Numbered from the stretch's first letter, positions 1-64,000 are shown. The stretch is 64,000 nucleotides of DNA from Antedon mediterranea (GCF_964355755.1 NC_092676.1:3077888-3141887), one strand, 5' to 3'. Notes: generated by a model not told the origin, from the sequence alone. Numbers and translations are program-made.

Positions 1-277
1 CCAGAATGTAAAATATTACTAATAATGTAAATAAATTGAATACATTTTGTGAGATTGTATTAAAAAATGCTAGATCTAGACTGTCGTGATAAATGTTCAA
101 CTGTTTTTGCAATAACCTTTGTTTTTTTAACTCATCTCAGTTTGCCACATATTTTTACAAAACTTGCTATATCATTCGAATTTGACTTGAATCCACCCCC
201 TAAGCTCCTCAATATAGTGTTGCATTTATTCCCATACTCATTTAAATGGTTAAAACGGCATAAAGTGCAACCTACTG

Positions 278-368
278 CAGGGCCGTAGCCACCAGTACGG
301 TTGGTATGGTTTCAACCTGACCATTTTTTCACAGAGGCCTTTGACAACAAAGTGGCCTGCACAGAGAT
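278..368 (+). mobile_element. Non-autonomous DNA-transposon end (CAGGGCCGTAGCCA...), second copy at ~4628-4715
   Basis: About 90 nt near-identical to 4628-4715. A related CAGG(G/C)CCGTAGCCA start occurs at 29102. No partner end found. Confidence 0.5.
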
Positions 369-1099
369 TGTTTCCCCTTTCACGCGAATACCGCACTGTA
401 TTTATTAATCAGTTGAAAAAAAAAAAGCTGCAACAAACCAACACGATAAAGCAATATATTGAAGGTTTAGAGGTAATTTATATACTAATATTTTTTCATG
501 AACTTGGGGGGTAACACAGAGAAAGAAAGATGGAAAATATTAATGCAATAGACAAAATATTTTAATACCATGATTAAATTGATTAATAAACCAAATTATT
601 GCTATTAATAGTAGTTGATTAATACTTGTTATGATATACAATTTCTTTATTTCAATCTTTATTTCAAATTTCAGTGACTATACAGTATGGCAGGTTTGTG
701 GTACTTGGTTTCGTAGCATATCCTAACAGAACAGTGGAATGTATATTTAATTGGACTTCACAGATGACATGTCTCCTGTAAGTTAACTAGCATTTAATTA
801 TATCATCAAATCAAAATAACTATAATGATGTCATTTATATATATTATTAACCTTTTACTCCAGCACTATTGCATCGTTGGTTCCCACTTGTGATTATGCA
901 ATACAGCACTTTGCGTCGATACGTTACGTTGTGTTCTAGTGGGAACCACGCTTTACTAATGTTCTTCCAGTAATTTGAAAATATAGTTTATAAGCTTTTC
1001 AACATTGAATACCGTTTTAAATTAATTGGTGGTGGCAGATACAGTTGGATACAATGATATCATCTTTTAAATAGGATCCACTTCTTGTGTATATATATA

Positions 1100-1320
1100 C
1101 TGGCACTTGCCAGTTTTTATACTATGACTTTATCCAAATTCCTTCACTTGCACTGATGAAGGGCTAGTGTTGCCCGAAAGCTCTGCTAACTTTTCTGGCT
1201 GTTTTACTTTATCGTTTTGCTTTTGATTTAGCTTTTCGCTTTTTTTTGTATCTCCATTGAGATCCAGCCACTGATACCCACAGCATTGTCATTTTTTCAG
1301 TATTTTGCCTTTGGATTTAT
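1100..1320 (+). mobile_element. Penelope-like element (pLTR-like) fragment between (AT)n runs, containing a hammerhead motif
   Basis: Flanked by (AT)n on both sides. Contains CTGATGA-stem-GAAA. Parts recur at 33383-33470 (+) and at 39270-39350, 39590-39607 and 40141-40166 (-). Confidence 0.55.
1148..1189 (+). ncRNA. Minimal type I hammerhead ribozyme motif
   Basis: TTGCA-CTGATGA-A-GGGC(TAGTGTT)GCCC-GAAA-GC-TC-TGC. Core CUGANGA/GAAA, 4-bp stem II, palindromic AGCT in place of stem III, and GCA/TGC stem I, as in PLE-associated minimal hammerheads. Confidence 0.65.
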
Positions 1321-1359
1321 ATATATATATATAGTTATACTAGTTAAAGTACAGTTATT

Positions 1360-1641
1360 ACATAACCCCTCATAAAATAAATCATGCAGCATTCATAGTA
1401 TATTAATTTGATGAACAAAAATGAGTACTGTAATACTTAATACTGTGAGGGAGCTTTCCTTTATTAGATAATTATATAAAATCAAGTTTATTCTAGTTAA
1501 ATCAAGTACAGCAATCTACATAACCCTTCATAATATAAAATCATGTAGCATACATAGTATATTTTTATGAAAAAAATTAGTACTGTAATACTTAATACTG
1601 TGAAGGAGCTTTCCTTTATTAGATAATTATATAAATCAAGT
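1360..1641. repeat. Two-unit tandem duplication (~158-bp period) 3' of the GST stop codon
   Basis: ACATAACCC(C/T)TCATAA...GGAGCTTTCCTTTATTAGATAATTATATAAA occurs at ~1360-1487 and ~1518-1641. Each unit carries a minus-strand AATAAA (1460-1465, 1615-1620). Confidence 0.75.
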
Positions 1642-1766
1642 AGATAGATAGATACTAGTAGTGTGTACTCTACTTTTAAAATGTGCATGTACGCAATTTA
1701 GTCAGCCAGCTTAAGCATGGCTATTGTAACCAAAAGCTGAAATCACCATTTAATCCTATGACATGA

Positions 1767-4700
1767 CTATGTGTAGAGAATTTTGCGTACTCCAGCAACG
1801 TAAACGTCATCTGGCTGCGGAAAACGTTTGTTACTGCTTAAATATGCCGATAGGTTTGCGTTGTTCTTCATTTTATCAAAAAATATCTGTGAAACAATAA
1901 GAATGTATTTAAAAAAATGCATTATACATACATCATGCAGAAATTGTTTTTTTTTTCGTATAAAAAATGTTTAAAAAGTACTATTAAACAATAGTTTACT
2001 AGTGCAAACTATTGCGCGCTATGTGACCCACAATCGTCCAATCAAATGACAGGAATTTATTTAGGTGTTATAAAAAACTGACTAATATATACTGTACCTG
2101 CAGTTTAGGATATGCAGGAATCAGGCTTGGAAAATACTCGTCCATTGAAAGAAGGTTTTCAAAAACAACAACATCGGCTGCAGTTAAGCTATCACCAACG
2201 AAGTAACCTGAATTGTTGTCTGCTAATACCTGAAAAAAATATAATCTAATGTGATATGTTTGTGGAATTTCATTTACAAAGGTACAATGGGACCCAATAA
2301 AGGACAAATGCCCCCTGAATAGAAATTGGCAGTATAGTGTTAAAATTTATTCTCCCTTAATCATTTTTATTAATGTACTGACATGCTTTAGTCATATAAA
2401 AAATACCCCACTAAATATTTAATCGTTAGCAATGTATGGTAGTAGATATTAGGGTTTTTTTCACTAATGTTAGTATTTTTTAGTAAATCTATATATAAAT
2501 TTACGTAAGGGCAAAATTCGGTAAATCGCGCCTTACTTCTAGAATTTTCACTCGATGGTATATAAAGTTGGTTCGTACTTTCGGTACTGATTTTAACCAC
2601 CTGATGTAACCCTGTTTACTAATTAAATTATGTTAGATAATTAGTTATTGACGATTAAAACGAATTTAGGTTCAACGATTTGCCCCAAATAGGGGTGTTT
2701 TCCGATCCTGGTATACACTGTCTAATGGATGTCCATCTTGAAAAATACCCGCCACAAAAATACGAAGAGGCTTCGCATTTTCCTATCTCCTCCTACGATA
2801 ATTGTTTTTAATAGCTGAAAACCGGTTGAACAGCTAGAGTACAGCATCATAATGTTGAAGACAGGCTGATTTTCTTAAAAAATACTATTTTGATAGATTT
2901 AATATACGATTATACAAATGTATTGATTTGCAATGAATGGAACATCCCAATCTCTCAGTCTGCCAGAGTTTGGTTTAACACAAGTAGGTAAATTTATGAG
3001 CCCTTGGTTTAACACATACAGTAGGTAAATATATGGGCCCTTTGAGAATAAACTTGCAATACTGTACTTTGACAATACTGTAAATACCTATTAACTATTT
3101 TTGGTCCTCATTTGAATCGGGCATTTCTTACTGTGAATGTTCGTACTGTTAGATGTAATATAAAAATATATACAAATAAACTTTATTACTGAGATTGTGG
3201 ATAGGCTCTACTGTTAGATATACAAATAAACTTTATACTGACAGTTCCTTCTCAACGTTTGTATTAATTAATAATTACCAGTAATATAAACGTCGTAGTG
3301 GTGTATCGTGACATGTACTTTAATATTTCAATCGATTATGACAGTGACAGTTTTAACAAAGTATTAAATCGCAAATGTTTTACTGTATTTAGAGGTATAT
3401 ATTATTTATAGGCCTATAAAACATGAAAAAAATATTTCGTTACTGAGTGGATAAAGAATATATTTAAAAATTGTTTCTCTTTGTACCTATCCGCTTTCCC
3501 ATCCCTCAACCCTATTACATACAAAACACAAATTCAAAAATTTGGACTCATTTTGTGGTAAGTTTCTCCTTCGGAAGTAATTCCCAGGGTGCTAATTTTA
3601 GTTGACTACATAAATCATCGTGTCTATTTATTCGTTTCTGTAAACGAAAATGTATTATAGTCCTGCGGTACGTACATTTGAAATCGCCAGTTTTGTTACG
3701 CTGAAATTACTGTGTATTCGAGAACCATCTGTGGGCACGACCTAGATGGTCCATCTAGTTAAAGATAAGTTTACTTCTTTTTTTTTTTAAGTATTAGTTA
3801 CCGAGTAATGAATGATAATTTTTTGCAGGCCAGCATCACATTAATTAAAGTAGTGAATTCATAAATTATTCATATTTATTTTGTAAAACTTGATACCTTC
3901 TCAAAAGCTGGTAAATATCTATCCTCGGCTTTCTTCTTGTTTTCATTTAGCACACCCTCTTGAGATTCTTTAGGATAGAATGGAATAGAGCCATACACAC
4001 CAAAATCCTTAGCCCCTTCTAGGACCATATTTACCCTGTAAATTGAATATAGATCTACGGTTCACTTACTAAATAACATGATAAATGGTTAAATTCAACC
4101 AAAAATCCATTGGCTGGCAGCCAATTTGACCATTTTTTGCTTTAAATTGCAGTTTTTCCGGTAAATAAATATTGTTTCGAACTATTTTTTTGTCAAATTT
4201 TTGGATAACTATATGTGAAATTAAAATTGCATATTAAAAAAAAAAACGTAAAATTTAATTTTCCGGGGGGCAATACATCTTTAAATGTTCCTAAAACTAT
4301 TTGTTAGCCATGCTTCCTTCCACCTACGTTGCCTTCTCTGCAGCTGTTTTTCCTGCCAAGTTGTACTTATTAGCTAAATAATGAATGATAGCCCTGGACT
4401 GTACTAAATTCAATCCGTCGATCTGCAACAATGGAATCTGATCAAACATGAGTACTCCATCTAGAAGAAAGCACACCAAATGTCAGACATGCAAATATGT
4501 GTTCACTGCCATCACCAGCAATAAGTAACATAACAAACTTAACTTAATAATGATGAAAGTTATATTATATTCAATTGTTCTATTCAACGGCCAGCTCAAT
4601 TTTGACATTTTTGTGCTATGCGCTATAACAGGGCCGTAGCCACCAGTACAGTTGGTAAGGTTTCAACCTGACCAATTTTCACAGAGGCCTTTAACAACAA

Positions 4701-5749
4701 GGGCCTGCACAGAGACTTTTTTTTTTTTTTTTTTTTTTTAAAATAAAATGCGACAACAAAAAACATGTATAATTACTTTCTCAACTTCAAACACAGGTGT
4801 TAGGTCCTTCTCCCAAAACATTCATATATAAGTCACGTTTTCTATCTATCTATCTATCTATCTATGAGTGAGTGAGTGGCCGAGCAGTTAAGACAGTGGA
4901 ACCGTAATTACGTAGCCATAACATCGGCAGGGGTTCGAGGCTCACTCACTCCATGGTTCTGGTGTTAGAACGAGTCTTCTCGGATAAGGACTATAAACCG
5001 TAGGTCCAGTGTACACAACTTGCTCGTGTGCACTTTAAAGAACCTAGTACATCTTTCGAGACGAGTAGGGGGTTACCCCGGTGTATTAGTTCATCACAGC
5101 CACTGATCACCAACTGGGCCCTCTGGGAGATCAGTCTTTGACTGAAGAGGTCACCCAGTATAAAGATAAAACAAACAAACAAAGCATTACAAATCTCTCA
5201 ATGAATGAATATGTAACAACTTACCTTTTCTTAATTGTTCAATTTCTGATTTGTCTGCGAGGTGTCTTTCTTCCCACTGTAACATAAATTAGAATTCACC
5301 TCTCAAAAAATGTCAGAAACCGCATTGTTTCAAGTGTGTATTTGTTTAATTAGTAATTCAATTTATTTGAGAGCTTGAGAGCATCAACATAAACTGGTTG
5401 GATAATAATACTGTAATGTCCTGGATTTATGTAGCGCCTAATATTGTGAAACCTCCAAGCGCTGAACATTATTACACCAGTCATTTTGTTTATATCAAAC
5501 GCGTACTCCCATATGCAGCTAGTAATCAGCCTAAATTGTGTCTTGATCAACTGGATTCCCATTTATACCCTGGCTTGGGTCCATATATTATTTTGTCACT
5601 TATTTTGAACATTAAGATGTTTAGTAGAATTAGGACTTTAACTTTGCAATTAAAATATTTACCTCAACACCAGCGGCTGCCATAATCATTCTGCCACTTT
5701 CTGCCAAGCCACGCCCATTTACATATGTTAGTTTAATTTGACTAGTCAT
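1767..5749 (-). CDS. Cytosolic glutathione S-transferase, alpha-class-like, 6 coding exons, 220 aa
   Basis: GT-AG exons read by hand: 5749-5663 (87 nt, MTSQIKLTYVNGRGLAESGRMIMAAAGVE), 5276-5225 (52), 4460-4328 (133, GVLMFDQIPLLQIDGLNLVQSRAIIHYLANKYNL), 4035-3897 (139), 2229-2098 (132, YFVGDSLTAADVVVFE), 1886-1767 (120, ends TAG). Total 663 nt in frame. Motifs: N-terminal catalytic Tyr, QxP/QS glutathione-binding motifs, G-D-S-L-T-x-A-D N-capping box. Confidence 0.93.
2488..3758 (+). mobile_element. Non-autonomous Helitron in a GST intron
   Basis: Begins TC(TATATATAAAT), ends CTAG, and sits between host A and T with no TSD. The same family occurs at 33598-39205, where the 3' hairpin TACGCGAGCGAAGCGAGCGTA is visible, and as a diverged copy at ~41350-41810. 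Confidence 0.8.
4079..4284. mobile_element. Partial TTAA-flanked (Kolobok-like) MITE
   Basis: Matches the right part of the 46132-46450 element and ends ...GGGGCAATACATCTTTAA. Confidence 0.55.
4866..5183 (+). mobile_element. tRNA-derived SINE with Deu/Nin-type central domain
   Basis: A-box (TGGCCGAGCAG) and B-box (GGTTCGAGGC). Core TCTTCTCGGATAAGGACTATAAACCGTAGGTCC...GCACTTTAAAGAACC...GAGTAGGGG resembles the Deu/Nin SINE domain. (AAAC)n tail; preceded by (CTAT)n. Confidence 0.75.
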
Positions 5750-6343
5750 AATTAAGCAGCACTTAGCAATCAATTTCTAAAAAGTTTGATATTGAATAAT
5801 GTGTAAGTTAAAGATGTATTTTTCCCCTTAAACATTAATTTAATATAGGCCATTTTATTGTCGCAATTGTTAATGTCGACAATTAAAAAAAAAAAATCGA
5901 CAAAGCAGAAGACAAAATAGGTAACCATAAGGGGTGTCTAGAAATCTGAGTTTTCTAGACACCCCTTAGATGGTAAATGATTATCATAAACCTATTTACT
6001 GTAACTCAAAAGGGTTCTCTTCTTTATTGTTTATTTTGTCCATTTTCAATGCAAACATGATTATTTTATACATTTCGGAAAGACACTGTCTGAGTGTTTT
6101 GCAATTACAAATAATTATATATCAGCTTCGGCAGGTTTCTTATGTAAGTTTATCGAACCTGAACTGAACTTCCACACAACAGTACACCACAGCCTTGGAA
6201 CTAGGCCTATACAGAGCCTATATAACCACTTCGAATAAACAAAATGGTAGCCTAGGTCTAGCTAGTTATGTTGTTATACTGTATTATTGTATGTTAACAG
6301 TATAATGGTACGGCGGTCTCGAGTAAAAATGGCCATCTCTCAC

Positions 6344-6425
6344 CTAATAATGTGGATGTCAAAAGATTTAGGAGCTAGCAGCTAAGCAAGGGCAACACCA
6401 CCGGCTACAAAATATTAACCAATCG
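6344..6425 (-). promoter_or_regulatory. Candidate non-coding first exon / promoter region of the GST gene
   Basis: Consensus donor AG|GTGAGA at 6344/6343 on minus; an acceptor (ctttttag) at ~5777 just upstream of the ATG; a CCAAT motif at 6419-6423. The 5' boundary is a guess. Confidence 0.3.
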
Positions 6426-6501
6426 GAACGCTTATAGATTACATCATGGGTCTACTCCACCATTAGGATAAATTTTAGGGGGCGCTATAGGTACAAATAT
6501 A

Positions 6502-7093
6502 TCAGAGCCATGGAGAGAGAGTTTCGACATTGAATTCAGAATGGATTAGAAGCCGTGTTTGTGTCCAACTAGTCACGTAGCGTATGGAGTTGAGTCTTTT
6601 GTTTTGAAAATGTATAACGTTCAAAAGGCTTTAATTATCGAATTTAATATCAAAACAATCAATTTGTTTAAAGGTTTTTGTTAAAATAATAAAAAAATTA
6701 TAAAGTTACTGCGAACATGATTTTAAACAACAAAAATAGCAATTTCGGAACGGCTCTGGGTTTGCGCTCCATGCACGCCGCTACGCGTGCGCATTTAGTT
6801 TGTACAGCGATTCTCTATAGTAATGCATTGTTTTTACATTTTGTTTGTTTAAAATCATGTTCGCAGTAACGTTATGATTTCGTTATTATCTTAACAAAAA
6901 CCTTTAAACAAATTGATTGTTTTGATATTAAATTCGATATTTAAAGCCTTGTGAATGTTATACATTTTTTAAGCAAATGACTCGACTCCATACACTACAT
7001 AGGCATAGCTGGACACAAACATGGCCGGCGTGCACACCACGTGACTTTCTAAAATCCGTTAACGCAATGCCGTAACTCTCTCTATGGCTCTGA
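6502..7093. mobile_element. Fold-back MITE (~590 bp)
   Basis: Terminal inverted repeats TCAGAGCCATGGAGAGAGAGTT / AACTCTCTCTATGGCTCTGA, plus long imperfect internal inverted arms (~6555-6735 vs ~6840-7020). Confidence 0.7.
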
Positions 7094-7149
7094 AATAATA
7101 TGTTCAGAGCCATTATATTTCAATGAAACAAGTGTTACCAAAATGACGA

Positions 7150-8170
7150 ACATTTCAGTGTATAGAATTAAAACTTTCAACTCATAAGCATTCATTATTT
7201 GTATAATATACAACAGTATTATTTTCAAGCTCAGGTTTGAAATAAAAAAGGAAAAACAAACAACAATATTTTTGATCAACGTAACAGGAAACTCACCCAA
7301 AGTGGCCTTATATGGAGATTTAGGATGGATACCCTTAACCGTATCTCATAACATATTACAACTGGAATTCTTTGAACGTTTAGTCGGGTTAAATGAGAAA
7401 CGATTGCCCAACCTATTATACAAGACTATATGTTATTAAAAATCTATGGAAAATTGGTTTAATTTACTGAAACAAAATATTTTAGATAATGTAAATAATC
7501 AATTGTCAGAGGACCTCGCATCTAAATCGTCCCTATCTTTTTATGCAAAGTTAAAATCAAAGCCGGATCGTAAAAAGTTTTTAATTGATAAAACAAATTT
7601 TAATGGTGCCCGTCTTCTTAAATTTCAAGCCCGTTCCAATACTCTCCCTTTACATTTTATGGACCGTGGATAATGATGGTCTCTGTTCATTATGTAACTC
7701 TGGAAATATAGAGGACATATCTCACTTTTTATTTAGTTGTGATGCATTACAATGTGTAAGAGAAGAACAGCTAAATAAACTTAAACTAGACTTAATTTTT
7801 CATAACGAGTTAGATGTTTGGGAAACATTCTGCACCAGTAAGAATTACGAAAAAATGTTATATGTTCTGGGGACGGATACACTTTCCCTCAGTAATAATG
7901 TTCTATTGAGTCTTGACAAATTTTGTAAAGTATACCTAACAAGATCATGGAAAATACGAAACAATCTTTACAACTCGCAGACAGCATGTAATGTTTTTGT
8001 TTTGTTGCGGTATAGAGATCTTTTTATTTTGAATTGACTAGTTTTATTTTATATCTGTTTGTATTTATTAATTTGTATCTGTTGAATGTCTATCTGTATA
8101 TAGAATGCACCGTATATGAACGGGTGCCACCGTTGTAAAGGTGTAGTTTCAATAAATTATTATTATTATC
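7150..8170 (+). mobile_element. Degenerate 3' fragment of a non-LTR retrotransposon (RTEX-like)
   Basis: Broken frames encode PKVALYGDLGWIPL and a C-terminal zinc knuckle CSLCNSGNIEDISHFLFSC. 3' end AATAAA(TTA)n; a similar 3' UTR end occurs at ~52490-52560. Clade assignment is tentative. Confidence 0.6.
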
Positions 8171-9777
8171 ACCTCGTCTGGTGGCGCAGCCAAAATCTAA
8201 GCGCCGAATTATAATCCTTTGATTTAATGAAAGCTTTTGAACGCCGCTGTGTGTGCAACTCTGAAATAAACTCCTATTCAACTCATGATGCTGTATATTG
8301 CTACATATTCTATAACAAATGCCGTGTGTTTCCGCAGCCAAAACAAAAATTATCAGTTATTTAATTAAGTTCAGTTAAGTAATTAAACATAAAGTGCGCA
8401 TGATCAGTCATTACCGAACAAGTGGCCAATCACAACGCAACAATTTGTCCTTCAGGTCAAAAGTCAAATTCAATTGAAATCGGATAATTATCCGACAAAT
8501 GCGATAAATTTACTCGAGTTGGATCGGTTAAACCCCGTTTACATAGACAGTTTATCGGATCGGTTATTTTGGGCTGCGAAAAAACACGGCCTTCTTTATA
8601 AACAAGTTTCTCGTTTGATAAAATCTACTGGCGGAAATTGTCAACCGTATAAAAACTCGCATATCCGAAACTTCACAATATACAGTACGTTTTTAATGAT
8701 AGGCGTACATAATACATTGTGTAGCAATTTTGTTTATTAACAAGCCTATCATTATTTACCAACTCAAGAAAATTAATTGATAACCCATAATTATCTATAA
8801 TTTTTATAGTTTAACAACCTACATGAAACATAACTAACTATCTCCGCCAACCAATTTTACATCCACTACTCCATTTGCATTAGCATTTAAAACTAATAAA
8901 ATACAGGATACGACAGGGCTGAGATCAACCAGTAGGCCCTACTTGGGAATTTAAATTGCAAACTCCCATTCCAACTGTTTCGATCAATAATGGTCCGGGA
9001 AGTGTTCCGATATTTCAAGCCATCTCCCGCTCTACCGCCAATATGCAATTTCTCCCGATATTCTGGATAAACTAAACAAATATCCCGATATGTAGGCAAT
9101 AGAAAACAAACTGCTGCTAATAATAATGTAGTGTTTTCTCTTTTGCAGCAGAGGCACACTTCTTTACAGATGTGCAAACAAATAAAAGTATACCACAAGT
9201 GGTTTTAAACATACATATCGGTCCGTAAGATAATATTTATAATCAATTCATGCTTTGTTTAATAATAAGTATATATTTAATATGTATAAGTTAAATAATG
9301 AGTTGGCACCATATTTTCCGCATCTGGCCTGACATACTCATGTTTACTAATCATAGATGCCGATGTTCATGCCTTCGGCCACTCACCTCCGCTTAAATAA
9401 TTATTTTTTAGTGATACATTTGATGTCGATTTAGGGATTGTGTTAGACTTGCCCCAAGTCTTATTGTCTTTTTTATTTCGATTTTACAAGCTCAAGTAGT
9501 ATACGTATGAAACTCCATATGTGCCAAAATATTTATATTTTTAACTAATAGTAAGTAAAAACTCAGACTAGTATTGTGTGGACGGTAATGAAAAGAATCG
9601 AGGCTAAAGTGAGAAAATTACTAGAAATTGCAGAAATAGACCTGCTCCGCGTAAGATTTTGTATATCTAGACTGGGTGTTTAAGCCACCCATTTTACTTT
9701 GCTATAGATATTATTAAATAGAAAAAATAGAAAGTTCATGAAAATATTGAAATTTACATTAGGCAAAAACAAATGTT

Positions 9778-10903
9778 TTATTTGTCCGTACTGTTTCTGT
9801 GTGTCATATCTTGAAGAGGTATAACCTCAGGATGTGCTCGAACGGGTGGTTTTGTATTTTTGCTTGAACAACAATACCAAAAGACGATAGTGTATAGATA
9901 CGGATTGATTGATGAGTTAATTGGCATGATAAACGTCGCTGACCAGATATATATTTCTGGAGAAAGCCGCCACCATCCAATTTCAGAACCAATTGCCATC
10001 AATATAATAGGAAACCAGCAACAGAAATCAGTAAAAACTATAAAACCTATTTTAATTGCAATTTTTATATCTTCTTCTCTTCCTCGTCTTCTGTTAGCAG
10101 CCGATGCAGTGCGCTTGATAGACATGAAAATGAGTACATAACTCACAGCAATAACGATAAATCCAAAACTGTTAAATGCAATAAAAATAGCAATTGCATA
10201 CTCCCAGCCTGGCCATCGACTTCTTGTCATAGGCAGTGCCAGACACACACTCTGTTGCCCATAGTAGTTTTTGCCAAAATACGATATGTTGATGAAGCTT
10301 GTAAATTTGTTAACTACTGGAAGAAAACTGATCACAACCCAAACCAACCATGCAATTACGACAATAGCTCTACATTGTTTACGGCTGAGTCCTCTATCTT
10401 TGAATGGATAAAAAATGTTTAATGCGCGGTTAATGCTCATAAGCATCAACAAAAACACAGAACACTCGCTAGAGAGAGTAGAAATTGCACCGGCAAAGCT
10501 GCAGAGAAAGCTGTTCTTCCAATCTCTTGCAACCTGTGCGTACCGCCCTCTGTAGTGGATATCTGCACTCGCAATGATGATGAGGTAGACTGCCATTAGC
10601 ATGTCAGACACGGCAAGATTAATAATGAGTATGGTTTGAACACTGTTGTCGCGTTTATAAATTCGAGATAGGATAACGAATAAATTGCCAATGAGAGATG
10701 ATACTCCAATTAAGAACATTAATACTCGGAGAATCTCCTTTTTTAGTAAGTCATCACAGGAAGAAAAATCATCAAGAGCATCACAGTAACACGATGGAAA
10801 CTTCGTAATGGATGCGCAGTAGCACCACGCGTACTTATCAATTGGTGAGTGGCATTGTTCAATACTGGACACCATGCAACAAAGACGAGAAACGTCTGTC
10901 GAT
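9778..10903 (-). CDS. Hinge + 7TM terminal exon of LRR-GPCR paralog A (open frame)
   Basis: Acceptor AG at 10905-10904. Motifs FSSCDDLL, NLAVSDMLMAVYL, WKNSFLCSFAG, SVCLALP, FTDFCCWFPI and PINSSINPYLY are typical of GRL101/relaxin-receptor-type LGRs. Confidence 0.9.
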
Positions 10904-10954
10904 CTGTGATAACAAAAAAGAATAATGCTAGTTTTATAATTACGGTGTAGTCTC

Positions 10955-11860
10955 AACAAGGCCAACAGCCATTAAGTCGCGTGCTACAATGCATAATGAT
11001 ACCGGACCGACAGACAGACCGACAGACAGCAGACTGACAGACAGACCGGCCGACATAGTGAACTATAGTCGCGTCCACGCGACTAAAAAGGCATAATTTT
11101 GACGAATTTTGTAACTTTTTCATCAAAAACGTGCGCAATTTATCCAATTCGACGTGCTCGTATGAGGTAATTTTAAGTCGAAATTGTTTAAAAGATGGTA
11201 AAATTATTAGAAAAGGCTGCAAAAACATAAATCACGCGAAAAAAGTATGTATTTAACGCTACGTGCGCACCATGCGCGTACAAATTTGCGCGCGTATGGG
11301 AATTTTTGATATGCTCAAAATGACAAGAAACGCGTAGAAAGTTGATTAAAAATGAATTTTGCGCATTTTATTTTAAATGCGCGTGCGCGCGTAACTTTGT
11401 GGCTTTGTGACTCATGGCAATTTTGTAAACGCTTAAAATTGCCTGAAACGTACTCTTATTTCATCGAAAATAAATTTTGAAAATTTTAAGCGCGCGTACG
11501 CATGCGTTACATGCGCTACGCACGTAATTGTATTGCCATATGATGATTTATGCCCTGAAATTTATGAGTACCAAATTTTATTTAATTGTGATTCATGGTT
11601 GTGAAGATATGATTACAAACGTGATTTCGTTAAATCGTGCGTAGACCGCGTAATTTTTTATTGCGCACCGTGAAAACATAACCACATCGATTCCTGGCCA
11701 TAAGGAATATACTGTGAAAAATTGACTTAGCTAGATTAAACTGATATCAAGATAAGGTCAGAAAGCGATAAAACGCATAGTGATACCGGACCGACCGACC
11801 GACCGACAGACCGACCGACCGACATAGTGAACTATAGAGTCGCTTCCACGCGACTAAAAA
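10955..11860 (-). mobile_element. Helentron-associated (HINE / DINE-1 / pearl-like) non-autonomous element
   Basis: Minus strand starts TTTTTAGTCGCGTGG..GCGACT (hairpin), then a (GTCG/GTCT)n microsatellite, and ends CACGCGACT..TGGCTGTTGGCCTTGTT. Second head copy at ~11054-11088. Sister copy at 24964-25726. Confidence 0.75.
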
Positions 11861-12042
11861 GAACAAATAGGCCAACTTTTTGCTAACTAGAACTTAAAAA
11901 CATAAACATTTGTTGCCATTTATTCTTTTAACAATAAATAAGACGTATAAACTGCAAGTTTCCTTTTACGAGTGTTTTCAGTTTATTTAAATTCTTGTTA
12001 CCTTTTTTTCCCATTTAGAATTTTGACTCTATAGCTCACTAT

Positions 12043-14663
12043 CACGATCACGGTCATTTAAACAACAAAATATATATCGCTTCATAAACACGATACAAAC
12101 AACTGAATGGAACAATGTACTTCAAGAACAATCGCCTGAAATAGCATATAATATATTTTCAGACAAGATTACAAACACATACAATACATGTTTTCCTATA
12201 CAATCTAAGCACAAAAAATCTAAATATAATCGCATTCCTCGAAATCCATGGATTACTAAAACCATTATAAAATCTATAAATCGTAAAAATAAGCTCTATA
12301 AAAAGTATATTTCATCGCCAACCTTCACAAATAAAAATAAATTTACTCGCTATCGTAATATACTTACCTCAATACTCAGAAACGCAAAGAAAAAATACTA
12401 CACAGAAGAACTAAATAAAACCCAAAATAACCTAAAGAAAACTTGGAATATTCTTAATGGACTTCTAGGTCGAAAACAAAATTACCACTTACAGGATAAT
12501 ATGAAAATAAATGAGACGGAAGTTAATGACCCTAACGTAATCGCTAACAGCTTTAATAATTATGTTGGTCCTGAACTTGCCTCAAAAATTCAATCAACCC
12601 AAAACGATGAATTTAGGAATCATCTGAAGAACTTATCATCACCAATTAATTCCTTGTTTTTTCTACCAACCGATGTTAATGAAATAATTAGCACATGTAA
12701 CTTACTTAATTCAAACTCAAGTCCGGGATATGACGATTTAAAAATGAGTATCATAAAGTATGTTATCCACTCCTTGGCGATTCCTCTAACACATATCTTC
12801 AATATGTCTATCCTTTCTGGTATTTTTCCAACTAAACTTAAAATATCAAAGGTAGTACCAATTCACAAAGCAGGTTCTTATAATAAAATTCAAAATTACC
12901 GTCCAATATCTGTATTGCCAGCGTTTTCAAAAATTTTCGAACGAATTATCCATAATCGCCTATATCAATTTATAAATAATAATACTTTACTTTATGACCA
13001 GCAATACGGGTTTCGTAGTAAATATTCATCTTACATGGCAGTGCTAGAAGCGTATAATGATATAGTTACAAGACTTGATAACAATCATCATGTTATGGGT
13101 ATATTTTTGGACCTCGCAAAGGCATTTGATACCATAGACCATCAAATCCTTCTCAAAAAACTTTATCATTACGGTGTTAGAGGGATCGCCTATGAGTGGT
13201 TCAAGAGTTATTTAACCAACAGGTCCCAATTCACCGTGTATAACAATCATAAATCAACAACTAATATAATTCGATGCGGGGTTCCACAAGGGTCCATTTT
13301 GGGCCCATTATTATTTATAATTTATTTAAACGATATTGTTTCTATTTCCGATAATTTCTCATTTTATTTATACGCAGATGACACCAATATAGTAGTTTCT
13401 GATAAAAATATTAAACAACTAATTACGACAGTAAATCAAGAACTAAATAAAGTTTCCTCCTGGCTTAAATCTAATAAATTATCATTTAATATACTTAAAA
13501 CAAATTACATTATGTTTAAAAATAAGCATAGTAGACGACAATATCACAATATTCAAATTATGATTGACAATACTACTATTTCACAGGTCTCTAATACTAA
13601 ATTTTTAGGCGTAATTATAGATGAAGCACTAACATGGTTTAATCACACAGAATATATATCCAACATTATTTCTAAATATACTGGCATTTTATTTAGACTA
13701 AAACATGCTCTCGCACCGAATATTTTATTTTCTTTATATCGCACATTAGTTCTCCCATACTTATATTATTGTAATCTTATTTGGGCAGATGCAAACAACT
13801 GCAATTTGAAAACCATTCATTTAAAACAAAAGAAAATAATTAGACTCTGTACAAACTCATCCTGGCTGGCCCATACTGCACCCTTATTTTTAAAATTAAA
13901 AACTTTAACAATCTATGATATTCATAAATTACAAAAAGCAAATTTTATGTTTAATTTTGTTAATAATAATCTACCAAGTAATTTCAATACTTTTTGGGCT
14001 AGGGTAAAAGAAACACATTTTCATAATACAAGAACATTAAATGATTTGCGTCCGCATAATTTCAGAACAGACCTGGGAATGAATACCATTAAACGGCAAG
14101 GACCTATATTGTGGAATGATATAAGCAATCTTATTAAGAACCAATGTACCTTAAGTTTATTTAAGAAGAAATTTATTCACAGTTTATTATCAACGTATCA
14201 GTAATATTATGTTATATTATTTAATTAGTAGAGTAACATTATTTAAGTTTACTTAAACAACATACATTTTTATGTGTGTGTATGTAAATCTATTACATTT
14301 TTTATCTAAAAGATGATATTCAGATTTTATTACCATGTACTAGTAAAAATAAAAATAACTATATGTAATCTTCATGTTAACCTTCTTCAGAAGTAAGTTA
14401 AAAATTATCATTTTATGATCAAAAAGAAATATACTATCTAATTTTCTCCTTTATATAAATATATTATTTTATCCAAGGGGTTGCAAACACAAGTGTTCAC
14501 ATGTCTTGTTATGTATTGCACCTTTGTCTTGTCTTTATGTTGTCTGTAATGTCACTGCACTAACGGGTGACCGGCTAACGAGCTTCGCTCTTACGGTTAT
14601 CCATCCATATAAGTTGTTTATCTTATGTTCATAAATTGAAATGGAAAATAAACTGAAACTGAA
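12043..14663 (+). mobile_element. 5'-truncated LINE (CR1/L2 group, Crack/Daphne-like), antisense in an intron of paralog A
   Basis: Frame open from ~12045 to 14204. RT motifs YRPISVLP, QYGFR, FLDLAKAFDTIDH, GVPQGSILGP, YADD; no endonuclease domain. 3' AATAAA(CTGAAA)n tail. ACTAT on both sides (12038-12042, 14664-14668); inserted into a HINE head. Confidence 0.9.
12501..14204 (+). CDS. Reverse transcriptase (LINE ORF2, N-terminally truncated)
   Basis: ORF track 567 aa with canonical non-LTR RT motifs (PQG, YADD). Confidence 0.88.
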   Translation: MKINETEVNDPNVIANSFNNYVGPELASKIQSTQNDEFRNHLKNLSSPINSLFFLPTDVNEIISTCNLLNSNSSPGYDDLKMSIIKYVIHSLAIPLTHIFNMSILSGIFPTKLKISKVVPIHKAGSYNKIQNYRPISVLPAFSKIFERIIHNRLYQFINNNTLLYDQQYGFRSKYSSYMAVLEAYNDIVTRLDNNHHVMGIFLDLAKAFDTIDHQILLKKLYHYGVRGIAYEWFKSYLTNRSQFTVYNNHKSTTNIIRCGVPQGSILGPLLFIIYLNDIVSISDNFSFYLYADDTNIVVSDKNIKQLITTVNQELNKVSSWLKSNKLSFNILKTNYIMFKNKHSRRQYHNIQIMIDNTTISQVSNTKFLGVIIDEALTWFNHTEYISNIISKYTGILFRLKHALAPNILFSLYRTLVLPYLYYCNLIWADANNCNLKTIHLKQKKIIRLCTNSSWLAHTAPLFLKLKTLTIYDIHKLQKANFMFNFVNNNLPSNFNTFWARVKETHFHNTRTLNDLRPHNFRTDLGMNTIKRQGPILWNDISNLIKNQCTLSLFKKKFIHSLLSTYQ

Positions 14664-15035
14664 ACTATGTCGGTCGGTTGGTCGGTCGGTAAACACTAAC
14701 TCATATTCATCTTTTTTCCTCCGTTATTTCGACAGGGGATATTAATACTTGGAGGTAAATATAGATGTCAGCAATTTCAGCAATTTTGATCGGGTGGTCG
14801 GTCGGTCGGTAAACACTAACTCACATTCATATTTTAAGTCGCGTGCGTGCAACGCGACTCTATAATAGCTCACTATGTCGGTCGGTCGGTAAACAATAAC
14901 TCGTATTCATATTTTTAGTCGCGTGCGTGCAACGCGACTCTATAATAGCTCACTATATGTCGTGTACAGTGACAGTGTGTGTATATATAGTAAACACTAA
15001 CTCAAATTTGCGCACGCGACTGCAGCCATATTGTT
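14664..15035 (+). mobile_element. HINE-like element (rearranged; head at 12021-12042 separated by the LINE)
   Basis: (GGTC)n tracts, repeated AGTCGCGTGCGTGCAACGCGACT hairpins and a terminal CACGCGACT...TTGTT. Confidence 0.6.
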
Positions 15036-15210
15036 CTATTGCTATACGAATATTTATATATAAACTTTTCCGATTAACGTAATTTATAGAAAATATGTTT
15101 ATATTTGAGTGTGTACGTCATTTGTTTGTTTGGCAACAGGAAAGTTGTTTTACTTACAAAATCAAAAGCGATGGAACAAGGATGGAAGATAATGCATCAC
15201 GATCTATGGT

Positions 15211-16474
15211 TGTAGCGTACTACGCGAGTTCGCTTGGTGGCGTGTGTGGTCAATCGACGCAGATAACAAAAGACACTGATCCAGCAAATACAATATCTAC
15301 AATTTATTTACAATAGACCGATCTTCCGTTCTGTTCTGGTGACTAAAAGAAGATAAAGGAAACTACATTACTTTCTATAATGTGTTACAGAATACAACGT
15401 TATTCAAGAAGTTACAGCGATATTATAATGAGTTAAATGAAAAGGTGTATAAGTGTACCAATTAAAATTAATATAAACATATCAATAGAATAGCGATCAC
15501 AACAATGTTACCATTAAAGCAACAAGTAACAAACGTATTCCTTATCAATTACCACTACAAGTTAAAACGAGCCATGGGGTTCAAAATATAAACCTACTTG
15601 ACTTTGACGCCTCAAATATACCAATCACAGTAAACAGATGCACTTGAACTACTCCCAGTTCAAAACAGCTGCAATATAAATAAATCGATCCTTGTTTATA
15701 ATTTATAACCCATCCCCTCTCAACTATCCAGTTGCTATTGGCAACCAAAACTTAAATTGCCCTCCAATGAATCGAAATGAGGCACCACTCAGGCATTACA
15801 CTTTATAATCGTTATACCTTAATACAAATGATGTATAGATTTCCAAACTACAGTAGGTTATTCTAAATAGCATACAACTGCTATAATGTATCAATAATAT
15901 CATAAAAAACATCCTAATTAGACATATTAAATCCTTATCGCAACTGGAGAATTTAAAACAATCACTAATATCAACAAAGGCAAGAAATATATATACGGTA
16001 TATAATGCATAGTTATAGTTTATAGCCTACCTACGGTATGAACGATAATATATATGTGATTAAAACAACTACTGTATATCGATAATGATACAGACTCTCA
16101 CGAGCCCAATAACGTCATAATCGATTATTCAACATTATAAACATAAAGTATTCTATAAAGAAAAAATCGGAATCAACTTACATATAAAAAGTAACAAGGT
16201 TGTCGAAATCACAAATGTTGCCAAATTACACATAAATGTTTCATACAATTAACCAAGCTTTCAAAGTTATAAACAAGTTGTAAAAGTTACAAACAAGTTC
16301 CAAATAAACAATTTGTCACAACAAAAAATTAGAAAAGTGTCGAGTTGGAGATGTGTCGCTGTTCAAACCCAAAATTCATCTCTCCTGGAATTTGGTCACA
16401 CCCCTATATATTAGACCTAGGAGCAACATCCACAAAATTATAGAGGGCGTTCTATTATATTTCAATACTTTACA
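15211..16474 (-). repeat. 3' LTR of the BEL/Pao element
   Basis: 1264 bp; no difference from 21893-23156 seen by eye. Preceded on minus by the PPT (16485-16475). Confidence 0.95.
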
Positions 16475-16580
16475 CTCCCCCCTTTAAACCAAACGGGTTT
16501 AACAATCACTTAATAAAAAGGTAAATGAAATATTATAAAAACTAAATACATATGTACATAGTAAACACGACTATAGGGTC

Positions 16581-19500
16581 TTAATTAGCTCTTTCGAGCA
16601 TACATAACTTGGTTATAGGTCTCTCATAGACACCACCCTTAGTTCTAATATGTACAGATCTTACATGTCCGTCACTACCTACATTCACATCCACCACCAA
16701 CCCCAGTGGCCATTGATAGCGCGGAGTAGAGTTATCGGTAATAAGGACGAGATCACCAATTTTAAGATCTCTTTTCTCCATACCCCATTTTTGCCGATGT
16801 TGTAGCAATGGAAGGTATTCCTTCACCCACCTTCTCCAAAATATATCAGCGAGATACTGGACTTGTCGCCACCGTCTCCTGTAGATGTCTTGCTCTGCAA
16901 AGTGTCCAGGAGGCAAGGATGGTCCACTCCTCAGCAGGAGTAAATGGTTAGGAGTCAATGGTTGATCATCACTTGGATCGTCGGACAGTTTCGTAATAGG
17001 CCTGCTGTTAACGATGTTCTCGATGACACACATCAGAGTAGTGAGACTCTCATCATCAAGTGTCTGTTGGCGCACAAGACTATACATAATGGTTCTTATA
17101 GTGCGAATTTGTCTTTCCCAGACTCCGCCCATGTGAGACGCCTTCGGTGGGTTGAATGACCAGCTGATTTCCTTCTGCAACATAAAGTTGTCGATATGTT
17201 GACGATTCCATTCGGTCATGGCCCGTCTGAGCTCTTGCTTGGCCCCAACGAAGTTCGTGCCATTATCGGAGACCATCTCTTGAGGTACTCCTCGTCGAGC
17301 GATAAACCTCTGCAATACATTTATAAATGAATCCGTCGTCATAGAATGGGCGACTTCTATATGGACAGCTCGTGTCGTCATGCAAGTAAACACGCAACCG
17401 TAGCGTTTATGTTCTGTGCGTCCACGCTTAATGACGAGTGGTCCAAAATAGTTCACACCCACCCTGGAGAATGGCGGTTCGCCAATCTGCATCCTTGACT
17501 TCGGTAGTAGACCCATAATTTGATCAGTTGGCCGAGCTTTCATCCTCTTACACACGATACACTGTGACAGTTCCCGTCTCACGCTCCTCCGACCCTTCAC
17601 CAACCAAAACTTCTGTCTTATATCAGCCAGCGTGCGTTCAATACCCCCATGTCCTGTTTGAAGATGGTAATGCCGTATAACGAGGTTGGTTACGTGGTTA
17701 TCGCATGGCAACAAAATTTGATGTCGTTGGTCAGTGGTGAGGGTTGTCTGCAGTTCTATTCGACCACCAATCCGAATAATACCATCGTCAGCCAGGAAGG
17801 CTCCCAATCCCTTAATGTTTGTGATGTCTTTATAGCGTGTGGATTGGGTATACTGAATAATCACCCTCTCTGCTTGTTTGGTTTCATCCACCGTGAGTTT
17901 GTCACAGATAAGGCTCTGAATGTCATTCCTTTTCTTAAGGACGACATAACTTTTGAATCGCAATATCCAAGCTACACTTCGCTTTAATCCAACCCAAGAC
18001 GAATATCGATCGAAATAGTGTTGAATAACAACGTTATCTTGCACGTTGGTACACACATTCACAGATTTCTTCACCTCTAGATCATCAGCGCTTACATCAC
18101 CATACCCATCTGGTTGCATAGGCCAGGTTTTGTCAGTATCTTGTCTTAAAAATGTGGGACCCTCCAACCAAAACTTGTTGTTTACCAGCAGCCTCGCTTC
18201 GAGGCCTCTCGATACAATATCTGCCGGGTTATGTATCCCCTCGATATGTCTCCATTGTTCCGGATTAGAGCCGTCGTGTATAGTCGCTAACCTGTTGCTA
18301 ACGAACGTCTTAAACCGCCTTTCTTCATTCTTGATGTACTGCAGAACTATCATACTGTCAGTCCAAAAACAAGATTTCCCCATTTTCAGCCCAATTTCAC
18401 GAGTCAGTGTCTTGTCAATCTTTACTGCCAGTGTCGCCGCCATTAGTTCTAATCGCGGTATAGTCACAGTTTTCATGGGGCATAGACGTGACTTGGCTAG
18501 TATAAGTGCACTCCTAGTGCAGTTGTCCTCATTTGTCGTACGTAGGTACGTAGTCACCCCATACGCTATTTCTGAAGCGTCAGCGAAGTGGTGTAACTCT
18601 CGTGCCACCACAGTACCGAACACGTTGTCTTCTAGACATCTAGGTATCTTTAGGTTTTGTAAGTTCTGGAGATCGTTCTGCCATGATTGCCAACGTGACA
18701 ACAAGTCATCCGGAACCGACTCATCCCAATCAACGCCCCGACGCACGAGTTGTTGCACGATGAGTTTGCCCCTCAACGTGAATGGTGCTGCGAATCCATG
18801 GGGATCGAACACCGAGCTTAATGCACTTAACACCCCTCTACGAGTTTTTGGTGTGTCCTTGTGGTTTACATTAAATCCAAACGTGTCGTCTTCGACATTC
18901 CACTTCATCCCTAGTGCCTTTTCGGATGGTAGGATGGCACCTTCTAGGTCAAGCTCCTTAACCGTCGTGGCCCTGTCCTCCACTGGAACATGACGTAGGA
19001 TTTCTGAGCTATTGGCTATCCATTTCGTCAACTTGAACCCTCCCATGGATAACAAGGCCGTCAGATTCTTTAAAACTCTAACTCCTTCTTCTTCAGTTGA
19101 AACAGAGATTAGAGCGTCGTCCACGTAGAAATTTTCATTCACAATCTCAGTGATATTAACATCAACTTTAGCACGGTTATCTTGTGCCGCCTTTCTTAGA
19201 GCATAAGTGCTCGCGCTTGGGCACCAGGTTCCACCAAACAGGTGCACACACATACGGTAGGTACTCACTTCCGTCATTTCGTCGTCTGTCCACCAAAGAA
19301 ATCGAAGAACCTCCCTTTCATTTGGTGGCACCCTAACCTGATGAAACATAGCCTTGATGTCACCCATGATGGCGTATTGTCGCCGGCGGAATCTCAGAAG
19401 GACCCCCATCAGGCTGTTGACAAGATCTGGTCCCTGCATGACTACGTCATTTAGCGATAGACCCCTATGTTTTGCCGCGCAATCGAATACTACTCGTACG

Positions 19501-21869
19501 TCACCATTCTTCTTGGGGACAGCGTGGTGTGGCAGATACCAATTTGGGAACGTCGAATTGCGGTTACCTACAGGTTCTGCATGATTTTCTTCAACTAGGG
19601 TTTTAATAACCTCAGCATATTTGGCTTTAAGGCTTACATCCTTCACCAATTTCCGTCGGAGATGGCCAAGTCTGACTTCAGCAGTATGTCTATTGTCCGG
19701 TAAAATAGGCGGGCGTTGCTTGAAGGGAATAGGTAAATGGTAATGTCCATCCTTAAACTGTACATTTTGATCCCATAGTTTAACTACTCTTTTGTCATTA
19801 ACAGACATCATTCTGTCATCGTCATCCAATGCAGGTACGTCACAATCAGTTGTCCAAAATCTCTCCAGTATCTGATCAAGCCTCACGTTGTTCTGAATCT
19901 CGCAAGCAAACGTGGAAGATCTCTTCTCATTTCTTCCCATAACAGGACCGTTTAGGGACCACCCAAGGGATGTTCGTGTGGCATACGGTTCCCCTTTTCC
20001 ACCGGCTCTTATTTCAAGCGGTTGTAACGCATCTGGAACATCTAGCCCAATTAGGAGGTCCACCTCTGAGTTGTCTAGTCGTGGGAGATTAACTCCATTT
20101 AGATGAGGCCATTTGTTCACTTCATCCAACTTCAAGGCTCGACTTGTCGAAGAGCGAATTGTCATTTTTCGTGTGGAATATACTAGTGGGAGTGCTACAG
20201 GTTCTCCTCCACCCATGCCTCTCACTTCCAGACTGATTATTCTGCTGGGTACACTGCTTTCATTATCACCGATGGTGTTAATGATCAGGTTCTCCGGTCT
20301 ACCTCTCACCTTCAACGTCTTTGCCAATCTCTCTGTACAAAATGAGCTTGTACTCCCACTGTCCAATAGTGCGTATGCGTCTACCTCTATCCCACTTTCC
20401 GGTGATCGTATTGTGACCGGCAAGATTGGTAATGAGATGAAGGTGTTCATCTTGTCGGCGTGCCCAACTGGCTGCGTCTGTGGTTGCTGCGGTACACTAG
20501 CAGCTGGTGTCTGCTCTGCTTGATGTGGCTGAGCTTTAGATGCGGGGGCTTGTTGTTGTTGTTGTTGTTGTTGTTGTGTCGCCTTTGGCTTAATTATATG
20601 AAGGAACTTGGTGTGTTTCTGTCCACATCCAGCTACCGAGCATGTCCTATTCAATAGACATCTTGATGCGTTATGTCCAGGTTTTAGGCAATTAAAGCAT
20701 AGCCGGTTCCTCTTTACGAATGATAGCCTTTCTTCAACATTCTTTTCTTTAAACTGTAGACAACCAAATAAAGAATGAGAACCTTCACACATTTGACAGG
20801 ACGGGGATCCGATGGCAAAATTCTTATTTCGGCGTTTTTCGGGTTCTCTGTTGCTGGTCGTCTGTCTCTCTGGCTTGTTACCTGCACTACCCGAGACAAG
20901 GCTACCAAATACAGGATCATTTGCCTCCTTAGAGGCCGATTTAACAAAGTCAACAACATGTGCAATGGTAGGTGGACTGCCTCTAAGCTTTATCCTTTGA
21001 TATTCTTTAACCCACCTTATCTGTAAGTATCGTGGTAACTTGTCAATTATTGACCTAAGGCTACGTTGGTTATTTAATTCCCCAAGAAAACCCATCGCAT
21101 CTAGCGTTTCCCTGCAGGATGATAAATCGTCGGTAAATTGCCTTAACTCGGCAACGTCAATCTTAGGGCGATTTACAATCTTATCTACCCAGGTCTGGAC
21201 GATCGTCCCTTTATCTCCGAACCTCTCTGAGAGGATTTCCCTTGCCAGTTTGTACCCTTCAGTTGGGGGCCGCATAAGGCAACATTGTAGGGCGTCACTT
21301 GCTCTACCCCTACAATATTTTAATAAGGTAGTCAGTTTAAAATTGTCGTCAGATACCTCCGACATTAATACATCAAAGGCTCTTATAAATGGCCAATACC
21401 TTAAAGGATTGCCATCATACATTTGTAATTCGGGCCTAGGTAAAGACATCGCCTTCACTAGGCTATCCATACTTAAATTACTACTACTAGTCTTTAGCTC
21501 ACCGACCGCCTTAGTTCCTTGTTGGTTGTTGGCAGCGTCGACCTTTCCATTACCATGGTCTACTTTCCTCAATTCGCAAGAATGAGCCAATGCGCTCCTC
21601 CTCTGATCTGTATATTCTTTTTCTACTTTCGCCATCCACTCCTCTTCTTGCTCAAATATGTCATCGTCATCAATGACATCCAACAACGCGAGATGGGCCT
21701 TTTCTACTACTTTGAATGCCTCGTCCACCCGCTCTAATTGGTCGTCTATGTCAACAATAGTAACTCCTTCCGTTTTTAACAATGCGCTCAAAGTGTTCAA
21801 ACTTCTTGTTACCAATCCCTTTCTGTTTCGGCGCTGCAAAGTCAGCGTAGTCTTCCTATCTTCTGCCAT
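16581..21869 (-). CDS. BEL/Pao gag-pol polyprotein, 1762 aa (Gag, 3 Cys-His knuckles, protease, RT, RNase H, integrase)
   Basis: CQMCEGSHSLFGC / CFNCLKPGHNASRC / CSVAGCGQKHTKFLH; protease ALLDSGS; RT NFYVDD; RNase H FADAS; integrase H..H..CIVC, GVNYFGP, SDNGTNF, GGVWER. PR-RT-RH-IN order. Confidence 0.96.
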   Translation of the reverse strand: MAEDRKTTLTLQRRNRKGLVTRSLNTLSALLKTEGVTIVDIDDQLERVDEAFKVVEKAHLALLDVIDDDDIFEQEEEWMAKVEKEYTDQRRSALAHSCELRKVDHGNGKVDAANNQQGTKAVGELKTSSSNLSMDSLVKAMSLPRPELQMYDGNPLRYWPFIRAFDVLMSEVSDDNFKLTTLLKYCRGRASDALQCCLMRPPTEGYKLAREILSERFGDKGTIVQTWVDKIVNRPKIDVAELRQFTDDLSSCRETLDAMGFLGELNNQRSLRSIIDKLPRYLQIRWVKEYQRIKLRGSPPTIAHVVDFVKSASKEANDPVFGSLVSGSAGNKPERQTTSNREPEKRRNKNFAIGSPSCQMCEGSHSLFGCLQFKEKNVEERLSFVKRNRLCFNCLKPGHNASRCLLNRTCSVAGCGQKHTKFLHIIKPKATQQQQQQQQQAPASKAQPHQAEQTPAASVPQQPQTQPVGHADKMNTFISLPILPVTIRSPESGIEVDAYALLDSGSTSSFCTERLAKTLKVRGRPENLIINTIGDNESSVPSRIISLEVRGMGGGEPVALPLVYSTRKMTIRSSTSRALKLDEVNKWPHLNGVNLPRLDNSEVDLLIGLDVPDALQPLEIRAGGKGEPYATRTSLGWSLNGPVMGRNEKRSSTFACEIQNNVRLDQILERFWTTDCDVPALDDDDRMMSVNDKRVVKLWDQNVQFKDGHYHLPIPFKQRPPILPDNRHTAEVRLGHLRRKLVKDVSLKAKYAEVIKTLVEENHAEPVGNRNSTFPNWYLPHHAVPKKNGDVRVVFDCAAKHRGLSLNDVVMQGPDLVNSLMGVLLRFRRRQYAIMGDIKAMFHQVRVPPNEREVLRFLWWTDDEMTEVSTYRMCVHLFGGTWCPSASTYALRKAAQDNRAKVDVNITEIVNENFYVDDALISVSTEEEGVRVLKNLTALLSMGGFKLTKWIANSSEILRHVPVEDRATTVKELDLEGAILPSEKALGMKWNVEDDTFGFNVNHKDTPKTRRGVLSALSSVFDPHGFAAPFTLRGKLIVQQLVRRGVDWDESVPDDLLSRWQSWQNDLQNLQNLKIPRCLEDNVFGTVVARELHHFADASEIAYGVTTYLRTTNEDNCTRSALILAKSRLCPMKTVTIPRLELMAATLAVKIDKTLTREIGLKMGKSCFWTDSMIVLQYIKNEERRFKTFVSNRLATIHDGSNPEQWRHIEGIHNPADIVSRGLEARLLVNNKFWLEGPTFLRQDTDKTWPMQPDGYGDVSADDLEVKKSVNVCTNVQDNVVIQHYFDRYSSWVGLKRSVAWILRFKSYVVLKKRNDIQSLICDKLTVDETKQAERVIIQYTQSTRYKDITNIKGLGAFLADDGIIRIGGRIELQTTLTTDQRHQILLPCDNHVTNLVIRHYHLQTGHGGIERTLADIRQKFWLVKGRRSVRRELSQCIVCKRMKARPTDQIMGLLPKSRMQIGEPPFSRVGVNYFGPLVIKRGRTEHKRYGCVFTCMTTRAVHIEVAHSMTTDSFINVLQRFIARRGVPQEMVSDNGTNFVGAKQELRRAMTEWNRQHIDNFMLQKEISWSFNPPKASHMGGVWERQIRTIRTIMYSLVRQQTLDDESLTTLMCVIENIVNSRPITKLSDDPSDDQPLTPNHLLLLRSGPSLPPGHFAEQDIYRRRWRQVQYLADIFWRRWVKEYLPLLQHRQKWGMEKRDLKIGDLVLITDNSTPRYQWPLGLVVDVNVGSDGHVRSVHIRTKGGVYERPITKLCMLERAN

Positions 21870-21892
21870 ACTCGTATAGGCTAGTCAATCAC

Positions 21893-23156
21893 TGTAGCGT
21901 ACTACGCGAGTTCGCTTGGTGGCGTGTGTGGTCAATCGACGCAGATAACAAAAGACACTGATCCAGCAAATACAATATCTACAATTTATTTACAATAGAC
22001 CGATCTTCCGTTCTGTTCTGGTGACTAAAAGAAGATAAAGGAAACTACATTACTTTCTATAATGTGTTACAGAATACAACGTTATTCAAGAAGTTACAGC
22101 GATATTATAATGAGTTAAATGAAAAGGTGTATAAGTGTACCAATTAAAATTAATATAAACATATCAATAGAATAGCGATCACAACAATGTTACCATTAAA
22201 GCAACAAGTAACAAACGTATTCCTTATCAATTACCACTACAAGTTAAAACGAGCCATGGGGTTCAAAATATAAACCTACTTGACTTTGACGCCTCAAATA
22301 TACCAATCACAGTAAACAGATGCACTTGAACTACTCCCAGTTCAAAACAGCTGCAATATAAATAAATCGATCCTTGTTTATAATTTATAACCCATCCCCT
22401 CTCAACTATCCAGTTGCTATTGGCAACCAAAACTTAAATTGCCCTCCAATGAATCGAAATGAGGCACCACTCAGGCATTACACTTTATAATCGTTATACC
22501 TTAATACAAATGATGTATAGATTTCCAAACTACAGTAGGTTATTCTAAATAGCATACAACTGCTATAATGTATCAATAATATCATAAAAAACATCCTAAT
22601 TAGACATATTAAATCCTTATCGCAACTGGAGAATTTAAAACAATCACTAATATCAACAAAGGCAAGAAATATATATACGGTATATAATGCATAGTTATAG
22701 TTTATAGCCTACCTACGGTATGAACGATAATATATATGTGATTAAAACAACTACTGTATATCGATAATGATACAGACTCTCACGAGCCCAATAACGTCAT
22801 AATCGATTATTCAACATTATAAACATAAAGTATTCTATAAAGAAAAAATCGGAATCAACTTACATATAAAAAGTAACAAGGTTGTCGAAATCACAAATGT
22901 TGCCAAATTACACATAAATGTTTCATACAATTAACCAAGCTTTCAAAGTTATAAACAAGTTGTAAAAGTTACAAACAAGTTCCAAATAAACAATTTGTCA
23001 CAACAAAAAATTAGAAAAGTGTCGAGTTGGAGATGTGTCGCTGTTCAAACCCAAAATTCATCTCTCCTGGAATTTGGTCACACCCCTATATATTAGACCT
23101 AGGAGCAACATCCACAAAATTATAGAGGGCGTTCTATTATATTTCAATACTTTACA
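21893..23156 (-). repeat. 5' LTR of the BEL/Pao element
   Basis: 1264-bp direct repeat of 15211-16474; the ORF ATG lies 23 nt downstream. Confidence 0.95.
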
Positions 23157-24963
23157 ATGGTAGTTATAGTATTGTTTTCTATGTTCCTGTTAAAAGATGA
23201 ATCAATATCGGTATTAACAATCTTTTTTAGAATGTAGTATAAAAATAACTACAGTATAAATAAAACAAAAGTTAAAAATTTGAATTCGTTAATGAGGCGG
23301 TCTTAGTTATCCGCGCATTTGCATGTTGACGTCATAAAAATGAAAGTAGTAAGACAGAAGCGTTCCTAAATTGGAAATCCACATGATCAAACAAAAGAAA
23401 CACACCGTTCCGAAAGAAACTAATGACAATTACAAAGGATGACACAGTTTGAATAGAGTAAATACCGTATAACATAGGCCTAATTAAATTTTGTTAAGAA
23501 AAATATATTATACTGAATTTACTTTTTACATTTATTTAATTTAGGCCGTAATTAGGTTTGTTGTTCATTTATGACTGTGAAGAAAAACATACGATTAAAA
23601 CAACTATAAAATTAAAAAAAATAATGATTCAGTGTTATAATTTTAATTACCTATCAATATGTTAATAAAACATATTTTAAATTTAATTTCTATCATGTTA
23701 GATATATTTTCAATGACATTTGTTATATAAAAATTATTTTGCAAAGAAATAGTTGCATAAATTAATTTTATCAAACGTATGTAACATAACGAATTATGAT
23801 GTTGAAAAAATTGTTTGTAATTCAGTCCATTTGCTCAGTAGTTCGTTTAAGTTTTATTTGTGTAATATTCTTGTAAATAAGAGAATTTATTGTTAACCTT
23901 TGTAATTATTTTGTAAATATCATATGTGCAATATTTTGCAAAGAAATAGTTGCATAGATTTAATTTTAGCAGGATAATATTTAAATTACATTTTACATTT
24001 ACAAATTTATAAGTGTAATTAAACATTAGCAATAAACTTACAGTCTTTCCAATGCTTTTAAACCATTAAATGCATTTTCTGGCAATTTCCTTATTTGGTT
24101 ATTTTCCAACCTCCTACAATAAAGAATACACAGGAAAAAGAAATTAAAACATCCAAAAAGTTGTCAAATTTATCCTCCTAAAAATGGTCCGAAACTCCCC
24201 CATTCGCAAATTGACACTTGACAAACACTCTCCCAAAAGTATCTGCTTATCCTTTCTATTCGGTTACCTGGGCTCTTAAATATCAAATTTTCGAGGACAG
24301 AAAAGGACAACAGAAAGAGGACACTTAGGAAAAATCGTTTTGTTTCTATAAATAACTTCTAAAAACTTTATTATCATTAACACAATGAGTATAATTTTGA
24401 AAATACTCAATACCATGGTGATCAACTAACAGGAAATTGTCTAAATACCTTATGGTTATGGAAGCTTCAACAACTCAATTAGGCCTAACGCTTTTACTGT
24501 ACTTGACCAGGAATTTTACTAAAAAATAGCCTATACCGTATTTGTTACAGTACAAGATTCCATTTATTTTTTAATGTAGAATTCAATCAAATTTAGGAAA
24601 TTGAATAGCATGATAAAATACTCACAGTAAAGTCAATGATGTCAAACCAACAAATGCATTGGATTGCAATGTACTTATCTCAAAATCTCTCAACCACCTT
24701 CAAGGTAAAACAATGCATATGTAATATGTATTATTATAATACATATTTTTAAACGCACGCGCATCAGAGATTAGATGAGTGGCCATGTTTTGCTATTGAT
24801 TTTGGTTTACCGATTACAAAACATTTTCTGTATTTATAACGTTTGTAGAGTTATAAGCAAATTGAAAAAATACTCACAGTTCTGGCAGTGATGTCAAACC
24901 ATTGAATGCATAGGCTTCCAGTGTACTTATTTGATTGGTTTCGAACAAGTCATTTCTAAAGAA

Positions 24964-25726
24964 AACAAGGCCAACAGCCATTAAGTCGCGTGCTACAATG
25001 CATAGTGATACCGGACCGACAGACCAACAGACAGACAGACCGACCGACCAACCTACCAACTGACCGAAATTACTGAACATGTTTAAAAATGTTGAAATGT
25101 TTAAAAACATTAATATATTTTTTTAATTTACACGTGCGTAGCCTGTCACATTTGACGTGCTCGTATAACATAATTTCGAGTTGAAAAGTAAGTCAAGAAA
25201 ACAGAAATCGGGCAAAAAGAGTGAGCAATAACATTTGACGCGCAGTGCGCGCGCAAAAATCTGCGCACTCATGGCAATTTTGTAAATGCTTAAAATTGCC
25301 TGAAACGTACTCTTATTTCATCGAAAATAAATTTTGAAAATTGTAAGCGCGCGTACGCATGCGTTACATGCGCTACGCACGTAATTGTATTGCCATATGA
25401 TGATTTATGCCCTGAAATTGATGAGTACCAAATTTTATTTAATTGTGATTATTTGTGAAGATATGATTACAAACGTGATTTCGTTAAATCGTGCGTAGAC
25501 CGCGTAATTTTTTATTGCGCACCGTGAAAACATAACCACATCGATTCCTAGCCATAAGGAAAATACTGTGAAAAATTGACTAGATTAAACTGATATCAAG
25601 ATAAGGTCAGAAAGCGATAAAACGCATAGTGATACCGGACCGACAGACAGACAGACCGACAGACAGACCGACAGACAGACCAACCGACCGACATAGTGAA
25701 CTATAGAGTCGCGTCCACGCGACTAA
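24964..25726 (-). mobile_element. HINE-like element, copy 2
   Basis: Same termini and microsatellites as 10955-11860, and a near-identical ~460-bp block. Confidence 0.75.
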
Positions 25727-27550
25727 TAAAGGCTCAGTATGAAATAAATCAATTAGTTATAACTATATTTTTTCTTCTGTAATTTAAAACCATTAGTTAA
25801 TTAATAAAACAAAATTTAATTCAGTATCATTTGTCTGGTTGTGAAATGTTAGGCAACATAAGGTCATCGGAATGCTATAAAAGTCACTATATTATGAATT
25901 ATGCTTTATGCGATCGTGAGTATTTTGACGATTTCTAAGTGAGACCTATCGCGCTCAAACTATCTATCTACAGTAGTAGTCGAGCCGTTGACGAGTGAAC
26001 ATCGTATTATTTGGCTCCGCATACCATGCTGTAAGCCAGCGTGCATGTTTGATTCGTGGCAATACTGTATACTATTCAACAGTGCCTTACTACTATTATA
26101 AAGAAATGCAAACCTTACTCAAATATTAACAAAAGATGTAATTTATGCATTTATTTTTGCAGTAAATCATTGAAATGAATTATTAATCAAAAGGAATTCA
26201 CTATGTAACTATGAAAAATACCTGTATCCAACGATTTGCCCAATGTGCAGTATCCTTCAAAGTAAGAGAAATACAAAATAATTGTTAATATTAAAAAAAA
26301 TATATTTATATTTTGATGACTCAAAAGAAAATCACTACATGAACAAATACTAAATTCAGTGACATTCCTTTAATGATATTTATATTTTAAAATATAATTT
26401 TACAACTGAAAAATTGATTCTGATCATTATATCTTACAAACAATAAACATAATTAATGGTGAATTGACTAAAAATCTTTTTTTTATAAAACCAAATAATG
26501 AAATGTATTTGTTTAACAATACAATGCAAAATAATCTAAATTAAAACCAAATTGGTAAAAGTAAGCAAACATAAGCAATACACTTACAGTGTTTCCAATG
26601 CTGTCAAACCAGCAAATGCATTGGCTGGTAATGTACTTATTTGGTTACTGCTCAAATCCCTTAAAAGTAAAAAGAATGCACAGTATAAGTAAATCAAAAT
26701 ATCCAAGCTGTTTGATATAGACTTATTTTACATTAATTATAACTTTGTTCAATTAAACCTAAATAAATTAATAATGCAAAAAAAAAAAAAACAAAAAAAA
26801 AAAAAAAAAACAAAAAAAAAAAACAAACAAAAATGAGGAGTGGCGAATAATATTTACAGTCAAATGTCACGAACAAAAACATGTTTTGTAATTAATTAGT
26901 GAGTGTAATAAATACAGAAACATGACCTTTTCCCCTAATTTTAAAATTAATTCTTTTAGTCACCTAAAACTGTACAAATCTACATTTCTAATACATTATT
27001 TAGTTACTCCATATAAAGTATTGTATCAAGCCGTATGCAAACTTTATTGACTTTAACTAGATTTAAATTTGTCGATGAGGCGGAGTAAGGTTATTCGCGT
27101 ATTTACAAAAACAAATTTTAACATGATAACTTCATATAAGTAGTTTCTGAGTACAAAAATAAAATTTAGAAGAAAATCCGACACACAGACGCAAGATGCA
27201 CCCTGAAATGATTATGAAGAAATGGATATTTACATTTTGATAACTCAAGACAAAATTACTAAGCAAACATAAGCAATACACTTACAGTGTTTCCAATGCT
27301 GTCAAACCAGCAAATGCATTGGCTGGTAATGTACACATTTCGTTACCGTACAAATACCTTAAACGTACAAAGAATGCACAGTATGAGTAAATCACAATAT
27401 CCAAGCTGTTTTATGTAAACCTATTTGACATTAATTATGACTTTGTTCAATTAAACCATAATAAATTAATAATGGAAAAAAAAAGAATAAAAACGAGGAG
27501 TGGCGAATAATATTTAGAGTCAAATGTCATGAACAAAAACATGTTTTGTA

Positions 27551-28310
27551 GTGAGTTCTATCAATCAGATTACACAAGTAATGTCCACTATTATACATTC
27601 TGATCAAAAAGGTTACATTACTGAAAGGTTTGGTGGTGAAAATATAAGACTTGTAGAAGATATACTTTCTTTTACTAATATCAAACCCGGCGCTTTAATT
27701 TTACTCGATTTTGCAAAAGCGGTTGATTCGGTAAACAGAAATTTAATGTTAAAAACGCTAACAAAAATTTGTATTTGGTCCGTCTTTTATTAAATGGATT
27801 AAAGTAATATATATACCGATACAGGAAGTATAATGGTAATTAATGCTTTGATGTTGGAAAGCATTAAGATGGAATGTGGACAAGGGTTTCCTCTATCGGC
27901 CTTGTTATTTATTTTGGTAGGTAACATACGGAACAATCCCCTGTAAAGGAATTGAATTGCCAAAAATAAATGATGAAAAATGTACTGTTAAGATTTCTCA
28001 GCTTGCAGACGATAATATCATCTTTACAAAAGATAAAGAATCGTTGATTTGTTTTTTACATGAGATTGAGCTATTCTGTAGAATATCAGGTTTAAGATTG
28101 AACAAAGAAAAAACAAATGGTATGTGGATTGGTGCGAGTAAACATAATATGTCAGAACCATGTAATATTACATGGACAAAGAAACCTGTAAAGTTTCTAG
28201 GAATTTATGTTGGATACGATAACAAATTATGTGAAAAGAAAAACTGGGACCATAAGATTATTTCTTTAGAAAATATCGTAAGATTATGAAAGAGAAGAAA
28301 TCTCAAGTTA
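27551..28310 (+). mobile_element. Degenerate L1/Tx1-clade LINE RT fragment inside the LRR array
   Basis: Frameshifted pieces IIHSDQKGYITERFGGENIRLVEDI, LLDFAKAVDSV, ISQLADD, SGLRLNKEKT, KFLGI. Confidence 0.75.
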
Positions 28311-29651
28311 TTTTTTATGTATGTACCTTAGTGATGTCAAATATTATATTAAGATAAAAATGTGGTAAATATATTTAAATAACTTAAAACAAAATTTCTA
28401 CACCAAATTCAATTGTTTGTTAGCAACCATATGATAAATGTATTATCTAATATGTTAAACAGATTATAACATTATATAAGGAAATATAGTTGTTTAACAT
28501 ACAATGCGAAATAATTTATAATTTAATTTCTAAATGAAAACCAAATTGGTAAAAGTAAGCAAACATAAGCAATACACTTACAGTGTTTTCAATGCTGTCA
28601 AACCAGCAAATGCATTGGCTTGTAATGTACTTATTTGGTTAATGTACAAATACCTTAAAAGTAAAAAGAATGCACAGTATAAGTAAATCACAATATCCAA
28701 GCTGTTTTATGTAAACTTATTTTACATTAATTATGACTTTGTTCAATTAAACCTAAATGAATTATTAATGCAGAACCCCCCCCCCCAAAAAAAAAACCCC
28801 CAAAAAAACAAACAAACAAAAAAACCAAACCAAAAAAAGTTGGATAATTTTATTTAGAGTCAAATGTCACGAACAAAAATAAGTTTTGTAATTAATTAGT
28901 GATTTTAACAAATACTTACAGGTATTCCAATGCTGTCAAATCAGCAAATGCATTGGCTGGTAATGTTCTTATTTTGTTCCTGTCCAAATTCCTTAAAAGT
29001 AAAAAAGAATGTACAGTATAAGTAAATCACAATATCCAAGCTGTTTTAAAATTATTATTTTTTTTTTTTACCGTAAACATTGAAATGACGTAGTTAGACT
29101 ACAGGCCCGTAGCCAGTGGAGTTTTATGGTTCGGGCGAAAGCCCCACCCCACCCCACTTTACAGCGAATTCCCCTTAATCGACTGCGAACCCCCATACCC
29201 GACATGCCCAATACCCTCACCTCATCTCTGAAAATCTTCCAAACACGTGCCCCACAGTACAAAAGGTTATTCGTAAATTGAAAAATTCGTAAACAAACTC
29301 GATTGTAAATAACTCCTATCTTCTTCACTGTGTATGAGCGTACGTCGAGCGATACGTGTCTGTAAATTTTTAAGAGTTGCAAGATAATTTCCGATTTTCA
29401 CCTAAAAATTAGATACGAATTTTTGGTCCCTGGATATAACACGATATTGACGTGAATACCACTCTACAGCGAACTATGCCCCGAACAATTTGTACAAAGT
29501 ACACCGCCAGAAAACCGCGTACCTATTGTTTAGATTAGATCACTCCAGTCGGCATGCATCAGGTATAGCCTTCCGATGTACATACTAAAAAAGGAACACT
29601 ACGGTTACCTACAGTAAATTATAGTGAATATAATATAAACACTATCTATGC

Positions 29652-29826
29652 AGGGGAAAATTTCATTTTAAAATTTTGTTTAGCAATATTGCTAATCAAA
29701 CTGATTTTTTAGTCCAGAAACATATAGTTTTGTTTTGTATTTTTTGCTACACAATTGTAGAAATGTGTAGCAATAAGGTTGTTTTGTATAGCTTTTTGCT
29801 ATGCTACACTGGCGAAATTATTCCCT
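29652..29826. mobile_element. Short MITE with CAGGG...CCCTG termini
   Basis: Imperfect TIRs CAGGGGAAAATTTC / GAAATTATTCCCTG; TCTATG present on both flanks. Confidence 0.45.
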
Positions 29827-32800
29827 GTCTATGGTATCATGTACTGTAGTTTACATTTTAGCATCTGATTATTTTTTTCTAGGCCACCAGCAGCCGATAC
29901 GTACTCAACTGTATCAATACCATCTATTTATTGATATATTTATTTCCTTAAAACATTCTGTAAATAAATATAGATAGAGGAGCTATAAAGCAGCATTGAA
30001 TTTGCCTTCTCACTCAAAGTTTGCTTTTTTTCGGGGCTTTCTCTAGACGTACGTTCGCATTGAACTTGAAAGAAAACGCCCATCTAACATAGGGCAACAC
30101 AATGTTATCGTCCTTTAAATAGTCCATGTGTTTAAGGAGGAGGAAAACAGTAGCCTACGATCGATTTGCTCATTGTTAGCATGCTGCATGAGAGCGGCCA
30201 ATTGGACTTGCAATTTATCATGAATTTTATGTGCCAGATACCATTTCCGGCAGACGGCAGTGACCCAAATACAAATACTTAGTGTCCGAACCCTCCTTGG
30301 CAGATCCTGGCTATTGTATGTCAAATACTATGTTAAAATAAAAATGTTGTAAATATATTTAAATAACTTATTTTCTTAAAACAAAATTTCTAGACCAAAT
30401 TCAATTGTTTGTTAGCAACCATATAAATAAATGTATTATCTAATATGTAATACAGATTCACTTTCAATTGTTATATCTTACAAAAAATAAATAGTTAAAA
30501 TCATGATGAATAAAATTAACACATTTTGTACAACTGAAAATTTGATTCTGATTTATTCTATTTACAAATAATAAATAATTCATGGTGAATTAACTAAAAG
30601 TTAGTTTTGTTTTTGTTGAACTTATTTAAAAAAAATATAAAATCACATAATGAAATATATTCGTTTAACATACAATGCAAAGTAATTGTAATTTAAAAAA
30701 ACAAATTAAAATTGGTAAAATTAAGCAAACATAAGCTATACACTTACAGTGTTTTCAATGTTGTCAAAACAGCAAATGCATTGGCTGGTAATGTACTTAT
30801 TTGGTTACTGCTCAAATCTCTTAAAAGTAAAAAGAATGCACAGTATAGGTAAATCACAATATCCAAGCTGTTTTTAAATTATTTTATTTTTTCTGTCACC
30901 TCAAATGTTGAAATGTCTACATTCCTGTACATTATACAGTAGTTATACTGCATGTACTCTATTGTATGTACTTTAGTGATTTCAAAATATACTATGTTAA
31001 AATAAAAATGTGTGGTATAATATATTTTAATAACTTATTTTCTTAAAACAAAATTTCTAGACCAAATTCAATTGTTTGCTAGCAACCATAAAATAAATGT
31101 ATTATCTAATATGTAAAACAGATTCACTTTCAATCGTTATATCTTTCAAAAAATAAATAGTTCAATCATGATGGATAAAACACATTTGTACAACTAAACA
31201 TTTGATTCTGGTTTATTCTGTCTTACAAATAATAATAATAATATTGAATTAACTAATTAACTAATTAAATTTAATTTCTAAATTAAAATTGGTAAAAGTA
31301 AGTAAACATAAGCAATACACTTACAGTGTTTCCAATGCTGTCAAACCAGCAAATGTATGGGGTGGTAATGTACATATTTCGTTACCGTACAAATACCTTA
31401 AACGTATAAAGAATGCAGAGTATAAGTAAATCGTAATATCCAAGCTGTTTTATGTAAATTTATTACACTAATTATGACTTTGTTCAATTAAACCTATATA
31501 AATTTATAATAATAAAAAAAAACAAAAAACAAAAACAAAAACAAAAAAAAAACAAAAAAAAAAAAACAAAAAAAGAATAAAAAGCAAAGAGTAGGGAATT
31601 TTATTTAGAGTCAAGTTTCACGAACAAAATATGTTTTGTAATTAATTAGTGAGTTTAAGAAAAACTTACAGGTATTCCAATGCTGTCAAATCAGCAAATG
31701 CATTGGCTGGTAATGTACTTATTTGGTTCCTGCCCAAATTCCTTAAAAGTAAAAAGAATGTACAGTATTAGTAAATCACAATATCCAAGCTGTTTTTAAA
31801 TTATTTTAGTTTTTCTGTCACCTCAAATGTTGAAATGTCTACATCTCTGTAAATTATACAGTAGTTATACTGCATATACTCTACTGTATGTACCTTAGTA
31901 AAGTCAAATACTATGTTAAAATAAAAACAAGGAAAAAATATTTTAATAAATTATTTCTTAAAACAAAATTTCTACACCAAATTCAATTGTTTGTTAGCAA
32001 CCATATAATAAATGTATTATCTAATATGTAATACAGATCCATTTTCAATTGTTATAATAGTTCAATCATGATGGATACATTAACACATTTTTGTACAACT
32101 GAAAATGTAATTCTTACAAAACACTTACAGTGTTTCCAATGCTATCAAACCAGCAAATGCATTGGCTGGTAATGTACTTATTTGGTTATACCTCAAATCC
32201 CTTAAAAGTAAAAGAATGCACAGTATAAGTAAATCACAATATCTAAGCGGTTTGATGTAAACTTATTTGACACTAATTATGACTTTGTTAATAAATTATT
32301 AATGCACCAAAAAAAAAAAAAACAAGGAGAGAGAGGAATAATATTTAGAGTCAAATGTCACGAACAAAAACATGTTTTAATGAGTGTAAGAAAAACTTAT
32401 TCCAACGATATTAAACAAGCAAATACATTGACTGGTATAAAACCATATAATGAAATATAGTTGCTTAACCTACAATGCGAAATAATTGTAATTTATTTTC
32501 TAAACTAAAACCAAATCGGTAAAAATAGGCAAACATAAGCAATACACTTACAGTGTTTTAAATTCTGTCAAACCAGCAAATACATTGGCTGGTAATGTAC
32601 TTATTTGGTTATATCTCAAATCCCTTAAAGTAAAAAAAAAAAGAAAAATGCACAGTATAAGTAAATCAAAATATCCAAGCTGTTTTTAAATTATTTTAGA
32701 TTTTCTGTCACCTCAAATGTTGAAATGTCTACATTCCTGTACATTATACAGTAGTTATACTCCATATACTCTATTGTATGGTTTTTAGCAATGTAAAAAT

Positions 32801-32944
32801 AATTTTCTTAAAACAACATTGGTACACAAATTGTTTGCTAGCAATCATTCATATTAATAAATGAATTATTTAATGTGTTATACAGATTCACATTCTATTG
32901 TTATATCTTACAAAACAAATTGTATATATATAAGAATACTTAGT

Positions 32945-33330
32945 TGTTCGAACCCACGACCTCCAGATCACTGGCCTGGCATTCATACCTCTAGACCACC
33001 GAGCTTGTTTTTATTTTATTTTTATTTTTATTTTTATTTTATTCAGTCAAAACCAACAGCGATAAATACCGCCACTAACAGGTTTGAAACATAAAACAAT
33101 ACAACATCAAACACGGTTAACAATAAAATATGCTGATGGCTAGTGGTTAGATTCGAACACAATTGCAACCCTGTCGGTGTAGTACCCCCTGCTTACTTGG
33201 GCTCGAATCTAACCACTAGCCATCAGCGCAAGCTCGGTGGTCTAAAGGTAGGAACGCCGGTCTAGCGACCTGGAGGTCGTGGGTTCGGGTCCCACTCGAG
33301 GACAATATTCTCAAATGTACTTAGTACTCC
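32945..33330. repeat. Two oppositely oriented tRNA-like (SINE-head) copies flanking a 25-bp-arm hairpin
   Basis: 33229-33305 (+) has A/B-box-like TGGTCTAAAGG and GGTTCGGGTCC. A diverged reverse copy lies at 32946-33007. Perfect inverted arms at 33132-33156 and 33203-33227. Confidence 0.55.
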
Positions 33331-33382
33331 CTGACGCAAAGCTACTCCACAGTAGTTTAACACAATTACAATATATGGGCCC

Positions 33383-33424
33383 TTGCACTGATGAAGGGCT
33401 AGTGTTGCCCGAAAGCTCTGCTAA
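33383..33424 (+). ncRNA. Minimal type I hammerhead ribozyme motif, copy 2
   Basis: Identical 42-nt motif to 1148-1189. Confidence 0.65.
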
Positions 33425-35311
33425 CTTTTCTGGGTGTTTTACTTTTACTTTCGCCTTCATGATATGCGTTAAATTTACCATGAATTATATACATATATAA
33501 ACATATCAGGCAAAGAATTCACCGCCCGGTGATATACTGAAATTTTAATTAATTAATTTGAAACGATAAAGATGAGGAAATCTGTTAAATATATATATCT
33601 ATATATAAATTAACGTAAGGGCAAAATTCGGTAAATCGCGCCTTATTTCTAGAATGTTTACTCGATGGTATATAAAGTTGGTTCGTACTTTCGGTACTGA
33701 TTTTAACCACCTGATGTAACCCTGTTTACTAATTAAATTGAGTTCGATAATTAGTTATTGACGATTAAAACAAATTTAGGTTCAACGATTTGCCCCAAAT
33801 GTTTTACTGTATTTAGATGTAGGCCTATAGTATTAATAGGCCTATAGTAAAACATGAAAAAAAATATTTCGTTACTGAGTGGATAAAGAATATATTTAAA
33901 AATTGTTCTTCTTTGTACCTATCCGCTTTCCCATCCCTCAACCCTAATGTTACATACAAAACACAAATTGGGTTTCTTTAAATGGGTCCAAATCAAAAAT
34001 TTGGACTCATTTTGATAAGTTTCTCCTTCGGAAGTAATTCCCAGGGTGCTAATTTTAGTTGACTACATAAATCATCGTGTCTATTTATTCGTTTCTGTAA
34101 ACGACAATGTATTACAGTCCTACGGTACGTACATTTGAAATCGCCAGTTTTGCTACGCTGCTGAAATTACTGTGAATTCGAGAACCATCTAGTCTATATA
34201 TAAATTTACGTAAGGGCAAAATTCGGTAAATCGCGCCTTTCTTTTAGAATTTTTACTCGATGGATATAAAGGTGGTTCGTACTTTCGGTACTGATTTTAA
34301 CCACCTGATTTAACCCTATTTACTAATTAAATTAAGTTAGATAATTAGTTATTGACGATTAAAACGAATTTAGGTTCAATGATTTGCCCCAAAGAAGGGT
34401 GTTTTCCGATCGTGGTATACACTGTCTAATGGATGTCCATCTTGAAAAATACCCGCCACAAAAATGCGAGGAGGCTTCGCATTTTCCTATCTCCTCCTAC
34501 GATAATTGTTTTTAATAGCTGAAAACCGGTTGAACAGCTAGAGTACAGCATCATAATGTTGAAGACAGGCCGATTTTCTTTAAAAAATACTATTTTGATA
34601 GATTTAATATACGATTATACAAATGTAGTGATTTGCGATGAATGGAACATCCCAAAACTTGCAATACTTTGACAATACTGTACTGTAAATACCTATTAAC
34701 TATTTTCGGTCCTCATTTGAATCGAACAATTCTTACAGTGAATGTTCGTACTGTTAGATGTAATATAAAAATATATACAAATAAACTTTATTACTGAGAT
34801 TGTGGATAGGCTCTACTGTTAGATATATAAACACATTATTATATACAAATAAACTTTATACTGACAGTTCCTTCTCAACGTTTGTATTAATTAATAATTA
34901 CCAATAATATAAACGTCGTAGTGGTGTATCGTGATATGTACTTTAATATTTTAATCGATTATGACAGTGACAGTTTTAAACAAAGTATTAAATCGCAAAT
35001 GTTTTACTGTATTTAGAGGTATATTATTTATAGGCCTATAAAACATGAAAAAAATATTTCGTTACTGAGTGGATAAAGATTCTATTTAAAAATTGTTCCT
35101 CTTTGTACCTATCCGCTTTCCCATCCCTCAACCCTAATGTTACATACAAAACACAAATTGGGTTTCTTTAAATGATGAGTCCAAATCAAAAATTTTGACT
35201 CATTTGTGATAAGTTACTCCTTCGGTAGTAATTGAATTCCCAGGGTGCTAATTTTAGCTGACTACATAAACCATCGTGTCTATTTATTCGTTTCTGTAAA
35301 GACAATGTATT

Positions 35312-38110
35312 TCAAAAGTCGATATAGCTGTGTTAACAGAGACTTGGCTGAATGATGCTACTATTGATTTTGTGAATTGTTCCGGTTTTAAAAAGTTCAC
35401 GAAGAATAGATGCAACAAGAGAGGTGGTGGTGTTGCTATTTTTGTTGGTGATGATTTTGCCTGTGAATCTTGCATTGCACATGGTAGCTGTAATTTCGAA
35501 TGCCTTTGGATAAAGACAACTATTCCAGGCAAGTCAAATCAAGGTAGTCACTTTTATATTGGAGCTATTTATTATCCTCCGTCTGCCGCTAATGCGGATT
35601 TGTTGATTGAGCACATTGTTGATACAATTGATAACATTCGTTCTATGGATTTCGCTGCTCCTACTGCTATTTTGGGTGACTTTAATGACCTAGATCTAGC
35701 TGAGCTGGAAGTGAATGTTGGACTGTCGCAAGTTGTTAACTTCGCTACACGAAAGGATGCCCTGTTGGACAAGATATTTTTGAGTCGTGCTGATCTTTAC
35801 CATCTTCCGCAACGCTTAGCGCCACTGGGTCGGAGTGACCATAATGCCATCCTATTGGAACCACTGATTGAATTACCTCAGCACAAGCGTCTATCAGTGC
35901 GTTCTCAGCCATATCGTGACTCCTCTGTTTTGTCCTTTGGTCAATGGGTTACAACCCATGAGTGGAATGATGTGCTGAATATTGAGGACGTCAATCGAAA
36001 AACCAAAATGTTCTCTTCAATTTTGAATGGTGCTTTTAACAAGATATTTCCTGTGCTGAGTAGGAACAAGCGCACTGCTGACAAGCCCTGGATGTCCGAC
36101 AAGATTCGAAGATTAATTGACTCTAGACAAAATTTGTTTCGTAGGTTTGGTAGAACGGATGAGTGGCGTTCAATTCGCAACTTAGTCCAAGATTGTATTA
36201 GAAAGGCTAAAAACAAATATTATTGTAATTCCTTATTAAGTCTTAAACGTAACAACCCTGCCATGTGGCATACAGGTATTAAACAACTATGTAATCTTAA
36301 GACTAAAAATACTAATTTCACCTTGCCTGGGCTGTCCAAAGTTGAAACTGCCTCTGAGATTAATGCCCATTTCTCTAGTGTTTGTAATGCCATCCCTCCT
36401 CTTAATTTAAACGATTTGCCTGCTTATCTCTCAGCCCCTGGGCCACCACCTTTAATATATGCTGGTCAGGTCCTAAAAGCCCTTTGTAATCTTAAGCCTA
36501 ACAAAGCTGGCCATCCAGATGAACCTCCTATTAAACTATATAGAGATTTTGCTCCTGAACTTGCTGAACCTGTTGCGGATATCTTCAATCATGCATTGAA
36601 GGATGGTGTTTTCCCCGACCTTTGGAAAAGGGCTACTGCAGTTCCCATTCCTAAAACTGTGAATGCTAGTTCTGTCTCTGACCTTAGACCTATTTCCCTT
36701 ACCAATGTTCTTGCCAGGGTATTTGAATCTTTTATTGTTAAGTGGATTCTTGAAGATATTAAGGGTAAATTAGATTCTCGTCAATTTGGTAGTAGGAAAA
36801 AGGCTTCCTCAACTCACTATCTTGTTAGTCTTATTGACTCTACACTCAAAGATGTTGAGAAGGGTAAATGTTATGTTAACCTATGTGCCACTGACTTTAC
36901 TAAAGCTTTTGATCGTGTTGATCATAATGTTATTATTATAAAGTTGATTGAACTGGGTGTGAGGTCGTCCATAATTCCCATCGTCTGCAGCTTTCTCACT
37001 TCCCGTTCTCTCAACACCAAGTTTGCTGGGATTTTGTCATCTTCAAAGTCACTGACTTGTGGTGTCCCACAGGGGACATTGCTTGGCCCTGTACTTTTCC
37101 TAGTACTTATTAACGATGCTTGTGTTGATTGCTGCAGACGATGGAAATATGTGGATGACCTCACCCTTGGGGAGGTCGTTCGCAAAGGTGATTTGCCTTC
37201 CATGCAATCCCTGTTAGATGATCTGAGTGTTTGGTGTTCATCCAATAATATGATACCCAAACCCTCCAAATGCCATATCTTGGTTGTCAATTTTCTTAAG
37301 GACAAGTCGGATGATATTATATCGCCTTCTTTTAGTCTGAGTGGTTCCATTTTACAAGTAGTTGATCACATGACGCTTCTTGGTGTAATCATTCAAAATG
37401 ACCTGAAATGGGAACTTAACACTAATAATATTGTGTCTAGAGCTTCTAGACGTTTATTTTCCTTGTGCATTTTGAAGAAAGCAGGAATCTTAATTAATGA
37501 TCTGTTGACTGTTTATATGGCGTATATAAGACCTATTTTAGAATATGCTGCCCCTGTTTGGCATGGCGCTATCACTAAGGACATGTCCAAGTCTATTGAA
37601 AAGGTACAAAAGAGAGCATTGCGTATCATGCTAGGTAACAACTATTTGTGCTATGATCATGCATTGTCTGTTACTGGTTTACCTACTCTTGTAGAGAGAA
37701 GAAACAAACTTGTGTTGTCTTTCGGGGAAGGCTTATTAAAATCCGAGCTGTTTAGAGAAATACTTCCCCCTCTTCATAAGCCAGCTCGGTCTCTCAGAGT
37801 CAACCGCTTTCTAGAAGTACCTCATTGTAAAACCAGCAGACTTAGGTCGTCTCCAGTTCCCACCATGGTGGATATAATTAATAGGCACCACTAGCTCTTT
37901 TTTAGATATGTAATAAGTGAATGTTTTAAGGTTTTTTATTCATGTATGTTTTTAATTGTATGGTACGATATCTAATTTTATTAAGATGTTTCTATTTTTA
38001 TAGCAATTTTAACTAATTTTTAGTCTTTTGTAATACATTTCATTTCAGTCCTTGACTGTCGTTTTGTAATATATTTTTATATACCGAATAAATAAATAAA
38101 ATAAATAAAT
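35312..38110 (+). mobile_element. LINE (CR1/L2 group) with near-complete ORF2, inserted in a Helitron
   Basis: Starts inside the AP endonuclease domain (DIAVLTETWL) and has a (TAAA)n tail at ~38087-38110. The host Helitron sequence AATGTATT^ACAGTCC resumes after the tail. Confidence 0.9.
35330..37894 (+). CDS. AP endonuclease + reverse transcriptase (LINE ORF2, slightly 5'-truncated)
   Basis: ETWL, RGGGVA, YYPP, GDFN, LDKI, SDH (EN); LRPISLT, DFTKAFD, GVPQGTLLGP, KYVDD (RT). Uninterrupted 854-codon frame; the annotated start is not a true ATG. Confidence 0.9.
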   Translation: MLTETWLNDATIDFVNCSGFKKFTKNRCNKRGGGVAIFVGDDFACESCIAHGSCNFECLWIKTTIPGKSNQGSHFYIGAIYYPPSAANADLLIEHIVDTIDNIRSMDFAAPTAILGDFNDLDLAELEVNVGLSQVVNFATRKDALLDKIFLSRADLYHLPQRLAPLGRSDHNAILLEPLIELPQHKRLSVRSQPYRDSSVLSFGQWVTTHEWNDVLNIEDVNRKTKMFSSILNGAFNKIFPVLSRNKRTADKPWMSDKIRRLIDSRQNLFRRFGRTDEWRSIRNLVQDCIRKAKNKYYCNSLLSLKRNNPAMWHTGIKQLCNLKTKNTNFTLPGLSKVETASEINAHFSSVCNAIPPLNLNDLPAYLSAPGPPPLIYAGQVLKALCNLKPNKAGHPDEPPIKLYRDFAPELAEPVADIFNHALKDGVFPDLWKRATAVPIPKTVNASSVSDLRPISLTNVLARVFESFIVKWILEDIKGKLDSRQFGSRKKASSTHYLVSLIDSTLKDVEKGKCYVNLCATDFTKAFDRVDHNVIIIKLIELGVRSSIIPIVCSFLTSRSLNTKFAGILSSSKSLTCGVPQGTLLGPVLFLVLINDACVDCCRRWKYVDDLTLGEVVRKGDLPSMQSLLDDLSVWCSSNNMIPKPSKCHILVVNFLKDKSDDIISPSFSLSGSILQVVDHMTLLGVIIQNDLKWELNTNNIVSRASRRLFSLCILKKAGILINDLLTVYMAYIRPILEYAAPVWHGAITKDMSKSIEKVQKRALRIMLGNNYLCYDHALSVTGLPTLVERRNKLVLSFGEGLLKSELFREILPPLHKPARSLRVNRFLEVPHCKTSRLRSSPVPTMVDIINRHH

Positions 38111-39392
38111 TACAGTCCTGCGGTACGTACTGTACATTTGAAATCGCCAGTTTTGTTACGCTGAAATGACTGTGTATTCGAGAACCATCTGTGGGCACGA
38201 CCTAGATGGTACGCGAGCGAAGCGAGCGTATCTAAATATAAATTTACCTAAGGGCAAAATTCGGTAAATCGCGCGTTATTTCTAGAATGTTTACTCGATG
38301 GTATATAAAGTTGGTTAGAATCTCGGTACTGATTTAAACCACCAGATGTAACCCTGTTTACTAATTAAATTGAGTTAGATAATTAGTTATTGACAATTAA
38401 AACGAATTTAGGTTGAACGTTTTGCCCCAAATAGGGGTGTTTTCCGATCGTGGTATACACTGTCTAATGCATGTCCTCTTAAAAAATACCTGCACACAAT
38501 AATACGAGGATGCTTCGCATTTTCCTATCTCCTCCTACGATAATTGTTTTTAATAGCTGAAAACCGGTTGAACAGCTCGAGTACAGTATCATAATGTTGA
38601 AGACAGGCCGATTTTCTTAAAAAAATACTATTTTGATAGATTTAATATACGTTTATACAAATGTATTGATTTGCGATGAATGGAACATTCCAATCTCTCA
38701 GACTCCCGGTTTGTAGGTAAATTTATGAGCCCTCCATGGTTTAACACAAGTAGGTACATTTATGGGCCCTTTGAGAATAAACTTAACACTAGATATGGCA
38801 TTGCAATACTGCAATTACTGAACGTAATAACTATTTTTGGTCGCCAATTGAATCGAAATTTTCTTACTGTGAATGTGGTTACTGTTTATTGTATTAATTA
38901 GTAATTATAAAAAATATAAACGTCGTAGTGGTGTATCGTTACATGTACTTTACTATTTCAATCGACTATAACAGGTACAGTTTTAGTTTTTTTGAACTCA
39001 TTTTAAGACAAGTTTCTCCTTCGGAAGTAGGCCTAATTCCCAGTGTGCTAATCTTAGTTGACTACATTAATCATCGTGTCTATTTATGTATTTATAGTCC
39101 TGCGGTACGTACATTTGAAATCGCCAGTTTTTTTACGCTGAAATTACTGTGTATTCGAAAACCATCTGTGGACACGACCTAGATGGTACGCGAGCGAAGC
39201 GAATATATAATTCGTGGTAAATTTAACGCATATCATGAAGGTGAAAGTGCTCGATATATATATATCTCTAAAGGCAAATATCTGAAAAATGACAATGCTG
39301 TGGGTATCAGTGGCTGGATCTCAATGGAGATACAAAAAAAAGCGAAAAGTATATATATAACGATAAAGATAAGGAAATCTGTGAGAATGAGA

Positions 39393-39470
39393 AAAAGTCG
39401 CCCCAACCGAGACTCGAACTCGGACCGTCTGCTTGATATGCAGTTGCCCTAACCATTAGACCACTGGGGC
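39393..39470 (-). repeat. tRNA-like sequence (SINE head or pseudo-tRNA)
   Basis: Minus strand GCCCCAGTGGTCTAATGGTTAGGGC...GAGTTCGAGTCTCGGTTGGGGCGACTTTTT: A/B boxes, acceptor stem, T-run. The anticodon arm is non-canonical and it sits among repeat fragments. Confidence 0.55.
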
Positions 39471-39607
39471 TTTCATGGTATTGTTCAAACTGGATTGGAT
39501 AGCGACTCTTTAACATTCTCAACGTGGTACGGCGGAACAGCACTAGTCCTCAGTTGTACGCACGCGTAACAACAGAGATCAAATTGATACGCCAGAAAAG
39601 TTAGCAG

Positions 39608-40140
39608 GGGCGGATTGCTATAAGCGGTCTATAACCGGTCTTAGCGCTTAGTCGGCTATAATTCGTGACGTAGCAAGTAGTCTTACATTATAGACCATTG
39701 CTATACCGCGGTCTAACCTGTAAACGGTCTTTAAAATTAAAGCCTACTCGAAGGAGTCTTAAAACAGTCTTAAACCTCTCTTTTTGTTGCTTTTACGTAT
39801 TATTTATCGTCAAAGACAACCAATAGAACGAGTTTTAAGTGTTAAATCAAATAATAACGGTGATTTTATTCTTATATAGCCCTAGAATAGATTTTCTTGC
39901 GTAGAAATGTACGTACTGTTATGATTGTGAATGGAACAAGCGTGACGAACATTACCTTATTTGGTATTCTACGCGCAAAGTACGCCCTCAATTTGTTACT
40001 TTACGCGGTCTTATCTAAGACTGTTTTATAGCAATGGTCTAACAGGGGTGGCTTTAGTAAGACCGTCTATCAGATAAAGCCGGCTTTAATCGTCGGGGAG
40101 TTAAGACCATTAGTTAAGAATGTTTTATAGCAATCCGCCC
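39608..40140. mobile_element. PIF/Harbinger-like MITE (533 bp)
   Basis: 16-bp TIRs GGGCGGATTGCTATAA / TTATAGCAATCCGCCC and a 3-bp TSD CAG (39605-39607, 40141-40143). Splits a reverse copy of the hammerhead-bearing repeat. Confidence 0.85.
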
Positions 40141-41011
40141 CAGAGCTTTCGGGCAACACTAGCCCTTTTTGATTATGATCATGCGGGAAATTACCCCACG
40201 ACGTTACTTGATGGAAATAAAAGTGGGATGAACCCACATAAGACAAAAGAAAATACACTTACAAGTATTCCAATTCTGCCAAACCAGCAAATGCATTGGC
40301 TTGTAATGTTCTTATTTTGTTACTGTACAAATACCTTGAAAGCAAAAAGAATGTACAGTATAAGTAAATCACAATACCCAAACTATCTTAGTTTTTCTGT
40401 TTGAATGTCTCGATATATTATATTTTAAACAAAATGTCTGCAAAAAATTCAAATTGTTTGTTTAACCATATAATGTACTATATAATATGTAATATGTTCA
40501 AATACTGTAGTTTAATCATGGTGGATCAATTAAAAAAACGTTTTTTGTTGTACTGTAAATAACAATAATAATAAAATTATAGAATATATTTCGTTATCAA
40601 TGTAAAATAATGTGTAATTTTATTTCTGATTCACTATTAACATGGACCTATATAAATTCTATTCTCAATGAAACATAAATTGTAGAGTTTGGTTGTAGAA
40701 TATTAGTGGTATCAAACAATTTTAGTTAAACAAAAACATTTGTACCTACAATGCTGTTATTGGATCATACACATTGTACTTAACAAGCTCTGTATGTATA
40801 TTTGCATTCTATCGAGTACATCTAGTGTCATTAAGACAATAACCATTTGAGTAACACGTCTGGACATTGCATGTGCAATATGTTGAGCATCCGTCTATAA
40901 TGATTTTTAAAAAAAACACCATCAGTTAATTCAGTAATTCATATAAAACAACAACATTAACATTGCTTATATTTGACATAGTAGATGATGATGAATAATG
41001 GTGATGATAAC

Positions 41012-41072
<61 letters not shown>
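41012..41072. repeat. (AAT)n microsatellite
   Basis: About 20 perfect AAT units; this explains the poly-Ile ORF 40998-41291. Confidence 0.95.
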
Positions 41073-41075
<3 letters not shown>

Positions 41076-41349
41076 TTAGCTTACAAATCCAAAATATCCA
41101 TATTAGGCCTATTTAGAAAACGATATGTCAATTTAAGTATTTTTACGGTTAACATTAATTCTTATACAGTTCCATACAGGTGTATTAAAACAGCTTTAAG
41201 ATTACACTGTTTATTTCGTGAGATTATTTTTCCTGATTTAATTAAAAATAAAACAAATCGCTTACTGAAGACAATAATAAAGACAAAATAAATTACATTA
41301 ATGAATCCATTTTTGTAAATGACATGCAATTTGACTTTTTTTTAACACT

Positions 41350-41810
41350 AGTCGCGAATTTTTACTAGATGGTATATAAAGTTGGTTCATACTTCCGGGT
41401 TTGATTTTAACAACCGAATGTAACCCTGTTTACTAATTAGGTTGAGTTAGATAATTAGTTATTGACAATTAAAACGAATTTAACTTCAGCCATTTGCTCC
41501 AAATAAGGGTGTTTTTCGATCGTGCAAACTGTATAATTGATCGCGGTATTGCTGAAAAATACCCACACACAATAATAAGAGGATGCTTCGCATTTTCTCT
41601 TCTCCTAATTGTGTTTGATAACTAAAAAACCGGTTGAACTGCTCGACTACAGCATCGTAATGTTGAAGACAAACCAACTTTCTTAAAAAAATGCTTTTTA
41701 ACAGATTTTGTATACGCTTATACAAACGTATTTCTTGTCGATTAATGGAAAATTCCAATCTTTCAGTCTTTCAGTCACCATAGGTATTTGGTATAACACA
41801 GGTAGGTAAA
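41350..41810 (+). mobile_element. Diverged fragment of the same Helitron family
   Basis: GATGGTATATAAAGTTGGTTC...AGATAATTAGTTATTGAC...GATGCTTCGCATTTTC match 2488-3758. Confidence 0.7.
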
Positions 41811-44800
41811 TTTAGATTGTTCAAGTAAATACCATCCTAATTGGTATAATTAATACATTATTTAGTTTACACATCGTTTGAAACTAACTTCTGCGAAAGA
41901 GTGGGCGGTTTCGGCCTAAGAAGGAAGACGTTGCATCAAGGACAGAAGTATCACACGGTCCTAACGGGACACACAGATAGCCCACAGTCTTCCATGCCAG
42001 CTTACTCAATAACTCGGCTATCGGGGTCTTATCATCAGTTCTCCCTACGTAATTTTATATACTATTCCCCACAATATACTCGGATGCTTTATGGCGGGCA
42101 CAGTTGAAAATCTACCGATGAAATCAGACATTTTAGTTTCAAAACCCTTTATAATATCTTCCTAAGATAGTGAACAATATCGTAATAGTGGAAATTAATG
42201 TTATCAAATCTACGTTTCGCGGTACATCTAAGATAGATAAGGTAGGTATCCAAGGCGGAGATTTGTCTCGAAGTTTTCCATTGTGCTCGCCAATGTCAGA
42301 TTAACCATATTTATATATAGATAATGACAAATTATAGCAAAAATACCGGATCTAAAGACAGTCCGCAAGATTCGTAGTAAAATAAAATTTAACGAGATCT
42401 AAGTAGTAAAGATAACTTTATAAGTGGCAAGATCTGAGTAGTCTAGTAAACCCTACCAATTGATTTTTAAAAAGTCGATACTTTGGTCATTTTTCGAAAA
42501 TGTCCATGAAAATGGCGAAATTTGGTCAGATATGTGCAGTCAAGTAAATGCACGATACTCGCTAATAAAAAAAAAATGTAATTATAATATATTATGCTAT
42601 TATATGATAAATTTAAAAGTAAAAAAAATTAATCTTACCAGTTAAACTGGGATTACTATTACTATAATTAGAGTAATAAGGATCATACGAATAACTGGAA
42701 CTGTTTGCTACTTGGCCAGAAACATAAAAGCTAGAAAACACCACCACGAATATCACAAGGATTTTGAAGATCATCATCTTCTTGCACAGGTCTGTATAAA
42801 CGCTGTCCAAATAATCAAATTAGACTACCTGTGAGAGTTGGGTCAGTTTATGAAATACTTTTTACTCTGAGATTGTATCTATTATTGGCGCTAGTGAGTT
42901 TTAATAATTTAGGTTATTAATCACTTCACCAGAGATCTTCAGATAAACGTAGTCATCATGATACATTTAATATTTAATTTGTTTTTTTTTAGAATATTAA
43001 TATAGTAGAAAGTTGAAACGTGTAACAACTGTCATCTTTATAAGAATACATTATACTGTAACGTTTTTGAGTTCAACGTCTCTGATATATGTTATGTTGT
43101 TAACGTTTTCCGTCTTCCGACATTACGCTTTTCACAATTTGTTTCCATTTTTTTTCTGTTTATGGCAGGATGGTTTGTTATTGTGTTAGTGTCTACTTGT
43201 CCTTGTAAGTCTTTGTTTATTTGATTCATCCAGTTATTTTTTTGGTCTTCCTACGGGTCTCTGATAGGTCTATTACAATTATATATTTTCAATTAATTTT
43301 TTTCAAAATATGGCAGCGCAAAATTTCGACCCTTTTATTTGTCGACAAAACTGTAGCGCTCAGTTGATGAAGCGAACTGTTTATTCGGCAGTCTTTACTA
43401 AATAAATTGCATGAAACAAACAATTAAATAACAGCATTAACATGATGTTGGCATGTAGTTGATAATATTTTTTATCATAAAAATACTACCGGTGGTCTAG
43501 GCTTAAATTAGTGTAACCGTCACAAAAAGTTGTATACATCCTCATTTATGGCGGCGCCCTACCACATGGACAATATTACTTTTACAGAGAAAATCGCGGA
43601 TTCTTGTGATATATTCTATGGTAAAACTAAAACCAAAGAATATGTCAGAAGAATGGGCAGTCCTCGATTTTTGCAATGGAAATTTGGTATCACTTTTAAC
43701 CGAGCATGGACAGACTAGAAAAGACTTGATTTAAATTGATATTATACATGTCGCATTAAATAGAATTATAATAATATTTATGCAATTATATAGCATTTTA
43801 TAGAAAATATTTAGTAACAAACTATTGTACATTCACTTCTAGAAAAAATTATTTTACCACCATGCTAAATTAGTTCACAAAGAAAGGCTTAGCAACAACC
43901 AACATCAACCATTTGTTACCAAGCATGACGTACTGCCATTACCGCAAACTAATGTACATAGGCCTACCCGTTATTCAAGTCATGTTTGTATGATATAAAT
44001 TACTATAAATAATAATTATTTTTGCTACCAGAAACAATTAGTTCATAAATATTATTAAACTATCCTTTGTGAAAACTCGTCAACCACTTTAACGCGCCCG
44101 GTAGTTGACGCGAACTGTATTCGGCAATTTTTTTAATAAATAATTTGCATATCACGAAAAATTAAAATATCGAATACTAGCATTTAACATGATTGTTAGC
44201 ATATAGTTGATAACATTTTTTATCATGAAAACCCTACGGTGGTCCAGGCTTAGATCTTTTCACAAAAAGGTATATGCCCTGCCGCATGGGAAACATTACT
44301 GTTGCAGGGGAAACCGCGGATTGCTCATTCTTCTGAACTATGAAACGCTGTTAGTGTCTTTGCATTGTATTTTGTACCCAATCCATTTCATTGATTAATT
44401 GCCAATCACGTGCCGGAAAAGTGATAATGATAATAATGAACAGTATACTAATGAACGTTCAGCTTTTTGTAAAAATGTTGATATAAGCCGTTTTCAAAAG
44501 TCAATCTCTTCTTATAGGCTGAGTGCGTGCTGTTTATTTACTAATTACCCTCATCCAAAATTGGAGCACAGCTTTTCCGAGTGTTTAGGCCTAGAAATAG
44601 TGCTCTTTCTGCATTATTTTTTCTCCTATGAGGCTAATGGCAGAAATTATTAATAATTCATGAGAATAATCATGACATCATAAGGTAATTATATTTGCAT
44701 AGAAGAGATCAGATACCTTTTGCAATGTCAAACAGTTGGTCGATAGGCCTAGTATACTAATGATCTGGTGCTTTGGGTTCGGTGCTCATCAACATCATCC

Positions 44801-46131
44801 GTATATTTTTTAATTGTTGAGAGAGATTATTTAGAGGGATAGGTTAAGTTATATTTAGGAAGTAGGTCAGTTATCTCGTAATTCTTTTAACATAGAAAAA
44901 ATTAGGTACATGAATTATTCATAATTTCTGTCATAATCTAATTGGAACAAAAATAATGCTTCCCGTCTTGGTCTTCGAAAAACACATTACTCTCAAATTA
45001 TCACAATACAATGTGTAAATGTATTATCTTTATTGACATGGTGTTGCAGTATAATGAAAAACCTATCATGTGTCACTACCAATTAATTCTTACTTTAATG
45101 AATATTATGCAGCAGCCAAAACTAAATCATTGGTTAATTTTTTTTAACTAATAAAGTGCGCATGATCAGTAATTAACAAAACAACCAGATGCCCAATCAC
45201 AGCGCAAAAATGTGTCCTCCAGGTCAAAGGTTAAAAAGGATCGCATTTATCCGATAATTACCTGATTTGAATGAGATAATTATCGCTTAATTTTTCTCGA
45301 GTGCAATCGGTTAAACCCCGTTTCCACAGGCAGTTTATGGTTAATTATCGGTTAATTTTGACTGCGGCAACACGGCCTTAGAAATGTACATTTACTACAG
45401 TACTACATGGTAAGAAGAAATGTTCTATTAACAAATACAAAATATTTGTTTATTTATAAATATATACTACTACCACACAACAAGCTTGTGATAATTACTC
45501 ATACTATTATCCAGTAACCTTTAGTTACTTCTATTACAGTTACACATATCATATGGTACCATGTGGCCTAGAAAAAAAGCCCCAGATAAAGTTAACGGTA
45601 ATTTTGTCTCAATTTTTGAAAAAGGCTAACTTATCAAACTACTTGGAATATTGTTGGCCAATCAGAAGGATCAGGGTGGTTTTTTTTAAAATAGTTAAGA
45701 TATATGTTTTAAGTTTTAGTTTTGGTATGAAGGTGAACAGACACAGGCCAGCAAGAGTGCCTGTTCATTAAAGAAATATACTTTTACTTTAACTTTACTG
45801 CATTTTTTATGTTCATCTTTGTCTGATAACTATATTAAAGCGCTGGGACGTTTCTCCTATCTGACTACATAAGTAAACCGCTCATTCGAAGCCCGTAACA
45901 AAGCTCTTATTTTAACCATATGTAATTTCATTTTTGATTTGAACATGATTTAGGTTTTTTCCTTCTTACAGTATTTGATATTTAAATATAGCTCATTTCA
46001 ATATATCACTATTCAATTCTTCACATAATTTTACAAATTACCTAACCAGAGAAGAGTGAAATTTAACTCTTCCGTGACCTAACTACTGTGCATAAAAATG
46101 TAATTGTATAACCACTATATTTGCACTATAA

Positions 46132-46450
46132 TTAAAAATGTATTGTCCCCCAATAACATAAAAACATGAAGATTTATTAAATCAGACTTTGAATTGTAGA
46201 AAAAAACTGGGAAAAAACATCGTTTTCACTTATAAAAAGAGAAAATAAATGGTTAAATTCAACCAAAAAACCTATTAGCTGGCAACCAATTTGACTATTT
46301 TTCCTTTAAATTACAGTTTTTTTTCAAATAAATAAATTTCTTTTCGATCCAATTTTTAGTCTAAATGGATAACTATTATGTGATATTAAAATGGCATATT
46401 CAACCAAAAATTTAGAAAAAAATATTTTTCAGGGGGACAATACATCTTTA
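46132..46450. mobile_element. TTAA-flanked (Kolobok-like) MITE
   Basis: Inverted ends TTAAAAATGTATTGTCCCCC / GGGGGACAATACATCTTTAA. Related copies at 4079-4284 and ~49960-50219. Confidence 0.65.
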
Positions 46451-46496
46451 ATAGAAATAGGCCTACTATCTAATTTAAATTGCGTTTGGATAATAT

Positions 46497-46797
46497 CAAA
46501 GAACTTATAACACAAGAATCTCCAGTTCGTCCGAAGCGCGTAACAATTTCGAAAGGCATTGTGGGATAGAATAGACCTATGGGTGGCGCCATTGTGAGCC
46601 ATGGAGTAGGGCGCCCGCATCAAATTAGAAAGTCAAAATCATAGAGGGGATCTGCTAATGCTCTAGGGGGGATAGAGTAATTGACTGAGGAGTAGGGCGC
46701 CCGCATCAAATTAGTAAGTCAAAATCATAGAGGGGGGGGGGGGGGGGGTTTGAATGCAAATTGAAGAACAGGAGATTCTTGTGTTATAAGTTCTTTG
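46497..46797. mobile_element. MITE with CAAAG termini and 7-bp TSD (P-superfamily-like)
   Basis: 27-bp perfect TIRs CAAAGAACTTATAACACAAGAATCTCC; ATAATAT on both flanks; an internal ~45-bp direct repeat. Confidence 0.75.
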
Positions 46798-47720
46798 ATA
46801 ATATTAAAATACAGAGTATATAAAGAAATTAGGCATATTGTACGAATAAAAGAACACTAGAAAAACAATTGTTTTTATAATTAGTATGCTATAGTTATGT
46901 AATTGTAAAATAATTCCATTCCAATTATCCATGCATGATTTATTTACACGTGACATGTGGCTACGCGCATATCACGTTTTTGTCATGAAAATGAAACATT
47001 AGACATTAATTTGTCGTACCAGACTGGAGCAGGTGTGAAAGACCATTCACTAAATTAGAACAGAATTTATTTTTGTTGTACTTCCTAACAGTAAGACCCA
47101 TCTGAATAACATATCAAAAATGGAGAAAAGGAAGAAAAATTGCTAAAACTAAAATGGCCGTTTTCTCTAAATATATATAGCCAAATATCATAATATACAG
47201 TAATATAATACTTGCTAACTATAGTTATTGTACCTATAATGTGCATGAAAATCACTGGAGATGTTTAAAAAATGAATTGTTCAACTTTTAAAAATCCAAG
47301 ATGGTTTAAAATGATGTTCACAATGGCTGCCATTTTTCTTATCCTGTATAAAACACCAAATAAAGTCTTTCAAAATTGTCTGTCATAGGTCGTATACAAC
47401 ATTACCAAAATACATTGATGAATAATTTAAATGGGTATATAGATATACTGAAATCTTGAAAATTAAAATTAGCAAACTAGATTGATGAATTCATTGAATA
47501 TTCTATAATCTTGACATATAAATTCTTAAATCTTTTTTAGCACAAACAAACATATGAATTGTACAAGAATTAAGATAATTGTTATCAAAATTAATAAATG
47601 CTTTTAAATGATATTAATAAAAAGTTTACAAGTTTAAATTAGATAAAAATGTGATTAAAACAAGATCAAAGCAGAGAGTTGTTAATTGAAACTCTCTGAT
47701 CAAAGATTGAATTCAATAAA

Positions 47721-48744
47721 TCACAATGTATTAAGTGGAATCTGTACAGGTGCCGGTTGACGCACTTTGCACTTAAACATATAAGCAATTGTGTAAAGAT
47801 ACGGATTGACTGAGGAGTTGATGGGGATGATAAATGTCGCTGCCCAAACATATATTTCATCAGGAATCGTCATCCAACCCGTCTCGGAACCAATTGCCAT
47901 TACTATAATCGGGGCCCAGCAACAGAAATCAGTGAAAACTATCAAGCCAATTTTTCTGGCCATTTTCAACTGTTTTTTCCTCCTCTGTTCACTATTGACA
48001 GTGGCCCCCGATCTCTTCACTGACAAGAAAATTGTCAGATAACTAAGTACAATTACAAGAAAGCCGACGCCATTAAAGGCAACAAAAATGGCAACAGCAT
48101 ACTCCCAACCTGGCCACCGACTTCTGGTTAAAGGAAGTGCAAGGCACACGCTTTCCTTTCCATAATAATTGTCACCAAAATACGATAAGCTTAATTCATT
48201 GGCTATCACTGGAAGAAAACTCAGCACAATCCAGAATAGCCATCCGAAGCCGATAATGATTCGACATTTTGTACGATTGAGGCGTTTCGTACTAAATGGA
48301 TTAACAATGTTAATAGCTCGATCCACACTCAGCAGCATCAGTGTAAACACTGATAACTGCCCAGACAGTGTAGAAATAGCTCCTGCAAAGCTGCAAAGGA
48401 AACTGCTCTTCCAATCCCTTGCAGCTGTCGCGTACCGTCCACGATAGTGTACATCCACACTGGCAATGATGATCAGGTAGACTGCCATCAGCAAGTCAGA
48501 AACGGCAAGATTAGTAATGAGTGTGGTTTGGGCCTTATTAAAATCGTTACTATCATTATCTTTTTTAAACTTTCGTGAAACGATAACAACAACATTCCCA
48601 ATGACCGAAGATAACCCGATAATCATCATCAACACACGGAGACGTTCATTTTTTAGCAAGTCTTCACACGATGAAAATGCATCTGAAGGCTCGCAGACAT
48701 CGATGGCGCCAACAAGGCAACAGAGACTAGAGTATTCCGAGTAC
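47721..48744 (-). CDS. Hinge + 7TM terminal exon of LRR-GPCR paralog B
   Basis: Acceptor at 48746-48745. Motifs SLCC, FSSCEDLL, NLAVSDLLMAVYL, SVDRA, FTDFCCWAPI, PINSSVNPYLY; clearly paralogous to 9778-10903. Confidence 0.92.
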
Positions 48745-51700
48745 CTAAAATAATCAAAACATTCTTGAGTTTTGAAATTTGTGCACATTTTTTAGTCACC
48801 CACCTGTATTCTTGAAATACCCACCAGCAACTAATTCAAGTTTATGTATCTCCCTTTTATTTAGCAGTCCCACACTGCGAGTAGATTAACAGAATGCTCA
48901 TGTGACTTAAGCACACATTTAGTGGCACATTTGTGAATTTCAAAAACATGCAAAATACAATTTTGAGAAACAAGAGAGATCTTTATCGTCGTAAGTTTCC
49001 ACAATCATCCTGTTGATTGTAAACTAGTCAGTGTGGTGGCAGTCTTTCACAGATGGTTTTGGGATTAGTAAAATACTTTTATTTCTATTTTAATTTATTT
49101 TTTTTAATAGATTTTTTTTTAAATTTATTTTTTTCAACAATTAATTTATTTTTACAAGGGAGTTACTTGGATTGCCCAAATTTTGATAAATCATTACTTA
49201 CAATTCCTTTAAGCTTATCAATTGATGAAAGGTCCTGTCCCTGTAAACCTGTAACTTGTTGCCTTTTAATTGTCTAAAAAAAAATAAATTTAAACTAAAT
49301 AAGTTTGTTTTCACACTTCTTAATTCCTTCATTACTTAATATATATGCTGTACATATTAACATTTCTTATTTTAATACTGTACAGAAGGAATAATAAGTT
49401 TAGATTTGTGTGTGTGTGTGTGTGTGTGAACAACACAAATAGGTTAATGCTAAACTATCAAACTTTATGTGAAAACCATATGGACACGATGATATCATAT
49501 TACTACCATATTCAGCACATCACACATTTTGTCCTTGAACTAGTTTCATAGTGTAGATTAGAGTTTAGTTACACATTGCACTGATTATATAAGCATGTGT
49601 TCGCAGTTGCGAATCCATGATATCCGAAATGTGGAACACTATTGAATTAGTGGTAAATCACACGCACTAATATTGTTAAGAATAATTCAATTGAGGCAGT
49701 CAAAGGGGAATGTTCCCCCTGATCCTGATACAAACCAAATCAATTCAGGTCATCGTAATTATGTGTTGTGTACATTCAGGAAGGCAACTACATGCAAATT
49801 ATATCTTACATAATGTTAACTTACAAAATTAAAAGTGATGAAGCAAAAGAAGAGAATGCCTCAGGATCTATGGTAGTTATAGCGTTGTTATCTAAGTTCC
49901 TGTTTAAAGATAAATTAATAGACATTTAATAAATATTTGTTTATTGAAAAATATGTTTTATTTAAAAATGTTATGTCCCCTATCAAATCAGACTTTGAAT
50001 AGGCCGTTTTGTTATTTTAATAAAGTTATTCACTTCCATAGAATAAAAAAATTAAAACAAATAATGTTTTCACTTATAAAAAGACAAAGTAAATGGTTAA
50101 ATTCAACAATTTATATTTTGCTTAATATATATATGTTTTTTTGGTCAAAGTGAATTTAAATATTTATGTGACAATTAAAAACATTGTTTTTTTTAAATAT
50201 TTGGACAATGTATCTTTAAGACTATATTACGATTTAAAATGTTATACTGAGAGTAACAAGCATTCCTGCTTGAAACTACGGTAGTTATTATACAGTAGAG
50301 GTAATGATGAAAGAAAAGTCTATCTGGAGCTGACTACACCACAGACTCATTCATTCATTCATTCATTCTTTATTTAGCCTTTAAAATCGAAATACATTTA
50401 AAACAAGGTAACAAAAACAAGACAGGGTGGAAATCTAAGGAGGCAAGGATAAGCAAAAGCAATTATAATCGCTGTAGCTCTCAGGCTTGCTTATCCATCC
50501 TTAGACTAAAAATAAAATAATTTATAGTAATTAAAATCATATAATAATATATAATTTGTTTGATTCAGTCTTATGGTAAGATTTCATTCTTTTTAAAGTC
50601 ACGGAAATATCTTTAAATCAATTAATCAATTATAATTAATGTTGTTCATTCGAATTCCATTGACTGACACATGTGTTTACTCATTGTTTGTTAGGGCAGT
50701 CCATGAAATTCAGTATTAACTGGAATAATTATAATAACCATAATTTAGGAAGTATTGAAAAAAACTCCAAATGATTTCAAACATTGGTACCAGTGTTACA
50801 GCAATGTTAGGGCAGTCCATGACATCCAGTATCAACTGGAATAATTAGAATAGTTCTAAAACCTTAAATGATAAATAATACAAATTATGGTCTTGCTAGT
50901 TTGAGCAGTAAATTAAGTTAGTTGCAAATCGATTTAATATAAACACTGCATTTACCCCTTTTATTTTTGTTTTCAGGTTAAAGTTTTTATATATATAGAT
51001 TCTTCCATTTACAGTTTTGTTGGCAACCAAACCCACTGCGCTAATTAGTCTTAAGCTTTACTTGCCCAGCCTGTAAATGTTTTGCTTTATCCTAGAGAAT
51101 AGTAACCCTTTTATAGTACAAAAGTGTTATTTCAGGCAAGTCGACCAGTGGCTTCAGGTTCATCATCATAAAATAGGCATAATTTTACAAAAATGTAATT
51201 GAAAGATTACACTATAAAATGCATATTGTACAATGTAGTGATTTGGGATAAATTTGTTCAGATATTATACTCACAGTTCTGTCAATTCTGTCAAACCATT
51301 AAATGCATTTGCTGGCAATTTCTTTATTTGGTTATTGTCCAACCTCCTATAATAAAGAATACACAGTGAAAAGAAATTAAAATATCCAAGAAATTGTGTC
51401 CGCTTGACTTTTCATAATATGACTTTATTCCTGTGGAAACCACTTGTAAATGGACACCTCATAACGGATACTCACATAAAAGTCTGTGTGTCCTTTTTAT
51501 TCAATATAGTGCATTGGTATGTACCATTAGGGAAGAGTGGAATTACTTTCCCTGGTACCATCTTAAATCATCTCAAACATTTCCATAAGAAGACAGGAAA
51601 AACATTTCATTTGTATAGATAACTTCTAAAAACTTTTTATTTTCTAAAAATAATTTTAAATACTGAAATCTCTGTTACTTTACTTTAAAATAGCCCATAT

Positions 51701-54700
51701 TGGAGAATTAGACGCTATACATTAAATTCATTCATTCATTCATTCTTTACTTGGTCCAATATAAAAATACATCAGAAATTCTTCTTATATACACTGCAGA
51801 GATAATAACAATATACGTACATGCAGAAAACAATCAATATAAAAAATCACTGATAAAATATCAATTCTAATTCTCCGACTGGGCAATTATCACAAAATTT
51901 AATTCAATATTGTGTTTTGTCTGATTGTGAAATCTACTTTTGACTTACTTTATAACAAAATTTAAACATGAACTCATTTTTTTATGTAGTAATTCAATTA
52001 TAATTATAAAGTACATATCAATAAAAATACTCACAGCAATGTCAATGCAGTTAAACCAAAAAATGCATTTGCTGGCAATGTGCTTATCTTGAAATCTCTC
52101 AACCACCTTCAAGATAAAACAATTTAGTATTAACCAATTAGCAGACCATGTATTAAAAAATAAATTTCATGTTTTGCGATATGTATTACATATTATTAAG
52201 TCTATTTCGTGAGATCCCTACCTGTATAGACTCTACATATGCCATTATTCCCAATATGGACACCCCTCGTAAGGAAAATGGAATAGTCCAGGCGCCGTAG
52301 CGGGCCGCGTAATTTTTTTTTCCAGGACGAACGTGGGCAGAAATCATGAATAATTCATGATTAATTATGACATAATAGGGATCTACTGTATGTATCGATG
52401 TAAATTGGGGGGGGGGGGGGGGTAGGATAGGGGTTGATAGTTGCTTTTGCCTTTTTTACTTTTCTGTTAATTGTTATATTTTATATTGTGAAGGATGCAC
52501 CTTTGTGCTAAGTGTGCCACCGATCTAAAGGTGTAATTCCAAATAAATAAATAAATAAAATAGGGAACATTATAGAGGGCGCTATATAAGAATGCAGAGA
52601 GATTAAATAATTAGTGCAAACAACGTTTGCCAACCGAAATGTTTGGTCTAGCGGTAAAGGCTTTAACCTATTACGCTGAATTATTTAGAGGGTTAGGTTT
52701 AGTATATTTAGGAAGTAGATCAGCTATCTTTCAATTCTTTATAATAGAAAATAATTAAGGTAATGAATTATTCATGACTTCTGCCCACGTTCGTCCTGGA
52801 AAAAAAAACACAGCGAGGGGAGGCGAGGGGGTTTCTATACAGGTAGGTATCTCACTCATAGACTATACCAACACCACTGTTGGTTTGTGTAATCATATAC
52901 CATCTGTAAGTGGCCATGTTTTTTTGTTGGTTTTAGTTTGGAACAAAAATTATTACAAAAATTTTCTAAAATTTAGTTTTATTTGAAAATTCTAGAAAGT
53001 TTGTAGGAATTCAGAGTAAAAAAATACTCACAGTTGTGGCAGTGATTTCAACCCATTAAATGCATAGGCTTCCAGTGTACTAATTTGATTAGTTTCTTCC
53101 ACCCACCAGTCAGGACTAAAGAAAAGGAAAGTTCAGTAAGAAAAAATTGCAGTATTCAAAACTATATATACTACTATAAACTATAATTTAAAACCATTAG
53201 TTACCATTAAAGATGAGATCTAAGAATTCTAATTCTCCGACTGGGTAATTATCACAAAATTTAATTCAAAATTGTGTTTTGTCTGCTTGTGAAATGTTAC
53301 TTTTCTTTGTTTTCCACGGGATTACACTGTAGTGATATAGGTGGACAACATTATACATCGCAATTCAGTTATTTTTGTAAACACACATATCCCCCCCCCC
53401 AGTTTTTTAATGGTGGTGGGGGAGGGGGATCCTGTTGTCACCGCTGTAATTCAATAAATGAAACAGGTACTGAAATGGTACTGAATGATGCTTCATTTTA
53501 TGAAAACCACATAAAATAATCATGATTATTGAAAGAAAATTAGACATTGGTATAAGAAATGCATTAAAAAAGTAGAAATAACAAAGCAATTTCAATAAAT
53601 ATGTAAATAATGTTTAGGTAAGTTTTGATTTTTAAAGAATAGGTTTAAGCAGCAAGACAAGAAATATGATATGAACTAACTTTAATTTTATAGCCTTGTT
53701 TTGTTCACATTCATTTATTCATTCATATTCAATATCATAAGTAAAAAATAGACATTTTGTTCTCATAGTACACTGTTTAAGCTAAATTATGTTACAAAAT
53801 AAAATATAACAGTTTATTATATCTCAACCGTATGTTGTAACAGTAAATAAAAATATAATTATATTTTATTTGTATTACCAACTGAATGGATCTTTTAAAG
53901 GGTAAAGTATGTTTTTTTTTTTTATAGGCATGTTGCAAGTCATGACAAAATATCTTTTATTTTTTAACAGCAAACTGTAGTGATAGTAGGCCTAGTGTCA
54001 CTTAACCCTGAACGGAATGATAATAATGAAATGGCAAAGATTAAAACTGTGTAGCATTTTTTAATTCATTTTTGCTGTACATACATTGAACTAATGAATT
54101 ATTAATCAAAAGAAATTCATAAGAGTAACTATAAAAAAAATACCTGTAATCAGTGATTTGCCCGACGTGCAATATCCTTCAAAGTAAGAGAAATACAAAG
54201 TAATTGTTATTATAAAAAAAATATATATATATATATATTTTGATAATTCAAAACAAAATAACTACATAAACAAAATGTAGTAAATCTTACTTAAATGATA
54301 TTTAAATTGTAAAATATTATTTTACAACTGAAAATTTATTTTGATTGATTATTATCTTACAAAAAATAAAAAAAATTCATAGTGAATTCATTAAAAAGAA
54401 GTTGTTATTTTTGGGGTTGGGTGTGGGGAGTGGTTTAAACTTATAATCACATAATATAATTATATATTAATTATTTTGTTATAGTTGTCCTACAATGTAA
54501 AATACAATTTCTAATTTAACTTTTTAATTAAAACTAAATTGTAGTACAGTAAATACATTATACTGCATGTAATCCATCTATTGTATACTTTAGTATGTCA
54601 AAATATAATATGTTAAAATAAAAATTTGGTAAATATATTTAATAATTTATTTCCTAAAACAAAATTTTTACACCAAATTCAAATCTTTAGCAACCATAAT

Positions 54701-57700
54701 AAATGTATTATCTAATATGTAATACAGATTCAGTTTCTATTGTTATATCTTACAAAAATAAATAATTCAATCAAGGTGTATACATTTTAAAAATGTTGAT
54801 TTTAAGATTATTTGAAATAATTTGATAAATTTAAAAATGTTGATTTTAAAATTCTTTTTCTGTAAATAGTCGTAATGTACACATTAGTCCATTTTTACAA
54901 TTGAACCTACAATGAATGCACTCCATTGTATAAACATTTTAATGTCAAAATATAAAATATAGGCCTATACTGTATGTAAATTTTAATTTTAAATCACTAC
55001 ATAAACAAGTACTACTGTAATTATTTAGTAACATTTGTTATAATGATATTTATATTGTGACATTTACAATAAAAATTTATTTTGAATTATTTTTATTTAA
55101 AAAAAATAAAATGTGTTCATGGTGGATGAGCAAAAAACTACTGATTTTTAAGATATTTTCTATAAGATCACAAATTGTGAAATTTTGTAAACATTTTAAT
55201 CCATTATCATTGTTTAACCAACAAAGTAAAATAATTTGTAATTTAATTCTAAATTAAACCAAATTTGTAAAAGTAAGCAAACACAAGCAATACACTTACA
55301 GTTTTGTCAATGCTGTCAAACCAGCAAATGCATTGGCTGGTAATGTACTTATTTGGTTCCAGTTCAAATACCTTAAAAGTAAAAAGAATGCACAGTATAA
55401 GTAAATCACAATATCCAAGCTGTTTTTAAATTATTTTAGTTTTTCTGTCACCTCAAATGTTGAAATGTCTACATTCCTGTACATTATACAGTAGTTATAT
55501 TGGATGTACTCTATTCACTTTCAATTGTTATGTCTTACAAAAATAAATAATTCAATCATGGTGGATAAATAAAAAAAATTTGATTTTCAAATAATTCTTT
55601 TAGCTATACATACAAATATAAAATATATATTTATATAATTTTTTTCTCATAAGACAAAATTAATACATAAAAAAATACTAATTATTTAGTGACATTTGTT
55701 ATAATAATATTTATATTGTGACATTTACAAAAAAATTTATTTTGAAATATTATTATTTAAAAAAATAAAATTCATTCATGGTGAATGAGCAAAAAACTAG
55801 TTATTTTTTTTAATTATTTTTTATAAGATCACAAATTGTGAAATTATATAATAATAATCCATTATCATTGATTAACCAACAATGTAAAATAATTTGTAAT
55901 TTAAGCAATACACTTACAGTGTTTCCAATGCTGTCAAACCAGCAAATGCATTGGCTGGTAATGTACTTATTTGGTTACTGCTCAAATCCCTTAAAAATAA
56001 AAAGAATGCACAGTATAAGTAAATCACAATATCCAAGCTGTATTTAAATTATTTTAGTTTTTCTGTCACCTCAAATGTTGAAATGTGTACATTCCTGTAC
56101 ATTATACAGTAGTTATATTGGATGTACTCTATTGTATGTACTTAAGTTATGTCAAAATATACTATGTTAAAATAAAAATGTGGTAAATATATTTAAATTC
56201 ACATTTTTGAATTGTTTTACAACAATAAATAATTCAATCATGGTAGATAAATAAAAACAAATGTTGATTTTAAAATTCTTTTTACAGTAAATAATTAAAT
56301 TATGGAATCATAGTCCATTATTACAATTGAACCTACAATGCATGCATTGTATTGTATCAATATTTTATGGAAAAATATACAATATATATGTAAATTTTAA
56401 TAGTTTTTATTCTCATAAGACAAAATTATTACATAAATAAATATTAATTATTTAGTAACATTCATTATAATGATATTTATATTGCAAATATTTAAAATCA
56501 AAGATAAATTTTGAATTATTATATATTACAGAAAAAATAAAGTTCATTCATGGTGGATGAACTATGAGACTAGTGATTTTTAAAGATATTTTTATAAGAT
56601 CACAAATTGTGAAATTATGTAATAATATTAATCCATTATCATTGCTTAACCAACAGTGTAAAATAATTTTATATTTAATTTCTATATTTAAACCAAATTG
56701 GTAAAAGTAAGCAAACATAAGCAATACACTTACAGTTTTTTCAATGCTGTCAAACCAGCAAATGCATTGGCTTGTAATGTACTTATTTGGTTACCGCCCA
56801 AATACCTTAAAAATAAAAAGAATGCACAGTATAAGTATAATCACAATATCCAAACTGTTTTAAAATTATTTTAGTTTTTCTGTCACCTCAAATGTTGAAA
56901 TGTCTACATTCCTGTACATTATACAGTAGTTATACTGCATGTACTCTATTGTATGTACTTTAGTTATGTCAAAATATACTATGTTAAAATAAAAATGTGG
57001 TAAATATATTTAAATTCACATTTTTGAATTGTTTTACAACAATAAATAATTCAATCATGGTAGATAAATAAAAACAAATGTTGATTTTAAAATTCTTTTT
57101 ACAGTAAATAATTAAATTATGGAATCATAGTCCATTATTACAATTGAACCTACAATGCATGCATTGTATTGTATCAATATTTTATGGAAAAATATACAAT
57201 ATATATGTAAATTTTAATAGTTTTTATTCTCATAAGACAAAATTATTACATAAATAAATATTAATTATTTAGTAACATTCATTATAATGATATTTATATT
57301 GCAAATATTTAAAATCAAAGATAAATTTTGAATTATTATATATTACAGAAAAAATAAAGTTCATTCATGGTGGATGAACTATGAGACTAGTGATTTTTAA
57401 AGATATTTTTATAAGATCACAAATTGTGAAATTATGTAATAATATTAATCCATTATCATTGCTTAACCAACAGTGTAAAATAATTTTATATTTAATTTCT
57501 ATATTTAAACCAAATTGGTAAAAGTAAGCAAACATAAGCAATACACTTACAGTTTTTTCAATGCTGTCAAACCAGCAAATGCATTGGCTTGTAATGTACT
57601 TATTTGGTTACCGCCCAAATACCTTAAAAATAAAAAGAATGCACAGTATAAGTATAATCACAATATCCAAACTGTTTTAAAATTATTTTAGTTTTTCTGT

Positions 57701-60700
57701 CACCTCAAATGTTGAAATGTCTACATTCCTGTACATTATACAGTAGTTATACTGCATGTACTCTATTGTATGTACTTTAGTTATGTCAAAATATACTATG
57801 TTAAAATAAAAATGTGGTAAATATATTTAAATTCACATTTTTGAATTGTTTTACAACAATAAATAATTCAATCATGGTAGATAAATAAAAACAAATGTTG
57901 ATTTTAAAATTCTTTTTACAGTAAATAATTAAATTATGGAATCATAGTCCATTATTACAATTGAACCTACAATGCATGCATTGTATTGTATCAATATTTT
58001 ATGGAAAAATATACAATATATATGTAAATTTTAATAGTTTTTATTCTCATAAGACAAAATTATTACATAAATAAATATTAATTATTTAGTAACATTCATT
58101 ATAATGATATTTATATTGCAAATATTTAAAATCAAAGATAGATTTTGAATTATTTTATATTACAGAAAAAATAAAGTTCATTCATGGTGGATGAACTATG
58201 AGACTAGTGATTTTTAAAGATATTTTTATAAGATCACAAATTGTGAAATTATGTAATAATATTAATCCATTATCATTGCTTAACCAACAGTGTAAAATAA
58301 TTTTATATTTAATTTCTATATTTAAACCAAATTGGTAAAAGTAAGCAAACATAAGCAATACACTTACAGTTTTTTCAATGCTGTCAAACCAGCAAATGCA
58401 TTGGCTTGTAATGTACTTATTCGGTTCCTGCTCAAAGACCTTAAAAGTAAAAAGAATGCACAGTATAAGTAAATCACAATATCCAAGCTGTTTTTAAATT
58501 ATTTTAGTTTTTCTGTCACCTCAAATGTTGAAATGTCTACATTCCTGTGCATTATACAGTAGTTATACTGCATGTACTCTATTGTATGTACTTTAGTTAT
58601 GTCAAAATATACTATGTTAAAATACAAATATGGTAAATAACTTTAATAACTTATTATCTTATAACAAAATCTCTACACCAAATGTAATTGTTTGTTAGCA
58701 ACCATATAATAAATGTATTATGTAATACAGATTCACTTTCAATTGTTATGTTACAAAAATAAATAATTCAATCATGGTGGATAAATAAAAAAATTTTGAT
58801 TTTAAAATAATTCTTTTAGCTATAGGCCTACATACAAATATAAAATATATATTTATATAATTTTTTTCTCATAAGACAAAATTAATACATAAAAAAATAC
58901 TAATTATTTAGTGACATTTGTTATAATAATATTTATATTGTGACATTTACAATAAAAATTTATTTTGAAATATTATTATTTAAAAAAATAAAATTCATTC
59001 ATGGTGAATGAGCAAAAAACTAGTTATTTTTTTAAATTATTTTTTATAAGTTCACAAATTGTGAAATTATGTAATAATATTAATCCATTATCATTGCATA
59101 ACCAACAATTAATTAAACAAATAATTTGTAATTTAATTTCTAAATTAAACCAAATTGTTAAAAGTAAGCAAACATAAGCAATACACTTACAGTGTTTTCA
59201 ATGCTGTCAAACCAGCAAATGCATTGGCTTGTAATGTACTTATTTGGTTATAGCTCAAAGACCTTAAAAGTAAAAAGAATGCACAGTATAAGTAAATCAC
59301 AATATCCAAGCTGTCTTAAAATTTTAGTTTTTCTGTCACCTCAAATGTTGAAATGTCTACATTCTTGTACATTATTACTCTATTAGTGATGTCAAAATAT
59401 GTTAAGTTAAAATAAATGTGGTAAATATAATTATTTTAATAATTTATTTTTATAAATCAATTGTTTGGTCAACCATAATAAATGTATTATCTAATATGTT
59501 AAACAGATTCAATTTAAATTGATATCTTACAAAATAAATAGTTCAATCATGGTGGATAAATTTAAGAATTGTTGCTTTTTAAATTTGTTTTACTATAAAT
59601 AATCATGAAATCATAAGGTACATATTAGTCCATTATTACAATTGAACCTACAATGCATGCATTGTATTGTGTCAACATTTTATTGATGTCAAAATAAAAA
59701 TTATTAAAAGTAAATATTCATCTCAAAACGTATGAATGTATAGTTGTACATGATATTGTTCACTATAGGTTTAATTATGTTACTCTGCACCTTATATCTT
59801 AATTTGTGTTTTATTTAGGGTTATCCCTTTGTTCTTATAATTATGGGATGCCACTGCCCTTTTTTTACCACTCAAACAAATAAAGACTTGGTTATACTGA
59901 TCGGTTTGATAAATGTGTATTTATTGAAGTCTGTGGTTGAATTTGAATATAATTATCAATTATCAAAGACAAAATTACTACATAAACAAATACTAGTTAT
60001 TTAGTAACAATGATTTTGATATTTATATCGTGAAATTATACAATAAAGGATTTCGAATTATTATTATTAATTAATTATTAATTGGTTACCGCTCAAATAC
60101 ATTAAAAGTAAAAAGAATGCACAGTATAAGTATAATCACAATATCCAAGCTGTTTTTAAATTATTTTATTTTTTCTGTCACCTCAAATGTTGAAATGTCT
60201 ACATTCCTGTACATTATACAGTAGTTATACTGCATGTACTCTATTGTATGTACTTTAGTTATGTCAAAATATATTATGTTAAAATAAAAATGTGGTAAAT
60301 ATATTTAAATTCACATTTTTGAATTGTATATAAAATATATATTTATATTACATAGCCTATGTAAATACGCGAACGTGATTGGTTGAAACTGCATCACATG
60401 ACTACCGCTGCGAGGATCGTAAATCGTATATATCCTCGAGAACGATGATATTGACTGTGTAATTTTCGCGTAATAATCGTGTCCCCTGTCATTAATCATA
60501 TAAATTCTCGAGTACGATGATATTGACTGTGTAATTTTCGTGTGCAACACTCGAGTTTGCCGATAAATAAACAAAAGTCATCTACTCGATCTTGAACTCG
60601 GGTGGAATTGTCACTCCATCGCAAGACAACGTTTCATCCGCTGGGCCACGGAATTTGCTTGAAGAAATTAATCTTCTAAACTTTTTAAGCTATGCATACA

Positions 60701-63538
60701 TAGCGCCCTCATTTGTTATAAGTCCACCCTAAATGTGATGAAACACCGTTTGTGATTGGTCAATACTCACGGTAGTAACCTAGTAACTAGTACGCGCTGA
60801 ACATCCGGTGATTCGGCTCCTCGAAGATCGAGAGAAGACGAATTCTTTATTCGGCCTACCTGATTATAATATTATTATTAATAGGCTTATTGATGGAAAT
60901 TCTTCTGTTAATTTAAACGACCTAGGCCTAAGTGAATATTTTATTGCCAAGGAATCATTAATTAGTAATTATCTGTATATTATTCTTCGCAAGGTAAGGT
61001 GTCTAGGCAGGCTTGTTTTAAATACAATACAAATACTATAGGAGGCCTAGGCCTAGCCTAGCTTCACCCAACCCAGCAGACTTGTTCTTGGCTATATAAT
61101 ATAACAGATATTGCCTTTTATATCGGTTAAATATAAGATTTGACATCCCCTCGGGAATGATATTAAGTTCGAGGAAATATATATTCCCTCGAACTTAATA
61201 TCATTCCCTCGGGGATGTCAAATCTTATATTTAACCTCTAAGCAGTCAATATCTGTATAATATAATTTTTTTCTCATAAGACAAAATTAATACATAAAAA
61301 AATACTAATTATTTAGTGACATTTGTTATAATAATATTTATATTGTGACATTTACAATAAAAATTTATTTTGAAATATTATTATTTAAAAAAATAAAATT
61401 CATTCATGGTGAATGAGCAAAAAACTAGTTATTTATTTTTATTATTTTTTATAAGATCACAAATTGTGAAATTATATAATAATAATCCATTATCATTGAT
61501 TAACCAACAATGTAAAATAATTTGTAATTTAAGCAATACACTTACAGTGTTTCCAATCCTGTCAAACCAGCAAATGCATTGGCTTGTAATGTACTTATTT
61601 GGTTACTGCTCAAAGACCTTAAAAGTAAAAAGAATGCACAGTATAAGTAAATCACAATATCCAAGCTGTTTTTAGATTATGTTAGTTTTTCTGTCACCTA
61701 GTGATTGACTATCATGTCAAAATATAATTTAAAAAATCAAATAATAATTGTTTAATAACATTCATTATAATTATATTTATGTAGTGAAATTCGAATTACA
61801 CAAAAATAAAGTTCATTCATGGTGGATGAACTAAAAACTAGTGATTTATAAAGTTATTGTGAATCAAAAATTGTGAAATTATATAATATTAATCCATTAT
61901 CATTGCTTAACCAACAATGTAAAATAATTGTTAATTTAATTTCTAAATTTAAACTACATTGGTAACTGTAAGCAAACATAAGCAATACACTTACAGTGTT
62001 TTCAATGCTGTCAAATTTCTAAAAGAAAATTTCTACACCAATTTCAAATTGTTTGTTAGCCACCATATTATGTAGTATCTAATATGTTATACAGATTCAA
62101 TTTAAATTGTTATCTTACAAAATAAATAGTTCAATCATGGTGGATAAATTTAAAAATTGTTGCTTTTTAAATTTGTTTTACTATAAATAATCATGAAATC
62201 ATAAGGTACATATTAGTCCATTATTACAATTGAACCTACAATGCATGCATTGTATTGTGTCAACATTTTATTGATGTCAAAATAAAAATTATTAAAAGTA
62301 AATATTCATCTCAAAACGTATGAATGTATAGTTGTACATGATATTGTTCACTATAGGTTTAATTATGTTACTCTGCACCTTATATCTTAATTTGTGTTTT
62401 ATTTAGGGTTATCCCTTTGTTCTTATAATTATGTGATGCCACTGCCCTTTTTTAACACTCAAACAAATAAAGACTTGGTTATACTGATCGGTTTGATAAA
62501 TGTGTATTTATTGAAGTCTGTGACATTTGTTGAATTTGAATATAATTATCAATTATCAAAGACAAAATTACTACATAAACAAATACTAGTTATTTAGTAA
62601 CAATGATTTTGATATTTATATCGTGAAATTATACAATAAAGGATTTCGAATTATTATATCCTCCAAAAAAAAAGTTCACTCATGAACAAGAAAATGAATT
62701 GTTTTTAGAGTTATTTTTATAAGTATAAAGATAATAAAATTATATAATAATATTAATCCATTATCAATGTGTAAATGTATTTATAAATTAAAAACAAACT
62801 GGTTAAAATAACCAAACATGTAAATTTGCCTTTGTTCCACACACAAAAGAATCACAAAAAGCTGGTAAAAATCACAAAATACAAACAATATAGTATAAAC
62901 TAGCAAATGTGAAAAATTAAAACATTAAAAATAATACAGAGCACTCTACTCTCATTCAGGATGTACACGTCACATTACTTGTTTTAACTACCTTATTTAT
63001 ATATATTCCAAATAGATGATTGACTGATTGGGAGCATGCACATAGCTGACCATGTTATAATTTTTGGAAAACTAAGGCCTACCTACCAAATACCTACAAT
63101 CGTTTTAATCATTTTTTTTTTAGTCTATCACATTCTTACGTAAAATGTCGTATACGGATATTGACCAGATTAATGATGAGCCCGTAAACTGATTGAAACG
63201 ACCTAAATATACTGTAGACCGCCACAAGACCAGTAGTTTCACATTAACAAATTCCACCCACTCCCCCTCTGTTCAATATTATCATGATCCTACTGTATAA
63301 AGCATGGACCTATTATCAAAGAAATATAAATTTTGCTCACAGTATGACATAAATTTAGTTAAATTTCAAAATATCGACAAAAGATGTTCTACTTACAATG
63401 TTGTTATTGGATCATACACATTGTACTCAACAAGCTCTGTATGTATATTTGTATTCCATCGAGTACATCTAGTTCTATTATAACAACCTGCTGAGTAACA
63501 CGTCGGGACATTACATGTGCAAGATGCTGGGCATCGGA
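47721..63538 (-). CDS. LRR-containing GPCR paralog B (GRL101/RXFP-like 7TM), apparently intact; 5' exon(s) probably outside the window
   Basis: Exons: 63538-63397 LRRNT (RCPASCTC...RCTRW); seven 72-nt LRR exons at 61617-61546, 59262-59191, 58439-58368, 57622-57551, 56805-56734, 55989-55918, 55371-55300; microexon 54176-54144; 53115-53032; 52106-52035; 51346-51275; 49899-49825; hinge+7TM 48744-47721. All GT-AG, phases compatible, no stop codon. Confidence 0.88.
52209..52855. mobile_element. Non-autonomous DNA element with nested inverted ends
   Basis: Outer arms GTGAGATCCCTACCTGTATAGA / TCTATACAGGTAGGTATCTCAC; inner arms TTCCAGGACGAACGTGGGCAGAA / TTCTGCCCACGTTCGTCCTGGAA. Related sequence at ~44640-44930. 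Confidence 0.6.
55300..62015 (-). repeat. Tandem array of LRR exon+intron cassettes, paralog B, including near-identical 817-bp units
   Basis: Exon ends at 55918, 56734, 57551 and 58368 (spacing 816/817/817) with near-identical introns. A further ~600-bp duplication spans ~59460-60065 vs ~62048-62655. Truncated exon remnants at 60081-60100 and 61995-62014. Confidence 0.9.
60330..61260. mobile_element. Unclassified ~0.9-kb inserted element ending in a long palindrome
   Basis: Interrupts the cassette intron consensus. Contains a ~35-bp direct repeat (60434/60506), a tRNA-like segment (~60580-60652, minus) and a 112-bp palindrome (61125-61236). Confidence 0.5.
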
Positions 63539-64000
63539 CTATAGGCCCTAATGATTTTGTAAAAAAAAACAAGCAGTAACTAAAAGTACTGTACTTTGTT
63601 TCTATCTTACATAGTAGAACACTACGATAATGATGAATAATGATGGTGATAACAATGAGTATTTTAAAGATGAACATAAATTCTTATAATTCGATATATC
63701 ATATTTAAGTTTCAATATTACACTGTTTAATTTAACGGTATTGTTTATTTCGTCGTGTTAAACAATGGAATATTATGAAAGGAGAATAAACGACGCCAAA
63801 AGTAGTTTAATCTCTTTTTTCTCTAACTGGGTAAACTCTTGAAAATAGAACTTATTTTTATATAATTTATAAAACAAAACACTCCCTCTTAGTCAATAGT
63901 GTATTGTAATACCGCCTGTTAGTACTGAAGTTTGTATTAAGTGTGAAATTGTCCTTACATTGACAAATAACACTAGCATCCTCATCGTGTCCACAATCGT

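Follow-up and report, generated by a model that had tools for sequence, protein, structure and literature searches.

The closest described relatives in design of the genes studied here, as far as the accessible parts of the reports go, are the LRR-ROCO genes of brown algae, which consist of 72-nt one-LRR exons that vary in number and recombine within and between genes, and for which dead intronic exons, a concave face under selection, the birth and death of genes and a proposed immune role have been described (PMC3341825, PMC11378527). Tetrahymena LRR genes likewise carry equal-length phase-2 exon arrays of variable number, with identical exons across genes, unequal crossing-over and intronic retroelements, but this ciliate uses 90-bp exons under mostly purifying selection according to the authors, and no GPCR (PMC6564038, accessible text). 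The VLRs of jawless vertebrates likewise have LRR modules of 24 residues whose concave face is hypervariable, but their germline gene is incomplete and is filled somatically with flanking cassettes, and they lack a 7TM domain (PMC3341825, in part). Type C LGRs, with RXFP1/2 (C1) and GRL101 (C2), share the 7TM domain, the short hinge and one LRR per exon, an arrangement that is ordinary among LGRs (PMC8286064, accessible text). Tandem, lineage-specific GRL101 expansions like that of the crinoid family are described in the available text on apple snails (29-132 genes; PMC6573481) and Biomphalaria sudanica (10.1101/2024.08.30.610565).

We analysed a window of 64,000 nt from the crinoid Antedon mediterranea, which contains two genes, A and B, that combine such repeat exons with a 7TM domain. 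The crinoid genes resemble the ROCO design without being members of that group: their signalling domain is a cell-surface class A 7TM and not an intracellular GTPase (Roc-COR), LRR class and exon register differ, and the inverted intronic exons and alternative splicing reported in the accessible ROCO text were both not found in the window. Unlike VLR modules, the crinoid cassettes are exons joined by splicing, and the gene that carries them (B) is complete in the germline; one sibling, P0345, matches VLRA 2o6q by sequence (E 4e-30). Type C LGRs carry one or more LDLa modules at the N-terminus, whereas none was seen in the window or in sibling models reaching that end, and the genes of the B. 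sudanica resistance locus have CTL and LDLa domains, unlike the crinoid family (10.1101/2024.08.30.610565, in part). Homogenised cassettes with a variable face, a feature of the crinoid genes, are not described in the accessible parts of the snail reports (PMC6573481, 10.1101/2024.08.30.610565). The exon-cassette LRR design has precedents in the ROCO genes of brown algae and in Tetrahymena; on a GPCR it is apparently unreported, as we found no such report in the literature searched, which comprised mostly papers free of subscription and main texts, while genome papers could describe such a family in their supplements.

We hold, with somewhat more confidence than doubt, that A and B belong to a family whose one-repeat exons are duplicated and likely swapped between genes in the germline, and whose five predicted binding-face residues differ, likely through selection for ever-changing binding, with microbial or parasite molecules as the most likely ligands.

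Gene structure and cassette exons

The preliminary description had counted 17 cassettes of 72 nt in phase 2/2, ten in gene A and seven in gene B, and listed their five-residue beta-strand motifs; count, phase and all 17 motifs agree with ours, in the same order (Table 1). All cassettes lie on the minus strand between AG and GTAAGT and retain frame and splice sites, so that 17 of 17 are equal-length, frame-preserving one-LRR exons as in exon-shuffling LRR receptors. The backbone QISTL(P/Q)ANAFAGLTAL, described as almost fixed, is less constant than that and occurs in its exact form in seven of the 17 (5/7 in B, 2/10 in A). In a scan of both strands with a reference cassette, the 17 core cassettes matched at 65-78 of 78 positions and six more divergent LRR exons at 49-59, nothing else in the window scored above 40, and no cassette lay on the opposite strand; with this gap in score, the cassettes are not chance matches. 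In both genes a 33-nt exon and further, non-homogenised LRR exons follow the cassettes.

Gene B is open in one frame over 694 codons, in which an LRR ectodomain and a Cys hinge are joined to the 7TM domain, the composition of an LGR. Its 5' end and signal peptide lie beyond the window, and a Cys-rich cap similar to its LRRNT is present in the sibling P0005. The exon cut by the window edge may be the upstream neighbour of this LRRNT, a joint of the two being absent from the best 15 of 28 joints listed. Reading this exon as SRCR was rejected as non-significant: only the SRCR-bearing P0009 and P0031 were matched, at E about 1-3.

Table 1. Features of the locus by position in the window
Feature	Position	Strand	Remarks
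Exon 3' end cut by window edge	63959..64000	-	reads DCGHDEDASVICQ; phase-1 GT donor; resembles SRCR-domain end
Gene B LRRNT exon	63397..63547	-	151 nt, phase 1 to 2, open
3' half-cassette remnant, gene B first intron	61995..62018	-	donor intact, AG 24 nt upstream
Cassette B1	61546..61617	-	SLSSN
5' half-cassette remnant	60082..60100	-	acceptor lost (AT for AG)
Cassette B2	59191..59262	-	SLSYN
Cassette B3	58368..58439	-	SLSRN; first of 817-bp tandem units
Cassette B4	57551..57622	-	YLGGN; identical to B5
Cassette B5	56734..56805	-	YLGGN
Cassette B6	55918..55989	-	DLSSN; identical to A10 over 72/72 nt
Cassette B7	55300..55371	-	YLNWN
Gene B 33-nt exon	54144..54176	-	phase 2/2, partial LRR; like peptide in sibling models P0342, P0345
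Gene B divergent LRR exons t1-t3	51275..53115	-	t1 53032-53115, t2 52035-52106, t3 51275-51346
Gene B final LRR exons t4, t5	49202..49899	-	t4 49825-49899, t5 49202-49273
Gene B hinge and 7TM exon	47721..48744	-	class A motifs intact; 7tm_1 E 1e-31
Gene A first coding exon	42639..42777	-	hydrophobic N-terminus; Ser/Tyr/Asn-rich linker; phase-1 donor
Gene A LRRNT exon	40750..40894	-	premature stop
Cassette A1	40263..40334	-	YLYSN
LINE-like endonuclease/RT ORF	35300..37894	+	in A1-A2 intron
Cassettes A2-A10	26588..32623	-	72 nt each from 32552, 32129, 31670, 31325, 30748, 28920, 28582, 27286, 26588; DLRYN, DLRYN, NLGRN, YLYGN, DLSSN, NLDRN, YLYIN, YLYGN, DLSSN
Gene A 33-nt exon and LRR exons t1-t3	24042..26254	-	33-nt exon 26222-26254; t1 24878-24955, t2 24626-24697, t3 24042-24113
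Gene A t4, 5' part	23157..23186	-	interrupted by retrotransposon
Bel/Pao LTR retrotransposon	15211..23156	-	7946 bp; 1767-codon single ORF
Gene A t4, 3' part	15158..15205	-	donor present
LINE-like RT ORF	12027..14204	+	between gene A t4 and 7TM exon, where B has t5
Gene A hinge and 7TM exon	9778..10903	-	open; 7tm_1 E 7e-28

Described earlier as an LRR-GPCR pair, both genes indeed have cassettes and 7TM exons, but gene A is broken in this assembly and lacks the continuous ectodomain, hinge and 7TM frame of B. Codon 75 is TAG (40809-40811) where B has TGG; t4 is split by a young Bel/Pao insertion with two identical 1264-bp LTRs and a 5-bp target duplication; and a counterpart of B's last LRR exon, t5, was not found by tblastn, blastn or a scan for AG..GT exons. 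The span of 24042..63538 given for the pair also leaves out the 7TM exon of gene A at its far end. We read the hydrophobic N-terminus of A, by eye, as a putative signal peptide. Judged from its sequence, gene A, as assembled, is not a functional receptor, and ten of the 17 cassettes may therefore be drifting. The family may have been overlooked because in the protein collection each gene is represented by a 7TM-only product (P0240 for A, P0346 for B) and because a crinoid LGR survey, in its accessible part, gave single copies (PMC8286064).

Receptor class and family

The 7TM domains of A and B are of the rhodopsin type, with TM3, TM6 and NPxxY motifs. For gene B the best solved match is RXFP1 (E 6e-45, vs 1e-32 for FSHR and 8e-14 for LGR4), and the best protein matches of the family are labelled GRL101-like; a search with the LRR part only returned mostly unrelated LRR proteins. 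In a quick IQ-TREE search with SH-aLRT as the only support, covering 17 of 28 Antedon siblings and no RXFP1 row, A and B group in a clade of 19 Antedon rows (SH-aLRT 100) next to one of eight Anneissia rows, within a wider set of crinoid GRL101-like rows that bear LDLa. By these sequence comparisons, A and B are part of an expanded, Antedon-specific, relaxin-receptor-like LGR clade. Sibling rows and tree thereby bear out the earlier suggestion of an expanded family with differing cassette numbers and faces: the number is seven in B and ten in A, and matched repeats number four in P0345 and 11 in P0349. No Pfam match to LDLa was obtained in six of six siblings scanned, and none is listed for P0003 and P0251, several sibling models being 5'-truncated; these calls rest on Pfam, a regex scan having missed the LDLa of P0006. 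In gene A the first exon runs directly into the LRRNT exon, leaving no LDLa.

The resemblance to RXFP1 raises the question of whether A and B are ordinary receptors for relaxin- or insulin-like peptides with an incidental repeat expansion. RXFP1 is their nearest solved structure by sequence, and the equivalents of its hinge residues S397, L402 and L403 are kept. However, crinoid hormone LGRs are reported, in the accessible text, as single-copy and LDLa-bearing (PMC8286064), whereas the A/B clade is multi-copy and species-specific with no LDLa seen, and with an unchanging ligand the concave face would be conserved. We thus regard this reading as scarcely credible.

Variation and exchange among cassettes

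Diversity among the cassettes is 0.365 at the 15 concave nucleotides (five codons), 0.060 at the 57 other exon nucleotides and 0.084 at 53 upstream intron nucleotides, a comparator that includes the branch point and may be constrained. These 15 of 72 nt hold 18 of 39 minimal changes (P 3.5e-4; gene B alone 11/14, P 6e-6), and their rate exceeds that of the intron (P 0.004; gene B alone 7e-5). Nonsynonymous changes make up 38 of 41 minimal changes, the three synonymous ones giving P 0.001-0.017 under three assumed shares; for the concave codons alone, one of 20 changes is synonymous (P 0.04-0.15). Diversity and change counts agree with the preliminary description in that the concave x positions are where variation concentrates, nearly all of it nonsynonymous, and the receptors differ mainly at five residues predicted to line the binding face. 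A codon model, with recombination outside it, rejected omega<=1 with either of two trees (2dlnL 25-108). Synonymous sites are near-frozen across the exon, however, omega reaches its bound and framework omega is 7-34 too, so that dN/dS is unreliable for the cassettes, and recombination also inflates such tests. A first fit (omega 8.3 concave, 0.8 other) was superseded because it had used a flank-distorted tree and one start.

The sibling P0349, with 11 matched repeats on another backbone, varies at the identical five positions (0.75 vs 0.11, P 7e-4), and P0345 and P0005 show a like contrast; the Anneissia sibling P0003 shows no significant difference (P 0.30). The predicted model of P0349 (pLDDT 87.8) places x3-L-x5 on the repeated beta-strand, and a sibling's predicted model has a fold like that of LGR4 and the glycoprotein hormone receptors. 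In nearly all LRR arrays listed, and not only in this family, variability peaks at the concave positions.

Could neutral turnover of repeats produce the same pattern, with an unstable array, a framework held by folding, exposed positions that tolerate change and a family of which much is dying? The greater framework change in the pseudogene A than in B (0.083 vs 0.018), the half-cassettes and three retroelements in the locus, the weak synonymous test at concave codons and the generally low concave identity of LRR arrays would all be consistent with this. Tolerance, however, cannot raise concave diversity past that of introns and synonymous sites, and the identical five positions vary in the independently homogenised P0349, while not one of the 17 cassettes has lost its frame or splice sites; we consider neutral turnover improbable.

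Recent rearrangement is visible in the DNA. Gene B contains three nearly identical 817-bp units of exon and intron, and between B3 and B4 with their introns seven sites differ, five of them within the first 18 nt of the exon and all residue-changing, a cluster that can be due to one crossover instead of five selected changes. Expansion of these units by the assembly is unlikely, as they differ from each other at 2-9 intron sites. Between genes A and B, pS is 0.594 in the 7TM but 0.012 in the cassettes, and 62 of 136 site pairs are incompatible with a single tree. Distant 7TM domains, alike cassettes and near-identical units together indicate recent tandem duplication and cassette exchange, in line with the unequal-crossover type of diversity proposed earlier. 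The locus thus shares with exon-shuffling systems recombination inside genes and from one gene to another, a repeat number that varies, and dead exons.

Each cassette has its variable codons at both ends, x5, x7 and x8 at the 5' end and x2 and x3 at the 3' end, with little variation in the core between them. In our favoured reading of germline exchange under changing selection, unequal crossing-over or conversion in the core or the introns would create new pairs of binding-strand halves and could also alter repeat number while keeping the frame. Conversion would erase neutral differences and selection would retain the concave ones, and failed copies, such as gene A and the half-cassettes, would die. 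The window would then display the life cycle of the system, with fresh duplication in B, exchange between distant paralogs and the death of A. A ligand on the concave face may release the 7TM domain via the short hinge, as proposed for RXFP1, here without an LDLa module; against the likeness to RXFP1, its ECL2 motif (C-x-P-x) is not kept in register.

Possible ligands and sources of diversity

Echinoderm immune diversity is known from the TLR, NLR, SRCR and SpTransformer families. Under the favoured reading, an exon-cassette GPCR family would extend this list by a type of receptor whose output, cAMP or calcium, is simple to read, which would make the ligand question directly testable, and it would explain the function of some orphan 'GRL101-like' invertebrate genes. 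The family is likely an inherited, fast-changing set of sensors for foreign molecules; nothing in our analysis links it to immunity.

GPCR output suits sensory cells, and the same diversification could serve chemosensory or conspecific-cue receptors in tube feet or pinnules, with food, mates, settlement or self/non-self as the signal. According to the accessible text, many genes of the GRL101 expansion are high in apple snail tentacles and palps (PMC6573481), and in starfish the sensory tentacles show enrichment of a GRL101-like gene (PMC6267866). Turnover rapid enough to keep introns near-identical, together with a broad, changing protein-binding face, would, however, be more readily explained by an arms race than by stable small-molecule cues, and we take a sensory role to be rather unlikely, if the most serious of the alternatives.

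A bolder proposal, which we find improbable, is a genome-wide anticipatory repertoire, in which dozens of LDLa-less LGRs would share one pool of one-LRR exons. Conversion and splicing would re-pair the two variable ends of these exons, and single animals or single cells would differ in the faces they carry on a constant GPCR. If true, feather stars would have derived from a hormone-receptor lineage a repertoire comparable to VLRs but coupled directly to G proteins, in an echinoderm.

Diversification might also proceed within the animal, through combinatorial exon skipping or VLR-like somatic rearrangement. With all cassettes in phase 2/2, any subset stays in frame; LGR repeat exons are sometimes skipped (PMC8286064) and the LRR exons of brown-algal ROCO genes undergo alternative splicing (PMC11378527), as stated in the accessible parts of these reports. 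But B is a complete germline gene and not an empty locus with flanking donors, there is no opposite-strand cassette, the joints of cassettes to t4 fit paralogs, and changes show no AID-type motif bias (9/16 vs 18/29 C/G sites). We therefore judge within-animal diversification very unlikely.

These joints come from five of 16 listed public runs, whose reads were compared with positions 61300-64000 and 47700-55500, the best 15 of 28 and 15 of 36 joints being considered. Joints without introns linked cassette to cassette in X1, a presumed RNA run that also covers introns, late LRR exon to cassette in X9, a run of unstated kind, and cassette to t4 in both. The latter, seen on short contigs only, carry letters unlike gene B. 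A t3-t4 joint with CT..AC ends and a t5-7TM joint were present in X1 and X9, and a t4-t5 joint in X9. The summed contig depth over a cassette, which is not a copy number, was high in runs X2 and X3.

Cassette exons and the state of the two genes

We found 17 exons in the window that match one reference cassette, a 72-nt exon encoding a single LRR, at 65-78 of 78 scored positions, and since background never exceeded 40/78, these stand clear; six more divergent LRR exons score 49-59/78. All 17 are 72 nt long, with AG before, GTAAGT after and a Leu codon split in phase 2, which bears out the near-identical phase-2 exons of the preliminary description, as well as its 17 strand motifs and their order. 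The backbone that it called almost fixed, QISTL(P/Q)ANAFAGLTAL, holds in exact form for seven cassettes and not for the others.

Gene B comprises an N-terminal cap (LRRNT) exon, seven cassettes followed by a 33-nt exon, five further LRR exons and one hinge and transmembrane (7TM) exon, with a reading frame open across 694 codons and a start beyond the window edge. Its introns hold two half-cassettes; the 3' half at 61995-62018 (-) has an AG 24 nt ahead of the donor, so that splicing as an in-frame micro-exon is possible. The window's last 42 bases (63959-64000, -) look like the terminal part of an SRCR domain and carry a donor that fits the frame, although the match is not significant. At the phase-1 intron upstream of LRRNT, this SRCR-like exon end ahead of B differs from a signal-peptide-like exon (42639-42777, -) in gene A, whose first exon encodes a hydrophobic N-terminus, and about 345 unclassified residues precede LRRNT in the sibling model P0005. 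N-terminal modules may thus be shuffled as well as cassettes.

Gene A has ten cassettes, followed by tail exons as in B. Its LRRNT exon carries TAG where B has TGG (codon 75), dropping that exon would break the frame, a Bel/Pao element interrupts exon t4, and t5 was not detected in this gene; on these grounds we class gene A, as assembled here, as a pseudogene or a null allele. The element looks complete, with identical LTRs and a single uninterrupted 1767-codon ORF, and is a very young insertion in a coding exon. Identical LTRs and a still open 7TM exon suggest that gene A died recently. Of the proposed LRR-GPCR pair, the cassette feature is thus real, but half of it belongs to a dead gene.

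Features located in the window, which also holds several short inverted-repeat elements
Feature	Position	Strand	Remark
Glutathione S-transferase gene exons	about 2000-5200	-	GST_C E 4e-9 for 2071-2346
LINE-like ORF/fragment	about 7188-8037	+	by eye
Gene A 7TM exon	9778-10903	-	open
LINE-like ORF	12027-14204	+	RT match
Bel/Pao retrotransposon	15211-23156	-	7946 bp, inside gene A exon t4
LINE-like ORF/fragment	about 27533-28289	+	by eye
LINE-like ORF	35300-37894	+	RT match
Dispersed repeat family, several hundred bases	2484-2966, 33594-34671, 38226-38709, 41298-41774		several copies within gene A introns
Gene B hinge + 7TM exon	47721-48744	-	
Gene B LRRNT exon	63397-63547	-	precedes seven cassettes

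Contigs from two public sequencing runs, X1 (guessed to be RNA; no run is recorded as such) and X9, bridge the predicted introns between t5 and 7TM and between t3 and t4, whose ends read CT..AC. X1 also contains a cassette-cassette joint, and in X9 a late LRR exon runs into a cassette; the resulting faces are YLDHN and SLDGN, both absent from the window. These joints show spliced forms within the family, short of a whole B transcript. Both runs carry a cassette-to-t4-like joint, which we considered as exon skipping in B; its letters differ and fit paralogs instead. A somatic or splice-generated repertoire is very improbable.

Probable exchange of cassettes and position of variation

B contains three 817-bp units, which differ from one another at 2-9 intron sites, and B4 equals B5 in sequence. 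Five of the seven differences between the B3 and B4 units fall within the exon's first 18 bases, as expected from crossover within the constant core. Between A and B, pS is 0.594 for the 7TM exons, 0.08 to 0.46 for the tail exons, 0.048 for LRRNT and 0.012 for the cassettes, of which A10 and B6 are identical; 62 of 136 site pairs conflict with a single tree. Either cassettes were converted from paralog to paralog, or a B-like gene supplied gene A with a replacement ectodomain; the LRRNT exon moved together with the cassettes. As the variable strand is interrupted by the intron, any re-pairing of neighbouring cassettes would yield a fresh face.

Diversity among the 17 cassettes is 0.365 at the five x positions of LxxLxLxxN, 0.060 at the other 57 exon bases and 0.084 in 53 gap-free upstream intron bases. 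The predicted concentration of change on the concave face was significant across the full set of 17 (P 3.5e-4) and also within B by itself (P 6e-6), and synonymous changes make up 3 of 41 minimal changes (P 0.001-0.017). The expected dN/dS signal appeared in part: omega<=1 is rejected under a two-class codon model, but the estimate reaches its bound and exceeds 1 in the framework too, because synonymous sites are almost frozen (pS 0.017, below flanking intron). This freezing could reflect conversion, splice enhancers or chance.

The selection argument therefore rests on the concave excess over intron and on recurrence in sibling proteins: P0349, with 11 matched repeats of a different backbone, shows its variation at these five sites again (P 7e-4), and P0345 and P0005 follow the pattern. 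In the Anneissia sibling P0003, the concave contrast was not seen (P 0.30). Neutral turnover of repeats would suit the weak synonymous count test at concave codons alone (P 0.04-0.15), but this excess and its recurrence make it improbable.

Family placement and comparable designs

For both 7TMs, the top matches are crinoid proteins annotated as GRL101-like. With nine sequence clusters examined, at least 28 further Antedon sequences of this receptor group, some possibly isoforms, lie on about nine contigs, 13 apparently on the window's. In a quick tree of 63 7TM sequences, A and B group within an Antedon clade of 19 rows (SH-aLRT 100), which adjoins an 8-row Anneissia clade and is nested in a crinoid clade whose remaining rows bear LDLa. 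The A/B genes thus derive from type C LGRs, but the LDLa of that type was not seen in the parts of them that lie in the window. A hormone receptor, suggested by RXFP1 as nearest solved sequence, is extremely improbable, as LDLa was not found in any of the six siblings scanned and crinoid hormone LGRs have been described as single-copy (PMC8286064).

In the predicted P0349 model (pLDDT 87.8), which resembles LGR4 and glycoprotein hormone receptors, x3-L-x5 forms a beta-strand in every repeat. The A/B concave face may bind ligand, as the equivalent LRR face does in RXFP1 (10.1101/2022.01.22.477343, available part). Available sections of other sources describe one LRR per exon as normal in LGRs (PMC8286064), similar LRR numbers among hormone-receptor orthologs (PMC4079206), and GRL101-like expansions in Biomphalaria at a schistosome-resistance locus (10.1101/2024.08.30.610565) and in apple snails with sensory expression (PMC6573481). 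The latter speaks for sensory receptors, a possible but unlikely reading; we consider germline-diversified non-self receptors the probable one.

As far as the accessible text goes, brown-algal ROCO genes share the design of 72-nt LRR exons and recombination; concave selection (PMC3341825) and alternative splicing of LRR exons (PMC11378527) are reported for them. Tetrahymena LRR genes with 90-bp exons also match the A/B arrays in design (PMC6564038). No cassette diversification on a GPCR was found in the literature searched. The feature is a variant of a known exon-cassette design, apparently novel in sitting on a GPCR. The strategy may extend beyond crinoids, because homogenised arrays occur in scallop and other LGR matches. 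In these invertebrate LGR-like proteins (scallop P0015, P0018, P0023 and P0029; P0085, P0097 and P0119), the arrays comprise 5-21 LRRs that resemble one another but vary at concave residues.
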